Shown in pieces: positions 1 through 64,000 of a stretch of 64,000 bases of DNA. The stretch is taken from positions 640,001 to 704,000 of the forward strand of contig OX638351.1 of assembly GCA_951813565.1 (NCBI GenBank), given 5' to 3'. Below the pieces are notes generated by a model. That model saw only the letters and a program-made list of their open reading frames with translations, made no database searches and was not told the DNA's origin. The DNA comes from an uncultured Poribacteria bacterium. Lineage in GTDB: Bacteria; Poribacteria; WGA-4E; WGA-3G. Numbering within the stretch: position 1 is the first letter of the stretch; each line of letters begins with the position of its first letter. Made by a program: the position numbers and the translations under genes.

Positions 1-199
1 TAGGGAGCCACTGTTTTTGTGTCTCAATTTTTGCCCTTAAAAACCCTTCCTCAACCTGCCATACAGAATCGCTTCCCTGTAGTTGCCAGTTATCTTCCAT
101 TTCTTGATTAAAGTCATCTTGCCATGTAACAGCACTCGCGATTCCTTGTAACGCGAGGAAAGCAAAAATCGTGATGAACATTCTAAAGACGTTTATCAT
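1..199 (-). CDS. Secreted protein, N-terminal part only (runs off the window edge)
   Basis: Hand translation from ATG at 199: MINVFRMFITIFAFLALQGIASA-VTWQDDFNQEMEDNWQLQG...; signal-peptide-like N-terminus, open to position 1. Confidence 0.7.
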   Translation of the reverse strand, partial: MINVFRMFITIFAFLALQGIASAVTWQDDFNQEMEDNWQLQGSDSVWQVEEGFLRAKIETQKQWLP

Positions 200-274
200 G
201 TTTTCATTGGTTTAAGGATTAAGAATTCAGTCAAGGATGCGAGACAGAAACCTGAGACCCTAACTACCAGAAAT

Positions 275-526
275 TTAGACTCTCTGCCAAGCAATTTTCA
301 ACATCTCGTTAGCATAATCCTGACCAGATGTTGGCAAAGGTAGGGTTTTACCCTCGCTCTGGTATTGATCAATTATCTCTTCAACGATGTCACACAATTC
401 TGAAAAAACCTCTTGTTCGTCATCACCGTGACATCCACCATAAAAGAGGCCAGGACAACTACCAACATAGCACTGATCTTCATCAGACCATTCAACAATT
501 TTTACGTAACGGGTACTTGGTTTCAT
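275..526 (-). CDS. hicB: HicB-family antitoxin
   Basis: YVKIVEWSDEDQCYVGSCPGL..GCHGDDEQE..LPLP RNase-H-like HicB pattern; overlaps upstream hicA by 4 nt. Confidence 0.85.
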   Translation of the reverse strand: MKPSTRYVKIVEWSDEDQCYVGSCPGLFYGGCHGDDEQEVFSELCDIVEEIIDQYQSEGKTLPLPTSGQDYANEMLKIAWQRV

Positions 527-720
527 TTTTTTGATTCCTCAATAGCTGCTTTGACAACCCTTTCTTGATAGTGTTTTGCGTCCGAACCGAGCTGACCAGA
601 AAGGATTACAAATTTCGAAACTTTGGGATGCACAAATTTTTTATGACTCCCTTTTCCACCACAGTTTACAAATCCAGCAGTTTCCAGGTCTTTAATGAGT
701 TCTCTAATTTTACGAGGCAT
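523..720 (-). CDS. hicA: HicA-family mRNA interferase toxin
   Basis: ELIKDLETAGF...GKGSHKKFVHP HicA signature. Confidence 0.9.
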   Translation of the reverse strand: MPRKIRELIKDLETAGFVNCGGKGSHKKFVHPKVSKFVILSGQLGSDAKHYQERVVKAAIEESKK

Positions 721-771
721 GTGTCAAATAGGTTAAATTCCAATTCTGCTTATCCATTTTCTTTATGTTTT

Positions 772-3024
772 TTATTTTTTTGTGGATGTAGTTGCAAATG
801 GTGTTCCATCGGCCTTTCCAAGATAGATATGATATGTATTATCGCTACAAACTGGAATTGCAACCTCTTTCTGAATATGCACACGTTGATATATTTCTTT
901 TTCGAATACCGATTTGATGGCACGGATGTGTAACTGATAACGTTCCTGATTCAAATTTGAAAACGAAAATTTACCTTGTGCGTCTGTCTCCATTTCAAAA
1001 CGGTCTAATGTTAATGACATATCATATCGGCTTAATTCCCATGGATACCATGAACGCGACACTAAGGCATTCTGCACTGGCCTGCCTGTATCTACCCAAA
1101 ACACTTGTCCTCTTATCTCTGACGTTGGCCTATCCGCTACGATGAATACCTCTCCGCCATTTTCAGATGCTTTGACGTCTACTTCTGTTGCAGCAATATC
1201 TTTTCCCACAATATAGAGTTTATATTTTTCTTCAAAGAGACCATCCAATACAAAAGTCGTTTCCGTTACAGGAAATTGTTTGGAAATGAGTGGTTTGTCC
1301 AGTGTCAGAGGATTCAGCGTTGGTTCCATTTTGACATCTTCGGGGAAAACCTTCACTTCATAATATCCATCTGATGGAATATCACGGGAAAAGATAATGC
1401 GTCCCTTAATAGCATACCCTTTTTGAAGCACAACATCCAACGGACCTTTTCCGATTTCCACTTTCGGGTATACCCTTGAAAGGTAACCTTTTTTTGACAC
1501 CTCAATGGACAAAAGGTGCGGTCCTGTTTCTAACAGTTGCATTTGGAAAGCACCGTTCGCATCCGTTTGCGTCATGGCAAGGATCGCGGCGTGTCCGTTT
1601 GGGTTTTCACTTTGGCGTGCTGCATAAAGTTTCGCATCAGTAATGGGACGTTGTTGTACATCAACAACCTTACCGTATAAGGTTTTCAGTTTCGGCAAGC
1701 GGATTTTAAGATGTTTTTTGCTTTGTGGATTGACCGACTCTAAAAATGCTATAATAACATCATTCCGAGACATTGTCAAACTGTATTCAATCGGATGGAG
1801 TTCAGAGAACAGGAAATTACCTTCTGCGTCGGTGTGTACAGTATGTTCAGGTTGCGCTGCGGCGCGAAAAAAGTCCGCAGATCTGTTGTGCATTTTTAAC
1901 CGCACTGTGAGTCCTTCAACGGTGTTTTTTGAGTTTGAAGTAAAAACCTTGCCTTGTAAGGAGAGAAAAGGTTGCAATACGAGTTCACCTAATGCATACA
2001 CATTTTTGCCCGGATCCATATTCCATCGCCAACGTTGTGTTTGATACCGTGGATGCGATGTTATTAGCGTAAAAGCGTAATAATTTTCGGCATCATTCGG
2101 TGTTGTGAGGCGAAATTCACCGTTTGTATCCGACTCTGTCTCATGCGCGAATACCCCATCAGGATAAAAACTCCCTATCTTTTCTGATGCCACGCTAACA
2201 AAAACTCCGGATATAGGCTGCCTATTTTCTGCGTCAACAAAGCGTCCTTGAAGGGATGCTCCCGGTTTCAAAAATACTTCTACACCGCCGACATGGCTAC
2301 TCGGATAAACCGTCACTATAGGCGAGCGGAATGCGCGTAAGGCATTCCGCATAATCGCAAAAACATAACTATCAAAAGCATCAATAATAACGTAGCGTCC
2401 CGACAACAGGTTTTTGACTTCAAAATATCCATCTAAGACTTTGCCACGGTATATCCTTTCTATATGTTCATCGTCATGTGTAAGTAGACCAATCTGTATT
2501 TCATCCGTAATCGGTAGCAGCAATTTGTTAACGGAATCAAGCAAGAATCCGGAAATGATTCCTGTGCCTTTAATCACAAAATCTGCATTAACTTCTGTTT
2601 TTTCACCAACCGTAACTTCGCGTTGTGCTATCAGTGTCCTGAAATGCTGGACTGTTACCTCCCAAGTGTCAGTAGGAAGATTCGTTAGTGCAAACTGCCC
2701 CCCTGAATCCGTTTTGGCGGCGTAAGTTATGTTGTCTGTTTGTGAAATTGCTGAGATGATGTAACCGGTGAGGGGATTGTTCTGTTTATCTGTAACCTGT
2801 CCTTGTATTGTGCCGACATTTTGGGATTGACAGATTCCTATAGAAGTGCCGAAGCATACCATGAACAGAACGATATGTGTGAGAATAGCGTTGTACATAA
2901 GGTTTATTATCCGATTCATGTGAGATGGTTCATAATAATCGTGTGAATCAGAATCGTGAAAACAATGATATTGTGAACTAACGGACAATGTGTGCTTGGC
3001 GTTGGAAAAGGCAAGATGAAACAT
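772..3024 (-). CDS. Exported protein with repeated carboxypeptidase-regulatory-like (transthyretin-fold) domains; true start probably downstream of 3024
   Basis: Repeated 'GxVxD..PI..A.V...TDxxGxF' units. Confidence 0.75.
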   Translation of the reverse strand: MFHLAFSNAKHTLSVSSQYHCFHDSDSHDYYEPSHMNRIINLMYNAILTHIVLFMVCFGTSIGICQSQNVGTIQGQVTDKQNNPLTGYIISAISQTDNITYAAKTDSGGQFALTNLPTDTWEVTVQHFRTLIAQREVTVGEKTEVNADFVIKGTGIISGFLLDSVNKLLLPITDEIQIGLLTHDDEHIERIYRGKVLDGYFEVKNLLSGRYVIIDAFDSYVFAIMRNALRAFRSPIVTVYPSSHVGGVEVFLKPGASLQGRFVDAENRQPISGVFVSVASEKIGSFYPDGVFAHETESDTNGEFRLTTPNDAENYYAFTLITSHPRYQTQRWRWNMDPGKNVYALGELVLQPFLSLQGKVFTSNSKNTVEGLTVRLKMHNRSADFFRAAAQPEHTVHTDAEGNFLFSELHPIEYSLTMSRNDVIIAFLESVNPQSKKHLKIRLPKLKTLYGKVVDVQQRPITDAKLYAARQSENPNGHAAILAMTQTDANGAFQMQLLETGPHLLSIEVSKKGYLSRVYPKVEIGKGPLDVVLQKGYAIKGRIIFSRDIPSDGYYEVKVFPEDVKMEPTLNPLTLDKPLISKQFPVTETTFVLDGLFEEKYKLYIVGKDIAATEVDVKASENGGEVFIVADRPTSEIRGQVFWVDTGRPVQNALVSRSWYPWELSRYDMSLTLDRFEMETDAQGKFSFSNLNQERYQLHIRAIKSVFEKEIYQRVHIQKEVAIPVCSDNTYHIYLGKADGTPFATTSTKK

Positions 3025-3182
3025 TCTTTCAAACGGATCTCTGCAATCAATCTGTTTAAAGCATACCCCACCTGTGAAAAAGAATCAAGGTATCCCATAA
3101 AGATTTATGAGATACCTTGTAATATAACTGTAATTTGGACAATTCATTCTGAATGTTCTAATGTTGTCCAAACTATAGGAAG

Positions 3183-3740
3183 CTAAAGATTATTAGCAAT
3201 GCGAATCTCTTCATCACTAAAACTTTCGTCATGCCATTCAGTGATACGCCATTCATCGTCTCTTTTTTCGAAGATAAACAGGTTATCGCCTTCCGCGAAC
3301 CATCCGACAAATCCACCTTCAAGTGACTCACCATCTGCCACAAAACCTTGGATTCTATAGTGATTTCGGACTTCGGCTTGCGTGCCATCTTTATTCATAG
3401 ATATTTCTGGTGGGATAGAGAGTTCTATTTCAATATCCTGAAATCGGCTAAAGACATGAATTGCAGAATCACGTTCGTCTCGAATATCATCAAATATGAG
3501 GTCGTCAGTTTTATCGCCGTCTGTTCCCCAGTCTGAGACGTATCGGAAACCTTGCGACCAGTAGGCACTCATGTAGGTTTCCACATCTTCAGTTTCATAA
3601 CCCTCTCGCCACCGTTTTAAAACACCGTTAATTGCTAAATAATCCTCAGATGACACCGGAATCTTATCAACGTCGCCACATCCAATAACAAACACCAATA
3701 ACGTGATTATACCACAAATTTTACCTAATTCCTGAAACAT
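3183..3740 (-). CDS. Lipoprotein with NTF2/SnoaL-like domain
   Basis: Lipobox VIGC; 'WREGYETEDVETYMSAY' and C-terminal 'EKRDDEWRITEW'. Confidence 0.7.
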   Translation of the reverse strand: MFQELGKICGIITLLVFVIGCGDVDKIPVSSEDYLAINGVLKRWREGYETEDVETYMSAYWSQGFRYVSDWGTDGDKTDDLIFDDIRDERDSAIHVFSRFQDIEIELSIPPEISMNKDGTQAEVRNHYRIQGFVADGESLEGGFVGWFAEGDNLFIFEKRDDEWRITEWHDESFSDEEIRIANNL

Positions 3741-3951
3741 TATGATTTCCTTTCAAACAAAGTACGGATGGCATGTTGGAGTGTGCCTGCTACCCTGTAT
3801 ATATTTATATTCCACCATACATAAACTATTATCCTTTTTATTTTTAGTTATCAACGGAATCCCTTTTCTTCAAAAAAACTTGCTAATGTCCTTGAAATTT
3901 CACATAATGAGCATAACGAAAATTTTCATTCCAAACCGGCCTGCCTTTTTA

Positions 3952-3981
3952 TGTAACCTTTTTGTCTTATTTTCATTCTTA
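3952..3981 (+). promoter_or_regulatory. Putative ECF-sigma promoter TGTAACC-N15-CATTCTTA (copy 1, upstream of the sigma gene)
   Basis: Same bipartite motif with the same spacing recurs at 4746-4775; AAC-containing -35 is typical of ECF promoters. Confidence 0.7.
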
Positions 3982-4108
3982 ACTTACAATGAAGGTTCAA
4001 AAAGCAGAGATTCAAGGCAAATAAAATTAAGCGTTTCACAAAACAATAGACATCATTGAATCAAATGAATTTCAATTAAGTTATGACAGAAACTGAGGTT
4101 GTGGTGTA

Positions 4109-4726
4109 ATGGATGAGTTTCGTGACGAAGAATTGGTGCATCAAAATATAGGCGATGCTGATGACGGAGCATTTGAAATCCTCTATCACCGTTACGAGGG
4201 CCCACTCCTCAGTTTTTTCTATAGGCGCGTTGGCAATTGGGAAACCGCGCAAGACCTTGTGCAAGAGACATTTATTAAAGTGCATCAAAATCTACGGACA
4301 CTTCGGGACCCAAAAAGTTTTTCCAGTTGGCTGTTTAGCATCGCGCACCAACTCATTGCAGCGCACTTCCGCGAAGCCAAGAGAAAACTCGAAATCGGTT
4401 CACTTGAAAGGAATCCTGAAGCATATCTGGTTGACCTTGAACATCGTTCCCCAATTTATCGTATCATAGCGAAAGAACAGATGGAGATTGTCTATGCTTT
4501 AGCACAACGACTGCCAATTTCCGAGCAAGAAGTATTTGAAATGAAGCTGGCAAACCCCAAAATGATGTTGGAAGAAATTGCCAGTATGTTGAACATTTCT
4601 TTGCCAGCCACCAAAGTTCGGCTACATCGCGCAAAGAAAAAAGTTATTGCTTGGATGAAAGCGGAATATCCTGGTGAATTTGACCACATATTTGGAAAAC
4701 AAGAGGAGGCAAAACAGGTTGAATAG
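4109..4726 (+). CDS. ECF-type RNA polymerase sigma-70 factor
   Basis: Region 2 'AQDLVQETFIKV...FSSWLFSIA' and region 4 'EEIASMLNISLPATKVRLHRAK'. Confidence 0.95.
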   Translation: MDEFRDEELVHQNIGDADDGAFEILYHRYEGPLLSFFYRRVGNWETAQDLVQETFIKVHQNLRTLRDPKSFSSWLFSIAHQLIAAHFREAKRKLEIGSLERNPEAYLVDLEHRSPIYRIIAKEQMEIVYALAQRLPISEQEVFEMKLANPKMMLEEIASMLNISLPATKVRLHRAKKKVIAWMKAEYPGEFDHIFGKQEEAKQVE

Positions 4727-4745
4727 TCCAGCAAAACGAATTTTA

Positions 4746-4775
4746 TGTAACCTTTTCAGCCGATTTGCATTCTTA
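4746..4775 (+). promoter_or_regulatory. Putative ECF-sigma promoter TGTAACC-N15-CATTCTTA (copy 2)
   Basis: Identical -35/-10 boxes and spacing to 3952-3981; lies just upstream of the RBS AGGAG and ATG at 4795. Confidence 0.7.
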
Positions 4776-4794
4776 CGCTAAAAGGAGAACACAC

Positions 4795-5517
4795 ATGACG
4801 CCGAATGATGTCAAGGAATTGCTAAAAACTTTAATTGCGGAGGAGGGATTATCGATTGATGTTATTGAAGTAACCCCTTCACAGGACTTAGACACATCGG
4901 ATTATACCACAGAGGGACGCATCAAAGATGTTATCCATCAATGGAACAAAGATGGTAAAATTTACACGCGTCATCCCGGGCGAGCAGAAATTATGGAATT
5001 CTATACCAAAACCGATTCTGCTTCGCCTGCAAAAGAATTGTTAGAATCCTTAGAAATTGAAGCACTCCTTGAATCTATCATAACAGAACAGAAATTGCCT
5101 ATCTGTTTCACCGATCATGGTTTCCGATTGGTTACATTGGCTGAGGATGACACAACGCGGTACCCTGTCAAAATTCTTCACGGTGGATTTCGGTTAGAAA
5201 AAAAACAGGGGGCTAAGGTTCTGTCAACGCAGCTTGATGGGGTGGCAAATCGCTTTGAAATGCTCCTAAAGGAAAAACGTATCAAGGCGAAATTGTTCCA
5301 CCGAGGTTTCAGATTAGAGAAGACTTCTGAAGTGAACATACCTCTCTCAAAAGTTGATGAGATTGCAAAACGGATAGATGATACTCTCGGCATCAACTAT
5401 GTGTTGGATTCATACAACACACCACCTTCCGAGGAAGTCTTTAAATCTACGAGTTGCACAAGTGCCAATATCCGAATTTCTTTGTGGCGTTTCCCACGAC
5501 GCCAATGGAAAAGTTGA
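4795..5517 (+). CDS. Hypothetical protein, HxGFxL-repeat family, paralog 1
   Basis: AGGAG RBS before ATG 4795 (MTPNDVKELL); repeats DHGFRL, HGGFRL, HRGFRL. Confidence 0.85.
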   Translation: MTPNDVKELLKTLIAEEGLSIDVIEVTPSQDLDTSDYTTEGRIKDVIHQWNKDGKIYTRHPGRAEIMEFYTKTDSASPAKELLESLEIEALLESIITEQKLPICFTDHGFRLVTLAEDDTTRYPVKILHGGFRLEKKQGAKVLSTQLDGVANRFEMLLKEKRIKAKLFHRGFRLEKTSEVNIPLSKVDEIAKRIDDTLGINYVLDSYNTPPSEEVFKSTSCTSANIRISLWRFPRRQWKS

Positions 5518-5564
5518 AAGACTATACTTTACTGCAACCTGATTCTACGATAGGAGGTTGAATT

Positions 5565-6377
5565 ATGGATCCCAATGATGTTAACGAATTACTGAGATCC
5601 TTGATTAACGAATTTGCCCTATCAATCACCTCTGTCGAAAAAGGCCCTCTATTGATCTCTGAAGATGACAATCCTGTTTCGAGATCATACACGGAGAATA
5701 TAATTAGACGGTGGAAGGGAGATGAAATCGCGGAAAAATTAAAAAAATTTACAATCAGTGGACATTGGTGTCTTTCAAGAGGGCGTAAGATTTCTGATGT
5801 ATATGACGAAGTAGAACATTTAGCGTCAAATTCAACTCGTATTGCGGAAGTTAAGGAGGTACTCCGATCCTTAATTAAAGAACGAGAGCTACCTTTCAAT
5901 ATCCTTCACTTACGGTTTACAGTAGTTATTCTCCCGGATGATCCGATGCAATTCCGTACTGACGATATGGTAGAACTTGAGACCCTGCAGGAGCGGATGA
6001 CCCTTGAAGGATGTTTCGGAGAAGATAATACCAACTTTCATGTCCGTCACGCAGGTTTTTCCCTATATCCAAAGGAAGATGCCCCCGATGTCCAGTATTC
6101 AAAGGTGCAGGAAGCAGCACTGCGTTTACAATCTAAAATAGGAAAGCACGGACTACAAGTGAGATTGATCCATAACGGTTTTCAATTAGAGAAAGACAGA
6201 GAAGTTGAGATAAATGTCGCGGAGGCTAAGGAATTGGCATCCCGTTTAATGTTTATGACAGGTATTGATTATAGTGTAGGAGCTTACGGTATGGGACCTA
6301 AAAAGGGTGTGAAGCCTGGATGGACACACACAATTAATTGGAAACACGCACGGGTAAGTTCATCCCGGCCCTGGTAA
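5565..6377 (+). CDS. Hypothetical protein, HxGFxL-repeat family, paralog 2
   Basis: AGGAGG RBS; MDPNDVNELLRSLINE; HAGFSL, HNGFQL. Confidence 0.85.
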   Translation: MDPNDVNELLRSLINEFALSITSVEKGPLLISEDDNPVSRSYTENIIRRWKGDEIAEKLKKFTISGHWCLSRGRKISDVYDEVEHLASNSTRIAEVKEVLRSLIKERELPFNILHLRFTVVILPDDPMQFRTDDMVELETLQERMTLEGCFGEDNTNFHVRHAGFSLYPKEDAPDVQYSKVQEAALRLQSKIGKHGLQVRLIHNGFQLEKDREVEINVAEAKELASRLMFMTGIDYSVGAYGMGPKKGVKPGWTHTINWKHARVSSSRPW

Positions 6378-6405
6378 CTTTAACAACACAAAAGGAGTAT
6401 AAATT

Positions 6406-7149
6406 ATGAACCCAAATAAAGTTAAGGCATTACTCAACACTTTGATCAACGAACTCAAATTACCAATCCATGTTTCTGTTTCTCATAATGGACCTACATT
6501 AGTTTTTGGACCGGGAAGTAGTTCAACACGATCACGAGCAAAAAATGTGTTAGAACACTGGTCTGATGGAGGCAAGCGTAGTTGGGTCATTTCTGTCGGA
6601 CTGCCTGTGAAAGAGAGGGATAAGGCAGCAACGCGCCTTGCTTTGGACACACATCGCACGACAGAGATAAGGCATATATTGGAATCATTAATCGCTGAAC
6701 AAACACTCCCTTTGACCGTTGTTGATGGTGGTTTTCAATTGGAAATCCTAACTGATGAAGGGATAGACTATTGCAGTGAAGATATGATGCAACTGGAAGC
6801 ACTTTTAACAAAAGAGGGCATAGATGTTCCAGTACGTCATAGCGGTTTTAGTTTACGACACAAGGAAGATGATGGTGAACTTCTGTTTTCGGAAGTCAAT
6901 ACACTGGCAAATCATCTCTCGTCTTTATTAGTAGAACACGGGTTACATGTGCGATTGCTCCATAATGGTTTTAGACTACATAAAGACCAAGACGACGCAA
7001 TAGATATTGCAGAAGTGAAGGAACTCATCTACCGATTAAAGATTATGGTAGGTATCCGCTATATCCAAGATGGTTGTGATTATTCGAATGACGTGTCAAA
7101 CCCTGAAATTCATTGGAAATCTGCTGACGTGAATACCGCCTTCCCATAG
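6406..7149 (+). CDS. Hypothetical protein, HxGFxL-repeat family, paralog 3
   Basis: AGGAG RBS; MNPNKVKALLNTLINE; DGGFQL, HSGFSL, HNGFRL. Confidence 0.85.
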   Translation: MNPNKVKALLNTLINELKLPIHVSVSHNGPTLVFGPGSSSTRSRAKNVLEHWSDGGKRSWVISVGLPVKERDKAATRLALDTHRTTEIRHILESLIAEQTLPLTVVDGGFQLEILTDEGIDYCSEDMMQLEALLTKEGIDVPVRHSGFSLRHKEDDGELLFSEVNTLANHLSSLLVEHGLHVRLLHNGFRLHKDQDDAIDIAEVKELIYRLKIMVGIRYIQDGCDYSNDVSNPEIHWKSADVNTAFP

Positions 7150-7250
7150 TTTCTAAATAGAACATCGGATTAACATGTGTGCTAATCCTTGTCGGAACTC
7201 ATAAAATAACAAACCGTCCAGTCAAAACATATAAAAGAAGGAATTCTGCA

Positions 7251-7514
7251 ATGACCTATGTAATTTGCGAACCTTGCATTGATGTAAAAGATCACGCTTG
7301 TGCTGAAATATGCCCTGTTGAATGTATTCACCCAATGCGTGACGAAAACCCAGACGAATTTGAAGAAGTAGAACAACTCTATATTGATCCTGAAGAATGT
7401 ATTGATTGTGCTATATGCGAACCTGCATGTCCTGTTGAGGCTATCTTCATAGAAGAGGATGTGCCAGAAGAATGGGAACACTGTATAAAAATAAACGCTG
7501 ATTATTTCCAATAA
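7251..7514 (+). CDS. FdxA-type dicluster ferredoxin 1
   Basis: MTYVICEPCIDVKDHACAEICP...CIDCAICEPACP; start moved to ATG 7251. Confidence 0.92.
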   Translation: MTYVICEPCIDVKDHACAEICPVECIHPMRDENPDEFEEVEQLYIDPEECIDCAICEPACPVEAIFIEEDVPEEWEHCIKINADYFQ

Positions 7515-7568
7515 TAAAAAATCAATTGACAATATGTTAGTAAATACACATAATAGGAGTACAGTTAA

Positions 7569-7850
7569 ATGACTTACGTAATTTGTGAGCCGTGCGTTGA
7601 TGTAAAAGACAGTGCCTGTGTTGATATTTGCCCTTGTGATTCCATCCGCCCACACCCAAGGGAGGAATCCGAGGACTATGAAGGAGTAAATCAACTCTTC
7701 ATTGACCCAGAAACATGTATCGAATGTGGTGTGTGTGAACCGGAATGCCCTATTGAAGCAATCTTTTTTGATGAGGATGTTCCTGAACAATGGAAACATT
7801 CCATACAAATAAACGCTGATTATTTCAATAAACAACAACTTAGTGTCTAA
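7569..7850 (+). CDS. FdxA-type dicluster ferredoxin 2
   Basis: MTYVICEPCVDVKDSACVDICP...CIECGVCEPECP. Confidence 0.92.
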   Translation: MTYVICEPCVDVKDSACVDICPCDSIRPHPREESEDYEGVNQLFIDPETCIECGVCEPECPIEAIFFDEDVPEQWKHSIQINADYFNKQQLSV

Positions 7851-7881
7851 GCAAAAAAACAAACGAAAGGAGAACGACAAA

Positions 7882-8145
7882 ATGACGTATGTAATTTGCG
7901 AACCTTGCATAGATGAAAAAGACAGCTCTTGTGTTGATGTCTGTCCAGTAGATTGCATTCACCCGCATCCAACAGATGCACCTGACGACTTCGAAGAAGT
8001 AGACATGCTCTACATCGATCCGGAAGAATGCATCGATTGTGGCGTATGCGAACCGGAATGCCCCGTTGAAGCTATCTTTATGGAAGAAGATTTGCCGGAA
8101 GAATGGGAACATTTCATAGAGATTAACGCTGCATATTTTGAGTAA
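7882..8145 (+). CDS. FdxA-type dicluster ferredoxin 3
   Basis: AGGAG RBS, ATG 7882; CIDCGVCEPECP. Confidence 0.92.
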   Translation: MTYVICEPCIDEKDSSCVDVCPVDCIHPHPTDAPDDFEEVDMLYIDPEECIDCGVCEPECPVEAIFMEEDLPEEWEHFIEINAAYFE

Positions 8146-8180
8146 ATAGCACCGAATTGATTGCTTGTCAGTCAAAAACT

Positions 8181-8270
8181 AAGGGTGTTGTCTTAACATT
8201 ATTTGATATACGTGTGGGTTTTAATCATAAAATCTATGCTATATCATTCGTTAGGCAACACCTTCTTTTT
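8181..8270 (+). terminator. Long imperfect stem-loop with T tract after the ferredoxin cluster
   Basis: GGTGTTGTC-TTAAC...TGATATA...TATATCA...GTTAG-GCAACACC followed by TTCTTTTT. Confidence 0.55.
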
Positions 8271-8332
8271 ATTAAAAGATGTAAATATTCGCTGGACAAA
8301 CAAAGGTTAAAAACGCGATACTAAATTTAGAT

Positions 8333-8433
8333 TATGGTGAATTATAAAAATAAATAGACACTTGCGTCCCCGGTAGGCGAGGTTTCCTAACCTCGCTGGT
8401 GCAGAGTGCCCAAGTAATTCCAAAGTCTACCAT
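8333..8433. mobile_element. MITE-like inverted-repeat unit with a GTAG REP hairpin core
   Basis: Ends TATGGTGAATTAT.../...AAGTCTACCATA, related to 14896-15031; core GTAGGCGAGGTTTCCTAACCTCGC. Confidence 0.55.
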
Positions 8434-8475
8434 AAATGCATCCTAAATGAATAACGTACACCTCGGAGAACAATT

Positions 8476-10818
8476 ATGAGTATGAGAGAAAAATACGATT
8501 CTACAGATTTCTGGTATACGTTCATCAATTCACTCCATAACGAGGGACTCTCAGCTGGTAGGGGCGAATTGGAAATGGACGAGGAAATGCAGAAAAAACT
8601 TCTCGCTTACCTCAAAGAAAATATTGAAAAGGGAGTTACAAACGAGGAAACGGTACTCCCACCTACTCTTTCCGACTATTTATCGCGTTTTCCACAAGAA
8701 ATGCTGCCAAAGCTGCAGTCATTAGCAGAAAGTTTTCTTGACACGGATCCTGACAATGGACCAGCATCCGTGCTATTGGCAACTGTTGCCTATACGGAGA
8801 TGGGAAGTATCGGATCATTGCCGTTTGTAGGAAAAGCATTAACACTTGTGCCAAAAGATCTATGTCTGAATTTACTTATAATTTACAAGTACGGGAGGAA
8901 CTGCGGAGCCGCGGAACAAATTATTCTCACTGTACTTGAAAACGTATTTGAGTGGGCAAAACAACAAGATAATTCTGCCCGTTACCATGAAGTGAGAAAT
9001 TTCTATCGGCGACATAGAGTAACACCTTATTCAGTATATACAAGACTAAAAACATTCGATAAACGATATTGGGAAAAGCGAGAAGGGGACAGGATTATGG
9101 GAATAGGTGAAGGTAAAGGTACAATTGGGAAATGTAGAGATTTGATATCCGAAGAACAAGCAGCATTTAACAAAGTAATGGTAGAAGAATCAGACAATCC
9201 AAACATCTTTGGTGAGGAAACATCTGAGAATACAGATTTTTGGGATGCTTATCTTGACACATTAGAAGACCGTGGACTTTCAGTACCCAGATGGAAACTG
9301 GTACCCAAGGTGCAAGAAAAACTTTTAGATTACTTCAAGACAAAAATAGAAGCTGGGGTTATTGACGGTCTGACTACGTTACCATCACAACTTCCAGAGT
9401 ACGTTCCACTGTTCCCTGATGCGATGCTTCTGGAGCTGAGAGAATTCGCTGAAGAGGTATATGAAAAACAACCTGAAAATGGTGCTGCAGCAAAAATGTT
9501 AGCGGTAATTGAGCAGAAAGGTTATATTACATTTAATGAACAAGCAATCACTTTGGCACCTAATGACGCAGAAATCTGCTTTTATGCAATTAGTTATAAT
9601 ACTTCGCTTACGTTACTTGAAAAGTTGTTTGAAAGGGCACAACGACGAGGCGAATCAGAATTGTACCATTGGTTAGTAAGACTTTACAAAGAGATAGGTA
9701 CAACACCATGTGTTAGTTACCGGAAGTTGATGAAAAGTTCCGAGGGAAACGTAGAGTTGATTACACGGTATAAAGCATTGATTGTGCAAGCACAACAGAC
9801 TTTTGAGCATCGTCTGGAACAGGAACCTGATGACTGGTATGCTCTACGCGGACTCGGTGATATTTATGAAACGTTGGGTGAGACCGAATTGACACAAAAA
9901 TATCCGTGGGAGGGACATTCAGATACAAAGATTGCATGGCAACAGAAAGCATGGGTTGGCAGAAAACTGCCAGATTTTTCAGCGACTCCACTTGATGGCA
10001 CACCTATATCTGTATCGGATTACCGTGGTAAAATGTTAGTGCTAAATTTCTGTGCGAAATGGTGCGGTTTTTGTGCGCCTGAAATTCCTTATCTCAAAAA
10101 AGTCTATGAGGAACATCACGACAAAGGGTTAGAAGTTATTGGTGTGAGTCTTGACGAAAACGAAGCGGAACTATGTGAGTTTATTGACGCACATGATATA
10201 CCGTGGCCAAATATCTTTGATGGAAAAGGTTGGGAAAGTGACCTTGCTCGGTATTTTGGAATAAATAGTGTTCCTTCGCAATGGCTTATTGACAGGGATG
10301 GGACAATTATATCAGTTGGAACTAGACGAGAGACATTGGGACAACTCGTGAAGTGGGCAGAAGCATCGCGTGTTGGTAACCTGGTTCCGGATTTCTCAGC
10401 AGTTGATGTAGATGGGAATCTTGTTTCACCCTCGGCATATCGCGGTAAAGTTGTATTACTCTATTTTTGGACAAGCCAAGACTACTGTGAAAAAGAACTA
10501 ACTTATATGGACGCAGTCTATCAAAAATATCACACCAAGGGATTTGACATTGTCGATGTCAACATTGCAGGATGGAAAAATGAAGAAGATTTTCACCGAT
10601 TACTCAGTAAAAAAAACTATCAAGGCCACCATATCTATGATGGAGGCAAATTGAAACAGGGTCCACTTGCTCAGCAATTTGCCATTCAAGAAATCCCTAC
10701 ACTTCTGCTGATAGATACCGATGGTAAAATTATTGATGCACGGTCAGGAAAAGTACATTCACCTGAAGCATGGACTGCAAGATTAGAAAAGCTTGTGGCT
10801 ACACATCTTGGAATGTGA
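8476..10818 (+). CDS. TlpA/redoxin-family protein: duplicated helical N-terminal domain, TPR-like segment, two thioredoxin-fold domains
   Basis: 'LPDFS...GKMLVLNFCAKWCGFC' and second 'VPDFS...GKVVLLYFWTSQDYC'. Confidence 0.85.
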   Translation: MSMREKYDSTDFWYTFINSLHNEGLSAGRGELEMDEEMQKKLLAYLKENIEKGVTNEETVLPPTLSDYLSRFPQEMLPKLQSLAESFLDTDPDNGPASVLLATVAYTEMGSIGSLPFVGKALTLVPKDLCLNLLIIYKYGRNCGAAEQIILTVLENVFEWAKQQDNSARYHEVRNFYRRHRVTPYSVYTRLKTFDKRYWEKREGDRIMGIGEGKGTIGKCRDLISEEQAAFNKVMVEESDNPNIFGEETSENTDFWDAYLDTLEDRGLSVPRWKLVPKVQEKLLDYFKTKIEAGVIDGLTTLPSQLPEYVPLFPDAMLLELREFAEEVYEKQPENGAAAKMLAVIEQKGYITFNEQAITLAPNDAEICFYAISYNTSLTLLEKLFERAQRRGESELYHWLVRLYKEIGTTPCVSYRKLMKSSEGNVELITRYKALIVQAQQTFEHRLEQEPDDWYALRGLGDIYETLGETELTQKYPWEGHSDTKIAWQQKAWVGRKLPDFSATPLDGTPISVSDYRGKMLVLNFCAKWCGFCAPEIPYLKKVYEEHHDKGLEVIGVSLDENEAELCEFIDAHDIPWPNIFDGKGWESDLARYFGINSVPSQWLIDRDGTIISVGTRRETLGQLVKWAEASRVGNLVPDFSAVDVDGNLVSPSAYRGKVVLLYFWTSQDYCEKELTYMDAVYQKYHTKGFDIVDVNIAGWKNEEDFHRLLSKKNYQGHHIYDGGKLKQGPLAQQFAIQEIPTLLLIDTDGKIIDARSGKVHSPEAWTARLEKLVATHLGM

Positions 10819-10845
10819 TAGAATAGAAGGTAGGAGGGAACTGTT

Positions 10846-11304
10846 ATGGCGTATTTCATCACTGACGAATGCATCGGGTGTCTGCAGTGTCTATGTAAAT
10901 GTCCGGTAGATGCAATTACTGGTGATCGTGGTAAGTTGCACATCATTGACCCGGATGTGTGTATTGATTGTAGTGCTTGTGGGATGGTGTGTCCGGTGGA
11001 AGCAATTCACGACCAATTCGGGGAAGTGTGTAAATTTATCAAACCTCTCTCACATCGCCCTATAGCCGTTATCTATGAGGAACTATGTTCCGGATGTGAT
11101 TTCTGTGTTCAGATATGCCCTTGGGAGTGCCTTGAAATAATAAACCCGGTTACAAATGAACATGCAGATAGTTTCTTTGGTATTTGTGAACTTGTGAAAC
11201 CGAAGGATTGTGTCGGTTGTAAGCTTTGCGAAGAAGTTTGTATCAAGGACGCTATCCGAGTTGAATCGCCAGTGTTATTGGAACTCGCTGAGGCTGCAGA
11301 TTGA
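10846..11304 (+). CDS. Polyferredoxin with four CxxCxxCxxxC motifs
   Basis: CIGCLQCLCKCP, CIDCSACGMVCP, CSGCDFCVQICP, CVGCKLCEEVC. Confidence 0.9.
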   Translation: MAYFITDECIGCLQCLCKCPVDAITGDRGKLHIIDPDVCIDCSACGMVCPVEAIHDQFGEVCKFIKPLSHRPIAVIYEELCSGCDFCVQICPWECLEIINPVTNEHADSFFGICELVKPKDCVGCKLCEEVCIKDAIRVESPVLLELAEAAD

Positions 11305-11370
11305 GATTTACCGATACGCCAATTGAAACGAGAGAAAATTGTATAGGTTTATAAGTTTTACTATAAACAA

Positions 11371-11409
11371 AGAAGCCCAACCCACAGTAGATGGGTTGGG
11401 CTTCTTTTT
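11371..11409. terminator. Intrinsic terminator between convergent polyferredoxin and tRNA genes
   Basis: AGAAGCCCAACCCA-N7-TGGGTTGGGCTTCT plus T run. Confidence 0.8.
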
Positions 11410-11416
11410 GGAAAGA

Positions 11417-11491
11417 TACCCCCGACGAGATTTGAACTCGTGTCGCCGCCGTGAAAGGGCGGTGTCCTTGGCCAGGCTAGACGACGGGGGC
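11417..11491 (-). tRNA. tRNA-Glu (TTC), CCA not encoded
   Basis: GCCCCCGTCGTCTAGCCTGGCCAAGGACACCGCCCTTTCACGGCGGCGACACGAGTTCAAATCTCGTCGGGGGTA forms a cloverleaf. Confidence 0.95.
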
Positions 11492-11507
11492 ATATAGAAA
11501 AAATGAA

Positions 11508-11580
11508 TGAGCCGTACAGGAGTCGAACCTGTGACCACCTGATTAAAAGTCAGATGCTCTACCAGCTGAGCTAACGGCTC
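11508..11580 (-). tRNA. tRNA-Lys (TTT), CCA not encoded
   Basis: GAGCCGTTAGCTCAGCTGGTAGAGCATCTGACTTTTAATCAGGTGGTCACAGGTTCGACTCCTGTACGGCTCA. Confidence 0.95.
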
Positions 11581-11596
11581 AAATTCACAATATATT

Positions 11597-11625
11597 ATGA
11601 TACAACCTTTCTTGGCAAATGTCAA
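11597..11625 (-). promoter_or_regulatory. Sigma-70 promoter of the tRNA pair
   Basis: TTGACA-N17-TATCAT. Confidence 0.75.
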
Positions 11626-11692
11626 GTTAAAATGCAAAAACTTGAAAGCTTATTGGAAGGTTGTAGGGGTAGGATAGTTTTGGTGCCGCTCT

Positions 11693-12985
<1,293 letters not shown>

Positions 12986-13234
12986 CTATCTCGCAAGACA
13001 TTAGTCCGCAATAAGATATACAACCTGTCTCATGAATCGTGGGAGGGCTTTGTAAACGCGATCTTCAAGAAATGTTTACTTCAGTAGAAACGCGTTTGTA
13101 GTCGCGCAATTTATTGCGCCTCGGACATTTGCATTAGTATTTTACGGCTTGGATTGAGCGTAGTGAAACAACAAATTCCGATTTATGAGATGCACTCTAT
13201 ATAAAGCCGTGAAATACACCGACACTCTCCAAAA

Positions 13235-13642
13235 TTAACGTTTAGAGAATTGAAATCTTGCCCGTGCGCCTTTCTGCCCGTATTTTTTGCGTTCTACCAT
13301 CCGTGGGTCGCGTGTTAAAAACCCAGCTTTTTTCAGTGCAGGCTTCAACGCTTCGTCTGCTTTAACGAGTGCGCGTGCAAGACCGTGCGAAATAGCACCG
13401 GACTGACCGGTATTGCCTCCGCCACGGACATTCACGTGGACAGCGAATTCACCAACTCGCTCAACGTGCTCAATCGGTCGGCGCGCTGCCTGCACGTGAT
13501 CTGAACGGTCAAAGTACTCCTCAATAGGTTTTTTATTGACAAGAATGCCGCCTTCACCACCTGGGATAATTCGGACGCGCGCGACAGAGGTTTTACGCCT
13601 ACCAGTTCCCCAATATTGTTCAATGGCCATATATTTCCTCAA
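13235..13642 (-). CDS. rpsI: 30S ribosomal protein S9 (start may be ATG at 13630)
   Basis: [12 protein letters not shown]...[19 protein letters not shown]. Confidence 0.98.
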
Positions 13643-13645
13643 CTG

Positions 13646-14083
13646 TTAAAATGTTAAGACTTCCGGTTCCTGGGCTTGGTGCGGGTGGTTTGGACCTGTA
13701 TAGACTTTTAACCCCTTCATCAATTTTGCACCGAGGCTATTCTTAGGCACCATACCTTTGACCGCAGCAGTAATAATAAATTCTGGGCTGCGTTCCATCT
13801 GTTCATTGAACGTTCGATATCTGTCACCACCAGGATAACCGCTATGCCGGAAATAGGTTTTCTGTTCACCTTTATTTCCGGTCACAACAACCTTTTCGGC
13901 GTTAATCACAGCAACACGATACCCTAAATCCGCGTGGGGTGTAAAACTGGGGTCATGTTTCCCTCTCAGTACTTGCGCGATTCCGGATGCCAACCGTCCG
14001 AGCACTTGCCCTTCTGCATCCACAACGTACCACTTAATCTGTTTATCGGATTTAGGAAAATGGGTTTTTGTTTTCAATACCAT
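13646..14083 (-). CDS. rplM: 50S ribosomal protein L13
   Basis: WYVVDAEGQVLGRLA..LRGKH..FTPH..HSGYPGG. Confidence 0.98.
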   Translation of the reverse strand: MVLKTKTHFPKSDKQIKWYVVDAEGQVLGRLASGIAQVLRGKHDPSFTPHADLGYRVAVINAEKVVVTGNKGEQKTYFRHSGYPGGDRYRTFNEQMERSPEFIITAAVKGMVPKNSLGAKLMKGLKVYTGPNHPHQAQEPEVLTF

Positions 14084-14148
14084 AATTCTTTACCTTCTCA
14101 GAAAATGCTTGCTTTTCTAAATGATATTTGCTCACATGCATATACTGT

Positions 14149-14177
14149 ATTATACTATAAAAAGTGTGGGTTGTCAA
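14149..14177 (-). promoter_or_regulatory. Consensus sigma-70 promoter of rplM-rpsI
   Basis: TTGACA-N17-TATAAT. Confidence 0.85.
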
Positions 14178-14193
14178 AATTAAATAACCCTGG

Positions 14194-14288
14194 GGGTGTG
14201 TAAATATTTGGTTACATAGGTTCAATTTACAATGATTACGCGGCGTTTTCCACTGTAGGGCGGATTTCTACAAAAACTTTACACACCC
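14194..14288. mobile_element. 95-bp MITE with ISKra4-type ends
   Basis: GGGTGTGTAAA...CAAAAACTTTACACACCC; right 18 nt identical to the IS end at 16650-16667. Confidence 0.75.
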
Positions 14289-14459
14289 AGTTAAAAACTA
14301 TGCCGTGTTTATCAATTGTAACACAATATTGAGTTTTTATCCATTCCAAAGATAAACGGTGATTCAAAGCTGAAACCAAAATAAACTCCTAAACGTGTTA
14401 TGTATGGATAGGTTTAACGACCTGCAATAATTAATACATTAACATTTTAGGAGGAATTT

Positions 14460-14882
14460 ATGAAACTCAACCCCTACTTAACCTTCAACAATGATTGCCG
14501 TGAAGCGTTTGAATTCTACCGCTCAGTTTTCGGCGGAGAGTTCATAAACATATCAACATTCCGTGAAGCACCAGAAGACCTTGGCGTTGCGGAGGAAGAC
14601 CTTGATCGTATCATGCACGTTTCCCTTCCGATCGGATCCAACGTCTTGATGGGCAGCGACACTTGTTCATCGTTCGGACCACCGCGTGTTGCTGGTAATA
14701 ACTTCTCGCTCTGCTTTGAAGCAGATAACAGACCACATGCAGACGAAGTCTTTGCTAAACTATCTAATGGTGGCAAAGTCATGATGCCGATGGGCGACAT
14801 GTTCTGGGGTGCGTATTACGGTAAATGCACTGACAAATTTGGAATCACCTGGGATATCCTTGCTGAACACGCGCAGGAATAA
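14460..14882 (+). CDS. VOC/glyoxalase-superfamily protein (PhnB/YjdN-like)
   Basis: LNPYLTF..CREAFEFYRSVFGG...IMH...FWGAYYGKCTDKFGITW. Confidence 0.9.
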   Translation: MKLNPYLTFNNDCREAFEFYRSVFGGEFINISTFREAPEDLGVAEEDLDRIMHVSLPIGSNVLMGSDTCSSFGPPRVAGNNFSLCFEADNRPHADEVFAKLSNGGKVMMPMGDMFWGAYYGKCTDKFGITWDILAEHAQE

Positions 14883-14895
14883 TCCTGCACGTTAT

Positions 14896-15031
14896 TATAG
14901 TAAACTTTAGAATTAACGGGACATTTTGAGACGTAGGAGGGAATTCCGATTCCCGACTATCAGTGAGGTTCGTCTCGATTCGGAGATCGCTCCTACAGAA
15001 AATGTGTATCTTTATTTTTAAAGTTCACTAT
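14896..15031. mobile_element. MITE-like unit enclosing an inverted GTAG REP pair
   Basis: TATAGTAAACTTTAG.../...TAAAGTTCACTATA ends; inside GTAGGAGGGAATTCCGATTCCCGAC...GATTCGGAGATCGCTCCTAC. Confidence 0.6.
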
Positions 15032-15209
15032 AAATAAAATGTTCCTTAGAACCGAGTTTTTCAAAAAGCTCGGTTCTAAGCCTTCCCTAACTGTCCCCAC
15101 CATCTTGTGAGTAGGTCTCTCCTCCCATCCACTCGTTTGAACGGAAATCGGCTTTACAACCCTTCTACAAGAAATTTATCCCGTACATCCATACATTAAA
15201 CTTCCTTAC

Positions 15210-16667
15210 GGGTGTGTAAAGTTTTTGGCATGAAATTGAAATGAATGGAGTTCTTGCACAGAATGTATACAAATGGTATCCTGACCTCATAAATAAGATA
15301 CTTTTTTAGGAAGGATACCAATGCCAAGTATATCATTAAGTCCTTGTGAAGGCAACGATTACAAAGCAGATTTTAACGAGTTTGTAAAAGAGATCAACGA
15401 TCTTTATGTAGACATCAATTCTGACGAGGGTTTATCTTTAGGTGATGTTGAAGTCCGTGTTTCCGAAGCATTTTGTTCTTTTAAACAAAAGTTTTTAGAA
15501 ATGTGTGTTTCTAAAAAGTCAAATAAGAAAGAGCGTGAACCAGTTGAATGTCCAGCGTGTTAAGAACTTTGTCGTCCATTGCGTATGCGTGCGCGTTATT
15601 TCACAACACTTTGTGGAAAAACAAGCGTAAATCGTTGGGTGTATTGTTGTGAACAAGGACATCGTCACGCGCCGTGGGAGGTCAAACAGAAGTTATTGGG
15701 TCAATACACGCGTCGTGTTGCTGAAGCGATGTGTCGTCTGTCTGCCCTTCTTGACTATAGAGAAGCGGCATCGGAGTTGTCGCATCAAGGTATAGAAGTC
15801 AGCCACACGACGCTCCAACACAAAGTGAGTGAATGGTCAGAAGATTTGAGCGTCTGTGAACAAGTGGCACCTCAAAAACTCGCAGAAAATGAGCGATGGC
15901 CTGTGAGTTGTGATGGGTGTCATACCAACTCCCCTGATGGGTGGAAAGAGACAAAAGTTGGTTGTGTTTACAGAGATTATCCACAATGTGGTTCTGATGC
16001 GGTGTCAAGTGCGAGAGAGACAAGTATCCGTTATGTCGCAACGCGTAATGATGCGGCACATTTTGGTAAGGAGTTATATGCGTTAGCAACCAATAGTGGC
16101 ATCTACCAAGAAGCGATAGATACGCAAGAGATTGTGTTTCTTGGTGATGGTGCAGCGTGGATATGGAACTTAGCGGATGAATACTTCCCCAATGCTGTAG
16201 AGATTGTGGATTATATGCATGCGAAGTCTCATCTATATGATGTTGCTAAAGTTGCCTTCGGAGAGACTGAAACAGAGGCGATACAAGACTGGGTAAAAAC
16301 GACAGAACCTATCCTTTATGATGGCAACATTACAGAAGTAGCCGCACGCATTCGTGGCTTAGACACACAGACCCCGGAAGTATCGGATATTTTAGAAAGA
16401 GAAGCGCGGTATTTCGAAAAACACGCGAAGCGAATGCAGTATAAAGCGTTTAGAGAAAAAGGGTATCAGATTGGCAGTGGTGTGATTGAAAGTGCGTGTA
16501 AACATGTTGTCGGACAAAGATGCAAACAAGCTGCTATGAGATGGGAGAAACCGGGTATCAATGCTGTGCTGAAGTGGAGGTGTTTGTTGAAAAATGAAGC
16601 ATGGAATAATTATTGGTATACAAACACAAAAGCAGCGTGATATTCATGCCAAAAACTTTACACACCC
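15210..16667 (+). mobile_element. ISKra4-family insertion sequence
   Basis: Perfect 25-bp TIR GGGTGTGTAAAGTTTTTGGCATGAA / TTCATGCCAAAAACTTTACACACCC. Confidence 0.9.
15321..16640 (+). pseudogene. ISKra4-family transposase interrupted by in-frame TAA at 15561-15563
   Basis: The two ORFs share a frame (CPAC*ELCRP); motifs SCDG, GDGAAWIW, DYMHA, IGSGVIESACK. Confidence 0.88.
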
Positions 16668-18382
16668 CATTCCGCAGTTGTTAAATCAGATTTTAAGTAT
16701 TTATGTTATACTGTTGTATCTTGAATAATAGGAGATGATACCATAACTGAACCTACTTTTACAACCCTACGCTTAGATCATCTTGGCATTGTTGCTGGTG
16801 TATGTGATCGTATTGACTTGATTGACACGATTGATACCTTTATTGGTCTAACGAAACGGAAAGTCTCAGTGGGTGAAGCTGTGATGGCAATGGTCTTGAA
16901 TGCTTTAGGCTTTGTCTCACGCCCTCTCTGCTTGACACCTGAGTTTTTTTCAAATAAACCCGTGGACTTGTTGGTCCGGTCTCACCGCTGTGCTGCCGAT
17001 TTTTCGGACGATAGTCTTGGGCGTGCTTTAGATACTCTTTATGAAAACGGAGTTACCGAACTTTTTGCGATAGTTGCGTCCAAGGCATTATCAACATTTG
17101 ACATAGCCCATCGTTTTGTCCATCTGGATAGTAGCACGTTTAGTTTGCATGGAGACTATGATACCGAAACGGACGATGAACACGCCATTCACATCACCCA
17201 CGGATATAGTCGGGATCAGCGTCCGGACATCAAACAGGTGGTTGTCCAACTCATTTGTTCTTATCGGTCTCAGTTCCCGGTATAGTTCAAAGCACTTGAT
17301 GGAAATAAGGCTGATAAAACAAGTTTCCCAGACACGATCCGCGCATATCTGGCGCAACTGCGTGGCAGTGAACCGCCTTATTTTGTAGCGGATAGTGCGC
17401 TCTATACCGCCCATAACATTACGACGCTCTGTGATGTGCGTTTTATTACGCGTGTGCCTGAGACGATCAAAGCTGTCAAAGCCCTCTATCAAACTATCTC
17501 CACTGAAGCGATGCAGCCGGCACTACTTGATGGGTATCGTTATCTTTCGGTTGATAGCACCTATGGCGGTGTTCCTCAAAGGTGGTTAGTTGTTTATTCC
17601 GATGCAGCGTCCCATCGTGAAGTGGCGACTTTGGAAAAAAAGATTGCCAAAGCACAGGGGGTTGCCGAGACATCCTTCAAGCGATTGCAGCATAAAACGT
17701 TTGACACCTATTCAGCTGCTGAAGCCGCTGTGGCAGATATATCCAAATCGTGGAAGTATCATCAACCTTGTGCCACCATCATCTCTGTTCCACATTATAC
17801 AACTCCGGGACGACCTAACAAAACGGATAAACCGACACACTTCCGTTATCGGATTGAGGGTAAAGTCGTTGCGAATGTGGAAGCGATTGAAAAACTCAAG
17901 CGCAGCAAAGGCAGATTTGTGCTCGCCACGAATGAGTTAGACACAACTTTACTTGACGATGCCACTTTACTTGATGTGTATAAAGCACAGAACATCTCTG
18001 TAGAACGCAGTTTTCGCTTTTTGAAAGACCCTTTATTCTTTGCCGCCAGTCTATATCTAAAAAACAACCAACGCATCATGGCATTGCTGATGGTGATGGG
18101 ACTTTCGCTGCTTGTTTATGCGCTTGCGGAACGATGGGTTCAAACCGAGTTGGTCAAACAAGAACAAACGATACCCAACCAAGTTGGTAAGTCAACGCAG
18201 AACCCAACACGCCGACGCATCTTTCAAATGTTTGAGGGTATTGATGTCCTATTGATAGAACAAAACGGTCATATACAACGCACTATCGTGAACATAACAG
18301 TGATAAAGTCTCAAATTATCAACATATTAGGTATAGAAGTCAAAAAAGTTTATTTTCCAGATCCGTAACTGCGGAATGTAGG
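16668..18382 (+). mobile_element. IS1634-family element; left TIR disrupted by the ISKra4 insertion
   Basis: Right end AACTGCGGAATGTAGG; left end ATTCCGCAGTT at 16669-16679 completed by CTTAC at 15205-15209. Confidence 0.8.
16743..18368 (+). pseudogene. IS1634-family transposase with degenerate start (ATA) and in-frame TAG at 17283-17285
   Basis: LDHLGIVAG, HLDSSTF, GYSRDQRPDIKQ, VADSALY, VERSFRFLKDP all in one frame. Confidence 0.88.
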
Positions 18383-18607
18383 ATTAATCGTTATAATAGA
18401 CATTATAACGTTTTAATTGTCCGTAGTTTTTGGTCTTTCATAAAATCTAAAGTTCGTCCGTCGGGTAGAGCTTGCGACACCCGACGGACACGCCATCCAC
18501 TTTTTGCCTATATTTCGGTCTTGGCATTATCAGACACTTCCGATTAAATCATTATAATGTCTAATGTCTATTATAGATTAGGTCTCTTTCTGATTGGTTG
18601 TAGTCGA

Positions 18608-18919
18608 CTACTGAGATTTGCGCATTCCCGTCAAAACGACGAGGGGTTCTGAACTGGTGACAGTTAGTGAATGATAGGTATTCGCAGGAACATCAATGCG
18701 GTCGCCTCGTTTAACAGTGTCGTGGTCATCGGCGACTTTCACATCTGCTGTGCCAGATAATACGCAAACAACTTCATCTTGGCTATGGATGTAATCAAGG
18801 TAAGCGCCGCCAGGACGTCCTGTCCACTGATATGCATCAAATCCCTCGGATTGTAACTGCTTCTTTAGGGCATCGGTATCATCATTCTGTTCTAACCAAT
18901 TTGATTTCCATTCCATCAT
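18608..18919 (-). CDS. Cupin-domain protein
   Basis: H-SQDE-VVCVLSG...GDRIDVPANTYH. Confidence 0.85.
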   Translation of the reverse strand: MMEWKSNWLEQNDDTDALKKQLQSEGFDAYQWTGRPGGAYLDYIHSQDEVVCVLSGTADVKVADDHDTVKRGDRIDVPANTYHSLTVTSSEPLVVLTGMRKSQ

Positions 18920-18928
18920 ATATTCTCC

Positions 18929-21625
18929 TTATAGCGGTTCTAATCGGACAGGACACACTTTCAACTCGGCTGTGTGGGTCACAGGGTCATATCCAGAACC
19001 TGTTAAAAGATTGACGGGAACATCGGCAAAACTGAAACTGGCGAAAACTGTGCCACGTGGTGAGCGATTCGTTGCCTTAATTTTAATGTTGATACTTCCT
19101 CGGGCACTGCTCATTTTGCACCATTCACCGTCTGCCAATTTCCATTTATCAAGGTCAGCAGGATTTACTTCAAGGGATTCTTCCGGTAATAGATAGTCAA
19201 TTCCTTGTGCTCTACCCGTTTGAGTTCGTGTATGGTAAGATTGTAAGCGTCTTCCAGTTGTTAGCCATACAGGAAATTCATCGCTAATTGTTTCTGCCGG
19301 GTCTCGGTAATGAACGTTGGAAAATATCCCTTTTCCATTGACGAACGTATTTTCGTGTAATCTTGGCGTGCCAGGGTGTTCTTTATGTGGCACAGGCCAC
19401 TGGTATTCACTTTTATCAATGCGTTCCCAATCCAAACCTGCATAAATTGGCGAAAGGTGACAGAGTTCATTGAAAATCGGTTTTGGCGCGTTGAAATCAA
19501 AACCTTTGAACTCAAGCCGCTGTGCAATTTGGCAGATAATCCACCAATCAGGTTTTGCTTCACCGGGAGGAGGAACAGCAGCACGCATGCGTTGGACACG
19601 GCGCTCAGTATTGGTGCAAACCCCGTCTGTTTCGCCCCATGCTGTTGCTGGTAGCACGACATCAGCGAGTTCTGCGGTTTCGGTCAGAAAGATGTCAATC
19701 ACAACGAGATGGTCCAAGGAACGAAGTGCATGCTCACAATGCTCACGGTCAGGGTCAGATAGCAATGTATTTTCGCCATCAATTAGCATCGCATGGATGC
19801 TGTCACCACAGAGTTCCAAAGCAGTGACTTTTGTAATGCCTTTCTCAAGGTCAATTTCTTTACCATACGCCTCTTTGAATTTTGCCTGATGTTTGGGATC
19901 GGTGACAGATTGAAAACCGGGATAGTTGTTTGGTAAAGCACCACTATCTCCCGCCCCTTGGATATTATTTTGCCCGCGCATCGGGTTGATACCTGTTCCC
20001 TCGCGTCCAATGTTTCCTGTCATCAATGTAAGATTACACAGACTTTGGACATTTTCTACACCGCAAATATGTTCTGTAATACCGAGTGTATAGTAGATAG
20101 CACCTTTGTCCGCTGTGCCGTACCATATCGCTGCTGTTTCAATGTCTTTCGCAGGGACACCCGTAATAGATTCTGCCCACTCCGGTGTCCATTGACTGAT
20201 GTGTTCAAAGAAGTCATCAAACCCAGTTGTGCGATTTTTGATAAAATCTTCGTCAATCAAGCCTTCGCGAGCAATGACGTGCGCCATTCCCAGAAGCAGT
20301 GCTGTATCTGAACCGACACGGAGCGGCAAATAGAGATGGGACATCTCTGCTAAACCGATCCGCCTTGGGTCTGCAACAATTAGTTTTGCCCCGCGTGCGA
20401 TTGCCTTTTTCAATCCAGTCGCTGCGACAGGATGACATTCTGTCATGTTCGTGCCGATACAGAAGATTACATCAGGTTTCTGCATGTCAACAAGAGGATT
20501 TGACATCGCGCCACGTCCAATCGTTGCTGCCAGACCGGCAACAGTAGGCGCATGTCAGGCACGGCTGCAATTATCAATATAGTTTGTGCCAAATCCGACC
20601 CGTATAAACTTCTGCATGAGATACGCTGCTTCACTCGGCGCGCGCCCAGAAGCAATGCCATAAACGCTGTATCTACCGTGCTCGGAATCAACTTTTCGGA
20701 AGCCTTCAGCAGCTTTATCAAGCGCATCTTCCCACGCGGCTTCGTGTAGTTCGCCATCCTCACCACGTATAAGCGGTGCTTTTAATCTATCAGGGTGTTG
20801 CACGAAGTCGTAAGCAAACTGCCCTTTGACACAGAGCGCACCTTGATTAGCAGGACCGTCCATAGCGGGATGGATACCAACAATTTTTTTGTCTTTTGTC
20901 AGCACATCAACGGAACAACCGACTCCGCAATAGGGGCAGATAGTGCGGGTTTTGTCGAGGGTGGCATCAACCACCTCATCAACGGCACGGAGTGCTTTTT
21001 TGTCAGCGAGTGCGCCTGTCGGACAGGTTTGAATACATTGACCACAAAAAGTACAAGCAGAATCTTTGAGAAGTCCATCAAATTCTGTTGTAATCTGTGT
21101 TCGAAAACCACGATTCATCACATTGATGGCATGGTCCCCTTCTTGTTCGGCACAGACACGCACGCACCGATAACATGAGATACAGAGATCATAATCTCTG
21201 AGTATAAATGGGTTGTCATCGTCTTTGGTCGTGCCGGATTTTGTGCCGGTTATTTTTGCTTCGTTGATTGCGTATTTGTCACGGAGGTCTGCAAGTTCAC
21301 CTGAAGCGTAACCGCTTAATGGATGGACATCAACCTCGCGATTCTCACTAATCACCATCTCAAGTAGTGTCTTCCGATACGTTTCTATTGGACCGGTTGC
21401 AGTACGGACAATCATGCCAGATGTGGCTTTTGTTGTACAGGATGCCATCGGATTACGTGCACCTTCTACCTCAACAATGCACAGACGGCATCCACCAAAA
21501 GGTTCCAACCGTGGATCATAACAAAGCGTAGGAATCTCTTTTTGATGTCGCTGTGCCACTTCAAGCACGGTTTCACCTTCGGAAAAGGTGACTTCGATTC
21601 CATCAATTTGCATTTTATCTGACAT
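18929..21625 (-). CDS. fdhF: Selenocysteine-containing formate dehydrogenase alpha subunit (898 aa; N-terminal 2Fe-2S/4Fe-4S modules, Mo/W-bisPGD)
   Basis: The two ORFs join through TGA at 20555-20557 giving DNCSRA-U-HAPTVAGL; CPYCGVGC and PMRGQNNIQG motifs; SECIS present. Confidence 0.93.
20525..20543 (-). promoter_or_regulatory. Bacterial SECIS element
   Basis: Hairpin TGTTGCC-GGTCT-GGCAGCA begins 11 nt after the UGA, resembling the E. coli fdhF SECIS. Confidence 0.9.
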
Positions 21626-21685
21626 AGGCCGCGCTCCATCTTTACCAAGGATTACAGATTTTGATGCTATGGACAGTTACTATCA

Positions 21686-22744
21686 TTATTCCTTTGCTTG
21701 CGTGAAATCAATTTGTGGTACTTCCAACTCACCAGAAAGAATTTTGGCTTTTGCTGCTTCAACAGCGTCAAGCACTTCTTGTGGTATCTTATCTTTCAAC
21801 TTGTCATTGTAGGTTAGTGTGATTGCCTGATCCGTCAACATGTTGAAGGTGAAAAGCTGCGATTTGAACTCAGTATCCGGTTTGAACTTAGCGTCCTTTA
21901 CCTCTTTAGCAACCTTAACAAAAGCTTTTGGCGTAATCACAGCGTTTGCAAGCACTGTTGTTGGGGAAATCTCACTTTTGTCTCGATTTGCACCAAACGT
22001 GTATACAGTTTTCCCTTCTGCTTGGGCGTTTTCAGCAGCTTCAAAAGCGCCGAGACCTGCTGCATCCGCGTTAGGAAAAAGAAAGTCAACACCTTCATTA
22101 ATTAATGCGGTTGCAAGTTCCTTTCCTTTAACAATATCCTCCCAATTCCCAACGTACACTGAGCGCACATCTACATCAGGGTTAACGCTTTTCGCACCAG
22201 CTTCAAAAGCGATAAAAGTGCTCTTGACAGACGGAATTTCATCGCCGCCAATAGTGCCGAGTTTATTCCCTTGTGTCATCATCCCTGCAATTATCCCTAA
22301 TAGGTAAGCGGGTTGCTCAACACGGAAGTTGACTGGGGCAATATTGGTGGTGATAGTGCCACCTGAAGATGTCATAAAAATTGTGTCAGGAAAATCAGGT
22401 GCCACCGCTTTTGCGGGGTTTTGAAATTCATAGCCGTGTCCAAAGACAAGGTCGAATCCCTTTTCTGCATAATAACGAAAGTGTTGTTCTTGTTCAGTAG
22501 AAGTTCGGCTTTCAACATCCATAATTTTTGCCCCAAGTTCTTCTTCAATAGCCAGAAGTCCTTCGTAGGCTAAAGCATTCCAACCTGCGTCGGTTTTGGA
22601 AGCAGGAAGAAGCATTGCAACTTTAAATTCATCTTCCGTTTTAGTATCTGCGCATCCGATAAGCATAAAGCCGAGTGTGAAAATACATAGCATGCACAGC
22701 GCAATTCTTGTATTAAATTTATTTGACAAACAAATCTGTTTCAT
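21686..22744 (-). CDS. BMP-family ABC transporter substrate-binding lipoprotein
   Basis: Lipobox LIGC; DAGWNALAYEGL, FGHGYEF. Confidence 0.9.
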   Translation of the reverse strand: MKQICLSNKFNTRIALCMLCIFTLGFMLIGCADTKTEDEFKVAMLLPASKTDAGWNALAYEGLLAIEEELGAKIMDVESRTSTEQEQHFRYYAEKGFDLVFGHGYEFQNPAKAVAPDFPDTIFMTSSGGTITTNIAPVNFRVEQPAYLLGIIAGMMTQGNKLGTIGGDEIPSVKSTFIAFEAGAKSVNPDVDVRSVYVGNWEDIVKGKELATALINEGVDFLFPNADAAGLGAFEAAENAQAEGKTVYTFGANRDKSEISPTTVLANAVITPKAFVKVAKEVKDAKFKPDTEFKSQLFTFNMLTDQAITLTYNDKLKDKIPQEVLDAVEAAKAKILSGELEVPQIDFTQAKE

Positions 22745-23021
22745 AATAGTGTTTTCCTCCTATAGTATTGACGCGTGATTATTATAGCATATTTGCTAAG
22801 AGTTGTAAAGTTGCCAAAAATTCTAATCAGGGTCATTCAATTCTCCAATAATTCTTCCTTTTCCTAATACCTCTTCCTGTAGGAGCGAGCTCCAGCTCGC
22901 GACCATGTTCAAAATGGTGAGAAAAACACGAAAACTGAATGACTCTGAATTCTTACTTCAGGCAGCTAAGCAAGTAGTTGGATAGTTTTCTCTAAAGTTT
23001 TTACGTTGTATTTTTGACAGT

Positions 23022-24383
23022 TCATAACAACGGTTGTGAGGTTTTCCCAAGTACCCGCGGAAGCCAGAGACTTAACTCAGGGATATAAGTTACAAGTATT
23101 AAGGCTATCAGCAACAAACCGATAAACAGTAGGACGGACCTGTAAAGCAGTACTACCGACTTGTCAAACTTCATGCTTGAAATGAACAGATTCATGCCTA
23201 CGGGTGGTGTCAGATAACCTATTTCAAGATTTGTCAATATGATTATGCCGAGGTGTACCTTGTCTATTCCAAACTGTTCGGCTATCGGAAGCAGCAATGG
23301 AACGATGATGATTATCGCTGAAAAGATATCCATTAGACATCCAACGATGAGAAGAAAGATATTGAGACCGATAAGTGTAATGACTTTGTTTTCTGTAATA
23401 GACTGAATCCAATCAAGGACAATCATAGGCACCTCAAGTGTATTGAGATAACCCGTTAATCCTAAAGCGATACCGAGGATGATAAGGATTGCGCCCACAA
23501 GGAGCATGCTTTCTTTGACAAGACGTGGCAGAATTTTCACAGAAATAGACCGGTGAATACATATTTCTACGATACAGACATATATGACTGTCAATGCAGC
23601 AACTTCATCAAGTGTAACAACCAATGGAGAGATTTCACCTAATTCGAGAAATGGCAATAACTTTTCTAAATGCGTCAATATGGCCCGTTGTAACTGTCCA
23701 GAAAAGATTCCACCTAATACAAGAAATGGCAACATCAGTTCCCATTTTGCTTCCCAAAGTGTTCGCGCGAAAACCGACAAACTAAACCGGGTTGTTTCCG
23801 TCCGTTTGAAAACGCTCCATCCGCAGCAATAAACGCTTAGGATGGCGAGAATGAGCATCCCTGGAATAATTCCCGCGAAGAACATCGTACCGATTGGCAC
23901 TTGTGCAACAATAGCATAAAGGATAAGCGGAATACTGGGTGGAAAGAGGAGTCCAATACTCCCGGAGGCAGTTATTAAGCCGAGTGAAAATTTTTCGTTG
24001 TAGGTTTGTCGTAGAATTGGATAGACCAAACCACCGAGGGCGATGATTGTTACGCCAGATGCCCCAGTAAAAGTGGTAAAGAAAGCGCAGGTGCCAAGCA
24101 CAACTACAGCAATTCCGCCCGGTAGCCAACCAACACTTGCACGCGCAAACGCTACCAACCGTTGCGGTGCTTTTCCTTCTGCGATTATATATCCTGCAAA
24201 AGTGAAAAGTGGAATAATCGGAATTGTTGTATTTTTTATGATTCTGTTAAAATCAATTAGAATTGTTGAAATTGGTAAGTCTGCTGTAGCGTATCCAATA
24301 ATTGATGCGCCTCCAAGTAATACAAAAAGCGCACCACCGAAAAGTGCGAAACCCGCTAACACGATACCGATTATTAATCCCAT
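23022..24383 (-). CDS. dctM: TRAP transporter large permease (DctM)
   Basis: IPLFTFAG, GLLFPPSIPLILY, IGYLTPPVGMNLF. Confidence 0.93.
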   Translation of the reverse strand: MGLIIGIVLAGFALFGGALFVLLGGASIIGYATADLPISTILIDFNRIIKNTTIPIIPLFTFAGYIIAEGKAPQRLVAFARASVGWLPGGIAVVVLGTCAFFTTFTGASGVTIIALGGLVYPILRQTYNEKFSLGLITASGSIGLLFPPSIPLILYAIVAQVPIGTMFFAGIIPGMLILAILSVYCCGWSVFKRTETTRFSLSVFARTLWEAKWELMLPFLVLGGIFSGQLQRAILTHLEKLLPFLELGEISPLVVTLDEVAALTVIYVCIVEICIHRSISVKILPRLVKESMLLVGAILIILGIALGLTGYLNTLEVPMIVLDWIQSITENKVITLIGLNIFLLIVGCLMDIFSAIIIIVPLLLPIAEQFGIDKVHLGIIILTNLEIGYLTPPVGMNLFISSMKFDKSVVLLYRSVLLFIGLLLIALILVTYIPELSLWLPRVLGKTSQPLL

Positions 24384-24910
24384 TATTCCGATTCTCCTTC
24401 AATTTCATCCTGAAGGTGATCACGTTTTGTCAATTGAATACAAATCTGAAGTATTATGTGAATCCCAATGAGAACAAATCCTATCGGGATAATGGTTTTT
24501 GCCCACCAAAGTGGGATAGATCCTATCAATGTTGCTGGACTTTTTTGTTCTTCTATCAGAAAGCCAAAACCGAAATAAGCTAAAATGCTCACCACAATCA
24601 GACTCAACACATCAATGATATAAGAACTATAACGTAGGACGTTTTTAGGTAAAATTCGGCTGAGCACATCAATGCTAATGTGTCGTCTTTCAGAAGAAGC
24701 GAGTGCTGCACCTAAAAAACACATCCAGAGTGTTAAGTTTTGAAACATAATGTGTTTCCACAACAGACTCTCTTTAAAGCCGTAACGTAGGACAATTTCA
24801 AGCACTGCGAGTCCAATCATCATGGCAACAATTACGCATAACAAACCGGTTTCAATTTTGCCAAGGAGGGTATTTATCCGTTGTAAGTAGTTTCTGAAAG
24901 GAGATTCCAT
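24383..24910 (-). CDS. dctQ: TRAP transporter small permease (DctQ)
   Basis: Four TM segments, WMCFLGAALA..RHISID. Confidence 0.9.
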   Translation of the reverse strand: MESPFRNYLQRINTLLGKIETGLLCVIVAMMIGLAVLEIVLRYGFKESLLWKHIMFQNLTLWMCFLGAALASSERRHISIDVLSRILPKNVLRYSSYIIDVLSLIVVSILAYFGFGFLIEEQKSPATLIGSIPLWWAKTIIPIGFVLIGIHIILQICIQLTKRDHLQDEIEGESE

Positions 24911-24921
24911 TGGATTCTTTG

Positions 24922-26181
24922 TTATTTTTCTTCTGCTAAAACCTGAATTCCCGCTGAAGGTAGGATTGCGACTTTCGCTTTTGCTGGGAGTTTTTCAGCG
25001 AATAGTTGGATCAGTTGTTCTAAGTCACGGAAGAGGAGGGCGTTTGCGTGTTTTTTGTAAAAATCGTCTACTCGAAAATTTTCAGACCAGACGTGAAGTT
25101 GATCAATGCTTCCAAGTTTGGGTTCAGGAAGTTCTGGGGGAGTTCTTTCAGCTCTCTGTTCAAGATAGCGGGTATAATCAATCTGATCAAACAACCCATG
25201 GTAGCAGATACCATCGCTTGCGGGATTAAGTGCCATCTTATATGCTTTCTCAAAGTAACCGCTCGCCCACAGCGCTTTTCCTGTTTGAATAGGATCGCTG
25301 TCAAGCGGATAGCAATTTAGGACGATCAGATCAGTCTCTTTCCGAGATTGCATCGGTATCTCTGTGCCGTAGGTTTCTAATGCGAAATGTGCACCCGCAC
25401 GGTGTGCCTCCACAAAATCTCCAACAAATAATCCGCAAATCTCACGCCGAGAATTAAGGACGACATTTGCGATTACATCAAGACCGATGGCAGCCGCAAC
25501 CTCTTCAGCAAAATCTCGATGGTCAGGTGTGCTGCTCTTTCTTTCAATGACAGCGTGTCCACGACTCGGTGAAAAGGTGTGGAAATAAAACATCGTTGCA
25601 AACCCAGAGACACCGGGAACAATCAACTTTGCACCACCGCCAAATCCAACAGAACCGTGCGGATAGATACCACCCAAACAGATTTTGAATTCCGCATCTG
25701 CAACAATACTGTTGATATAGATAGGCATTCCGTTATCAAGGCTCCCATAGCCACGGAGGTCACCGCTCATAAAGTTATGACTTGTTACCTCATATTCTGC
25801 CGCAATGTTGACACCGACTTTTTTCGATGCTTCTTCGTCAGTGAGAGGTCTGTGTGATCCACCGCCTACAACAAATCTGATTTCTGATTTCGGAACACCT
25901 GCTGAGGTGAGTTCACGTAGTAGAAACGGGATAACATCGGCTGCAGGGGTCGGACGGCTCAGGTCATCAACGACGATGGCAGCACTCTTTTTGCCTTTTG
26001 CAAGTTCAGCAATACGTGGGATACCGATTGGTTCAGCAAAAGCGTGTTCAATCTGCTTGTCAGAAAGTACCGGTGCGTCTTTTGGCCCTAACATTTCTAC
26101 TTCCCATCCTGTTGGGAAATTCAGTGTCAGTTCCTCATCACCATACCATGCACGGGAATGGACTGTGGCAGTGTTGTTCAT
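24922..26181 (-). CDS. LarA-family (nickel-pincer) racemase/epimerase, paralog 2
   Basis: DDLSRPTP, GGSHR, PHGSVGFGGGAKLIVPG. Confidence 0.85.
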   Translation of the reverse strand: MNNTATVHSRAWYGDEELTLNFPTGWEVEMLGPKDAPVLSDKQIEHAFAEPIGIPRIAELAKGKKSAAIVVDDLSRPTPAADVIPFLLRELTSAGVPKSEIRFVVGGGSHRPLTDEEASKKVGVNIAAEYEVTSHNFMSGDLRGYGSLDNGMPIYINSIVADAEFKICLGGIYPHGSVGFGGGAKLIVPGVSGFATMFYFHTFSPSRGHAVIERKSSTPDHRDFAEEVAAAIGLDVIANVVLNSRREICGLFVGDFVEAHRAGAHFALETYGTEIPMQSRKETDLIVLNCYPLDSDPIQTGKALWASGYFEKAYKMALNPASDGICYHGLFDQIDYTRYLEQRAERTPPELPEPKLGSIDQLHVWSENFRVDDFYKKHANALLFRDLEQLIQLFAEKLPAKAKVAILPSAGIQVLAEEK

Positions 26182-26275
26182 GGTTGTCCTCCATTTCTGA
26201 ATCTGAAATCGATGAATAAAAGATGTGTCTATTCTATCAAAATATCAACTCGTGTCAAGGTATTTTGCTGCTAAC

Positions 26276-26553
26276 TCATAGGCGTCAATTTAGTGAGTAA
26301 GGTTAATGCGTCTGATACACCTTTCGCCCCTCTGGGGCTTGATATTGGTGGGATCAATGCTTACTATACACCTTTCGCCTCTCTGAGGCTTTAGTAAATC
26401 ACATATTAGCACCAGCGGTGCGGAAGGTGTATAGAATATATATCACCCCAAACCGAAGCACCAGCGGTGCGAAAGGTGTGTGGGCTAAAATCGGGCTTAT
26501 AAAGCCCTCCCACAAGAAAAACCAACATATATTTTCTTAAATTGACACCTATG
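26276..26553. mobile_element. MITE (TIR TCATAGGYGTCAATTTA) containing REP-like hairpins, between long direct repeats
   Basis: TIR-like ends recur near 35029, 35225, 50320 and 58322; GTATTTTGCTGCTAACTCATA at 26260-26280 and 26556-26576. Confidence 0.7.
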
Positions 26554-26689
26554 AAGTATTTTGCTGCTAACTCATATCATATCTAATTGGCACATTAAAA
26601 ATGATATAACAATTCACCTTTGATCGGTGCGCTTACAAAGCGCGCCTACAAGCGGATATCTGCACTTTTTCAGATTTTCTGCTATGGGA

Positions 26690-27949
26690 TTACTCTGGTG
26701 TTAACACCTGAATTCCTGCCACAGGTAAAACAGCAACTTTAGCACTTTTGGGAAGTTTTTCAGTTAACAATTGAATTAACTGATCTAAGTCACGGAATAG
26801 AATTGAGGAAGGATACTCCTTGTAGAAATCATCTCTTTCAAAATGCTCAGACCAAACATGTAGTTGAGATCGTCTCCCAAGTTTTGGTGCGGGTGATGGG
26901 GTAGTGGGTATGTGTTCTGCTTTCTGCTTAAGATACCGTTGATAATCAAGTCGATCAAACAGTCCGTGGAAGCAGGTGCCATCGGTTGCGGGATAGAGCG
27001 CAATTGTATAAGCGTTTTCAAAATAGGAAAAAGCAGCAAGTGCTTTATCAAGTTGAATAGCATCAGCATCAAGCGGGTAGCAGTTAATCACGACAAGATC
27101 GCTTTCTGTGCGTGTTGTTTCCGATATTTTTGTTCTGTAGGTGTCCATCGCAAAATGTGCGCCTTTACGGTGTGCTTTAATGAAATCTCCTACGAAAAAC
27201 CCACAAATTTCACGGCGGCTATTAAGGACAACATTAGCGATAGCGTCAAGACCAAGAACAGCTGCAGCCATTTCAATGGTATCGCGACGATCTGGTTCAT
27301 CGCTTTGTCCTTCAATCACTGCGGGACCGCGTCCCGGTGGAAAGGTATGGAAATAGCACATCGTGGAAAATCCTGCGGTCCCGGGTACAATCAGTTTAGC
27401 ACCACCACTAAAACCGACTGAACTGTGTGGATAGATACCACCGAGGCAGATTTTGAAGTCAGCATCTGCAACAGTCCGATTGATATAGACAGGTGTGCCG
27501 TTTTCAAGGTGTCCCAATGCCCGAAGGTCATTGCTCAGGAAATTATGGTTGGTTATCTCATATTCTGCTGCGATGTCAACTCCAACTTTCTTTGCCATCT
27601 CTTCCTCGGAGATGGGTCGGTGTGCACCGACACCAACGACAAATCGGATTTCTGATTTTGGCACACCTGCTGCAAAAAGTTCCCGCAACAGAAACGGGAT
27701 TACTTTAAATGCTGGGGTCGGACGACTTAGATCGTCTATGATGATGGCGGCACTCTTTTTGCCTTTTGCAAGTTCAGCGATACGTTTTGTACTGATCGGT
27801 TCTGCGAATGCTTGTTCAATTTGTGCGTCAGAAAGTGCGGGTGCGTCCTTAGGATTCAACATCTCCACTTCCCAACCGGTTGGAAAATTGAGCGTCAGTT
27901 CGTTATCTCCGTGCCAAGCACCGGAGCGAACTGTAGCAACGTTGTCCAT
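26690..27949 (-). CDS. LarA-family racemase/epimerase, paralog 1
   Basis: DDLSRPTP, GAHR, PHSSVGFSGGAKLIVPG; colinear with paralog 2, both 419 aa. Confidence 0.85.
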   Translation of the reverse strand: MDNVATVRSGAWHGDNELTLNFPTGWEVEMLNPKDAPALSDAQIEQAFAEPISTKRIAELAKGKKSAAIIIDDLSRPTPAFKVIPFLLRELFAAGVPKSEIRFVVGVGAHRPISEEEMAKKVGVDIAAEYEITNHNFLSNDLRALGHLENGTPVYINRTVADADFKICLGGIYPHSSVGFSGGAKLIVPGTAGFSTMCYFHTFPPGRGPAVIEGQSDEPDRRDTIEMAAAVLGLDAIANVVLNSRREICGFFVGDFIKAHRKGAHFAMDTYRTKISETTRTESDLVVINCYPLDADAIQLDKALAAFSYFENAYTIALYPATDGTCFHGLFDRLDYQRYLKQKAEHIPTTPSPAPKLGRRSQLHVWSEHFERDDFYKEYPSSILFRDLDQLIQLLTEKLPKSAKVAVLPVAGIQVLTPE

Positions 27950-27960
27950 GATTCCTCTCC

Positions 27961-29574
27961 CTAATCACTTTTTTCTTTTTGATAACGTAGGACTGCTGCA
28001 ATGAATTCGCGGAATAGCGGATGTGGCGTGAGAGGTTTAGATTGAAATTCCGGATGGAATTGTGAACCAACCATCCATGGATGATCAGCCACCTCTGCAA
28101 TCTCCACAAGGCTTCCGTCAGGCGATACGCCACTAAAACGGAGTCCTGCCTCTTTCAATTGCGAACGGTAGTTGTTATTCAATTCGTAGCGATGCCTATG
28201 CCGTTCTAAGATAATAGGTTGTTGATACGCTTCGTAACTTTTGGTATCTTCCTTAAGAACACACGGGTAATGTCCAAGTCGCATCGTTGCCCCTAAATCA
28301 GCTATTGCGCGCTGTTCCAACATTAAATCTATGACGGGATACGGTGTTTTTTCATCAAATTCGGTGCTGTTTGCATTTTTTAGGTTCGCCATGTGTCGAG
28401 CAAATTCAATTACAAGACACTGCATGCCGAGACATAACCCAAAATAAGGGATACGATTTTCACGAGCGTATTTAACCGCTGTTATCATTCCTTCGATGCC
28501 ACGATCACCAAAACCACCAGGCACCAAAATTCCGTCAATATTTTCAAACAATTCATCAAAATTAGGATGATCTGTCAACATTTCAGCTTCTATCCATTCA
28601 ATATGGACCTCTGCTTCGTTTGCTATACCACCATGTTTAATAGCTTCTTGGACACTGATATAGGCATCATTCCCAGTAGTATATTTTCCTACGATAGCGA
28701 TGTTCGTGGTGTGTTTAGGATTTTTTAGTCTTTCCACCATGGCTATCCATTCAGCATCCAATGTTGCGCGCCTCTCAAGACCTAATTTCTTTGCGACGAG
28801 ATGTCCCATACCCTGTTCTTCAAAATTGAGTGGGATTTCATCTACGCATTTTGTATCCAATCCTTCCAAAATAAATTCTTCGCCGATACCACAGAGGAGC
28901 GCAATCTTTCTACGGACGCCTTCCTCAATGTGTTGACTCGTGCGGCATAATAATAAATCAGGGTGGATACCTAACTCTTGGAGTTTTCTGATGCTGTGTT
29001 GGGTCGGTTTACTTTTACTTTCGCCATTGGGTAAGGTATAGATGAGCGAAACGTGGAGGAACAAAGTGTTTTCTCGTCCGACCTCCACAGCCATTTGTCG
29101 GATAGCTTCAACAAACGGAGGTGTTTCAAAATCACCAATAGTGCCACCGATTTCTGTGATGACGATGTCTACATCGCTATCTTTTCCAATCTGGTAGATC
29201 CGGCGTTTGATTTCATCCGTAATATGTGGAATCAGTTGAACTGTTTGCCCCAGATAATCACCACGTCGTTCTTTCTCAATTACTTCCTTATAAACAGCAC
29301 CGGTAGTAAAGTTAGACTGTTTATTCAAGTCAACACCGAGAAAACGTTCATAATTTCCTAAGTCTAAATCTGTTTCAGCACCATCATGCGTTACAAAAAC
29401 TTCGCCGTGTTGGAAGGGATTCATTACCCCCGCATCAACATTGAGATATGGATCAATTTTGACGACATTAACTTTGAAGCCACGGTTAATGAGCAATCTG
29501 CCTAATGCTGCAGTTGTAATTCCTTTACCTATTCCTGAGATAACGCCGCCTGTTACAAAGATATATTTTATCAT
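27961..29574 (-). CDS. pyrG: CTP synthase
   Basis: KYIFVTGGVISGIGKG, GLCLGMQ, ERHRHRYE, QFHPEF. Confidence 0.98.
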   Translation of the reverse strand: MIKYIFVTGGVISGIGKGITTAALGRLLINRGFKVNVVKIDPYLNVDAGVMNPFQHGEVFVTHDGAETDLDLGNYERFLGVDLNKQSNFTTGAVYKEVIEKERRGDYLGQTVQLIPHITDEIKRRIYQIGKDSDVDIVITEIGGTIGDFETPPFVEAIRQMAVEVGRENTLFLHVSLIYTLPNGESKSKPTQHSIRKLQELGIHPDLLLCRTSQHIEEGVRRKIALLCGIGEEFILEGLDTKCVDEIPLNFEEQGMGHLVAKKLGLERRATLDAEWIAMVERLKNPKHTTNIAIVGKYTTGNDAYISVQEAIKHGGIANEAEVHIEWIEAEMLTDHPNFDELFENIDGILVPGGFGDRGIEGMITAVKYARENRIPYFGLCLGMQCLVIEFARHMANLKNANSTEFDEKTPYPVIDLMLEQRAIADLGATMRLGHYPCVLKEDTKSYEAYQQPIILERHRHRYELNNNYRSQLKEAGLRFSGVSPDGSLVEIAEVADHPWMVGSQFHPEFQSKPLTPHPLFREFIAAVLRYQKEKSD

Positions 29575-29584
29575 TTTCTTCCCT

Positions 29585-30337
29585 TCAAAAATGAGGGCCT
29601 CCCTTTTCTAAAATCTGTTTTACCCGTTCCAAGTCTGCAGGTACATCAACTCCAATAAGGGGTATGTTGGTTTCAACAACATGGATGGGGACACCGTGTT
29701 CTAAAAAACGTAACTGTTCTAAACCCTCAGCAATCTCATAAGGAGTGCGCTCCCAAGATGTGAATGCAAGTAGTTGTTCCTTTCGGAATGCATATAATCC
29801 AATATGTCTAAACACTAAAGCATTTTCATCAAAATTATGCTGCTTGTTTATTGGTGTGCTGGGAATAGAACTTCTTGAAAAATATAACGCATCACCTTGA
29901 AGATTCGTAACGACTTTAACGATGTTCCTGTTAAGAAAATCCTCCATAGTGTAAATACGCTCTTTTAATGTGCAAACTTGGACAGATGGATTTTCAATGA
30001 AAGGTTGAAGCATTATATCTATCTGTTCGGGTTCAAGCAAAGGTTCATCACCTTGGACGTTAACAACAACATCACATGTCAATTTTTCTGCTACGACTGA
30101 CACTCGGTCGGTACCGGTGACACATTCGCCTGTCATCTGGACATTTCCACCAAAGTTTTTAACGGCATTGTAGATTCGTTGGTCATCTGTAGCGACGATA
30201 ACTTGACTAAGTATTTTGGACTTACAAGCACGTTCATATACATGCTGGACCATCGGCTTTCCCAAAATATCTGCTAACGCTTTTCCTTCAAAACGGCTTG
30301 AGGCATAACGGGCTGGGATAATTCCTACACTTTTCAA
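29585..30337 (-). CDS. kdsB: 3-deoxy-manno-octulosonate cytidylyltransferase
   Basis: IIPARYASSRFEGK, NVQGDEP, ALYFSRS, LEQLR. Confidence 0.95.
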   Translation of the reverse strand: MKSVGIIPARYASSRFEGKALADILGKPMVQHVYERACKSKILSQVIVATDDQRIYNAVKNFGGNVQMTGECVTGTDRVSVVAEKLTCDVVVNVQGDEPLLEPEQIDIMLQPFIENPSVQVCTLKERIYTMEDFLNRNIVKVVTNLQGDALYFSRSSIPSTPINKQHNFDENALVFRHIGLYAFRKEQLLAFTSWERTPYEIAEGLEQLRFLEHGVPIHVVETNIPLIGVDVPADLERVKQILEKGGPHF

Positions 30338-32124
30338 ATGTTGTTTCTCTCTTTACGCGGTAAATTTTGATACATTACTGCCCCACTAATAATTGCGATT
30401 AACAGGAAAATTAATCCGATTCCGGTAAAACCTAATAGGAGTTTGCCAATGCTGAATAGAAACGAGTAGATGAAAATTACGCCAACAACCCAATTGACTA
30501 AAGCAGGAGTCTTAGAACCTGTTTGAGAGTTTTGTCTATTTGTCCCGTCTGTTACTTCTTTTGTTTCAGCTGCAATAAGTTTCCAACCGCCTTTACTCGG
30601 TCTAACTCTGTTATAGAAGTTTGTTAACGTTTCAGTCGAAACAGGTTCTGTTAAGAACGTAACAACTATCCAAACTACAGTGGAAATTGGTACAATTATC
30701 AGCATTTGGAGTGCAAATTCATCTTTCGTTTGTGGTAGGGTAAAGACAACAATAGAAACGACCAGTGCTGCGAACATCGCAGAAATTTCTGACCAAGCGT
30801 TGATTCGCCACCAATACCATCGCAAAATCTGGACGAGTCCGATTCCTGCATTTAGCGCGATGAGAAATTTCCAAGCACCAGCAATGGAATTCATGAAAAA
30901 ACTTGTCGCACCTGCGATTAGCATAATAAGAATTACAGAAAGGCGAGAGACAACAACGTAATGTTTAGGGGTCGCTTCCGGTTTAAAAAAACGTTTATAG
31001 AAATCGTTGACAAGATAGGATGCCCCCCAGTTCAGATGTGTGTCAATCGTTGACATAAACGCTGCTAAAAATGCAGTGAGCATGAGTCCCAGTAATCCGA
31101 CAGGTAGGTAATCAAGCATTAGCATCGGATAGCCAGCTTCAGCATCATGCAGTGCCGGATTGACATGCTCAGGGTCGCCAAGTCCAGGATAAACCACCAT
31201 TGCGACTAATGCAACGAGTATCCACGGCCAGGGACGGAGTGTATAGTGTGCGATATTGAACCACAGTGTTGCTAAGAGCGTGTGTCTTTCATTCTTCGCT
31301 GCGAACATCCGTTGCGCGATGTATCCGCTACCATCAACACCGTTTGCTGCCCACCACTGCATGCCGAGATAGACACCAAACGTTATAATAGCCATTTTCC
31401 CCGCACTAAAATCAGGCGTAAAATTCAGTATGTTGTGTTCAGCACCATAGATACCTGTAAGTTTTTCTTTAAGGACGCCAATGCCACCTATTTTATTAAC
31501 GGCTATAATTGCAAGTGCGATTGAACCTACCATCGCCATGCCGAACTGCACAATGTCCGTCATCACAACACCCCAAAACCCTGACAACGCACAGTAGATA
31601 CCAGCAATAAGTAAGCATGCCAAGACAACCAATATCTTTGTGTTAGCATCATCTGGCAGGTCAAAGGTCAGTCTAACAATTTTCTGCATTGCGAGGATTA
31701 CCCATCCCATCGTAATGCAGTTAATTGGTAAACCGATATAAAGTGCGCGAAAACCGCGCAGAAAACTTGCTGATGGTCCTGAGTAGCGGAGTTCAGTAAA
31801 TTCAACATCGGTGATGATATCAGAACGTCGCCATAATCGGGCAAACAAGAATGTAGCTAACATGCCGCTCAAAACGGCATTCCACCACAACCAATTGCCC
31901 GCTATTCCATCATTGACAACAATGCCAGTAACAGCAAGTGGCGTGTCAGCAGCGAAGGTTGTCGCCACCATAGAGGTGCCCGCCAACCACCACGGGAGAT
32001 TTCGTCCAGAGATAAAAAATTCGTTGATGTTTTTTCCAGCGCGTTTGGAAAAATAGATACCGAGTCCGAGTGCAAAAAGGATGTAGCCGACAACAATTGC
32101 CCAATCAATGGGTGAGATATTCAT
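30334..32124 (-). CDS. Sodium:solute symporter (SSS family)
   Basis: FFISGRNLPWWLAGTSMVATTFAADTPL; many TM segments. Confidence 0.93.
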   Translation of the reverse strand: MNISPIDWAIVVGYILFALGLGIYFSKRAGKNINEFFISGRNLPWWLAGTSMVATTFAADTPLAVTGIVVNDGIAGNWLWWNAVLSGMLATFLFARLWRRSDIITDVEFTELRYSGPSASFLRGFRALYIGLPINCITMGWVILAMQKIVRLTFDLPDDANTKILVVLACLLIAGIYCALSGFWGVVMTDIVQFGMAMVGSIALAIIAVNKIGGIGVLKEKLTGIYGAEHNILNFTPDFSAGKMAIITFGVYLGMQWWAANGVDGSGYIAQRMFAAKNERHTLLATLWFNIAHYTLRPWPWILVALVAMVVYPGLGDPEHVNPALHDAEAGYPMLMLDYLPVGLLGLMLTAFLAAFMSTIDTHLNWGASYLVNDFYKRFFKPEATPKHYVVVSRLSVILIMLIAGATSFFMNSIAGAWKFLIALNAGIGLVQILRWYWWRINAWSEISAMFAALVVSIVVFTLPQTKDEFALQMLIIVPISTVVWIVVTFLTEPVSTETLTNFYNRVRPSKGGWKLIAAETKEVTDGTNRQNSQTGSKTPALVNWVVGVIFIYSFLFSIGKLLLGFTGIGLIFLLIAIISGAVMYQNLPRKERNNI

Positions 32125-32293
32125 TTTGTTTCTCCAATCTTCTTGAATTTAATTTACAGCAATATTGTGTAAAAATCAAGAAAAAACTAATTCCATTTTT
32201 TGTTGCAAAGATTTAATAAAAATTGTATACTTTAACATAACGGAATAGCGATCAAGAGATTGCTTCCATTAAATTTTTACAAAGGAGCCTCAA

Positions 32294-33088
32294 ATGCAAC
32301 GCAGTATAGTGATTCTTGTATGTCTGCTATTGACATTTCAAATAAGCGGTTTGTCCGCTGATGTGTTAGATCCTGACTTAGTACTTTATTTTGATTTCGA
32401 AAGCTTTGATGGTGGAAATGTTATAGAAAAATCCGGGCGTGGTTATGATGGTGAAATCGTAGGAAAAGTCACACAATCTGACGATGGGAAGTTTGGAAAA
32501 GCCGCACATTTCGCATCGGGCAGTTTTCTTGACTTAGACGGTCCCAACGTAAAACCTGATGATATTCCGACTGAGGGTATGAGCATTGTCGCGTGGATCA
32601 ACGTTGAAGCGGTTGCGGATATGGCGATTTTCAACGCTCGTGCGGGGGACAACACGTGGCTTGTGCACCCAGAGGCGCGTGGTGACGGTAATTATCGTTG
32701 GCTTAATCGGAGTGCTGGTGGTGTAAAGATATTTGATATCCGTGGGGGTAGCAACAAAGCCAAACAATGGATGCATTATGCGGGAACCTTCAGTCGTGAA
32801 GAAGGAATGGCTTACCTCTATATCAACGGTGTCCAAGTTGGTGAGGAAAAAGCACGTCTTCCAGATCCGATTGCAGGAGATTGGGGTCAGGGCGCACGTG
32901 TCGGTTATAACATTGATAACAACCGGCCATTTAATGGACTCATGGATGACTTAAATGTCTGGAAACGCGGATTAACGCATGAAGAAGTTAAAGACATTAT
33001 GAATAATAGTTTGGATAAACTTCTGGCTGTTGAAGCGCGTGGCAAATTGACGACTACATGGGGAAGACTGAAGTCTTCTCAGCGTTAA
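32294..33088 (+). CDS. Secreted LamG/concanavalin-like domain protein with C-terminal AVEARGKLTTTWGRLK motif
   Basis: LVLYFDFE, GKFGKA, WMHYAGTF, FNGLMDDLNVW. Confidence 0.9.
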   Translation: MQRSIVILVCLLLTFQISGLSADVLDPDLVLYFDFESFDGGNVIEKSGRGYDGEIVGKVTQSDDGKFGKAAHFASGSFLDLDGPNVKPDDIPTEGMSIVAWINVEAVADMAIFNARAGDNTWLVHPEARGDGNYRWLNRSAGGVKIFDIRGGSNKAKQWMHYAGTFSREEGMAYLYINGVQVGEEKARLPDPIAGDWGQGARVGYNIDNNRPFNGLMDDLNVWKRGLTHEEVKDIMNNSLDKLLAVEARGKLTTTWGRLKSSQR

Positions 33089-33401
33089 TTTGTAGTCAAT
33101 CTAAAATAACCCAAGTTGCACCTATGTAGCACAAACTTTTAGTTTGTGCTATGAGGACGCAAACTGAAAGTTTGCGCTACAATATTTCGCCAATAACAAA
33201 CTCTTCTCTATTAAAAATGGCGTCTGTGTGTCTAAAATCTTATAGGTAGCAACTTAGGTTAAAATAAGTGAAAAATTCTTGTAGGCGCGGTTTCAAACCG
33301 CGCCTACTGCTTTAATGTGTCTGATTTTAGATCATGTAAAAGTCTGTAGATCGGGTAGAGTTTGCGAAACCCAATCTAAGAACTGATAACAAGCAGACGT
33401 T

Positions 33402-33438
33402 AAAAAAAGGGACTTAACCACCGAGGTGGTTAGGTCCC
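33402..33438 (-). terminator. Intrinsic terminator
   Basis: GGGACTTAACCAC-CGAG-GTGGTTAGGTCCC with a 7-T run on the minus strand. Confidence 0.75.
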
Positions 33439-33453
33439 AAAAACCATCAAGGG

Positions 33454-33957
33454 CTATTCACTTGGTGGTGACTCAACAGCATAGAATATGCCAGCCGCGG
33501 GACCATCATCACAACTATAGACATAAGCTCCAACTCCACTATGAAAAACATTACCAGAAGATACAACAATATCGACTGTGCCTCCAGCTGGAATAATGAT
33601 GCTAGCCCCTCCCCCCCAATGTATGGTGTGGTCAGTTGCGTCTGAGTTTTTAATTGTGATGGACTCTCCGAACTCCACCTGAATAACAAGCGGGTCAGGG
33701 GTACAGCCGGTAATGTCTAAAAGATTGACATTTACAGCTGCTGCCCACACCGCCTCCCACCATCGATTTCTCTCTTCATCTGTCGTATCTTCCCCCGGCC
33801 AATCTAAAAATAGATCAATTGGTGGTGTAACTTCTTCCGTAGGATCGGGCATTACGGTTTCCGTAACCGTCATTGCCCGTTCGCACCCGGCAACAACTAC
33901 GACAATAAGGACGATGACAATTATAGCCAGTCGTGCTACTCTTTCTGTTACTTTCAA
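33454..33957 (-). CDS. Lipoprotein, possibly with a C-terminal cupredoxin-like beta domain
   Basis: Lipobox VAGC; GESITIKNSDATDHTI...GAYVYSC; RBS AGGAGG. Confidence 0.65.
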   Translation of the reverse strand: MKVTERVARLAIIVIVLIVVVVAGCERAMTVTETVMPDPTEEVTPPIDLFLDWPGEDTTDEERNRWWEAVWAAAVNVNLLDITGCTPDPLVIQVEFGESITIKNSDATDHTIHWGGGASIIIPAGGTVDIVVSSGNVFHSGVGAYVYSCDDGPAAGIFYAVESPPSE

Positions 33958-34663
33958 GGATCTCTCCTCCTTCTATTTTTCTAAAACTTAGTCTTATTTC
34001 CTAAGAGGGTATTAACAAAATAATGATGCGACAGTCCCTCTAAACTGTGCAGCATCACAACTAATTTTTTAGAGACTAACAGACATTATAACGATTTAAT
34101 TGTGTCAGGACTTACGCATTAGAGTATAGTTGAGTGGTGTGTGCTGAATATAGATTGACAGTAATCAACACGAGTTTGTTTGCCATTTTTTACCCTCTCA
34201 CACCATAGCTATATTGGAAAGTTGAATAGTCTATATTAAGGATTATTAGGTAAGTCCTAAGTAATTTCGAACAATATCACATATAAGCCAATTATTTGGT
34301 TTCAATTACTTCATAAATGACTTTATACGAATTATGCGCTAAGTATTAAATTAAGTCAAGGAAAAAATAAAATTTATGGAATTTTGGGAAATTAGTCGGA
34401 TTTTTAAGCACTAAGGCATAATGCGGTGTCAAAAGATACAGCAACGAAAAAGATAAACTACGGAATTGGAAAAAGGCTTTTGTGATTTAGGCATGGAAAC
34501 CTGTTGTAGGTTAACTATGGTTTGGACAATTTTTAGAGTTCTTAGGTAATAGTCTGCATTAAAAGAACAACTCTTGACATCAATATCGATTTATTGATAC
34601 ACCTGTCGCCCCGCTGGGGCTAAAGAGGGTTTGTTCACGATGTTTCTATAAACATTCCGCCCC

Positions 34664-34768
34664 GACAAATGCCATACGGGGAATGCCAAAAGGCATTCAT
34701 ACCCGGTGAATGACTAAATGTCATTCATACCGTTGATTTCTTGATTTGGCGCATTTGGCGTTGATTTG
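34664..34768 (+). repeat. Three-layer nested hairpin-GTTGATTTG mini-element inside REP CGCCCC|GCTGGGGC
   Basis: Removing the 105 nt restores CGCCCCGCTGGGGC, which is seen intact near 34607. Confidence 0.8.
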
Positions 34769-35066
34769 GCTGGGGCTGCTCTTATTTGCCATGAGGATCT
34801 TTTTCTGCGAGTTACGTCCCCGTGAAAAACTCAGCGAAAAATGAGAAATACTTGAAAACAGATCATGAAATAGTAGTTCGTCCGTCGGGTAGAGCTTGCG
34901 AAACCCGACAATATAAAGGTTTCAAGGCAAACTGGGCGGGTTTCACAAGGAAATCGTAGGAACACATCAAGCAGGTTGTGATAATAGTATTTCAGTCCCA
35001 ACATGTCGGGTTTCGCATTCGCTCTACCCATAGGTGTAAACTTAAGGATATATCCTCTTGTGGGAG

Positions 35067-35149
35067 TGAATCAACGCCAAATGCACTTTTTGGCATTTGG
35101 CGGGTTTTCAACCCCGCAGCATGCCATACGCGCATGCTGCGTTGATTTG
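35067..35149. repeat. Two mini-elements (35067-35101 reverse; 35116-35149 forward) in one REP hairpin
   Basis: AATCAAC-GCCAAATGC..GCATTTGGC and GCAGCATGC..GCATGCTGC-GTTGATTTG. Confidence 0.75.
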
Positions 35150-35449
35150 GATTTTCTGCTTGAATCTCGTTTAATCGGGCGGACAAGGTTTCCCTCCCAC
35201 AAGAGATAATTTAGCAATTTTGTTCTTAAATTGACACTCGCTGAAGAGCGTTTGACATATTCAGAATATACCTAACAAGAAATTACCGAATTAAAAAATT
35301 AATCTTCATTTAGTTTGTGCCTTATGAGACGCAAACTAAAAGTTTGCGCTACAGAAGTGTCCCATTAATTATAGGTTTTACTATAGTTTTAATTCGTGTT
35401 TTTTCAAAGTAGGTACGGTTGAAAAACGCACCCGAATAAGATTGGTAAT

Positions 35450-36310
35450 TTAGGTTGGAAGCGTTGCGTGCGCTGTTACATGTAGAGGTAAGAAGAACGG
35501 GCGTTTTGATGTAAGGACTTCATGGCGGAGTTGTGCTGCTAATGTATCAACACCAACCTGTTCCGCTGTCGCAATCCCGTACTTTTCAATAAGTGGAAGG
35601 AGACTCTGAAAAATAGTTGCCATGTATCGGTACCCTACCCAATTCGCTGCTGCACCGATGGGAGCATGAAGGTGCATCTTTGGTGCTGGCAATCCTACTT
35701 CAACAAAAACACGGTAAAGCCCTATACCCGTGTCCAGATGCGCTCCTGAATGTTTGAATACATCCAAAATCCACTGGTAAAGTTGATTGATAAAGGGTGT
35801 ATCTGGATGTGAATACGCTGGATAGAGTGTGTATTCCGGCTCCTGAAACGCAACAATTCCTCCCGGTTTTAGATGCTTTACGAGTTTTTGCAGCGCATCC
35901 ACGGGGTTAGCCAAATACATTAACACAAACCGACCAACAAGCGCATCAAATTTGTCATCAAGTTCAAGTGTTCGTGCGTCACCTGCGATGAATTCGACGT
36001 TTTTCATACCTGCGTCTGATGCGCGTTGACGCGCCGTTTCAAGGATAGACGGATTGATATCAACGCCAACTACTTGTCCTGATGTGCCAACAAGTTCAGC
36101 AAGCATGAGAGCCGCATCGCCAGCACCGCTACCGATTTCAAGCACCCGCATCCCAGTTCCAATACCCGCACGTTCGCAGAGCAGCCTCGTTGACTCTCCA
36201 TAGATTCTTGACTGCTCAATGAGGCGCGTTGTTTCGTGTGAGGTTCGCCCTAAGGTATAGGTTGCATCGCGATTTGATGCGTGCGAGTTTTGTGAATGAT
36301 TTTCTGCCAT
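35450..36310 (-). CDS. Class I SAM-dependent methyltransferase
   Basis: GMRVLEIGSGAGD; FDALVGRFVLMY; LKPGGIVAFQE. Confidence 0.92.
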   Translation of the reverse strand: MAENHSQNSHASNRDATYTLGRTSHETTRLIEQSRIYGESTRLLCERAGIGTGMRVLEIGSGAGDAALMLAELVGTSGQVVGVDINPSILETARQRASDAGMKNVEFIAGDARTLELDDKFDALVGRFVLMYLANPVDALQKLVKHLKPGGIVAFQEPEYTLYPAYSHPDTPFINQLYQWILDVFKHSGAHLDTGIGLYRVFVEVGLPAPKMHLHAPIGAAANWVGYRYMATIFQSLLPLIEKYGIATAEQVGVDTLAAQLRHEVLTSKRPFFLPLHVTAHATLPT

Positions 36311-36321
36311 GCGTTGAACTT

Positions 36322-37158
36322 TTAAGTTGGGAGGGATGCATGTGCTGTGACGTGTGGGGGCAGCATAATCGGGCGTTTTGATGCAGCGACTTCTGCTTGT
36401 ATCCGAGATGCAAGCGTGTCTATGTCTACCTCATCAGTAGTCGCAATTTCGTAAGCCTCTATTAACGGTAGGATACTCCGAAAACTATTTTCGAGATATG
36501 CAAATCCGGGCCAATCTTCAGGACCGCCCATGGGCGCTTCAAAATGTAATGCGGGTTCGGGCAAACCAGCATCAACGAAGGCTTTGTAGAGTTCCATACC
36601 CATTTCTACATGTGCGCCAGAACGTTCAAACACGGTGCGCCCCCATTTAATTAAGTCGTTTATCAAAGGTGTATCTGGATGTACAGCAACAGCATAAGGT
36701 GAAAAATCAACCTCTTGGAAAGCAACAATGCCACCGGGATGTAGGTGCGTTGCCAAATGTTTAAGCGCATCTGCTGGGTCTGCCATATACATCAGCACAA
36801 GTCTGCCGACAACGGCATCAAAATCGTTTGGAAGTTCAAGTGTTCGGGTGTCACCTGCGATGAATTCTATGTTTGTCCAACCTGCTGCGTCCGCACGTGC
36901 TTTTGCTGTTTCAAGAATATCAGCGTTAACATCTACACCAATCACAGTTCCCTCGGCACCAACAAATTCTGCAAGGGTAAGCGCAACGTCCCCAGCACCA
37001 CTCCCCACATCAAGGACTTTCATGCCTTTTGCGATGCCGCTCCTCAGAAAAAAACGCCGCGTCACATCCTCATAGAGTTGAGACTGTTTAATCAACCGGT
37101 CTGTTTCAGATTCGCTCCTACCCATTGTATATTCTGCATCTCTGCTTTGATTGCTCAT
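36322..37158 (-). CDS. Class I SAM-dependent methyltransferase (paralog; start at MSNQSRD)
   Basis: GMKVLDVGSGAGD; FDAVVGRLVLMY. Confidence 0.92.
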   Translation of the reverse strand: MSNQSRDAEYTMGRSESETDRLIKQSQLYEDVTRRFFLRSGIAKGMKVLDVGSGAGDVALTLAEFVGAEGTVIGVDVNADILETAKARADAAGWTNIEFIAGDTRTLELPNDFDAVVGRLVLMYMADPADALKHLATHLHPGGIVAFQEVDFSPYAVAVHPDTPLINDLIKWGRTVFERSGAHVEMGMELYKAFVDAGLPEPALHFEAPMGGPEDWPGFAYLENSFRSILPLIEAYEIATTDEVDIDTLASRIQAEVAASKRPIMLPPHVTAHASLPT

Positions 37159-37289
37159 GTAAATTTTTTCCCCTTTAAAAATAAAAAAGCAAGACATCAA
37201 CAGTGGAGTGTCCACGTATTTTAGATTTTACTATTATTTGGTATGTGTTAGAGAGCGGTTTGAAGCCGTTCCTAACAAGAAACAAAACT

Positions 37290-39902
37290 TTAGAAAGTAT
37301 AACCGATTTTGGTGTACCAGAAAGCACCACCAAACCCGTAAGGACTATATTCACCGAAGGGTCTACCGACTATAGCACCCGTAAAGTTCTCAATATTTGG
37401 GTCTGACCAAGTAACGTTATTAGGTTCAACATTGAAAACATTATTGACGCCAACCGTTATACCTAAGTTATTAGCAAAGGCGTAATTAAATTCAATATCC
37501 ACTAAAAACACGTCGTCATAAATTTGTGAACCGACAGCATATTCGAACCAAGGTCCGTAGTAATTAACACGCCCCAAAACTCCTAAATTACCTACAACAT
37601 TTTGTGTTAACGTTACGTTTCCGCGGTGCTTGGGTAGCCCTTCTTCTAAGAGTCGGACACGTGTGTCGTCCAAAATATCAGCGTTGCGTTTGGTAACTTC
37701 AGTCTCGGTGTAGTTATAAGCAAGACTTACGACACCTTTAGCGACTGGTGCTGTAAGAACAATGTCAAGACCTTGTGTGCTTGTTTCAAATTCGTTAGTA
37801 AAGAATCGGAATTCTTGCAGGTTTCCGGCACTCGTGATGCCTTCATCAACGAGTTGCTGGATCTGTTCTTCAGTAATATCTTCGCCGCGTAGGAAGTCTT
37901 TAGAGGGCGCCAACCGATCTTCTACCTTGATATTGAAATAATCTATTGTAACACTAACAACATCATCACTAATAACCGTGCCAACAGTAAAGTTTTTTGA
38001 CTTTTCGGGTTCAAGTGCCTTACCACCTACTAAGCCTGCGGCAGCATGCGTAGAAGGAATAGTGCCTTTATTGACCAAGGTATTATTTTCACCGAATTCC
38101 GTTGTGACGTTAAAGGCATTTTGCTGCCCGGGCGTCGGTGCACGAAAACCGGTGCTGTAACTACCACGTACTCTCATGTCAATCGCAGGATCAAGCGAAA
38201 GAAATTCCATGAGGTCGTCGCTGAATGCATAACTTGTTGCGACTTTGTAGTTGATAGTACTACCAAAATCATCAAAATACTCGCCTCGGATAGCAGCGCT
38301 AACAACCCATGGCTCAATCGGTTTCAATTCGGTTTCCAAATATCCTGCAAAATTGGAACGTGTCCAATCGCCTTGCGCAATATCACTGAAGCCAGGAAAT
38401 CCGTTGGAACCCGAACTAAATCCTTGGCTTGCCAATGGCCCAATTTCCCAAGACTCTTTTTGCCCTTGAACAATTTCAAAAGTCTCTGTTCTATATTCAC
38501 CACCTGCGGCAAGAAAGACAAGGTCGTGCAGTGGATAGGTGAGGTCAAGATTAATGTTCGTATCCGCTTGGATATAATCACCCGGGTCGAATTCGGTAGG
38601 TGTATCTGGTCCAAGTGATGCATTCACAGTGTTTTTAATGAAGAAATCAGAGGCGTGGCGTCCATAAGATGCACTTAAATCCCATCCCAAATCCTCAGCG
38701 ACTGATCCTTTCAGTCCAACAAGGACAGAAGCATCTTGTGTATCAGCACCGAAACGAGGTGTGAATCCACCGGGAAAAAGTTCTTGGAAAGTAAAAAGGT
38801 TCGGGTCATCAAAAACCTGTTTTAAAGCCTCTGGGTCTGGAACATTATCGGTTATCTGAACCACAGGAACTTCACCTTCTCCAGACAAACGCCCAACAAG
38901 TAATGTTTCGCCACTGTCGTTACTAAATACGGCAGGTCGAGTATTGGGATTTCGGAAGTAGAACCCACCCTCAACTTGCTTCTGCGCGTAGTTTGCGTGA
39001 CCGTAGAGTTGAATGTTACTAACGATGTCAACTCCGTAGTTTGCAAAAAACTTAATGTCATCCCTAATAATCGGGTGTCCCCACGGTTGTGCGGGGTTGG
39101 CAACATGGCTATTCCCGGCGGCGGAAAGTGCGGCGGCATCGTCTCGTTGCACGGAACGATCTGTCTCGTCAGTGTTACCGTATTCTAAACTGAGGTTTGC
39201 CCATACATCTTCTCTTCCCAAACCGATATTCCCGGCGACGGAATATGTGAGACCGTCACTAAATTGGTATATACCGGGTTTAATTACCAAAGATCCGCCT
39301 TTGTAACTGTCTTTTAATTGTAAGTTCATCACACCGGCGATAGCATCGGAACCATACTGTGCGGATGCACCATCCCGTAACACTTCCATCTGTTTAATTG
39401 CAATCGCAGGAATAGGCGATAGGTCTGCACCTTGCGAACCATCGGACAATCCGTTGCCAAGCCAAGTAATCACAGATGCGCGGTGCCGACGTTTGCCGTT
39501 GACGAGTAACAATGTGTGATCGGGTGCTAATCCCCTTAGATTTGCAGGACGCACGACGGTCGCTGCATCGGCGATAGGTTGTGCATTTACATTGTAGGAG
39601 GGCACCAAATTCCTCAACAAGTCAGGCATATCTGCCCCACCCTGTTTAACAAAATCATCGCTGAGCACGACATCAATCGGAACAGTCGACTCAAGCACGG
39701 AACGCGGTTTGGCACGTGTGCCGACAATAACCAAACCTTCAAGTTCCACGACTTCTTGATCAGATTCTGCTTCGCTTGATTCAGTTTCAGTATCGCTTTC
39801 TTCATGGTTATCTGCTACAACCACAGGTAAGAAGACCATGAAAACTGCTAATGCTATGTAAAATGCATGAACAAGCGGTTTAATATTAATTGTACCTTTC
39901 AT
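37290..39902 (-). CDS. TonB-dependent outer-membrane receptor (start at MKGTIN)
   Basis: Plug 'LRGLAPDHTLLLVNGKRRH', 'EVLRDGASAQYGSDAIAGV'; C-terminal ..IGYTF. Confidence 0.95.
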   Translation of the reverse strand: MKGTINIKPLVHAFYIALAVFMVFLPVVVADNHEESDTETESSEAESDQEVVELEGLVIVGTRAKPRSVLESTVPIDVVLSDDFVKQGGADMPDLLRNLVPSYNVNAQPIADAATVVRPANLRGLAPDHTLLLVNGKRRHRASVITWLGNGLSDGSQGADLSPIPAIAIKQMEVLRDGASAQYGSDAIAGVMNLQLKDSYKGGSLVIKPGIYQFSDGLTYSVAGNIGLGREDVWANLSLEYGNTDETDRSVQRDDAAALSAAGNSHVANPAQPWGHPIIRDDIKFFANYGVDIVSNIQLYGHANYAQKQVEGGFYFRNPNTRPAVFSNDSGETLLVGRLSGEGEVPVVQITDNVPDPEALKQVFDDPNLFTFQELFPGGFTPRFGADTQDASVLVGLKGSVAEDLGWDLSASYGRHASDFFIKNTVNASLGPDTPTEFDPGDYIQADTNINLDLTYPLHDLVFLAAGGEYRTETFEIVQGQKESWEIGPLASQGFSSGSNGFPGFSDIAQGDWTRSNFAGYLETELKPIEPWVVSAAIRGEYFDDFGSTINYKVATSYAFSDDLMEFLSLDPAIDMRVRGSYSTGFRAPTPGQQNAFNVTTEFGENNTLVNKGTIPSTHAAAGLVGGKALEPEKSKNFTVGTVISDDVVSVTIDYFNIKVEDRLAPSKDFLRGEDITEEQIQQLVDEGITSAGNLQEFRFFTNEFETSTQGLDIVLTAPVAKGVVSLAYNYTETEVTKRNADILDDTRVRLLEEGLPKHRGNVTLTQNVVGNLGVLGRVNYYGPWFEYAVGSQIYDDVFLVDIEFNYAFANNLGITVGVNNVFNVEPNNVTWSDPNIENFTGAIVGRPFGEYSPYGFGGAFWYTKIGYTF

Positions 39903-39961
39903 AATTTGCTCTCTCTTTTTGTATGAAAAATACTTATGCGACAACGGCACTTATAAAGTTT

Positions 39962-40015
39962 GGTAGACGTGAATTGCCCGCTTTTGTAGAAAGCAGGTTT
40001 ACAAACACGTCTACC
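39962..40015. terminator. Stem-loop between the two receptor genes
   Basis: GGTAGACGTG...CACGTCTACC arms. Confidence 0.5.
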
Positions 40016-40032
40016 GAGTTTTTGTTACATAT

Positions 40033-42729
40033 TTAGAAACTGTAACCGACTTTAGCATACCAGAATGCGCCATCAAACCCAAACGGACTGAATTGTCCGT
40101 ATTTGTTACCAACAGAATCAGCAGCATTCGGATTTTCATCGGGATAGGTATTAAGGATATTTCTTCCACCGAGAGTGAGAGACAATCCGGACTCCACGGT
40201 GTAAGTGGTTTCCAAGTCGAAAATAACCCTTCCAGTGTATTCTCCAGTCTCTTCTACATCTGGATTCTGTAAGAAATCTTCAGAATCGAACCAACCGCTG
40301 AAATAACTGGCGCGCCCGAGCACTCCCCACATATCCGTTATGGATTGAGCGACAGTCAGGCTGGCGCGGTGTTCTGGTAAATTCTCTTGCAGTTCCCTGA
40401 TTCGACGATCGTCCAGCGTGTCAGGATTGTAATCGCCAACCTCAGTTGACGTGAAGTTATACACGGCGATGAGGTTTCCGTTGGGTATTGGTGCTGTAAC
40501 GACAAAGTCAACACCTTGGGTTGTGGTATTGAAATCATTGATAAAGAACCGGAATTTTTCCAGATTCGCTGCACTGGTTACACCTTCGGCGATGAGCTGC
40601 GCCTTCTGCGAGGCAGTCAATGTAAAGTCTTGTGAGACAGATAACCGGTTTTTCAGCCGAATATCAAAAAAGTCCATCGTGAAATTTACGCCCAAAATAT
40701 CAACGGTAAATCCACCTGTGAAGTTATTTGATGTTTCCGGGTCAAGCGAGTTATCTTCCTTGCCTGTCACAACACCAACAGCGGCGTTGGTAGAAGGAAT
40801 TGTTCCGTTATTAACGAGGTCACCCTTCTCAAAATCGTATTCAGTGGTAATGTTAAACGTATTTTGCTGCCCGGGTGTCGGTGCGCGGAACCCAGTACTA
40901 TAACTTCCCCGCAACCGCATCGTTTCCGTAATCTTGTAGTTTGCAGCGGCTTTGTAGTTCAGGGTACTACCGAAATCCTCAAATTGTTCACCGCGCACAG
41001 CCAGCGCGATCAGGAGCGGATCAATCGGTCTGATTTCAGTTTCCAGATACGCCGCAACGTTGTAACGGTGCCACTTGCCTGCCGCAACTGGGCTGAACCC
41101 CGAAAATCCGTTGGAGGCAGCCGTGAAGCCTTGCGCTGCGAGGGGCCCGATCTGATGCGACTCGCGTTCGCCCTCTATGATTTCAAAACCTTCGTTCCGA
41201 TATTCCAAACCAGAAGCGAGGAACACCAGGTCGTTCAACGGATAGGTTACATCGAAGTTGAGGTAATAATCCGTCTGGATATAGTCGCCCGGATCAAAAT
41301 GTGTCGGTGTATCTGGGCCGAGCGAAGCATTAACAGTGTTGAAGATAAAGAAATCAGCATGGTTCCGTCCAAAAGTGCCGCTTAGATCCCACGTTAAGTC
41401 CTTGCCCAAGGTGTCTCCGAGCGCGGTGCCTTTAACGCCAATGACGACGGAACTATCCCACATGAATGCACCAAATCTGGGTGTGAATCCGCCTGGGAAC
41501 ATTTCTTGATACGAGAACAAATTGGGATCCTTAATAACCTCTTGCATCTTAGCAGGATCTGCTGGGACACCATTAGCAATTGCTGTACGCTCCTCATCAG
41601 TGGTGGCAGTTACTGCTCCAGTGACAGGATGGGCAAGTTGAATATCGTCGGCCTCTTTATCCACCCCTTCTGGCAAGCCTGCTAAATTACCAACGAGTAA
41701 GTAGAATTCATCTGGCTTATCATCATCATCTAAATCCACATTACGTCCAAACACGCCACTGCGAGTATTGGGGTTCCGGAAATAGAACCCACCTTCAACG
41801 CGCTTTCGGGCGTAGTTGGCATGCCCATAGAAATCGATGGTATCCGTGAGGGTAGCACCGTAGTTGGCAAACAATTTGGTGTCACCCTCTATAATCGGCT
41901 GTCCCCAAATTTGCGCGGGGTCTTTCACACTGAAATTGCCTGCGTTAATCAAGTTCATCGCATCAGTGCGTTGCACAGAACGGATGGTCGGATCTGCGCC
42001 ACCGTATTCAAAACTGAGGCTAGTCCACGCGTCTAGTGTGCCTAAACCGATATTGCCAGCGAGCGCGAATTGCCTACCGTCGCCGTATTGGTAGATACCG
42101 GGTTTAAATTCAAACGAACCGCCTTCGTGGTTGTCTTTCAATTGAAAATTCATCACCCCAGCAATGGCATCAGAACCGTATTGTGCAGATGCTCCATCTC
42201 GGAGGACCTCAACTTGTCTCAGCGCGATTGCCGGAATAGGCGACAGATCAGGCCCCTGTGAACCATCAGATAAACCGTTCCCGAGCCAGTGAATCACTGA
42301 GGCACGGTGTCGCCGCTTGTTATTGACCAGTACCAGCGTATGATCTGGGGCAAGCCCCCGTAAATTCGCTGGACGCACCACCGTTGACGCATCACTAATC
42401 GGTTGTGTATTGATGTTGTAAGATGGCACTAAAGTTCTCAGCAAATCCGGTAGATCTGCGCCGCCCTGCTTTTCAAAGGATTTGTTTGACACAACATCAA
42501 TCGGGACCGCTGAATCCAAGATAGAACGCGGTCTTGCCCGGGTACCGACGACCACTACGCTTTCAATTTCGACTACATCTTGTTCAGAGGCAGCTTCCTC
42601 GGTAGATTCAGCCTCAGGTTCTTCTGTGTTTTCTTCTTGTGCTACTGCGGCAGGTAAATAAACCATAAAAACTGCTAAAGCGATGAACATCGCAAGCAGA
42701 ATTGTCTTAATAATCAATGTGACTTTCAT
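40033..42729 (-). CDS. TonB-dependent outer-membrane receptor (paralog)
   Basis: Same plug motifs; C-terminal ..VGYSF. Confidence 0.95.
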   Translation of the reverse strand: MKVTLIIKTILLAMFIALAVFMVYLPAAVAQEENTEEPEAESTEEAASEQDVVEIESVVVVGTRARPRSILDSAVPIDVVSNKSFEKQGGADLPDLLRTLVPSYNINTQPISDASTVVRPANLRGLAPDHTLVLVNNKRRHRASVIHWLGNGLSDGSQGPDLSPIPAIALRQVEVLRDGASAQYGSDAIAGVMNFQLKDNHEGGSFEFKPGIYQYGDGRQFALAGNIGLGTLDAWTSLSFEYGGADPTIRSVQRTDAMNLINAGNFSVKDPAQIWGQPIIEGDTKLFANYGATLTDTIDFYGHANYARKRVEGGFYFRNPNTRSGVFGRNVDLDDDDKPDEFYLLVGNLAGLPEGVDKEADDIQLAHPVTGAVTATTDEERTAIANGVPADPAKMQEVIKDPNLFSYQEMFPGGFTPRFGAFMWDSSVVIGVKGTALGDTLGKDLTWDLSGTFGRNHADFFIFNTVNASLGPDTPTHFDPGDYIQTDYYLNFDVTYPLNDLVFLASGLEYRNEGFEIIEGERESHQIGPLAAQGFTAASNGFSGFSPVAAGKWHRYNVAAYLETEIRPIDPLLIALAVRGEQFEDFGSTLNYKAAANYKITETMRLRGSYSTGFRAPTPGQQNTFNITTEYDFEKGDLVNNGTIPSTNAAVGVVTGKEDNSLDPETSNNFTGGFTVDILGVNFTMDFFDIRLKNRLSVSQDFTLTASQKAQLIAEGVTSAANLEKFRFFINDFNTTTQGVDFVVTAPIPNGNLIAVYNFTSTEVGDYNPDTLDDRRIRELQENLPEHRASLTVAQSITDMWGVLGRASYFSGWFDSEDFLQNPDVEETGEYTGRVIFDLETTYTVESGLSLTLGGRNILNTYPDENPNAADSVGNKYGQFSPFGFDGAFWYAKVGYSF

Positions 42730-42842
42730 ATAATTTAGACTCCTTAGGTCTTTTTTCTTTTTTAGTAAGTAACATTTTCACATAAAACGTAAAAAAAACG
42801 CAACAGGTTTAGACTTTTCCCTGAATAATATTATTTCTTTAG

Positions 42843-42863
42843 ACTTGAAAACACGTCTCAAGT
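42843..42863. promoter_or_regulatory. Candidate Fur-family operator
   Basis: Imperfect palindrome ACTTGAAAACACGTCTCAAGT between divergent TBDR and ZIP genes. Confidence 0.4.
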
Positions 42864-42984
42864 TTAAAATAAATCAGAAATACAAAACTTATACAAATGA
42901 TTTGCCTGAACCTACAAAACGTTACGTTTTGAGTATAGCACAGATTCACTTGAATTCAAAAGAAAATTTTGATATATTTATATT

Positions 42985-43734
42985 ATGCTACTATTATATT
43001 TGGCAATTGCATCGGCAACATTGCTGCTTGGCGCTGGAATAGCGTTGGTTTTTCGGGAGAAACAAGCGGAGTTTCATCTCATTTTTGGTTTTACTGCCGG
43101 TGCAGTCCTCGGTTTCGTCTTGATGCTAATGGTCCATCTCTTTACGGAAGTAGGTTACCCCACGATTTTAGTAATGTGGGGTGGTTTCTTGTTAATCTGG
43201 TTGTTGGAACATCTCACGCATCGGATGCAGGAACGTCTCGGTAATCAGGTAGAAGTTAAAAAGAAACAACATTGGGGTGTTAACTTAACCGTTATCGGGT
43301 TATCAATCCACTCAGTTGCAGATGGATTTAATCTCAGTATCGCCGCAGAAGAAGAGACAGTGGGTATAGCACTCGCGCTCGGAGTACTCCTTCACCGGTT
43401 TCCAGTAGCAACGGTAATAACTGCAGCGTTACGCCGCGATTATGGAGTTGGGCAAACATTATGCAGACTTATACCACTTTTTATTGCTCCGTTTATTGGG
43501 GCATTTATGGGAGAACGTTTACTACAAGGTATTTTTATGGAGTTGACCGAGTATTTAACTGCTTTTGCTGCGGGAACACTATTGCACGTTGTGATGGAAG
43601 GTTTGCGAGGTGGTTACGCGCCATCAGAAAAAAAGGTCAGTAATTCCACCAAGATAGCATTTGTCGTAGGATTGATTATAACTATATGCGCTATGTATTT
43701 TTTTCCTGGGTTAGAGCATGAGCATGTACACTAA
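42985..43734 (+). CDS. ZIP-family divalent metal transporter
   Basis: GFTAGAVL, IHSVADG, LHRFP, AFAAGTLLHV; His-rich C-terminus. Confidence 0.85.
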   Translation: MLLLYLAIASATLLLGAGIALVFREKQAEFHLIFGFTAGAVLGFVLMLMVHLFTEVGYPTILVMWGGFLLIWLLEHLTHRMQERLGNQVEVKKKQHWGVNLTVIGLSIHSVADGFNLSIAAEEETVGIALALGVLLHRFPVATVITAALRRDYGVGQTLCRLIPLFIAPFIGAFMGERLLQGIFMELTEYLTAFAAGTLLHVVMEGLRGGYAPSEKKVSNSTKIAFVVGLIITICAMYFFPGLEHEHVH

Positions 43735-46255
43735 TACTTTAGCAATACGACCTGGGACACGCGTATACTCCATTCTAAAGAAGATATTCTGTTTTTTTAT
43801 ATTACTTTTAGTATTAGCAGTGCCGGTGGATGCGGCAGATATTCCAATTGTTGTGTCGGGTGAATCCAGGGCAACCGTGCAAATTGGTGCTAACGCTTCA
43901 ACTCAAGAGCGGTTTGCAGCATCCGAAATCCAAGCTTTTATTGAAAAATGGACAGGTGCGCAACTTGAACTACGTACTAATCAACAGTCAACGACAACGC
44001 GCACGGTTATAGTTTTAGGCACACCTACCTCAAATCCGACGATTCGCTCTCTTCAAGCAAAGATTGATTTAGAATTATCAGAAGAACTTGGTGAGGAAGG
44101 GTATCTAATTAAATCCGCTGACCTTGGAACAGAAATCGTTATTGTCGTGGCTGCCCATACCCCGCGTGGTGTGATTTATGGTGCTTATGCCTTTATTGAG
44201 GCATGTATCACCGCGTTGACAGGATTCAAACCTGTACATCCTGAGATAGCCGTTGCGCGTACACCTTCGCTGTCCTTGCCCCATCTGGACAAGACTTCCC
44301 GCCCGTTTTATCCCGTTCGAGCAGTATTGGAAGTAGATGACCCCGATTGGCTTGCAAGAAACCGTGTGAATATGAGCGGGGGTGAAGGAGTCTGGACAGG
44401 AACCGGTATTGAAGACGGATTTGGCACTGCCTTCAAATATGTTGATTCACCTCTATTTTTAGAATTATATGACGAGCCACGCACACAACGATTACAGCGG
44501 ATTGAGACACTCCAAAACCGGTTTAGTGCGCTTAGAGACCGCGGTATTGATGCCTACCTATTTATGTATTTAACAGGTGAACCGACAGAAGCGCTCATAA
44601 AAACACGTCCCGATCTATTGGGACCAGAGGTGCTATACGGGGCATCAAGGAACGAAGTTTCTTATCGACCGTTTTGCTGGTCAAAACCGGAATTTCACAC
44701 CTTAGCACGCCAATTGACTCAGGAAATCGTGAAAACCTACCCCGGTTTAGCAGGATTTCACCTACGATCTTGGGGACATGAGACGCGGGCGTGCAATTGC
44801 CCTGAATGTGGTGACCGCTCCCCAGAAGGACAAACGAAACTCTGGGAAGTGTATTTCACGATTATTAAAGCGGCGCAGGAGGTACGGCACGATTTCAAGT
44901 TTTATATTTCAGGGTATAATAGGAGTTGGCTGCATGACTCGGATGGTGACTATGCACGGCAATTGCCTAAAGGCACTATTTTTTCGCAGAAGTGGGGAGC
45001 AGACGGTGAACCGGTCATTGATCCAAATATTCCAATTGCACAAATGGAAGCACTCGGAAATATGGGACACCGATTCATTGTACTTTCGCATGACGTTGAG
45101 GAGGTAATGCCGTTCTGGATGCTTGAAAGTGATCTGTTTGTACAAGGTGTGCGTCAACTTGCTAACTTGCCTGAAGTTGTTGGATTAAGTGGGTTTACTG
45201 TCCAAGGTGCAACACAAGGCTTAGGTTACCTTGACCGCCTTGTAAGTGCTCGTATTAATTGGGATATCCAACTTGACCACCTTCAGCTATTACGTAATGA
45301 ATTGGTGGCACGGTACGGAAACACTGAAGCAGCTGACTTGGTTCTAAGCGCACTACGTATCAACGGTTGGACGTTGGCAAGCTACTTTTCAGATTATGCG
45401 AGTTCTCTTTCCATCGGTGGCGCTTATGGCAGTGGGTCCGCGGGTTTAGCCACGCGGTTTTGGAACCTGATTGGTAGGAAAGCGGTGGAAGATACGTTGG
45501 CGATTCCCGAATTAAAAATCGCACAGACTGCTGTCCACCGATTCACAAATCTTCTGGCACCACAGCAACGCGCAGCGAATGAGATGCGGGAAGCACAGGA
45601 ACTCGCTGAACCGGTGGATATTGAAGCATCACAAGATTTGAGTGATGCAATGCATTTAATGAGACTGTGGGTTTTGCTATTTCAGAGCCGCGAAAAACTG
45701 GTAGAAGCAATTACCCTCGGTTATGAAGTGAACACCGGTAGTGCGATTAACGCTAAACTTGCCAGTGCAGCGGAGTTCTCAAAATCTATACAACCTTTGA
45801 TAAAGCAGTTTGAAGAATTCGGTCCTCTTTTTGGCTATTCGCATCAGACGAATGAGGTAGAATTGGTAAATACATTAAAAGAAGAGGTGGCATTGCTAAC
45901 CAGCTTTGATTATCGAACGCTCCAAAAACATGATGAAAGTTTTTCACCAGAGGAGACCGAATTCCGCATCTCCGAAGGGCATAATTATCCCAATCCACTC
46001 AAGCGTAAAACAACATTTACCTATCAGTTGACACTTGACGCAGATGAGGTGAAGATTACGATTTATACTTCAGCGGGGCGACGGATACAGGTTTTGAAAG
46101 ATGTTTCTGCCAAAGAGGGGTATAACGAGGTGACGTGGAACGCACAAGATGCTGAAGGCGCGCCGCTTGCGAACGGGGTTTACTTTTACAAAATCCGTGC
46201 TGTTCTCGGAGATAAAAAGGTTGAAAGTATCCACCGATTAGCAGTGATTAGGTAG
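43718..46255 (+). CDS. Exported glycoside-hydrolase-like protein (GH20/GH67-type N-terminal domain, TIM-barrel-like core, C-terminal FlgD-Ig/NYPNP domain)
   Basis: LGEEGYLI...RGVIYGAY; NYPNP...WNAQDAEGAPLANGVYFYKI. Confidence 0.7.
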   Translation: MSMYTNTLAIRPGTRVYSILKKIFCFFILLLVLAVPVDAADIPIVVSGESRATVQIGANASTQERFAASEIQAFIEKWTGAQLELRTNQQSTTTRTVIVLGTPTSNPTIRSLQAKIDLELSEELGEEGYLIKSADLGTEIVIVVAAHTPRGVIYGAYAFIEACITALTGFKPVHPEIAVARTPSLSLPHLDKTSRPFYPVRAVLEVDDPDWLARNRVNMSGGEGVWTGTGIEDGFGTAFKYVDSPLFLELYDEPRTQRLQRIETLQNRFSALRDRGIDAYLFMYLTGEPTEALIKTRPDLLGPEVLYGASRNEVSYRPFCWSKPEFHTLARQLTQEIVKTYPGLAGFHLRSWGHETRACNCPECGDRSPEGQTKLWEVYFTIIKAAQEVRHDFKFYISGYNRSWLHDSDGDYARQLPKGTIFSQKWGADGEPVIDPNIPIAQMEALGNMGHRFIVLSHDVEEVMPFWMLESDLFVQGVRQLANLPEVVGLSGFTVQGATQGLGYLDRLVSARINWDIQLDHLQLLRNELVARYGNTEAADLVLSALRINGWTLASYFSDYASSLSIGGAYGSGSAGLATRFWNLIGRKAVEDTLAIPELKIAQTAVHRFTNLLAPQQRAANEMREAQELAEPVDIEASQDLSDAMHLMRLWVLLFQSREKLVEAITLGYEVNTGSAINAKLASAAEFSKSIQPLIKQFEEFGPLFGYSHQTNEVELVNTLKEEVALLTSFDYRTLQKHDESFSPEETEFRISEGHNYPNPLKRKTTFTYQLTLDADEVKITIYTSAGRRIQVLKDVSAKEGYNEVTWNAQDAEGAPLANGVYFYKIRAVLGDKKVESIHRLAVIR

Positions 46256-46436
46256 TGCAGTCCACCATCTCATAAATCAATGGGTGTTCCGCAAATGCCC
46301 GCTAATTTGGCGTTGATTTGAACATGGTAGCAGGCACGCTCCGCGTGCCGTAGCGGGTTACGGTATACGGAGTATGTCTACTACTTTGCACTATCTCGTA
46401 GATTGGGTTTCACCTACGCTTTATCCAACCTACGAA

Positions 46437-49400
46437 CTACGAATCCACTTGCTGACGCTTTGGAAGCGTATAGACACCCCGTCGCACCCGGACGATCTCG
46501 CCTGCATCTAAAAGCCGCTTGAGCTCATTTCCTACCGCCTGCGGACTACTATCAAGCGCTGCGACGAGTGATGATGTTGTTTTCTCACGACCAGAAGATA
46601 GTAGAAACAGTATCTGTTCACGAAAAGGAACGCGAGGAATGTTATTGACACCCCGCAGCTTCTGCAACATACGGTTCGCTTGCCTTGAGGAGCATCCTAA
46701 CACACGTTCTACTTCTTCTCTGCGGGATTCGGCGGTTAGGTTATCACGTTCCGCTTCAAAACGTTCGCGTGTACGGATGGTTTCCTCAAGTTTGTGTAAC
46801 CCACCAGCGATCTCAAAGTCTATCCAATCAAAAAGAAGTGTTTCCGGTCTATCAGTGATGTCCGACAGTTCGATGTTGTTGAGCAGCATCACTGTCTTAC
46901 CACTATTACGGTTCAATCCTACGTGTCCGACAATCTGTGTGAGTAACCCTTCAACCTTTTGGTCGTGGATCCCTTGTATGCGTTCATCTTCATAGTGTCC
47001 AGTCCATATTTTTCCTTTATAATTGAGCGGTTTTTCGTCGTTTCCAAACAACGTCTGCGCTTCGCCCAAAATTAATTGTTGCGAAAAAAATGGCGTGCCG
47101 ACTATCCATAAAACCTGTGCTGCTTCTATTTCTTCCCCTATCTCGTGCAACGCTTTGAATTTCCTTACAAAACAGACGTTCTGCTTTGCTGCCAGGTCGG
47201 CTAATTTTTTTATAATTGCGCTATTTGTAACAATCGCGTGTTTTATGCTCGGATCCCTCTCAATTTCTGTCCGGATACGTATAAAATAACTTTCTCCTAT
47301 TTTAGACAACTCCATAACGTTGGAATTGAGATTGTAGTTTAGAATGGCATGTGGCGATTCGCTGCTTGTGCGGACTTGAAAGACTTTGTTGTCTGGTGCC
47401 CATGTTGTCGGTTCAACACGGATGACATCCATTTGTTCATTGGGGAACACCCTGTGAAGCTGCTGCTCGGAGAGAGATATGGATATTAGCAAGAGACGTT
47501 TGACGTGTGGATACAGCTTGGGCGGCATCCGAAACTCTAAATATTCACCATCCCACCACATTGGTGCATCAACATCCCGCGTGTAATGCGCAAAGAAACG
47601 CTCCAACTGATGCCAATACGTCCAATCTGGATGCCGACAGACGGTGGGCAATAAATTTATTTTCTCTACGGTTTGGATATCAAAAATGCCTAATGCGATA
47701 GCTTCTGCCATCTGCATCGGGATTGCGATATCTTCTGTAGGAGCGATCTCCGAATCAACACTATTGGTGGACAGGAACCGACGGAGCGCGCCTACTACCA
47801 TGGAATGCGGTAAGAAAGGCAAGCCCATCGCTTTAAGTTTATCTTCAGCATTGACGTCCAAAGGGATGTAGGCAGTTGCGCCGCTGTGAAAGTCAATGGC
47901 GTAACGTGCTAATTCTGTTCCTGTTTCGGGGTCAACATTCTTGTGCGGGACGACTGTGCCTCGTACATTAATGTAACACATCTGTTGAATAATTTCGTCT
48001 TTGTGTTGTCGGAACGCTTCAACAACTGCGCGAACCGGTCTGATCGGATTGCTATATGGGTTGCTTTGTGTCCCAATTGCATTTATTAAGGCTGCGGCAA
48101 AGTTACCTAAAGTTTTTCCCTGCCAATTGACGCTCCATTCCTCCATGACTTTTTTTGAAAACCCACATTTCAGAAATAGGTTGGGTGTTGATGTTTCAAA
48201 TTCATCAATGATACAGGTCCGTTCCGGGTGATTTGTCCCCCCCAATGTCTGTTGGGCCAGGTGTGTGCGTCGTGGATCCAGAAACAGTTGCTTGATTGAT
48301 GATACCTGTGCCTTTACGCGTTGTAATGTGAGCGGTTGGGATAGATACCCGCGTTCTTGGCATGCAGTCCAAACGGGACACTGTGGACAGGTACTTTTAG
48401 GTGCGTTGCCGCCCTTTTCCTCAAACGCACGGAACCGCTCAGCATCCTCACATACATTGCCGTGTCGGAAGGGTTCTGCCATGCGGACATCTGCCGGGAT
48501 ATCCTTCACCTCCTCCCACCGGTACGTTACTGTTCGCCAGTGCGCGATAACAGGTGCGTTTTTTGATTGGTAACGTTGTTCTGCGGCTTCTGCTAAACTG
48601 TGGCTCGCTATGTTTAGGCAAGTCGCACGGTTGTTCAAGAGATAGGTTTCTGCTTCGGTGTTCGTCAATATGCCCACTTCGGAAGACGTGAGTGCAAGGA
48701 TGCGTGTCCCGCGCTTCAAAATTTGTTGGATTTGCGCTGAACGTTCTTTAGCGTTTTTATATTCTTTTGGGGCTGTCTGCTGCTTTTGAAATTTCGATGG
48801 CAAACGTTTGATTGCCAATGGACTTAGATGCCCCTCCCGAATGGCGAGTAATGTTTTGCTCACAGGCAGTCCGGTATCAACGGGTGGTGCTGAAATGCCG
48901 GTGTCTTCCCATATATCTGTTATTGGTACAGCATGTGTGGGAAACTCGGTATTCGGTGTAGCCGCACGAACCCATACTATGTTGTAGTCCTCCCACAGTG
49001 ACACGTACACATCGTTGCGCGTCCAGTAGTGAAAACCGTCTGTTTCTCGATCGTAAGAAAAACCATGTTTCAAAAACGTTTCTTTCGCGAGATCAAGATT
49101 ATTTGAACCAAGGGACGGTAGGGTAGCAATGTTGGATTTGGGAACGTCTTTTAGAAACTTTTGTTGAGAAGATTCGGGTTCGTGCAGTGCAGCACGAAGG
49201 TTATTAATAGGTGCAAAGAGTACCTCTTTGGTAATGACAGGTGGATTTAACAGATTACCGCTCAGCACCTGATACCGTAAATCCCAGCGGCTGTAACCTT
49301 TGTCCCCACGGACTTCCAGGTAAATGTCACGGTGGCTCGGGTTTTCGTCGGTTGGCTTGTGCTTATAGATGAAAAATTTCGCTGCATCGATGTTCGGATG

Positions 49401-49988
49401 CAGGTAATCCTGGATTCGGCAAGAGAACCGGAGCCCACCGGATTTTGTCAGCGTTAACAATGGGGTGGCAGTGGTGTTGAGGAGTGCTTCAATACAAGTA
49501 GCAACAGCTTCCGGGGCATCACAGATCGCCTTGTATGTAAATTCAAGGTCGTGCCATTGCGCACCATCACGTTCAGATGGGATGCCGGTATATATCTGAA
49601 TTCCCCATGAGGTATACCACTGTTTTATTCGCCAGTCTTGCGTGCCTTGCCGTTTTAAGAATCGTTCACCGCCAAAATCTTGTGGGCCTTTGTCGTTTTC
49701 AGGCGCGTGGCCTATTGGCATAAAGGAGATTTCTGCATTCTCAAGCGCATCAAGTATCATAGGATTGCTGCGCGCACAATGCACCTTAATGTGATAGGGA
49801 AAACTCTTATACAACGCAGGTGTTATCACTGTTTTGCGTTGCCGAAGTATTTCTCTTTCTACATGTCGTTTGTGGCAAAGTTGAAAAATATCTTGTAATA
49901 CATTCATGATGTCCCTCTTTCCATACCCAAACCCGGTAGGTGCATTTTCATGAGGATTAAAAATATATTTCGGTAATTTTCTAACCAT
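46437..49988 (-). CDS. Large hypothetical protein with degenerate Prim-Pol-like N-terminus, degenerate helicase-like core and C-terminal HTH domains (start may be ATG 49907)
   Basis: WGIQIYTG..WHDLEF..LTKSGGLR; C..CPQCP...C; CIIDE; C-terminal 'LKRLLDAGEIVRVRRGVY' wHTH. Confidence 0.6.
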   Translation of the reverse strand: MVRKLPKYIFNPHENAPTGFGYGKRDIMNVLQDIFQLCHKRHVEREILRQRKTVITPALYKSFPYHIKVHCARSNPMILDALENAEISFMPIGHAPENDKGPQDFGGERFLKRQGTQDWRIKQWYTSWGIQIYTGIPSERDGAQWHDLEFTYKAICDAPEAVATCIEALLNTTATPLLTLTKSGGLRFSCRIQDYLHPNIDAAKFFIYKHKPTDENPSHRDIYLEVRGDKGYSRWDLRYQVLSGNLLNPPVITKEVLFAPINNLRAALHEPESSQQKFLKDVPKSNIATLPSLGSNNLDLAKETFLKHGFSYDRETDGFHYWTRNDVYVSLWEDYNIVWVRAATPNTEFPTHAVPITDIWEDTGISAPPVDTGLPVSKTLLAIREGHLSPLAIKRLPSKFQKQQTAPKEYKNAKERSAQIQQILKRGTRILALTSSEVGILTNTEAETYLLNNRATCLNIASHSLAEAAEQRYQSKNAPVIAHWRTVTYRWEEVKDIPADVRMAEPFRHGNVCEDAERFRAFEEKGGNAPKSTCPQCPVWTACQERGYLSQPLTLQRVKAQVSSIKQLFLDPRRTHLAQQTLGGTNHPERTCIIDEFETSTPNLFLKCGFSKKVMEEWSVNWQGKTLGNFAAALINAIGTQSNPYSNPIRPVRAVVEAFRQHKDEIIQQMCYINVRGTVVPHKNVDPETGTELARYAIDFHSGATAYIPLDVNAEDKLKAMGLPFLPHSMVVGALRRFLSTNSVDSEIAPTEDIAIPMQMAEAIALGIFDIQTVEKINLLPTVCRHPDWTYWHQLERFFAHYTRDVDAPMWWDGEYLEFRMPPKLYPHVKRLLLISISLSEQQLHRVFPNEQMDVIRVEPTTWAPDNKVFQVRTSSESPHAILNYNLNSNVMELSKIGESYFIRIRTEIERDPSIKHAIVTNSAIIKKLADLAAKQNVCFVRKFKALHEIGEEIEAAQVLWIVGTPFFSQQLILGEAQTLFGNDEKPLNYKGKIWTGHYEDERIQGIHDQKVEGLLTQIVGHVGLNRNSGKTVMLLNNIELSDITDRPETLLFDWIDFEIAGGLHKLEETIRTRERFEAERDNLTAESRREEVERVLGCSSRQANRMLQKLRGVNNIPRVPFREQILFLLSSGREKTTSSLVAALDSSPQAVGNELKRLLDAGEIVRVRRGVYTLPKRQQVDS

Positions 49989-50035
49989 CTACATCTTGTT
50001 TTATGTTTTCTTGTGTGAGGTTCATTATCTTGTTG

Positions 50036-50165
50036 TCTGAATCACGGAAGGCGCTGAGGACACTGCGTTCACGGAAGTCCTTTCTATTCATTTATGTTTC
50101 TTCTTAGCAGAAATAGTAATGGAACGGAAATGCTTCTGCGTCTTCCGCGCCTTCCGTGATTCAGA
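50036..50165. repeat. Inverted repeat with 9-nt periodic arms
   Basis: TCTGAATCACGGAAGGCGC...GCGCCTTCCGTGATTCAGA. Confidence 0.7.
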
Positions 50166-50616
50166 CAGAAAAGGGATCAGATTACCGAATTAATAACTTA
50201 ATCTTCATGAAAACGCGCTTACCTTTGGGTAATAAATCCAAATCAACGCTGAATGCGCGTTTAGGCATTCAGCGGGCTTACAAAACCCTCCCATAAGAGG
50301 TAATTCAGTAATTATGTGCTTAAATTGACAGTTATGGGTAGAGTGCAAGCAAAACCTACCAAATCAACGCTGAATACGAGTTCGGATTCCGGGCCAAACC
50401 ATATTCAGTGCTAACAGGGATATTTAACCATTTCTCACATGTACTTGTTACGTTGATTTGGCGTTGATTACGCGCAGCATTGCCCAAACCCGATAGGTGC
50501 GGTTAGAAACAGCGCCTACCAAGGTAGAACAGCATCGGCGCGGGGAAACCCTGAAACTCCCCTACAATGTTAAATAAGACGTGATGCCAAATTAACACCG
50601 ATACCCTTAATATGTA

Positions 50617-50773
50617 CAGGACTTACGCAATTTTCATGATTTTTGCAATAATTACGGTTAAAATAGCGTAATTTTTAGCAGAGTTCTGAACTATGGCGCT
50701 TTTACAAAACGCCAAATCAACGGTCCGAATGCCATTTAGGCATTCCCCGCCTACCGCGTGTGCGTAAGCCCTG
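50617..50773. mobile_element. MITE, TIR CAGGACTTACGCA, 5-bp TSD ATGTA
   Basis: ATGTA at 50612-50616 and 50774-50778; related unit at 34106-34259. Confidence 0.8.
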
Positions 50774-51107
50774 ATGTAATAAATTGTTGGGTTTCCGGTT
50801 GTTCCAACTAACTTATACCATTTCTAAATTATAACTTCCCATTTACAAAAAACGCGTTTAATGTGAATGTCGGACGCACATTCACCAAGCGCAATTCATT
50901 GCGCCTCGGACATTCAACATAAGATAAGTTTCAAAATCTCATAGAATCTTCGTAATGGTATTTTATTTATTAGAATTGGTATTATAGACTATTGATCGGT
51001 ACGCTTAGGAAAACATACCTACCGTTGTCTTATATCTTAATATGTTAACATATACCTTAATTTTTATCAAGCTTTTTACATTATAAATGGTATGTGCATA
51101 ATTATTC

Positions 51108-51452
51108 GAGGGGTGTGCATAAATAATTCCGATGTTAAATATGCGCTTAAAGGTAGTCCGCACACGCCGTGGGTTTCCATCCACAAGTTCAAAGAGGCGC
51201 AGCATGCCACACGGGGAATGCCATAAGGCATTCGGACCCGGTGAATGACTAAAGACGAATGCGCTTGGTAGAATACGCTTTTGGTATTCTACATGATTCG
51301 CCATGATTCATACCGTTGATTTCTTGATTTGGCGCATGCTGCGTTGATTTGGCAATAAATTGCGCGACTACAAACGCATTGCTATAAATCAAGCGGCACC
51401 TGGCGTCTGTCCTTGTCTGTGTTGATACGCCAAATATTTATGCACACCCCTC
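51108..51452. mobile_element. MITE, TIR GAGGGGTGTGCATAAATA, 8-bp TSD AATTATTC (IS256/Mutator-like)
   Basis: TSD at 51100-51107 and 51453-51460. Confidence 0.85.
51199..51351 (+). repeat. Five-layer nested hairpin mini-element (153 nt) inside REP GAGGC|GCAATAAATTGCGCGACTAC
   Basis: Near-identical copies at 57928-58088 (reverse) and 60436-60588. Confidence 0.85.
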
Positions 51453-51568
51453 AATTATTCAGTGTGAATCCAAATCCGTAGTTTACTAACCATGGTAGGC
51501 GCGTTTTGTCCACGCGCCGTTAGGTAATACCAATTCTATAAATGAATTTCCCTTCGAATTAGAATATA

Positions 51569-51936
51569 CTATACTTTGGACAATTTTAGCTGTTTTCGTG
51601 AGGTTGGGTTAGAGAAAAACATATAGTTTTCATATTGGACACCTGTCGCCCCGCTGGGGCTGAAGCGGGTTGTTTACCGCGTTTCTATACACCTGTCGCC
51701 CCGCTGGGGCTGCCCAAAAGGTATTTTTGGACGAGTTCTTTCAGCAAGCAAAATCGCAGAAAATATAAATAATATAAGATGACACCTTAGCCCCAGCGGG
51801 GCGACAGGTATATAGAAGAAGGTAATTGCCGCTGTCTAAAGCCCCCGCGGGGCGACAGGTGTCCAATATTTTGCTTTGGACACCTAACAGTTTCTCAGCA
51901 AGTCCTCGAACAATATGTAAATTGTCCAAACTATAG
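51569..51936. mobile_element. MITE, TIR CTATAsTTTGGACAATTT, 9-bp TSD TAGAATATA, nested in a larger IR unit (about 51528-52016)
   Basis: TSD at 51560-51568 and 51937-51945; contains four ACCTGTCGCCCCGCTGGGGC-type hairpins. Confidence 0.85.
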
Positions 51937-52253
51937 TAGAATATAAGAGGTGCAATGAATTGCGCGACTACGAACCAGCTATTTCTTAAAGGGTATGTTA
52001 TTTTATAGAAATGGTATAATCTTTAGCACAGATATAGGCGCGCTTACATGAAGATTAAAAAATGAATTCGGTAATATTGCAGAGAAACTCGGTGCGATTA
52101 GATGAAGTTTAAGAAAATAAACCGGTAATTTGGCGAGGTTAGGAAAACTCGCCAGCAGAGGTGGACACCTGCCTTGTGCGGACGGAAAAATACCGAAAGA
52201 ATAAATTAATCTTCATGAAATCGCACCTACCGGGTTTTAGCTGAATAACTTGA

Positions 52254-52330
52254 AATTTTCGCAAAAAATGGAGAATTTTCGCAAAAAATGGAGAATTTTC
52301 GCAAAAAATGGAGAATTTTCGCAAAAAATG
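52254..52330. repeat. Perfect 20-bp tandem repeat (about 3.8 copies)
   Basis: (AATTTTCGCAAAAAATGGAG)n. Confidence 0.95.
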
Positions 52331-52352
52331 TGTGTTTTTTTGTAATTTTTAC

Positions 52353-52381
52353 TTGACTTATAACGTATATTATTATACAAT
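52353..52381 (+). promoter_or_regulatory. Sigma-70-like promoter
   Basis: TTGACT-N17-TACAAT. Confidence 0.55.
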
Positions 52382-52980
52382 ATGTCATATAATTCATTTT
52401 AAGACATATAAAATGAATTATATTAATAAAAATTAGAAACTTTATTTGATTTAAATTTAGTTTTATGTTAGAATTAATGTCGGTTCAATATGAGACTTCA
52501 AGTGCGGAATAGTGATCCAAACCTGTATACACATATAAAATAGGTGTTGGTAAGTACACACAACATAGACAGACCGATATATTCCACTACGAAGTCCCAT
52601 TCTTATTTATTAATTTTAAGACAATAAAAATTTAATTTGATATTATATAAGTTTTAACTTATAATTAATATATTGGAAGATGCAGATGTTGTTTTCATCT
52701 GCACCGGACAATGTAGGTTTAAATATCTTGTGGATTGAAGCAAAGAAGTCCCATTCGTAAAAGTCAATGTTTCACGCAAGATGCAAGGAAAACAATTGGT
52801 AACCACAATATAGGTTAAATGGATAGATGTGGTGTCAATTGAGATAGGTAAACAGGTAACCCTGTTTTTTACACAATATTAATACACAATATTAATATTT
52901 AGATTGGAAGATTAGATTAACAGGATTTAATTCCCTGAATCTTAACTTGAATTTAATATTTCTAAAAGGAGAAATAAGTA

Positions 52981-55900
52981 ATGCGATTGTCAAATAAATC
53001 GACATTTTCCTTAGCAAGTTTAATTTTGCTGTTGGCACTTGGGGTTGTCTTTGGAACTACCTTTGTGATGGCACATGCTCCAGATGATACTACTGTAGGT
53101 CCACATACTCACCCAGTAACGGAGGCAGTTGCGGAAGACACCAGTGCCACTCCCCCTGTGCTACCAGTTCCCCTACATAATACGCACCCAGTGCCAGTTA
53201 TTACGTTAAGGAGTGGTCAGCCTAATGTCCGAGGCAATATGATAGCGCTTGACGCTACTACTAATACTACTTTTACCTTAATCGTTGATTACGGTACAGA
53301 TGTAACTGATACTGCCACTAATACTGATACTACTGGTGTTGCGGATGACGATCTAAGCATCGCTGATGCTGCTCATGCAACACTGCAAGTTGACAGCACA
53401 GCGGCTACGGATGCAACTTTAGCTATCACGCGTGTCGGTAGCAGTGATTCTATGTTTCGGGTAGTAGTAACTCCCGGACTTTATCCGAATGCCGACACGG
53501 CAGCCACAGCTACGAACGATGACACCTTGATGTTCAGAATACAATTACCAGCGGGAGACTTGTTTAGTCTGCAAACAACAGAGGTTGTAGGAACTGCTGT
53601 TGATCCAGTGACTGTCCCTGGTGGTGAAAGTTTAGCATCAGCTCTTTATACTTTTACGTTGGTTGATGTGTTGCCTCCACCCGAACCTGACACCACAGTT
53701 CCAGTGGTATCTATTGGTACTCCTACTTTTGATGCTGGAAAAGGTCAAGTGACGTTCACAATCACGGTTACTGAAGCGAATCCTGGTACGGATGCTGGCG
53801 ATGGACTTTCACTTTCTGACACCACTTCCGGGGTTACAAATGGAAGTGTTGTAGACTTTGCTGATAATAATGATGGGACTTATACGGTGCTGGTTGTGCC
53901 AACTGACGCTGCTATGCCAGTTTCATTGTCGATTGCTGCCGGGGCAGTAGTAGATGCGTCTGATAATAGTTCTGGTGCTGTTGAAGCTGTGACTTGGACA
54001 CCAACAGGTTACACACCGCCAGTAATTCCAAAAGTGACGTTTACCTCTACAGGTAGTGCGACAATTGGTGAAGCGTTTGCTGTAACGCTCGGTAATGCCG
54101 ATACCACAATGATGCTTGCTGATCTTAATATAGGACTTTCCGATATTACGGTCACCCAAACAGCAACTGATGGTACCGCAAGTGTTCTTGCACGTACTTA
54201 TAATGGTACAACAGGCGTTGTGACATTCACCCCAACTGCAGCGGGGACAGTAAAAGTTGCTGCTACAGTTAACGGACAGACAGATGAATCAGTCGCTATT
54301 ACAGTCGTAATGGCAGCCCGCGTCCCTGTTGCTGTGACTGCTACACCATCAGCAACTGCAGTGAATGGTAGCACCCCTATTGTCGTGACGTTAAGTGCTA
54401 CGGCTCCGGCTATGGTTCCATCAGACTTAGAGGCTGCTGATTTCACCGTCATGGAAGGCAGCATTGCCTTGAATGCTGTAGTGAATGTTGGTGCAGTAAC
54501 TGGTACAGTCAGCTTAACCATTACACCTGCTGGTACTGGAAACACAATTGTTACAGTGGCGCCGTCCACAACAGGTATCGCAAAGGTTCGTTTTGCCCAA
54601 GTATCAATCATGGTTGACCGCACAGCACCTACGATAGAGTTTAGTCTCTTAACAAGAGACGCGAAGGCGGATGTAGCTGTTCAGGTGGGAATCACAGTTT
54701 TCGGTACTGATGACGCACTTGCTGTTGGTGATATTAATGTAGTACAAACTGTCAATGGAAGTTTCGAGTCTCTTGAACATACTTATATTGCTGCTCCAAG
54801 CGTGGTAACGTTTACACCAAATGCTATGTCCACGGTTGTTGTTAGCGTTGACGCAGATGCCGTAATGGATGCCGTTGGAAATGGGAACGCTGCGGCAAAT
54901 TCAGGTGATATTGCTGTCGCCGCCGCAGACCTTGTTGATTCCACAGCGCCCACAGCGACTATTATAGGCGGACAACGTACAGAGCGTGCATTTGAAGTAA
55001 CCATCACCTTTAACGAAGCACTAAAAGCGGGTGAAACCCTGACCGCTGATGAAATCACGGTTACAAATGGCTCCATTGCTAATGTCGCTGAACATACAAC
55101 GAGATCAAACGCCTTCACAGGTACGGTTACACCAGACCACGGTGTTAGAAGTGTAACAATTCAGGTCAACGCAGGTGCAGTGAAAGACGCATCTGATAAT
55201 GCAAATGCTGCAACGCCTGCAACGGCTCATGCTATCACGGTGAGAAGCACCTCCGTACCATTTGATCCACCACCTAGCGCAGCGAGTAAGCTGGAAGGGC
55301 TTGTTATTCCCGGGAAGAGTTTTGTGCTTTTGACGCGTGCGAATTCCGAGGGATTGCCAGCGGTATTGCCTTCAAACGCTTCTATGGTCGTGTGGGCTGA
55401 TATGCCGGATATTGAAGCGTTATTCTATAGTGGTGGTTCTATAAACATAACTGTTTCGGGCGTTGGGAACCGAAGTGTTCTCTTCACTGAATTTATGTGG
55501 GCAAGGAACCTTGCTAAAATTGGTCAAACTGGTGAATTAGCGCATCAATGGATTGAAATTTACAACAATAACGATGATCCTGTAACCGCAACAGTGGAGA
55601 CCAAAGCTGGCCGTCCAGCACTTGCGCATGGCACTGATCGTGTCAGTAACGTTGTAGGTGCTGGTTGGAAACTTGAAGATTTAGGTCAGAACGGTTCTGA
55701 TGATGGTGAAGGTGGCAGTGCCGAGGTCGATTTCGTTTCTATGTATAAAGTAGATAAAAGCGCAGGCGACAAAGATGGTTCTATCAAAGGCCATTGGGGA
55801 GTCTCCAGCGAAGTCTATTTTGCCCTTCATAAAGGCACACCAGGGAAATTTGAACGTAGTGGTGTTGGTACTATCGGTGCAACGTCCTTTAATGTTGGCC

Positions 55901-57672
55901 CAATCATCTTCAACGAGATTGCGAATAGAAATAATAGTGATAAAGCTTACGAATGGATTGAACTTCGCAACAAATCTGGTGGCGAAGTAAATCTCAAAAA
56001 CTGGCAAATTAGTATCGTGACGGCTGTCGGTCAAGATAACGTGTTCTATGACTTCCCGGATGCGGACCGTAAAGTTCCCGCAGGTGGTCTGCTCTTGTTG
56101 GTTGATACCGATCCAGCGAACGATCCGAACCACCCGTTGCAAACTGGATGGAACATTACAAAGAATGCCGCGAACCAAGTCAACGGTGTCGGTGCACATT
56201 CACCACGCTACATGGTTGCAGACTTCAAAGATGATGGCCTGCCAGACGATGGTAAATTCGTGTTGATTCTGCGGAACCGTAAAGACAAACGTGGTATAGC
56301 AGAACACTTGATTGACATCGCTGGTTATGATGACGATTTGAAGGTTTCAGCTGAAGATGCTGGTTTCACAAACCTCTGGCCCCTTAAAGGTGGTGTCCGT
56401 GATGCCCAACTTAGCAATAACAAGTTGGAAGTGAATCAAGTTCACCGTCGCCAGAAGGATAGTATCTGGGGAACAAGTTCTACCAACTACGGTAGAAACG
56501 GTGGAAACCATGGTGATGATACCGCATGGCGCGGTGTTGGTTGGACAAGTGTCGGCTACAAACGGAATGCTGCGCGGAATAGCGCACACGGTGGGACACC
56601 TGGATTCCCGAATGGCGCGATTAAAAGCGATGGTGGCGATGCGATAGCAGCACTTGTTATCAGTGAAATTATGCTCGATACCAGTCGGAACTTACCACAG
56701 TGGGTCGAAATTCAGAATCTCTCCAGTAGTATTGGGGTTAATTTGAATAACGCTTCACTCTTTATCGTCAACCATCACTTGAAAGCTGATGGCACCGACT
56801 ATACTGAAGGTAAATTGTCCGAACGAATCAACATTGATAACATGGAGATTCCACCGAACCAAACGGCGTTGGTTGTTTCAACTGGTGCTCGCAGCTACAC
56901 CAACCTTCCGAATGAACGTGTTTGGAATCTACGTAGAGGTCGTGGTGAAACACTGCTGAACCCGAACGGTTTCCAGATTACACTCAAGTTAAAAACTAAT
57001 GAAGGTGATGCTAATAAGCACCAGACTGCTGATGTTGTTGGTAACCTTCCCGATGCACCAGCAGGCAGTCGTCCTGATGAACAGTCCTACTTGGATGCAC
57101 TCTGGGATTGGCCGGCTGGAACGGATGCAAACGGTAACCGCGTTTCTGTCGCACGGAAAACTTCTACCAAGATTATGACGCTTGATGGAAGAAGTGCTGG
57201 GCATTGGTTATCTTCTATGGATGATCCACGGTTGAGTTTGATCCGTGAACAAACGTATTATGGACATTCTAACGATGTCTCTTCACCGGGACAAACCATT
57301 GGTGCAGCGTTGCCAGTCAACTTGTCATCCTTCCGTCCAACACTGGAAGACGGCAAAGTCGTTATCCACTGGACAACCGAATCCGAACTTGACAACGCTG
57401 GATTTAATATCCTTCGTAGTGAAACTCGGAACGGTGAATACAAGCAGGTCAATTCTGAACTGATTGCTGGACATGGCACTACAGGTGAACGCCACACTTA
57501 CAAGTGGGTTGACCAAACCGCCAAGCCTGGTGTCGTTTACTACTACCAAATTGAAGACGTATCTTTCGCCGGTGAGCATCAAGTGCTTGCTGTAACCAAA
57601 TTGAAAGGTTTGATCTCGGCGAAAGACAAACTTACAACGACGTGGAGTGAGCTAAAACAAGCTTCACAATAG
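52981..57672 (+). CDS. 1563-aa secreted/surface protein: T/A/V-rich Ig-like repeats, three lamin-tail-like domains, C-terminal KLTTTW motif
   Basis: Signal peptide; FTEFMW..QWIEIYN, FNEIAN..EWIELRN, ISEIM..QWVEIQN; LPVNLSSF..WTTESELDNAGFNI; ISAKDKLTTTWSELK. Confidence 0.85.
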   Translation: MRLSNKSTFSLASLILLLALGVVFGTTFVMAHAPDDTTVGPHTHPVTEAVAEDTSATPPVLPVPLHNTHPVPVITLRSGQPNVRGNMIALDATTNTTFTLIVDYGTDVTDTATNTDTTGVADDDLSIADAAHATLQVDSTAATDATLAITRVGSSDSMFRVVVTPGLYPNADTAATATNDDTLMFRIQLPAGDLFSLQTTEVVGTAVDPVTVPGGESLASALYTFTLVDVLPPPEPDTTVPVVSIGTPTFDAGKGQVTFTITVTEANPGTDAGDGLSLSDTTSGVTNGSVVDFADNNDGTYTVLVVPTDAAMPVSLSIAAGAVVDASDNSSGAVEAVTWTPTGYTPPVIPKVTFTSTGSATIGEAFAVTLGNADTTMMLADLNIGLSDITVTQTATDGTASVLARTYNGTTGVVTFTPTAAGTVKVAATVNGQTDESVAITVVMAARVPVAVTATPSATAVNGSTPIVVTLSATAPAMVPSDLEAADFTVMEGSIALNAVVNVGAVTGTVSLTITPAGTGNTIVTVAPSTTGIAKVRFAQVSIMVDRTAPTIEFSLLTRDAKADVAVQVGITVFGTDDALAVGDINVVQTVNGSFESLEHTYIAAPSVVTFTPNAMSTVVVSVDADAVMDAVGNGNAAANSGDIAVAAADLVDSTAPTATIIGGQRTERAFEVTITFNEALKAGETLTADEITVTNGSIANVAEHTTRSNAFTGTVTPDHGVRSVTIQVNAGAVKDASDNANAATPATAHAITVRSTSVPFDPPPSAASKLEGLVIPGKSFVLLTRANSEGLPAVLPSNASMVVWADMPDIEALFYSGGSINITVSGVGNRSVLFTEFMWARNLAKIGQTGELAHQWIEIYNNNDDPVTATVETKAGRPALAHGTDRVSNVVGAGWKLEDLGQNGSDDGEGGSAEVDFVSMYKVDKSAGDKDGSIKGHWGVSSEVYFALHKGTPGKFERSGVGTIGATSFNVGPIIFNEIANRNNSDKAYEWIELRNKSGGEVNLKNWQISIVTAVGQDNVFYDFPDADRKVPAGGLLLLVDTDPANDPNHPLQTGWNITKNAANQVNGVGAHSPRYMVADFKDDGLPDDGKFVLILRNRKDKRGIAEHLIDIAGYDDDLKVSAEDAGFTNLWPLKGGVRDAQLSNNKLEVNQVHRRQKDSIWGTSSTNYGRNGGNHGDDTAWRGVGWTSVGYKRNAARNSAHGGTPGFPNGAIKSDGGDAIAALVISEIMLDTSRNLPQWVEIQNLSSSIGVNLNNASLFIVNHHLKADGTDYTEGKLSERINIDNMEIPPNQTALVVSTGARSYTNLPNERVWNLRRGRGETLLNPNGFQITLKLKTNEGDANKHQTADVVGNLPDAPAGSRPDEQSYLDALWDWPAGTDANGNRVSVARKTSTKIMTLDGRSAGHWLSSMDDPRLSLIREQTYYGHSNDVSSPGQTIGAALPVNLSSFRPTLEDGKVVIHWTTESELDNAGFNILRSETRNGEYKQVNSELIAGHGTTGERHTYKWVDQTAKPGVVYYYQIEDVSFAGEHQVLAVTKLKGLISAKDKLTTTWSELKQASQ

Positions 57673-57847
57673 GGTTAAATTCAGGGATATTTAACCATTT
57701 TCTCCTCACAATAAGGAATCTGCAGAATCCTTATTGAAGGAAAATCTTTCTAAAAAACTATTCCCATTTAGGAGGCTGTTGCAATATTCCGGTGCGGCAG
57801 TTTCCTAACGGAATAGTAAACTAACTAACCTATCCAACTAACCTATC

Positions 57848-57890
57848 TCAAACAGGGAACTTGCGCCCGCAAGTTCCCTGTTTGAACTTT
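57848..57890 (+). terminator. Intrinsic terminator
   Basis: TCAAACAGGGAACTTGC-GCCC-GCAAGTTCCCTGTTTGA then ACTTTT. Confidence 0.75.
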
Positions 57891-57927
57891 TAACGACAAA
57901 AAACCGCGTCTAATCGCAATTCATTGC

Positions 57928-58088
57928 CAAATCAACGCAGCATGCGCCAAATCAAGAAATCAAGAAATCAACGGTATGAATCATGGCGAATCATGTAGAA
58001 TACCAAAAGCGTATTCTACCAAGCGCATTCGTCTTTAGTCATTCACCGGGTCCGAATGCCTTATGGCATTCCCCGTGTGGCATGCTGC
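57928..58088 (-). repeat. Nested hairpin mini-element (161 nt, extra 8-nt slip) inside REP CGCAATTCATTGC|GCCTC
   Basis: Reverse complement of 51199-51351 plus one extra AAGAAATC. Confidence 0.85.
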
Positions 58089-58238
58089 GCCTCTTATATT
58101 TTCTAATTGAATGTAGGGCGGGGTCTCTGTGCCCCGCCACTGCTGATGTATCTAAACGTGGCATGCTGCGCCTCTTATATTTTCTAATTGAATGTAGGGC
58201 GGGGTCTCTGTGCCCCGCCACTGCTGATGTACCTAAAC
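58077..58238. repeat. 81-bp tandem duplication including a GTAG REP
   Basis: GTGGCATGCTGCGCCTC...GATGTAyCTAAAC present twice. Confidence 0.9.
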
Positions 58239-58438
58239 AACGGGCGGACACAGAGACCCTCCCCTACAATAAGGGTGAGGTTTGTAGGTTGTATTTAATA
58301 GCGTCCAACCTGAAATAAATCCTTAAATTGACGCCTATGGTAGAGCTTGCGAAACCCGACGGACGATATAAGCTTTCCGTAACACGCATTAACTAATAAT
58401 TCTTAAAACTAAATAGCTCTGCTCAAAAACAGAAAAAC

Positions 58439-58467
58439 TTGACAATTCTGTAAAAACCCTTTAAAAT
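58439..58467 (+). promoter_or_regulatory. Sigma-70 promoter of ggt
   Basis: TTGACA-N17-TAAAAT. Confidence 0.7.
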
Positions 58468-58501
58468 TCTAACTATTAGTCTTCAGCGAAAGGAAAACGC
58501 T

Positions 58502-60103
58502 GTGAATTTACACAAAAGAGACTACGGGACAGTTGTTGGCCCACACCCCCGTACTGCACAGGCAGGTTTTGATATGCTCCTCACAGGAGGGAATGCCGTG
58601 GATGCCGCTGTTGCCGCTGCCTTTGCAGAAGGAGTCGTGGAACCCTCACAAAATGGAATCGCGGGCTACGGCGGTTGTGTGCTAATCTATCGAAAGAAAA
58701 CACAAGATGTCGTAGCGATAGATTACAATTCTGCTGCACCAGCAGCTGCATCAGAAGATATGTTTACAATTGAGGAAGCTCCAGATACGCCTGCAGGATA
58801 CCGTGTTCCTGGACGCGTTAACGTTCACGGACCGCTATCTATTGGTGTGCCAGGGGTTGTTGCGGGATTATGTTTAGCGTTGGAGGAGTATGGTAGTCTT
58901 CCGCTCGTGGATGTGCTACGTCCGGCTATTAATTCTGCACGTTATGGTTATGCCCCTAATGCCTCAAACTGTGGTGGAATCGCCGGAAATGCAGAAAGGT
59001 GGAAAAGAGAGTTTCCAGAAACGGCACGGGTTTTCCTCAAAGATGGACGACCACCAAAAAAGGGGGAAGTGCTTACCAACCCTGATCTTGCACGCACTCT
59101 GGAGGCTGTTTCAGAAGGTGGGCGCACAGCTTTTTACGAAGGGAAAATAGCAGAAACAATCGCGAACCACATTCAGGAATTAGGTGGATGTTTAACCGTT
59201 GATGATCTAAAAAATTACCGTGCCTTCATTACAAAACCTTATGAAATTCAGTATCGCGGCTATTCGGTCTATACTGCACCTCTCGGAGCAGGCGGACTAA
59301 CCACTTTACAGATGCTCCGTTTGGTTGAGGGATTTGATGTAACGTCTATGTCTCTTACCGAGAGATTCCATCTTTTTGCTGAAGCGATGAAGGTTTGCTG
59401 GCCCGAAAGGCTCCGGCGATTTGGAGATCCGAATTTTGTTGCTATAGATATAGCAGAAGAACTGTCGGATAGTTTCACAGCAACACTCAGCAAAAAGTTG
59501 AAGGCAGGACTTGAATCGCCCCAACGGGGTGAGGTAGTCTATCACGAACCGATGAATTGCACAAGTCATATTTCCACTGCTGATGCGGAGGGAAATATGG
59601 TATCATTGACACAGACACACGGTGGCGGATTCGGTTCAATGGTAACGGTGCCTGACACTGGACTACTTTTTGGACACGGTGTTGGTCGTTTCGATCCGAG
59701 ACCGGGGCTTGCAAACTCTGTCGGTCCGGGTAAACGTCCGTTGCATAATATGGGTCCATGCCTTGCCACGCGAGACGGCATGCCTTTCTCGACCTACGGT
59801 ATCCCTGGCGGTCGTACTATCCCAAACAATCAATTAAATATCAGCGTTAGCCTTATTGATTTGCAAGTGTCCGCGCAAGCAGCGTTGGGTGCGCCACGAT
59901 TTCACAGCGATGGTGCTGAACCGATCCAAATCGAATCACGCGCAGGTGAAGAAACACTTGCTGGGTTGCGAGAACTTGGACATGAAATCACTGCAAGTGG
60001 TGGTATCGGCGGCCCGGGACATGCTATTCGCCTATCAAACGATGGAACTTGCCACGATGGCGGCACGGATCCACGTGGAGAAGGTAAAGTCATAGGACGT
60101 TGA
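58502..60103 (+). CDS. ggt: Gamma-glutamyltransferase family protein
   Basis: GGNAVDAAVAAA, GIAGYGG, catalytic Thr in NC-TSHIST, PGKRP, DPRG. Confidence 0.93.
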   Translation: MNLHKRDYGTVVGPHPRTAQAGFDMLLTGGNAVDAAVAAAFAEGVVEPSQNGIAGYGGCVLIYRKKTQDVVAIDYNSAAPAAASEDMFTIEEAPDTPAGYRVPGRVNVHGPLSIGVPGVVAGLCLALEEYGSLPLVDVLRPAINSARYGYAPNASNCGGIAGNAERWKREFPETARVFLKDGRPPKKGEVLTNPDLARTLEAVSEGGRTAFYEGKIAETIANHIQELGGCLTVDDLKNYRAFITKPYEIQYRGYSVYTAPLGAGGLTTLQMLRLVEGFDVTSMSLTERFHLFAEAMKVCWPERLRRFGDPNFVAIDIAEELSDSFTATLSKKLKAGLESPQRGEVVYHEPMNCTSHISTADAEGNMVSLTQTHGGGFGSMVTVPDTGLLFGHGVGRFDPRPGLANSVGPGKRPLHNMGPCLATRDGMPFSTYGIPGGRTIPNNQLNISVSLIDLQVSAQAALGAPRFHSDGAEPIQIESRAGEETLAGLRELGHEITASGGIGGPGHAIRLSNDGTCHDGGTDPRGEGKVIGR

Positions 60104-60350
60104 TATTTCCATTCAATGGGTACACGTCCATAGAATGGTAAAAGGGATCGGGAATCTCGATTCATAATCTATGGTGAGGTATAAAAAAGTAGGCACTCGC
60201 TGTAGGCGCGATTTGTAAACGTGCTGATCACAGCGTATAGTTAATTGTAAATCTAACGTGTTGTGCTAAATACTTATTTGTAAAATATTGTTTCACAATT
60301 ACATGACGTTTTGTTAGTTTTTATCATTAGTTGATTCCTTCTTCAGTCCC

Positions 60351-60384
60351 GACAAATGCCATAAGCACATTTGACGTTGATTTG
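60351..60384 (+). repeat. Single 34-nt hairpin-GTTGATTTG mini-element inside GTCCC|GTAGGGAC
   Basis: GACAAATGCCATAAGCACATTTGAC-GTTGATTTG. Confidence 0.8.
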
Positions 60385-60435
60385 GTAGGGACGATATGTT
60401 TATAGAAAAACGTTGAACACCCTATCTTTAGCCCC

Positions 60436-60588
60436 GCCAAATGCCATACGGGGAATGCCAAAAGGCATTCATACCCGGTGAATGACTAAAGACGAATGCG
60501 CTTGGTAGAATACGCTTTTGGTATTCTACATGATTCGCCATGATTCATACCGTTGATTTCTTGATTTGGCGCATTTGGCGTTGATTTG
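60436..60588 (+). repeat. Five-layer nested mini-element (153 nt) inside GCCCC|GTAGGGAC
   Basis: Inner layers match 51199-51351; outer layer is the GCCAAATGC variant. Confidence 0.85.
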
Positions 60589-60701
60589 GTAGGGACGATA
60601 TGTGTATAACATGAGTTCAATATGTGTGAAAAGAATACAAACAAATAGTTAACTAACACAAGTCGTAAATCTACTATAATTCTTTTGGAGTTTTAACAGA
60701 T

Positions 60702-61037
60702 ATGTCACAATTTGTAAAAGCCGCGACAACCGAACAGATACGTCCAGGTACCTGCATCGGTGTTAAGGTTGAAGGTGTTTTTATCGGTATCTATAATGTT
60801 GAGGGTGAATATTACGCCATGAACAATATCTGTCCACATCTCGGTGGGGTTTTGACTTACGGGTTTTTAGACAAGGAATGTGTTACTTGCCCGATGCACA
60901 TGTGGGAGTTTGATGTCAAGACCGGCAAATGTGTTTGGCCAGGCGAAGAGAGTATTCCTATCTATCCCGTCAAAGTCGAAGGGGAGGATATCCTTGTAAA
61001 TGTAGATGAACCGATGAATATGGATAAACCGCAATAA
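60702..61037 (+). CDS. Rieske [2Fe-2S] ferredoxin
   Basis: CPH...CPMH motifs. Confidence 0.93.
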   Translation: MSQFVKAATTEQIRPGTCIGVKVEGVFIGIYNVEGEYYAMNNICPHLGGVLTYGFLDKECVTCPMHMWEFDVKTGKCVWPGEESIPIYPVKVEGEDILVNVDEPMNMDKPQ

Positions 61038-61096
61038 AGATGTTAAAATACGATTAGTCTCATTACCGAAGAACTAATCACAAAGGAGAGAACGGT

Positions 61097-62044
61097 ATGG
61101 CATATCTGCTCACCGGTGGCATGGGATGCATCGGCACTTACGTGATTCGCGACCTATTAGCCGCTGGTGAAAAAGTGGTCGTTTACGACTTTGCTTACGA
61201 TCTAACAATTCCAAAGATGGTGCTCACGGATGCGCAAATTGAAAGTCTCACTTTTGTGCAAGGGGACATTACCGACTTACCCCATGTCTTACGCACTATT
61301 CAAGAATATGAGATTAAACGAGTAATCCACCTTGCTTCGTGGCAAGTGCCTGCATGCAATGCGAATCCGCCACAGGCGTTGAAAGTTGTGTGTGAAGGAA
61401 CAATTAATATACTGGAAGCTGCGCGCATTTTCAATCTTAAACGCGTTGTGTGGGCAAGTAGCGTGGCGGTTTTTGGTGCGCCAGAGGATTATAACCATCA
61501 ACAGATTCTGAACGATGCCCCGCACTATCCTAAATTTATCTATGGCGCATGCAAATCTCTCAACGAAAGATATGCGATGCACTATTTTGATGCTTACGGT
61601 GTCGATTCAATCGGACTTCGGTTTACAGCGGTGTATGGGGTGGGTAGAACACGAGGAATGAGTTCGTTCACGACTAAAATGATTGAAGCAGTTGCGATGG
61701 GAGAACCGCACTTGTGCCCGTTCGGTGACGATTCGGTGGATTGGCAGTATGTAGAAGATGTCTCAAGTTCGATTGTGATGGCTTGCACTTGTCCGACAAC
61801 AAAGACGCGAGTCTTTAATGTCAAGGGAGGTATCCGTCCCGTGAAAGAGGGTGTAGCGTATCTGAAAACTTTGGTGCCAGATGCACAAATTACGTTGGAA
61901 CCGGGGGTGTTCGGAATCTCGTGGGATTATGACGCAACGTCTATCGCTGAGGAGATGGGATTTACACCTGCCTATACAATGGAGCAAGGAATTTTAAAAA
62001 CATATAATAAGTTTCGAGAACGCGCTGGATTGGAACAAATTTAA
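61097..62044 (+). CDS. NAD-dependent epimerase/dehydratase (extended SDR)
   Basis: TGGMGCIG, ASSVAVFG, YGACK. Confidence 0.92.
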   Translation: MAYLLTGGMGCIGTYVIRDLLAAGEKVVVYDFAYDLTIPKMVLTDAQIESLTFVQGDITDLPHVLRTIQEYEIKRVIHLASWQVPACNANPPQALKVVCEGTINILEAARIFNLKRVVWASSVAVFGAPEDYNHQQILNDAPHYPKFIYGACKSLNERYAMHYFDAYGVDSIGLRFTAVYGVGRTRGMSSFTTKMIEAVAMGEPHLCPFGDDSVDWQYVEDVSSSIVMACTCPTTKTRVFNVKGGIRPVKEGVAYLKTLVPDAQITLEPGVFGISWDYDATSIAEEMGFTPAYTMEQGILKTYNKFRERAGLEQI

Positions 62045-62048
62045 AAGT

Positions 62049-62072
62049 AAGGGCAGAATACATTCTGCCCTT
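62049..62072. terminator. Hairpin between convergent genes
   Basis: AAGGGCAGAAT-AC-ATTCTGCCCTT. Confidence 0.6.
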
Positions 62073-62110
62073 TAACATGAAAGAACGTATATGTTGTGTG
62101 CTCTTATAAA

Positions 62111-62812
62111 TTAGTAGTACTTTTTCATCTGTGCCCAGCTGACAGCCAACTTCCCACGGGCATCAACTGCAAGCACCTGATCCCACGGTATATTCTCTCC
62201 CTTGGCATCCGCCTGATGCACATCGTCAAAGTTTGGATGTCCCCAACCGCCACTGCTTTTATCAATGACGACAAGTTGGGCAGTTTTACGTTTCAAATCA
62301 GAAACATCCCACTCTTTCCGTTTCATGGTTTCATGACTTTCACCGGTTATAGTTCGTTCAACTTTGCCATTAATTACAAGGTTAACACAACACGGCTCAG
62401 CAGTACCCCAAGCACGGTTACCACCGCCGATGAGAAAATTCATTGTTTCGCCGACAATTGTGAACTCAATTGAGGTAAGGGTGCCTTGAGGGGCATCAGG
62501 TGCAACATTACCATTTGCATCTTGCTGCATATCACCTGCTTTCTGCCCCAGTTTTGCTCCTTTGTCCGGTCCTTGATACCTTTCAGCTAAGCCAAGCCAC
62601 CAATCCCCTTGGTGATTAGAGGGCTGGCCGCGGTTCCGTGCTGTTGGGTTATCTCCCCAAGTTGGTTGAAAATCAAATGCATCTCCTGTTTTTTCTTCCC
62701 AATCTGTTAGGTCCCCTGTCTCAAAATCGTTGTTGAAAGCGCGGGCGAAAACGAAGTTAACAGACAGAATGACTAGGAAGAAAATCATGAGTGAAAAAAC
62801 ATTTTTTTTCAT
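62111..62812 (-). CDS. Secreted beta-sandwich protein with C-terminal AVDARGKLAVSW motif (start at MKKNVF)
   Basis: Signal peptide; NNDFETGDLTDW, GTLTSIEF, FLIGGG, GGWGH. Confidence 0.8.
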   Translation of the reverse strand: MKKNVFSLMIFFLVILSVNFVFARAFNNDFETGDLTDWEEKTGDAFDFQPTWGDNPTARNRGQPSNHQGDWWLGLAERYQGPDKGAKLGQKAGDMQQDANGNVAPDAPQGTLTSIEFTIVGETMNFLIGGGNRAWGTAEPCCVNLVINGKVERTITGESHETMKRKEWDVSDLKRKTAQLVVIDKSSGGWGHPNFDDVHQADAKGENIPWDQVLAVDARGKLAVSWAQMKKYY

Positions 62813-62889
62813 TTGATATATCTCCTTTAGTTTGTAAAGCAAGAAATTGTGTAATATACTCACAAGTATAAACGAATTGACACAAGTTG

Positions 62890-63585
62890 CTATCTGTAAT
62901 ACTTTTTCATCTGTGCCCAGCTGACAGCTAATTTTCCGCGCGCTTCAACGGCAGTTGCCTGTCCCCATGGAATATTTTCACCACTACTATCAGCTTGATG
63001 CACATCGTCAAAGTTTGGATGTCCCCAGCCGCCACTACTGCTATCAATAACAACAAGTTGTGCGGTTTTGCCCTTCAGGTCGGAAACATCCCACTCTCTC
63101 CGGGTCATGGTTTCTGTGTTACTACCGGTCATTGTACGTTCAACTTCACCATCAATTACAAGATTGACACAACAAGGTTCAGCAGTACCCCAAGCACGAT
63201 TACCGCCCCCCATAAGAAAATTCATCGATTGACCAACAATTACAAATTCAATGGAGGTTAACGTGCCTTGAGGGGCATCTACACCGTCTGCAAGATCACC
63301 TGGGTTTTGCCCTAATGCCGCACCTTTTTCCGGCCCTTGGTACTTTTCAGCTAAGCCAAGCCACCAATCACCCTGATGTTGAGAAGGCTGCCCACGGTTT
63401 CGTGCTGTTGGGTTATCTCCCCAAGTTGGTTGAAAATCAAACGCTGTTCCTGTTTTCTCCCAATCTGTTAGGTCACCTGTCTCAAAATCGTTGTTAAATG
63501 TTCGCGCTAAAGCGGGATTAACAGGTAGGAGGAACAGAACTGTGAGCATGGAGAGAATTGTGAGTGAGAAAATCAATTTTTTCAT
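62890..63585 (-). CDS. Close paralog of the preceding secreted protein
   Basis: Nearly colinear and highly similar; ends AVEARGKLAVSWAQMKKYYR. Confidence 0.85.
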   Translation of the reverse strand: MKKLIFSLTILSMLTVLFLLPVNPALARTFNNDFETGDLTDWEKTGTAFDFQPTWGDNPTARNRGQPSQHQGDWWLGLAEKYQGPEKGAALGQNPGDLADGVDAPQGTLTSIEFVIVGQSMNFLMGGGNRAWGTAEPCCVNLVIDGEVERTMTGSNTETMTRREWDVSDLKGKTAQLVVIDSSSGGWGHPNFDDVHQADSSGENIPWGQATAVEARGKLAVSWAQMKKYYR

Positions 63586-63788
63586 CTGATATCTCCTTCA
63601 GTTAGGTAATACGAAAATATCGAAACGTTCTACTTTTCATAGATTTTGCAATTACAAACAAGTTAATTTTATCCGTGCTTACTAAACACATTATAGAAAT
63701 GATATATCTTTAGCAAAACTATGTCAAGAAAATTCTGGATTCTTGCTATGATGGAATTGGCAGCCCAAGCATTTCTATAAGAAAAGAA

Positions 63789-64000
63789 TTAAACGAACCC
63801 TCTCACAAAAATTAATCCGATGACACAAATAATCGCTGTCAAGGTGCGTTTTTCACTTTTGAAGGCACGTTCCCAAGAAAAATCGTGCACAGATGGAGAA
63901 GAATAGGGACGAAAATAGGGAAGGAAGCGCGGCACTTGTTCCTGATATGTTTGATAGACGGAACCGCATGATTCCAATAAATAGGTTTCTTCTACTACGA
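63789..64000 (-). CDS. ICMT/PEMT-family membrane methyltransferase, C-terminal part only
   Basis: Frame open to the window edge: VVEETYLLESCGSVYQTYQEQVPRFLP matches EExxL...G..Y..Y...VPRF.P. Confidence 0.7.
   Translation of the reverse strand, partial: VVEETYLLESCGSVYQTYQEQVPRFLPYFRPYSSPSVHDFSWERAFKSEKRTLTAIICVIGLIFVRGFV

Follow-up and report, generated by a model that had tools for sequence, protein, structure and literature searches.

The 64-kb stretch of a Poribacteria genome analysed here (hereafter, the window) contains REP hairpins interrupted by short hairpin-and-tail inserts, which raises the question of whether these inserts are mobile and, if so, how they enter their targets and which enzyme moves them. 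The preliminary description of this DNA named eight such insertions, and the coordinates and flanks it gave for them are all accurate. Deletion of the insert was said to restore an intact host palindrome, and for seven of the eight insertions, the resulting 14-nt junction indeed occurs uninterrupted elsewhere in the genome (3 copies for the insertion at 34664, 15 for 35116, 32 for 50239, 18 for 50713, 23 for 51199, 87 for 57928 and 5 for 60351). For the insertion at 60436, there are no exact copies of the junction and 5 one-mismatch copies of the 18-mer, and its host is therefore a variant rather than an intact palindrome. The empty host reported near 26488 is present, and target duplications are absent at the insertions, as claimed.

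Each unit consists of an invariant C, a covarying hairpin of 25-27 nt, the heptamer GTTGATT and two variable bases, 33-36 nt altogether, with the hairpin belonging either to type A (9-bp stem) or to type B (bulged stem). Genome-wide, 608 units were parsed, compared to 2 and 1 in two shuffled genomes; in the window, GTTGATTTG is found in 11 copies, against a chance mean of 1.26 and a largest value of 4, and at least 11 copies were reached in 0 of 100 shuffles. The tail, originally considered constant, is fixed in GTTGATT and varies in its last two bases (TG in 370 of the 608 units, CA in 111, CG in 37, TC in 32, CC in 21, TA in 17, CT in 13 and other pairs in 7); the single design initially recognized corresponds to the TG-tailed class, next to which further tail classes exist. 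Ten of the 608 units lie within ORFs of 160 aa or more, which make up 80% of the genome. The motif is enriched in one genus of bacterial sponge symbionts, where it is present in all 40 genomes, and its counts are near background in the sister genus. The units are multi-copy, nested and arranged in tandem, with distinct hairpins in multi-level nests and repeated nesting in genome G034; the insertions of 105-161 nt are nests of 3-6 units from two families. This is a minimal non-coding element, and it is very probably mobile.

The unit folds well as single-stranded DNA and is asymmetric, with the stem-side motif GTTGATT located 3' of the hairpin (AATCAAC 5' of it on the other strand). For the unit at 35116, the stem comprises 10 bp if the adjoining C and the initial tail G are counted (z -4.1). 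Among 78 distinct stems, both sides change at pairs 3, 4, 5 and 8, and the hairpin-then-tail strand shows 34 G.T compared to 16 A.C (p 0.015); the source of this covariation could be self-correction of the hairpin instead of selection. A few double-tailed hairpins also occur, placed among opposed units.

The copies in the window are collected in the table. Among those initially listed as weaker, the ones at 46290 and 50360 are decayed, whereas the one at 35067 is an intact CA-tailed unit whose host site exists in 44 empty (CC) and 22 filled copies. An empty junction for the unit at 46290 was sought in the genome and none was found. In the nest at 51199..51351, the type B unit begins at 51213 and the TC-tailed unit spans 51239-51323. 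Locus L082 holds the empty form of the composite that carries the unit at 60351; in the orthologous intergenic regions of relatives around 60351-60588, the entire REP cluster is absent rather than the unit alone. Contigs of the same species, which show presence only, contain the units at 50179-50841 (X4) and 50250-50841 (X7 and X9), and in four same-species runs, no site-specific empty allele was found among the 15 of 93 joints listed.

Table. Units of the element, their nests and an uninterrupted host copy in the window (vertical bars in the host sequences mark the insertion point)
Feature	Position	Strand	Host site or remark
Three-unit nest	34664..34768	+	host REP CGCCCC|GCTGGGG
Same nest, outer type A unit	34664-34677 and 34749-34768	+	
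Same nest, type B unit in type A loop	34678-34703 and 34741-34748	+	
Same nest, TC-tailed unit	34704-34740	+	took the place of the first G of the type B tail
Intact CA-tailed type A unit	35067..35101	-	26-nt hairpin and GTTGATTCA; invariant C at 35102
Simple TG-tailed type A unit, 34 nt	35116..35149	+	at CCCC|G
Decayed type A unit, TG tail	46290..46320	+	
Simple TG-tailed type A unit, 35 nt	50239..50273	-	at AAGCCC|GATTT
Uninterrupted host-repeat copy for the 50239 unit	26488..26507	+	
Decayed unit, hairpin lost	50360..50395	-	3' arm and TG tail left
Tail motif without hairpin	50452..50460	+	membership uncertain
Simple type B unit (bulged hairpin), 36 nt	50713..50748	-	at GTAGGC|GCG
Five-unit nest	51199..51351	+	at GAGGC|GCAAT; type A, type B, TC-tailed and two ATGATT-family units
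Second family (hairpin and C-ATGATT)	51254..51308	+	one copy (51268-51298) within another
Nest of 51199..51351 in reverse orientation	57928..58088	-	one extra TTGATTTC
Simple TG-tailed type A unit	60351..60384	+	at GTCCC|GTAGGGAC
Five-unit nest	60436..60588	+	variant host GCCCC|GTAGGGAC; ATGATT-family units 60491-60545

The preliminary description envisaged precise insertion between C and G. For most of the TG-tailed units, the data fit such clean insertion, although some units of this class replace bases: an exact empty 18-mer exists for 48 of the 122 distinct TG contexts, compared to 1 and 4 contexts when the right end is shifted by one base and none when it is shifted by two or three. On the left, CCC precedes 61 of the 122 contexts, with TAC, GGC, TCC and GAC found in others, such that the C alone is fixed; in filled sites, this C is always present, whatever base the empty site had. 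The genome-wide scan further shows that the tail, which is inherited, predicts the next target base: TG is followed by G in 358 of 370 units, CA by C in 98 of 111, and TC by T in 32 of 32. Most hosts are other REPs, as anticipated; in addition, IS transposase genes carry units within their coding DNA, empty homologues of which exist, and TG-class insertions at G000:3913161 and 4876791 are base-precise in comparison with L107.

The non-TG units, together with some TG units, behave differently: 1-3 target bases are replaced, most often the T of CC-T, with a loss of bases at 11 of the 15 host sites tested in this genome. In the GTCCC host, 19 of 21 empty copies read CTA and both filled copies CC..CA; in the GTTCCCTC host, CTA is found in 21 empty copies and CCA is absent from the five commonest forms, whereas all 10 filled copies read CC..CA; in the GGCGGGTCT host, 61 of 63 empty copies read CT and 16 of 16 filled copies CC..TG. 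When the unit's own tail is the site, all 136 empty copies read CG and all 29 filled copies CC..TC, with 11 hairpin variants. At 10 of the 15 host sites, which were chosen after inspection, the loss begins with the T of a C-T step (binomial p 0.0085 against 1/3). For the TCGCTC host, the CCA variant is represented by 25 copies compared to 247 for CTA, and some CA units at this host could be clean insertions into the CCA variant. Copies are not equivalent to events: many share one host context, and some of the rules accordingly rest on few origins; furthermore, the product itself enters into the definition of the right-hand match, which is partly circular as a result.

Comparison of empty and filled sites in relatives yielded one orthologous pair, in which L104 of G006 is filled and L091 of G012 is empty (81% identity over 2288 nt), with TA replaced; in G000, this locus is filled as well. 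Paralogue pairs at 96.6-98% identity likewise show replacement of TA or CT (43 of 199 long-flank matches, several of them to other filled copies, with only those that include an empty junction used). Thus, empty and filled alleles exist, and 1-3 target bases, including the C position, are exchanged for the unit. Three simpler rules were rejected. A fixed place in the host hairpin is incompatible with 55 sites that are spread over stems, loops and feet; CpG deamination as the source of tail variants fails because TG units are one base longer; and a rule that makes the final base of the tail the complement of the lost one accounts for four junction types but not for CT tails or TG tails at CT hosts.

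These junctions bear directly on clean cut-and-join by an HUH (Y1) enzyme, the kind of mechanism originally favoured. In this scheme, the enzyme would bind the folded unit, cleave at the C|G boundary and behind the tail, and release a 34-36-nt dumbbell circle that joins a C|G target, the losses being attributed to later repair or host variants. For most TG units, such strand transfer fits equally well, and the base-precise insertions in IS coding DNA, the lack of target duplication, the good single-strand folding and the REP-like layout of the other strand, with a fixed motif 5' of the hairpin, are all in its favour, as is the presence in the genome of two intact RAYTs, an intact IS200-like TnpA and IS605 TnpAs. 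The two RAYTs lie in the regions of G000:242089 and 5070893, and the IS200-like TnpA at 3098010. However, strand transfer cannot remove bases, whereas target bases are gone at 11 of the 15 sites and in the orthologous pair; clean HUH insertion of the whole family is therefore unsupported, and we consider this explanation unlikely. If the replacement rule mirrors the mechanism, the latter is not plain HUH strand transfer.

Our best reading, held tentatively and as somewhat less than an even prospect, is that a single-stranded hairpin is copied in at a nick, guided by matches of 1-3 nt at both ends. A donor copy would contribute one folded single strand, along with one or two bases from its former flanks, and this strand would be copied, or else patched, into a single-stranded target that carries a nick. 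The left join would rely on a C or CC match and the right join on one to a few bases shared with the right flank of the donor; the target bases between the two matches would be lost. Each insertion would rebuild a C|G site, which would explain the head-to-tail arrays and the nesting. The nick would most likely come from a resident RAYT (a REP-associated HUH enzyme) acting on host hairpins, the copying would be performed by host replication or repair, and the spread of filled REPs by RAYT would multiply the copy number. It is possible, if rather doubtful, that the element as a whole is an approximately 35-nt entity that lacks its own enzyme gene, selects targets by the bases carried over from its last site and overwrites whatever lies between the end matches.

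The evidence on the RAYT nick is mixed. The C-T step at 10 of the 15 replacement sites is in line with the C|T cuts of the RAYTs tested in one study (PMC8266576), and genomes with a close RAYT contain a median of 113 copies compared to 46.5 in those without (20 and 20 genomes, p 0.002), a difference confounded by kinship and passive REP spread. Conversely, the cuts described in the consulted passages of this study are CT and CA, plus CC, GA and GT with mutated guides, C|G being absent among them, which counts against copy-in with a RAYT nick. So do G001 and G023, with about 100 copies each and no PF01797 or RAYT matches, and the sister genus, where RAYT is found in 59 of 65 genomes, along with near-background motif counts; in the genus itself, the RAYT query is matched in 30 of 39 genomes.

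As originally noted, the window itself lacks a Y1 gene, with none of the 10 PF01797 matches of the genome located there. A search for Y1 or reverse transcriptase genes flanked by the motif had been suggested; among the matches listed for Y1 loci, 10 from this genome and 49 from relatives, no Y1 gene has the unit as its own flanking repeat. Those Y1 genes for which the flanks were read lie between REP or IS ends of their own, and any unit present there is an insertion within a host REP. A custom Y1 profile run against six frames of the genome revealed no new gene, and PF01797 is matched in 36 of the 40 genomes of the genus, being missing from 4; the flanks, the profile result and this absence argue against clean HUH transfer. 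More generally, the distribution of matches to the Y1, RT, IS110, IS91, IS607 and Ku profiles does not follow that of the element. Ku was not detected in five genomes, nor was IS91/Y2, for which the control was likewise silent; the genome encodes one IscB. No mobility enzyme was found among the 10 of 79 window ORFs scanned against Pfam, and no obvious mobility gene was apparent from the first residues of 30 ORFs with units on both sides, some of them spurious. Among the matches listed, no autonomous long form was found among tails without a near left arm or inverted tail pairs, and no long element bounded by unit arms was identified; the viral contigs searched contained no matches to the element.

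The presence of the motif in all 40 genomes, including those without Y1 or RT, is what would be expected of an unrecognised recombinase or host enzyme common to Poribacteria (not Y1, RT or IS110) that exchanges short overlaps which need not match, and junctions of the +34 types are consistent with two-base overlaps being exchanged. This possibility nevertheless appears quite improbable given that the +33 and +32 junctions misfit conservative exchange and that no candidate gene was found: IS110 (DEDD recombinase) is absent from all 40 genomes of the genus, and from this genome with a second model too, and a single tyrosine recombinase is matched in the genome. IS607 is present in 4 of 5 genomes, but the three local copies have GG cores and ends unrelated to the unit; derivation from IS607 was rejected since its target is an invariant GG, compared to CG, CT and others for the unit.

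An RNA intermediate with target-primed reverse transcription, whereby the tail of the transcript would pair with the nicked target and the cDNA would jump to the left flank, could also account for the brief matches at the two ends, the minor loss of target bases, the variability of the 3' end and the one-strand G.T bias. We regard this scenario as very improbable because RVT_1 is found in 18 of the 40 genomes only and is lacking in the high-copy genomes G034, G006, G061 and G012, the two local RTs are DRT4-like and of the CRISPR type, and the Rfam scan of the window detected only two tRNAs, without a structured-RNA match for the unit.

The least probable of the alternatives is that the units are not independently mobile, a few old insertions having spread with host REPs via slippage and gene conversion. 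Identical composite contexts common to many copies, chimeric flanks indicative of recombination between filled sites and the presence of units in three same-species runs are compatible with this explanation. It is contradicted by dozens of unrelated host sites on both strands, by the insertions in IS coding DNA with empty homologues, by the multi-level nests of different hairpins and by the sharp common boundary.

The known systems that come nearest are the small dispersed repeats (SDRs) of Nostoc and REP/RAYT. Of the former, SDR1-8 (Nostocaceae; Elhai et al. 2008, Genome Res 18:1484) are reportedly 21-27 nt long, share a structure and nest within themselves, their enzyme being unknown. SDR5 is inserted between bases 3 and 4 of HIP1 (PMC4390886); HIP1 is not among the listed hosts of the Poribacteria unit. 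Like the SDRs as reported, the unit is a very short dispersed repeat (below 40 nt) that inserts precisely into repeats and into itself and retains a conserved structure. As described, the unit differs in its length of 33-36 nt, its occurrence in another phylum, the GTTGATT tail, the inherited tails and the replacement of target bases. A literature search, conducted mostly outside subscription papers and the SDR paper of Elhai et al., found no description of the element; as far as can be judged, the present analysis adds a rule for junctions at sites other than CG, an empty allele at an orthologous locus and the exclusion of enzymes. The mechanism of REP spread is stated to be poorly understood (PMC8266576). 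The family provides natural junctions by the hundred for which empty alleles exist, tails of several inherited types and a well-defined substrate of 35 nt, which makes the spread of sub-50-nt repeats accessible to tests with short oligonucleotides and three or four candidate enzymes from a single genome. If copying by carried bases is true, the element would move neither by cut-and-join transposition nor by retrotransposition, along a route perhaps common to the Nostoc SDRs, and would provide a handle on the spread of REP-like repeats.

Other resemblances are more limited. Like derivatives of IS200/IS605 (IS608 and ISDra2 ends; PATE-type elements), the unit is a single-strand hairpin with strand-specific ends and no target duplication; unlike them, it has one hairpin rather than two ends and no 4-5-nt target motif. 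The suggested connection of TTGAT with ISDra2 is not supported: TTGAT is internal to the unit, where 3 further bases separate it from the 3' end, and absent from the targets, and the local IS605 elements follow TTAG or TTAA, with left ends, and one right end, that differ from the unit. Helitrons and IS91 share the hairpin followed by a short 3' tail, a 5' junction that rebuilds the target dinucleotide and the lack of duplication, whereas the unit is only about 35 nt long and target bases are lost. A MITE of the TIR type was rejected, the unit being asymmetric and without target duplication. With REPs, BIMEs and REPINs, the unit shares a short extragenic single-strand hairpin in hundreds of copies, a fixed stem-foot motif and the lack of target duplication, and some REP families lie within other palindromes (PMC8266576, PMC3733652, PMC3116915, PMC6006769). 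The unit differs from REP/RAYT in that it has no GTAG or CGTC tag 5' of the hairpin, forms no REP-iREP doublet, flanks no RAYT gene among the loci listed and has C|G rather than C|T as its main junction; GTAG REPs are themselves hosts of the unit.

In the genome analysed, a single contig of 5.43 Mb, GTTGATTTG is present in 649 copies, of which 550 are preceded by C and 562 are followed by G; the window holds 11 copies, against a chance mean of 1.26. An iterative parser recovered 608 units (C, a 25-27-nt hairpin, GTTGATT and two variable bases), namely 444 of type A (9-bp stem) and 164 of type B (bulged stem), compared to 2 and 1 in block-shuffled genomes. Among these, 43 become detectable only once an inner unit is removed; counted more loosely, the genome holds 870 tails grouped into 449 clusters. 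Only 10 of the 608 units lie within ORFs of at least 160 aa, although such ORFs make up 80% of the genome.

A 17-nt pattern was found within the genus in 35 of 36 genomes, versus none of 24 from other families. The 11-mer CGTTGATTTGG occurs in 13 to 519 copies in each of 40 genus genomes and in at most 24 copies in 136 genomes elsewhere in the phylum, with five genus genomes overlapping this background. Among the 80 matches to a unit pattern listed from a genome collection (at least 116 stretches), 72 come from Poribacteria, one more bacterial record contains a true unit, and seven come from other taxa, six of these pairing at no more than 6 of 9 stem positions and the seventh being a single copy with 8 paired positions and no left C. 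No match was detected in the viral contigs searched, and no Rfam family matches the unit.

Of the 608 units, 458 have a C immediately 5' of the hairpin, and 115 of those without it follow directly on the tail of another unit in tandem arrays. Pairing between this C and the G that opens the tail extends the stem to 10 bp (folding z -4.1). A comparison of 78 different type A stems finds two-sided changes in multi-copy variants at pairs 3, 4, 5 and 8, a covariation that, besides selection, could also arise through hairpin self-correction; pair 2 tolerates A.G. The excess of G.T over A.C on the hairpin-then-tail strand (34 vs 16, p 0.015) weakly favours this strand as the folded one.

All eight insertions named in the preliminary description were found in place, and the long ones in the window are nests of units (see the table). 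Deletion restores the host, as had been claimed, in seven of the eight, the 14-nt junction occurring uninterrupted elsewhere in the genome in 3-87 copies; the exception, at 60436, has a one-base variant as its host. The second family involved in the nests, a hairpin followed by C-ATGATT, has 92 copies genome-wide, and its right join appears to share ATT of the host arm.

Precise insertion at C|G, as given in that description, corresponds to one junction class, the TG-tailed units. The two bases after GTTGATT are TG (370), CA (111), CG (37), TC (32), CC (21), TA (17), CT (13) or other (7), and the next base is G in 358 of 370 TG, C in 98 of 111 CA and T in 32 of 32 TC junctions. TG units behave as clean insertions of 34-36 nt: an exact 18-mer of the empty site exists for 48 of 122 distinct contexts, compared to 1 and 4 when the right end is shifted by one base; at other junctions, deletion does not restore the host. 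We compared filled and empty targets at 15 host sites, picked by us from filled copies. On the left, filled copies nearly always read CC, whereas empty ones read CT at most sites and otherwise CG or CA. The unit's own tail site, repeatedly nested in one relative's genome (G034), reads CG when empty (136/136) and CC..TC when filled (29/29); the GTCCC host, CTA (19/21) and CC..CA; the GGCGGGTCT host, CT (61/63) and CC..TG (16/16). Within the source genome, 11 of the 15 sites have lost target bases; the ACAC site retains T on filling, AAAAC shows a clean gain of two bases, TCGCTC is ambiguous (CCA variant 25 vs 247), and TCAACC has filled copies in relatives only. One TCGCTC case is settled by orthologous loci of two relatives (81% identity, 2288 nt), L104 (G006) being filled and L091 (G012) empty with TA; the source genome is filled at this locus. 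In paralogue pairs with 96.6-98% identity across 175-230 nt, TA or CT is replaced. The simplest description is that C, the core and two bases replace one to three target bases, with the tail predicting the next target base; the last tail base is often missing from the target and is therefore donor-derived.

Strand transfer by an HUH enzyme, in which, according to an excerpt of PMC8266576 on this established chemistry, cut ends are joined without loss, agrees with the TG class but leaves the replaced target bases unaccounted for, and we consider it an unlikely explanation. Our tentative preference, held with somewhat less than even confidence, is for copy-in, whereby a folded donor single strand would be copied into the target at a nick and joined via short matches to the donor's flanks. 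Copy-in fits the TG class and the replacing classes with one rule, and it would explain why units favour sites resembling those they came from, including the ends of units themselves. It is possible, albeit doubtful, that target choice is set by the bases carried from the last site, with copying at the nick overwriting whatever lies between the matches. At 10 of the 15 host sites (chosen post hoc), the loss begins with the T of a C-T step, and C-T is the step cut by tested RAYTs in an excerpt of PMC8266576; given this coincidence, resident RAYTs would be the likeliest source of the nick.

The source genome contains ten Y1 matches (five IS605 TnpA, two IS200-like and three RAYTs), none within the window and none bordered by units in the role of a cognate repeat; a custom Y1 profile detected no further gene in this genome. 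Two broken Y1 genes (loci L007 and L009) comprise a frameshifted IS200-like TnpA and a RAYT with an in-frame TAG. Y1 is lacking in 4 of 40 genus genomes, two of which hold about 100 copies each, and a sister genus lacks the element yet has RAYTs equally commonly (59 of 65 genomes). Genus genomes with a close RAYT are richer in copies (median 113 vs 46.5), a link expected from RAYT action and from passive spread within REPs alike; such spread by itself has, in our judgement, only a slight chance of being the answer.

Another recombinase or a host enzyme seems improbable. IS110 is absent from all 40 genus genomes, Ku was not found in five genomes, and IS91 gave no match in five genomes, where the control was silent too. 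IS607 requires an invariant GG target in an excerpt of PMC6188088, and the local IS607 ends are unrelated to the unit. An RNA route is very improbable; RVT_1 is found in 18 of 40 genus genomes and is missing in several high-copy ones. A CRISPR-type reverse transcriptase is encoded at locus L013.

The proposed parasitism of REPs stands insofar as the hosts represent many REP families, several with their own flanked Y1 gene in the source genome or relatives, but coding DNA of IS transposases (so termed from sequence and copy number rather than a family scan) is also hit, with empty homologues. Insertions at 55 sites occupy stems, loops and feet without distinction, though their surroundings form more stable folds than those of randomly drawn intergenic CG sites (median -5.1 vs -2.7 kcal/mol). 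In four same-species runs, no empty allele was seen among the 15 joints listed of 93, and the 50239-50748 units are present where long contigs span them. Chimeric sites, with flanks from two different host REPs, suggest recombination between filled sites.

Arrays reach nine units, with TG-tailed 5' members, because each insertion rebuilds C|G leftward. The nine-unit array could be a slippage product or a rolling-circle multimer; the differing loops of the type B array suggest successive insertions, not slippage alone. Double-tailed hairpins are probably collapsed pairs of opposed units.

The unit is a real, unusual micro-element of the SDR/REP kind. It resembles Nostoc SDR repeats in its working, a likeness drawn in part from excerpts of PMC4390886 and PMC3116915, and it resembles REPs, except that its landing sites are other REPs. 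Membership tests placed it outside GTAG-REP/REPIN (as characterised in excerpts of PMC8266576, PMC3733652, PMC3116915 and PMC6006769), IS200/IS605, IS110, IS607 and TIR-MITEs. The suggested link of TTGAT to the ISDra2 target finds no support, the motif lying inside the unit and being absent from targets. A literature search, with most subscription papers outside its scope, found no description of the unit. Specialists will most probably be surprised by the replacement rule, which renders the spread of tiny repeats testable.

A larger element and a ~165-nt repeat were also observed, the latter probably unrelated to the unit.

Locations of units, nests and other features (G000, source genome; C1, its contig; L, extracted loci)
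Feature	Location	Description
Nest	window 34664-34768	type B in type A loop; third unit at start of type B tail
Nests	window 51199, 57928, 60436	each also with two nested second-family units
Second-family pairs	window 51254-51308, 57979-58033, 60491-60545	within arms of other units
111-aa ORF	window 57983-58318	runs through nested units; no Pfam match; likely spurious
Two tRNA genes	window 11417-11580, minus strand	
Nine-unit array	G000:C1:3536331-3536645	identical 35-nt units, head to tail
Type B array	L113:17902-18280 (G034)	~ten units, loops differing, in one REP; then TC-type nesting
Double-tailed hairpins	G000:C1:502436, 1083202, 1460147, 1868826; L083:9793	tails on both sides, inverted
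IS insertions	G000:3913161, 4876791	precise at C|G versus empty L107
IS insertion	L123	empty homologues G000:362869 and L108
IS607-family elements	G000:C1:1648981-1650758, 2156512-2158291, 3269995-3271772	three, near-identical; serine TnpA + TnpB; GG cores
Reverse transcriptase	L012:1066-2601 (G000:C1:811749-813284)	511 aa; PADLOC Drt4 match, E 9e-157
Larger element	L073 (G017, a relative), upstream of gamma-glutamyltransferase gene	inverted ends ATAGTAAAATCC / GGATTTTACTAT; REP and nested units inside; missing from orthologous spacers L071, L072, L076
~165-nt repeat	G000:C1:6000-6180 and about nine other places	inverted ends AAGTTGCTAC / GTAGCAACTT; holds CGTTGATTCT without hairpin
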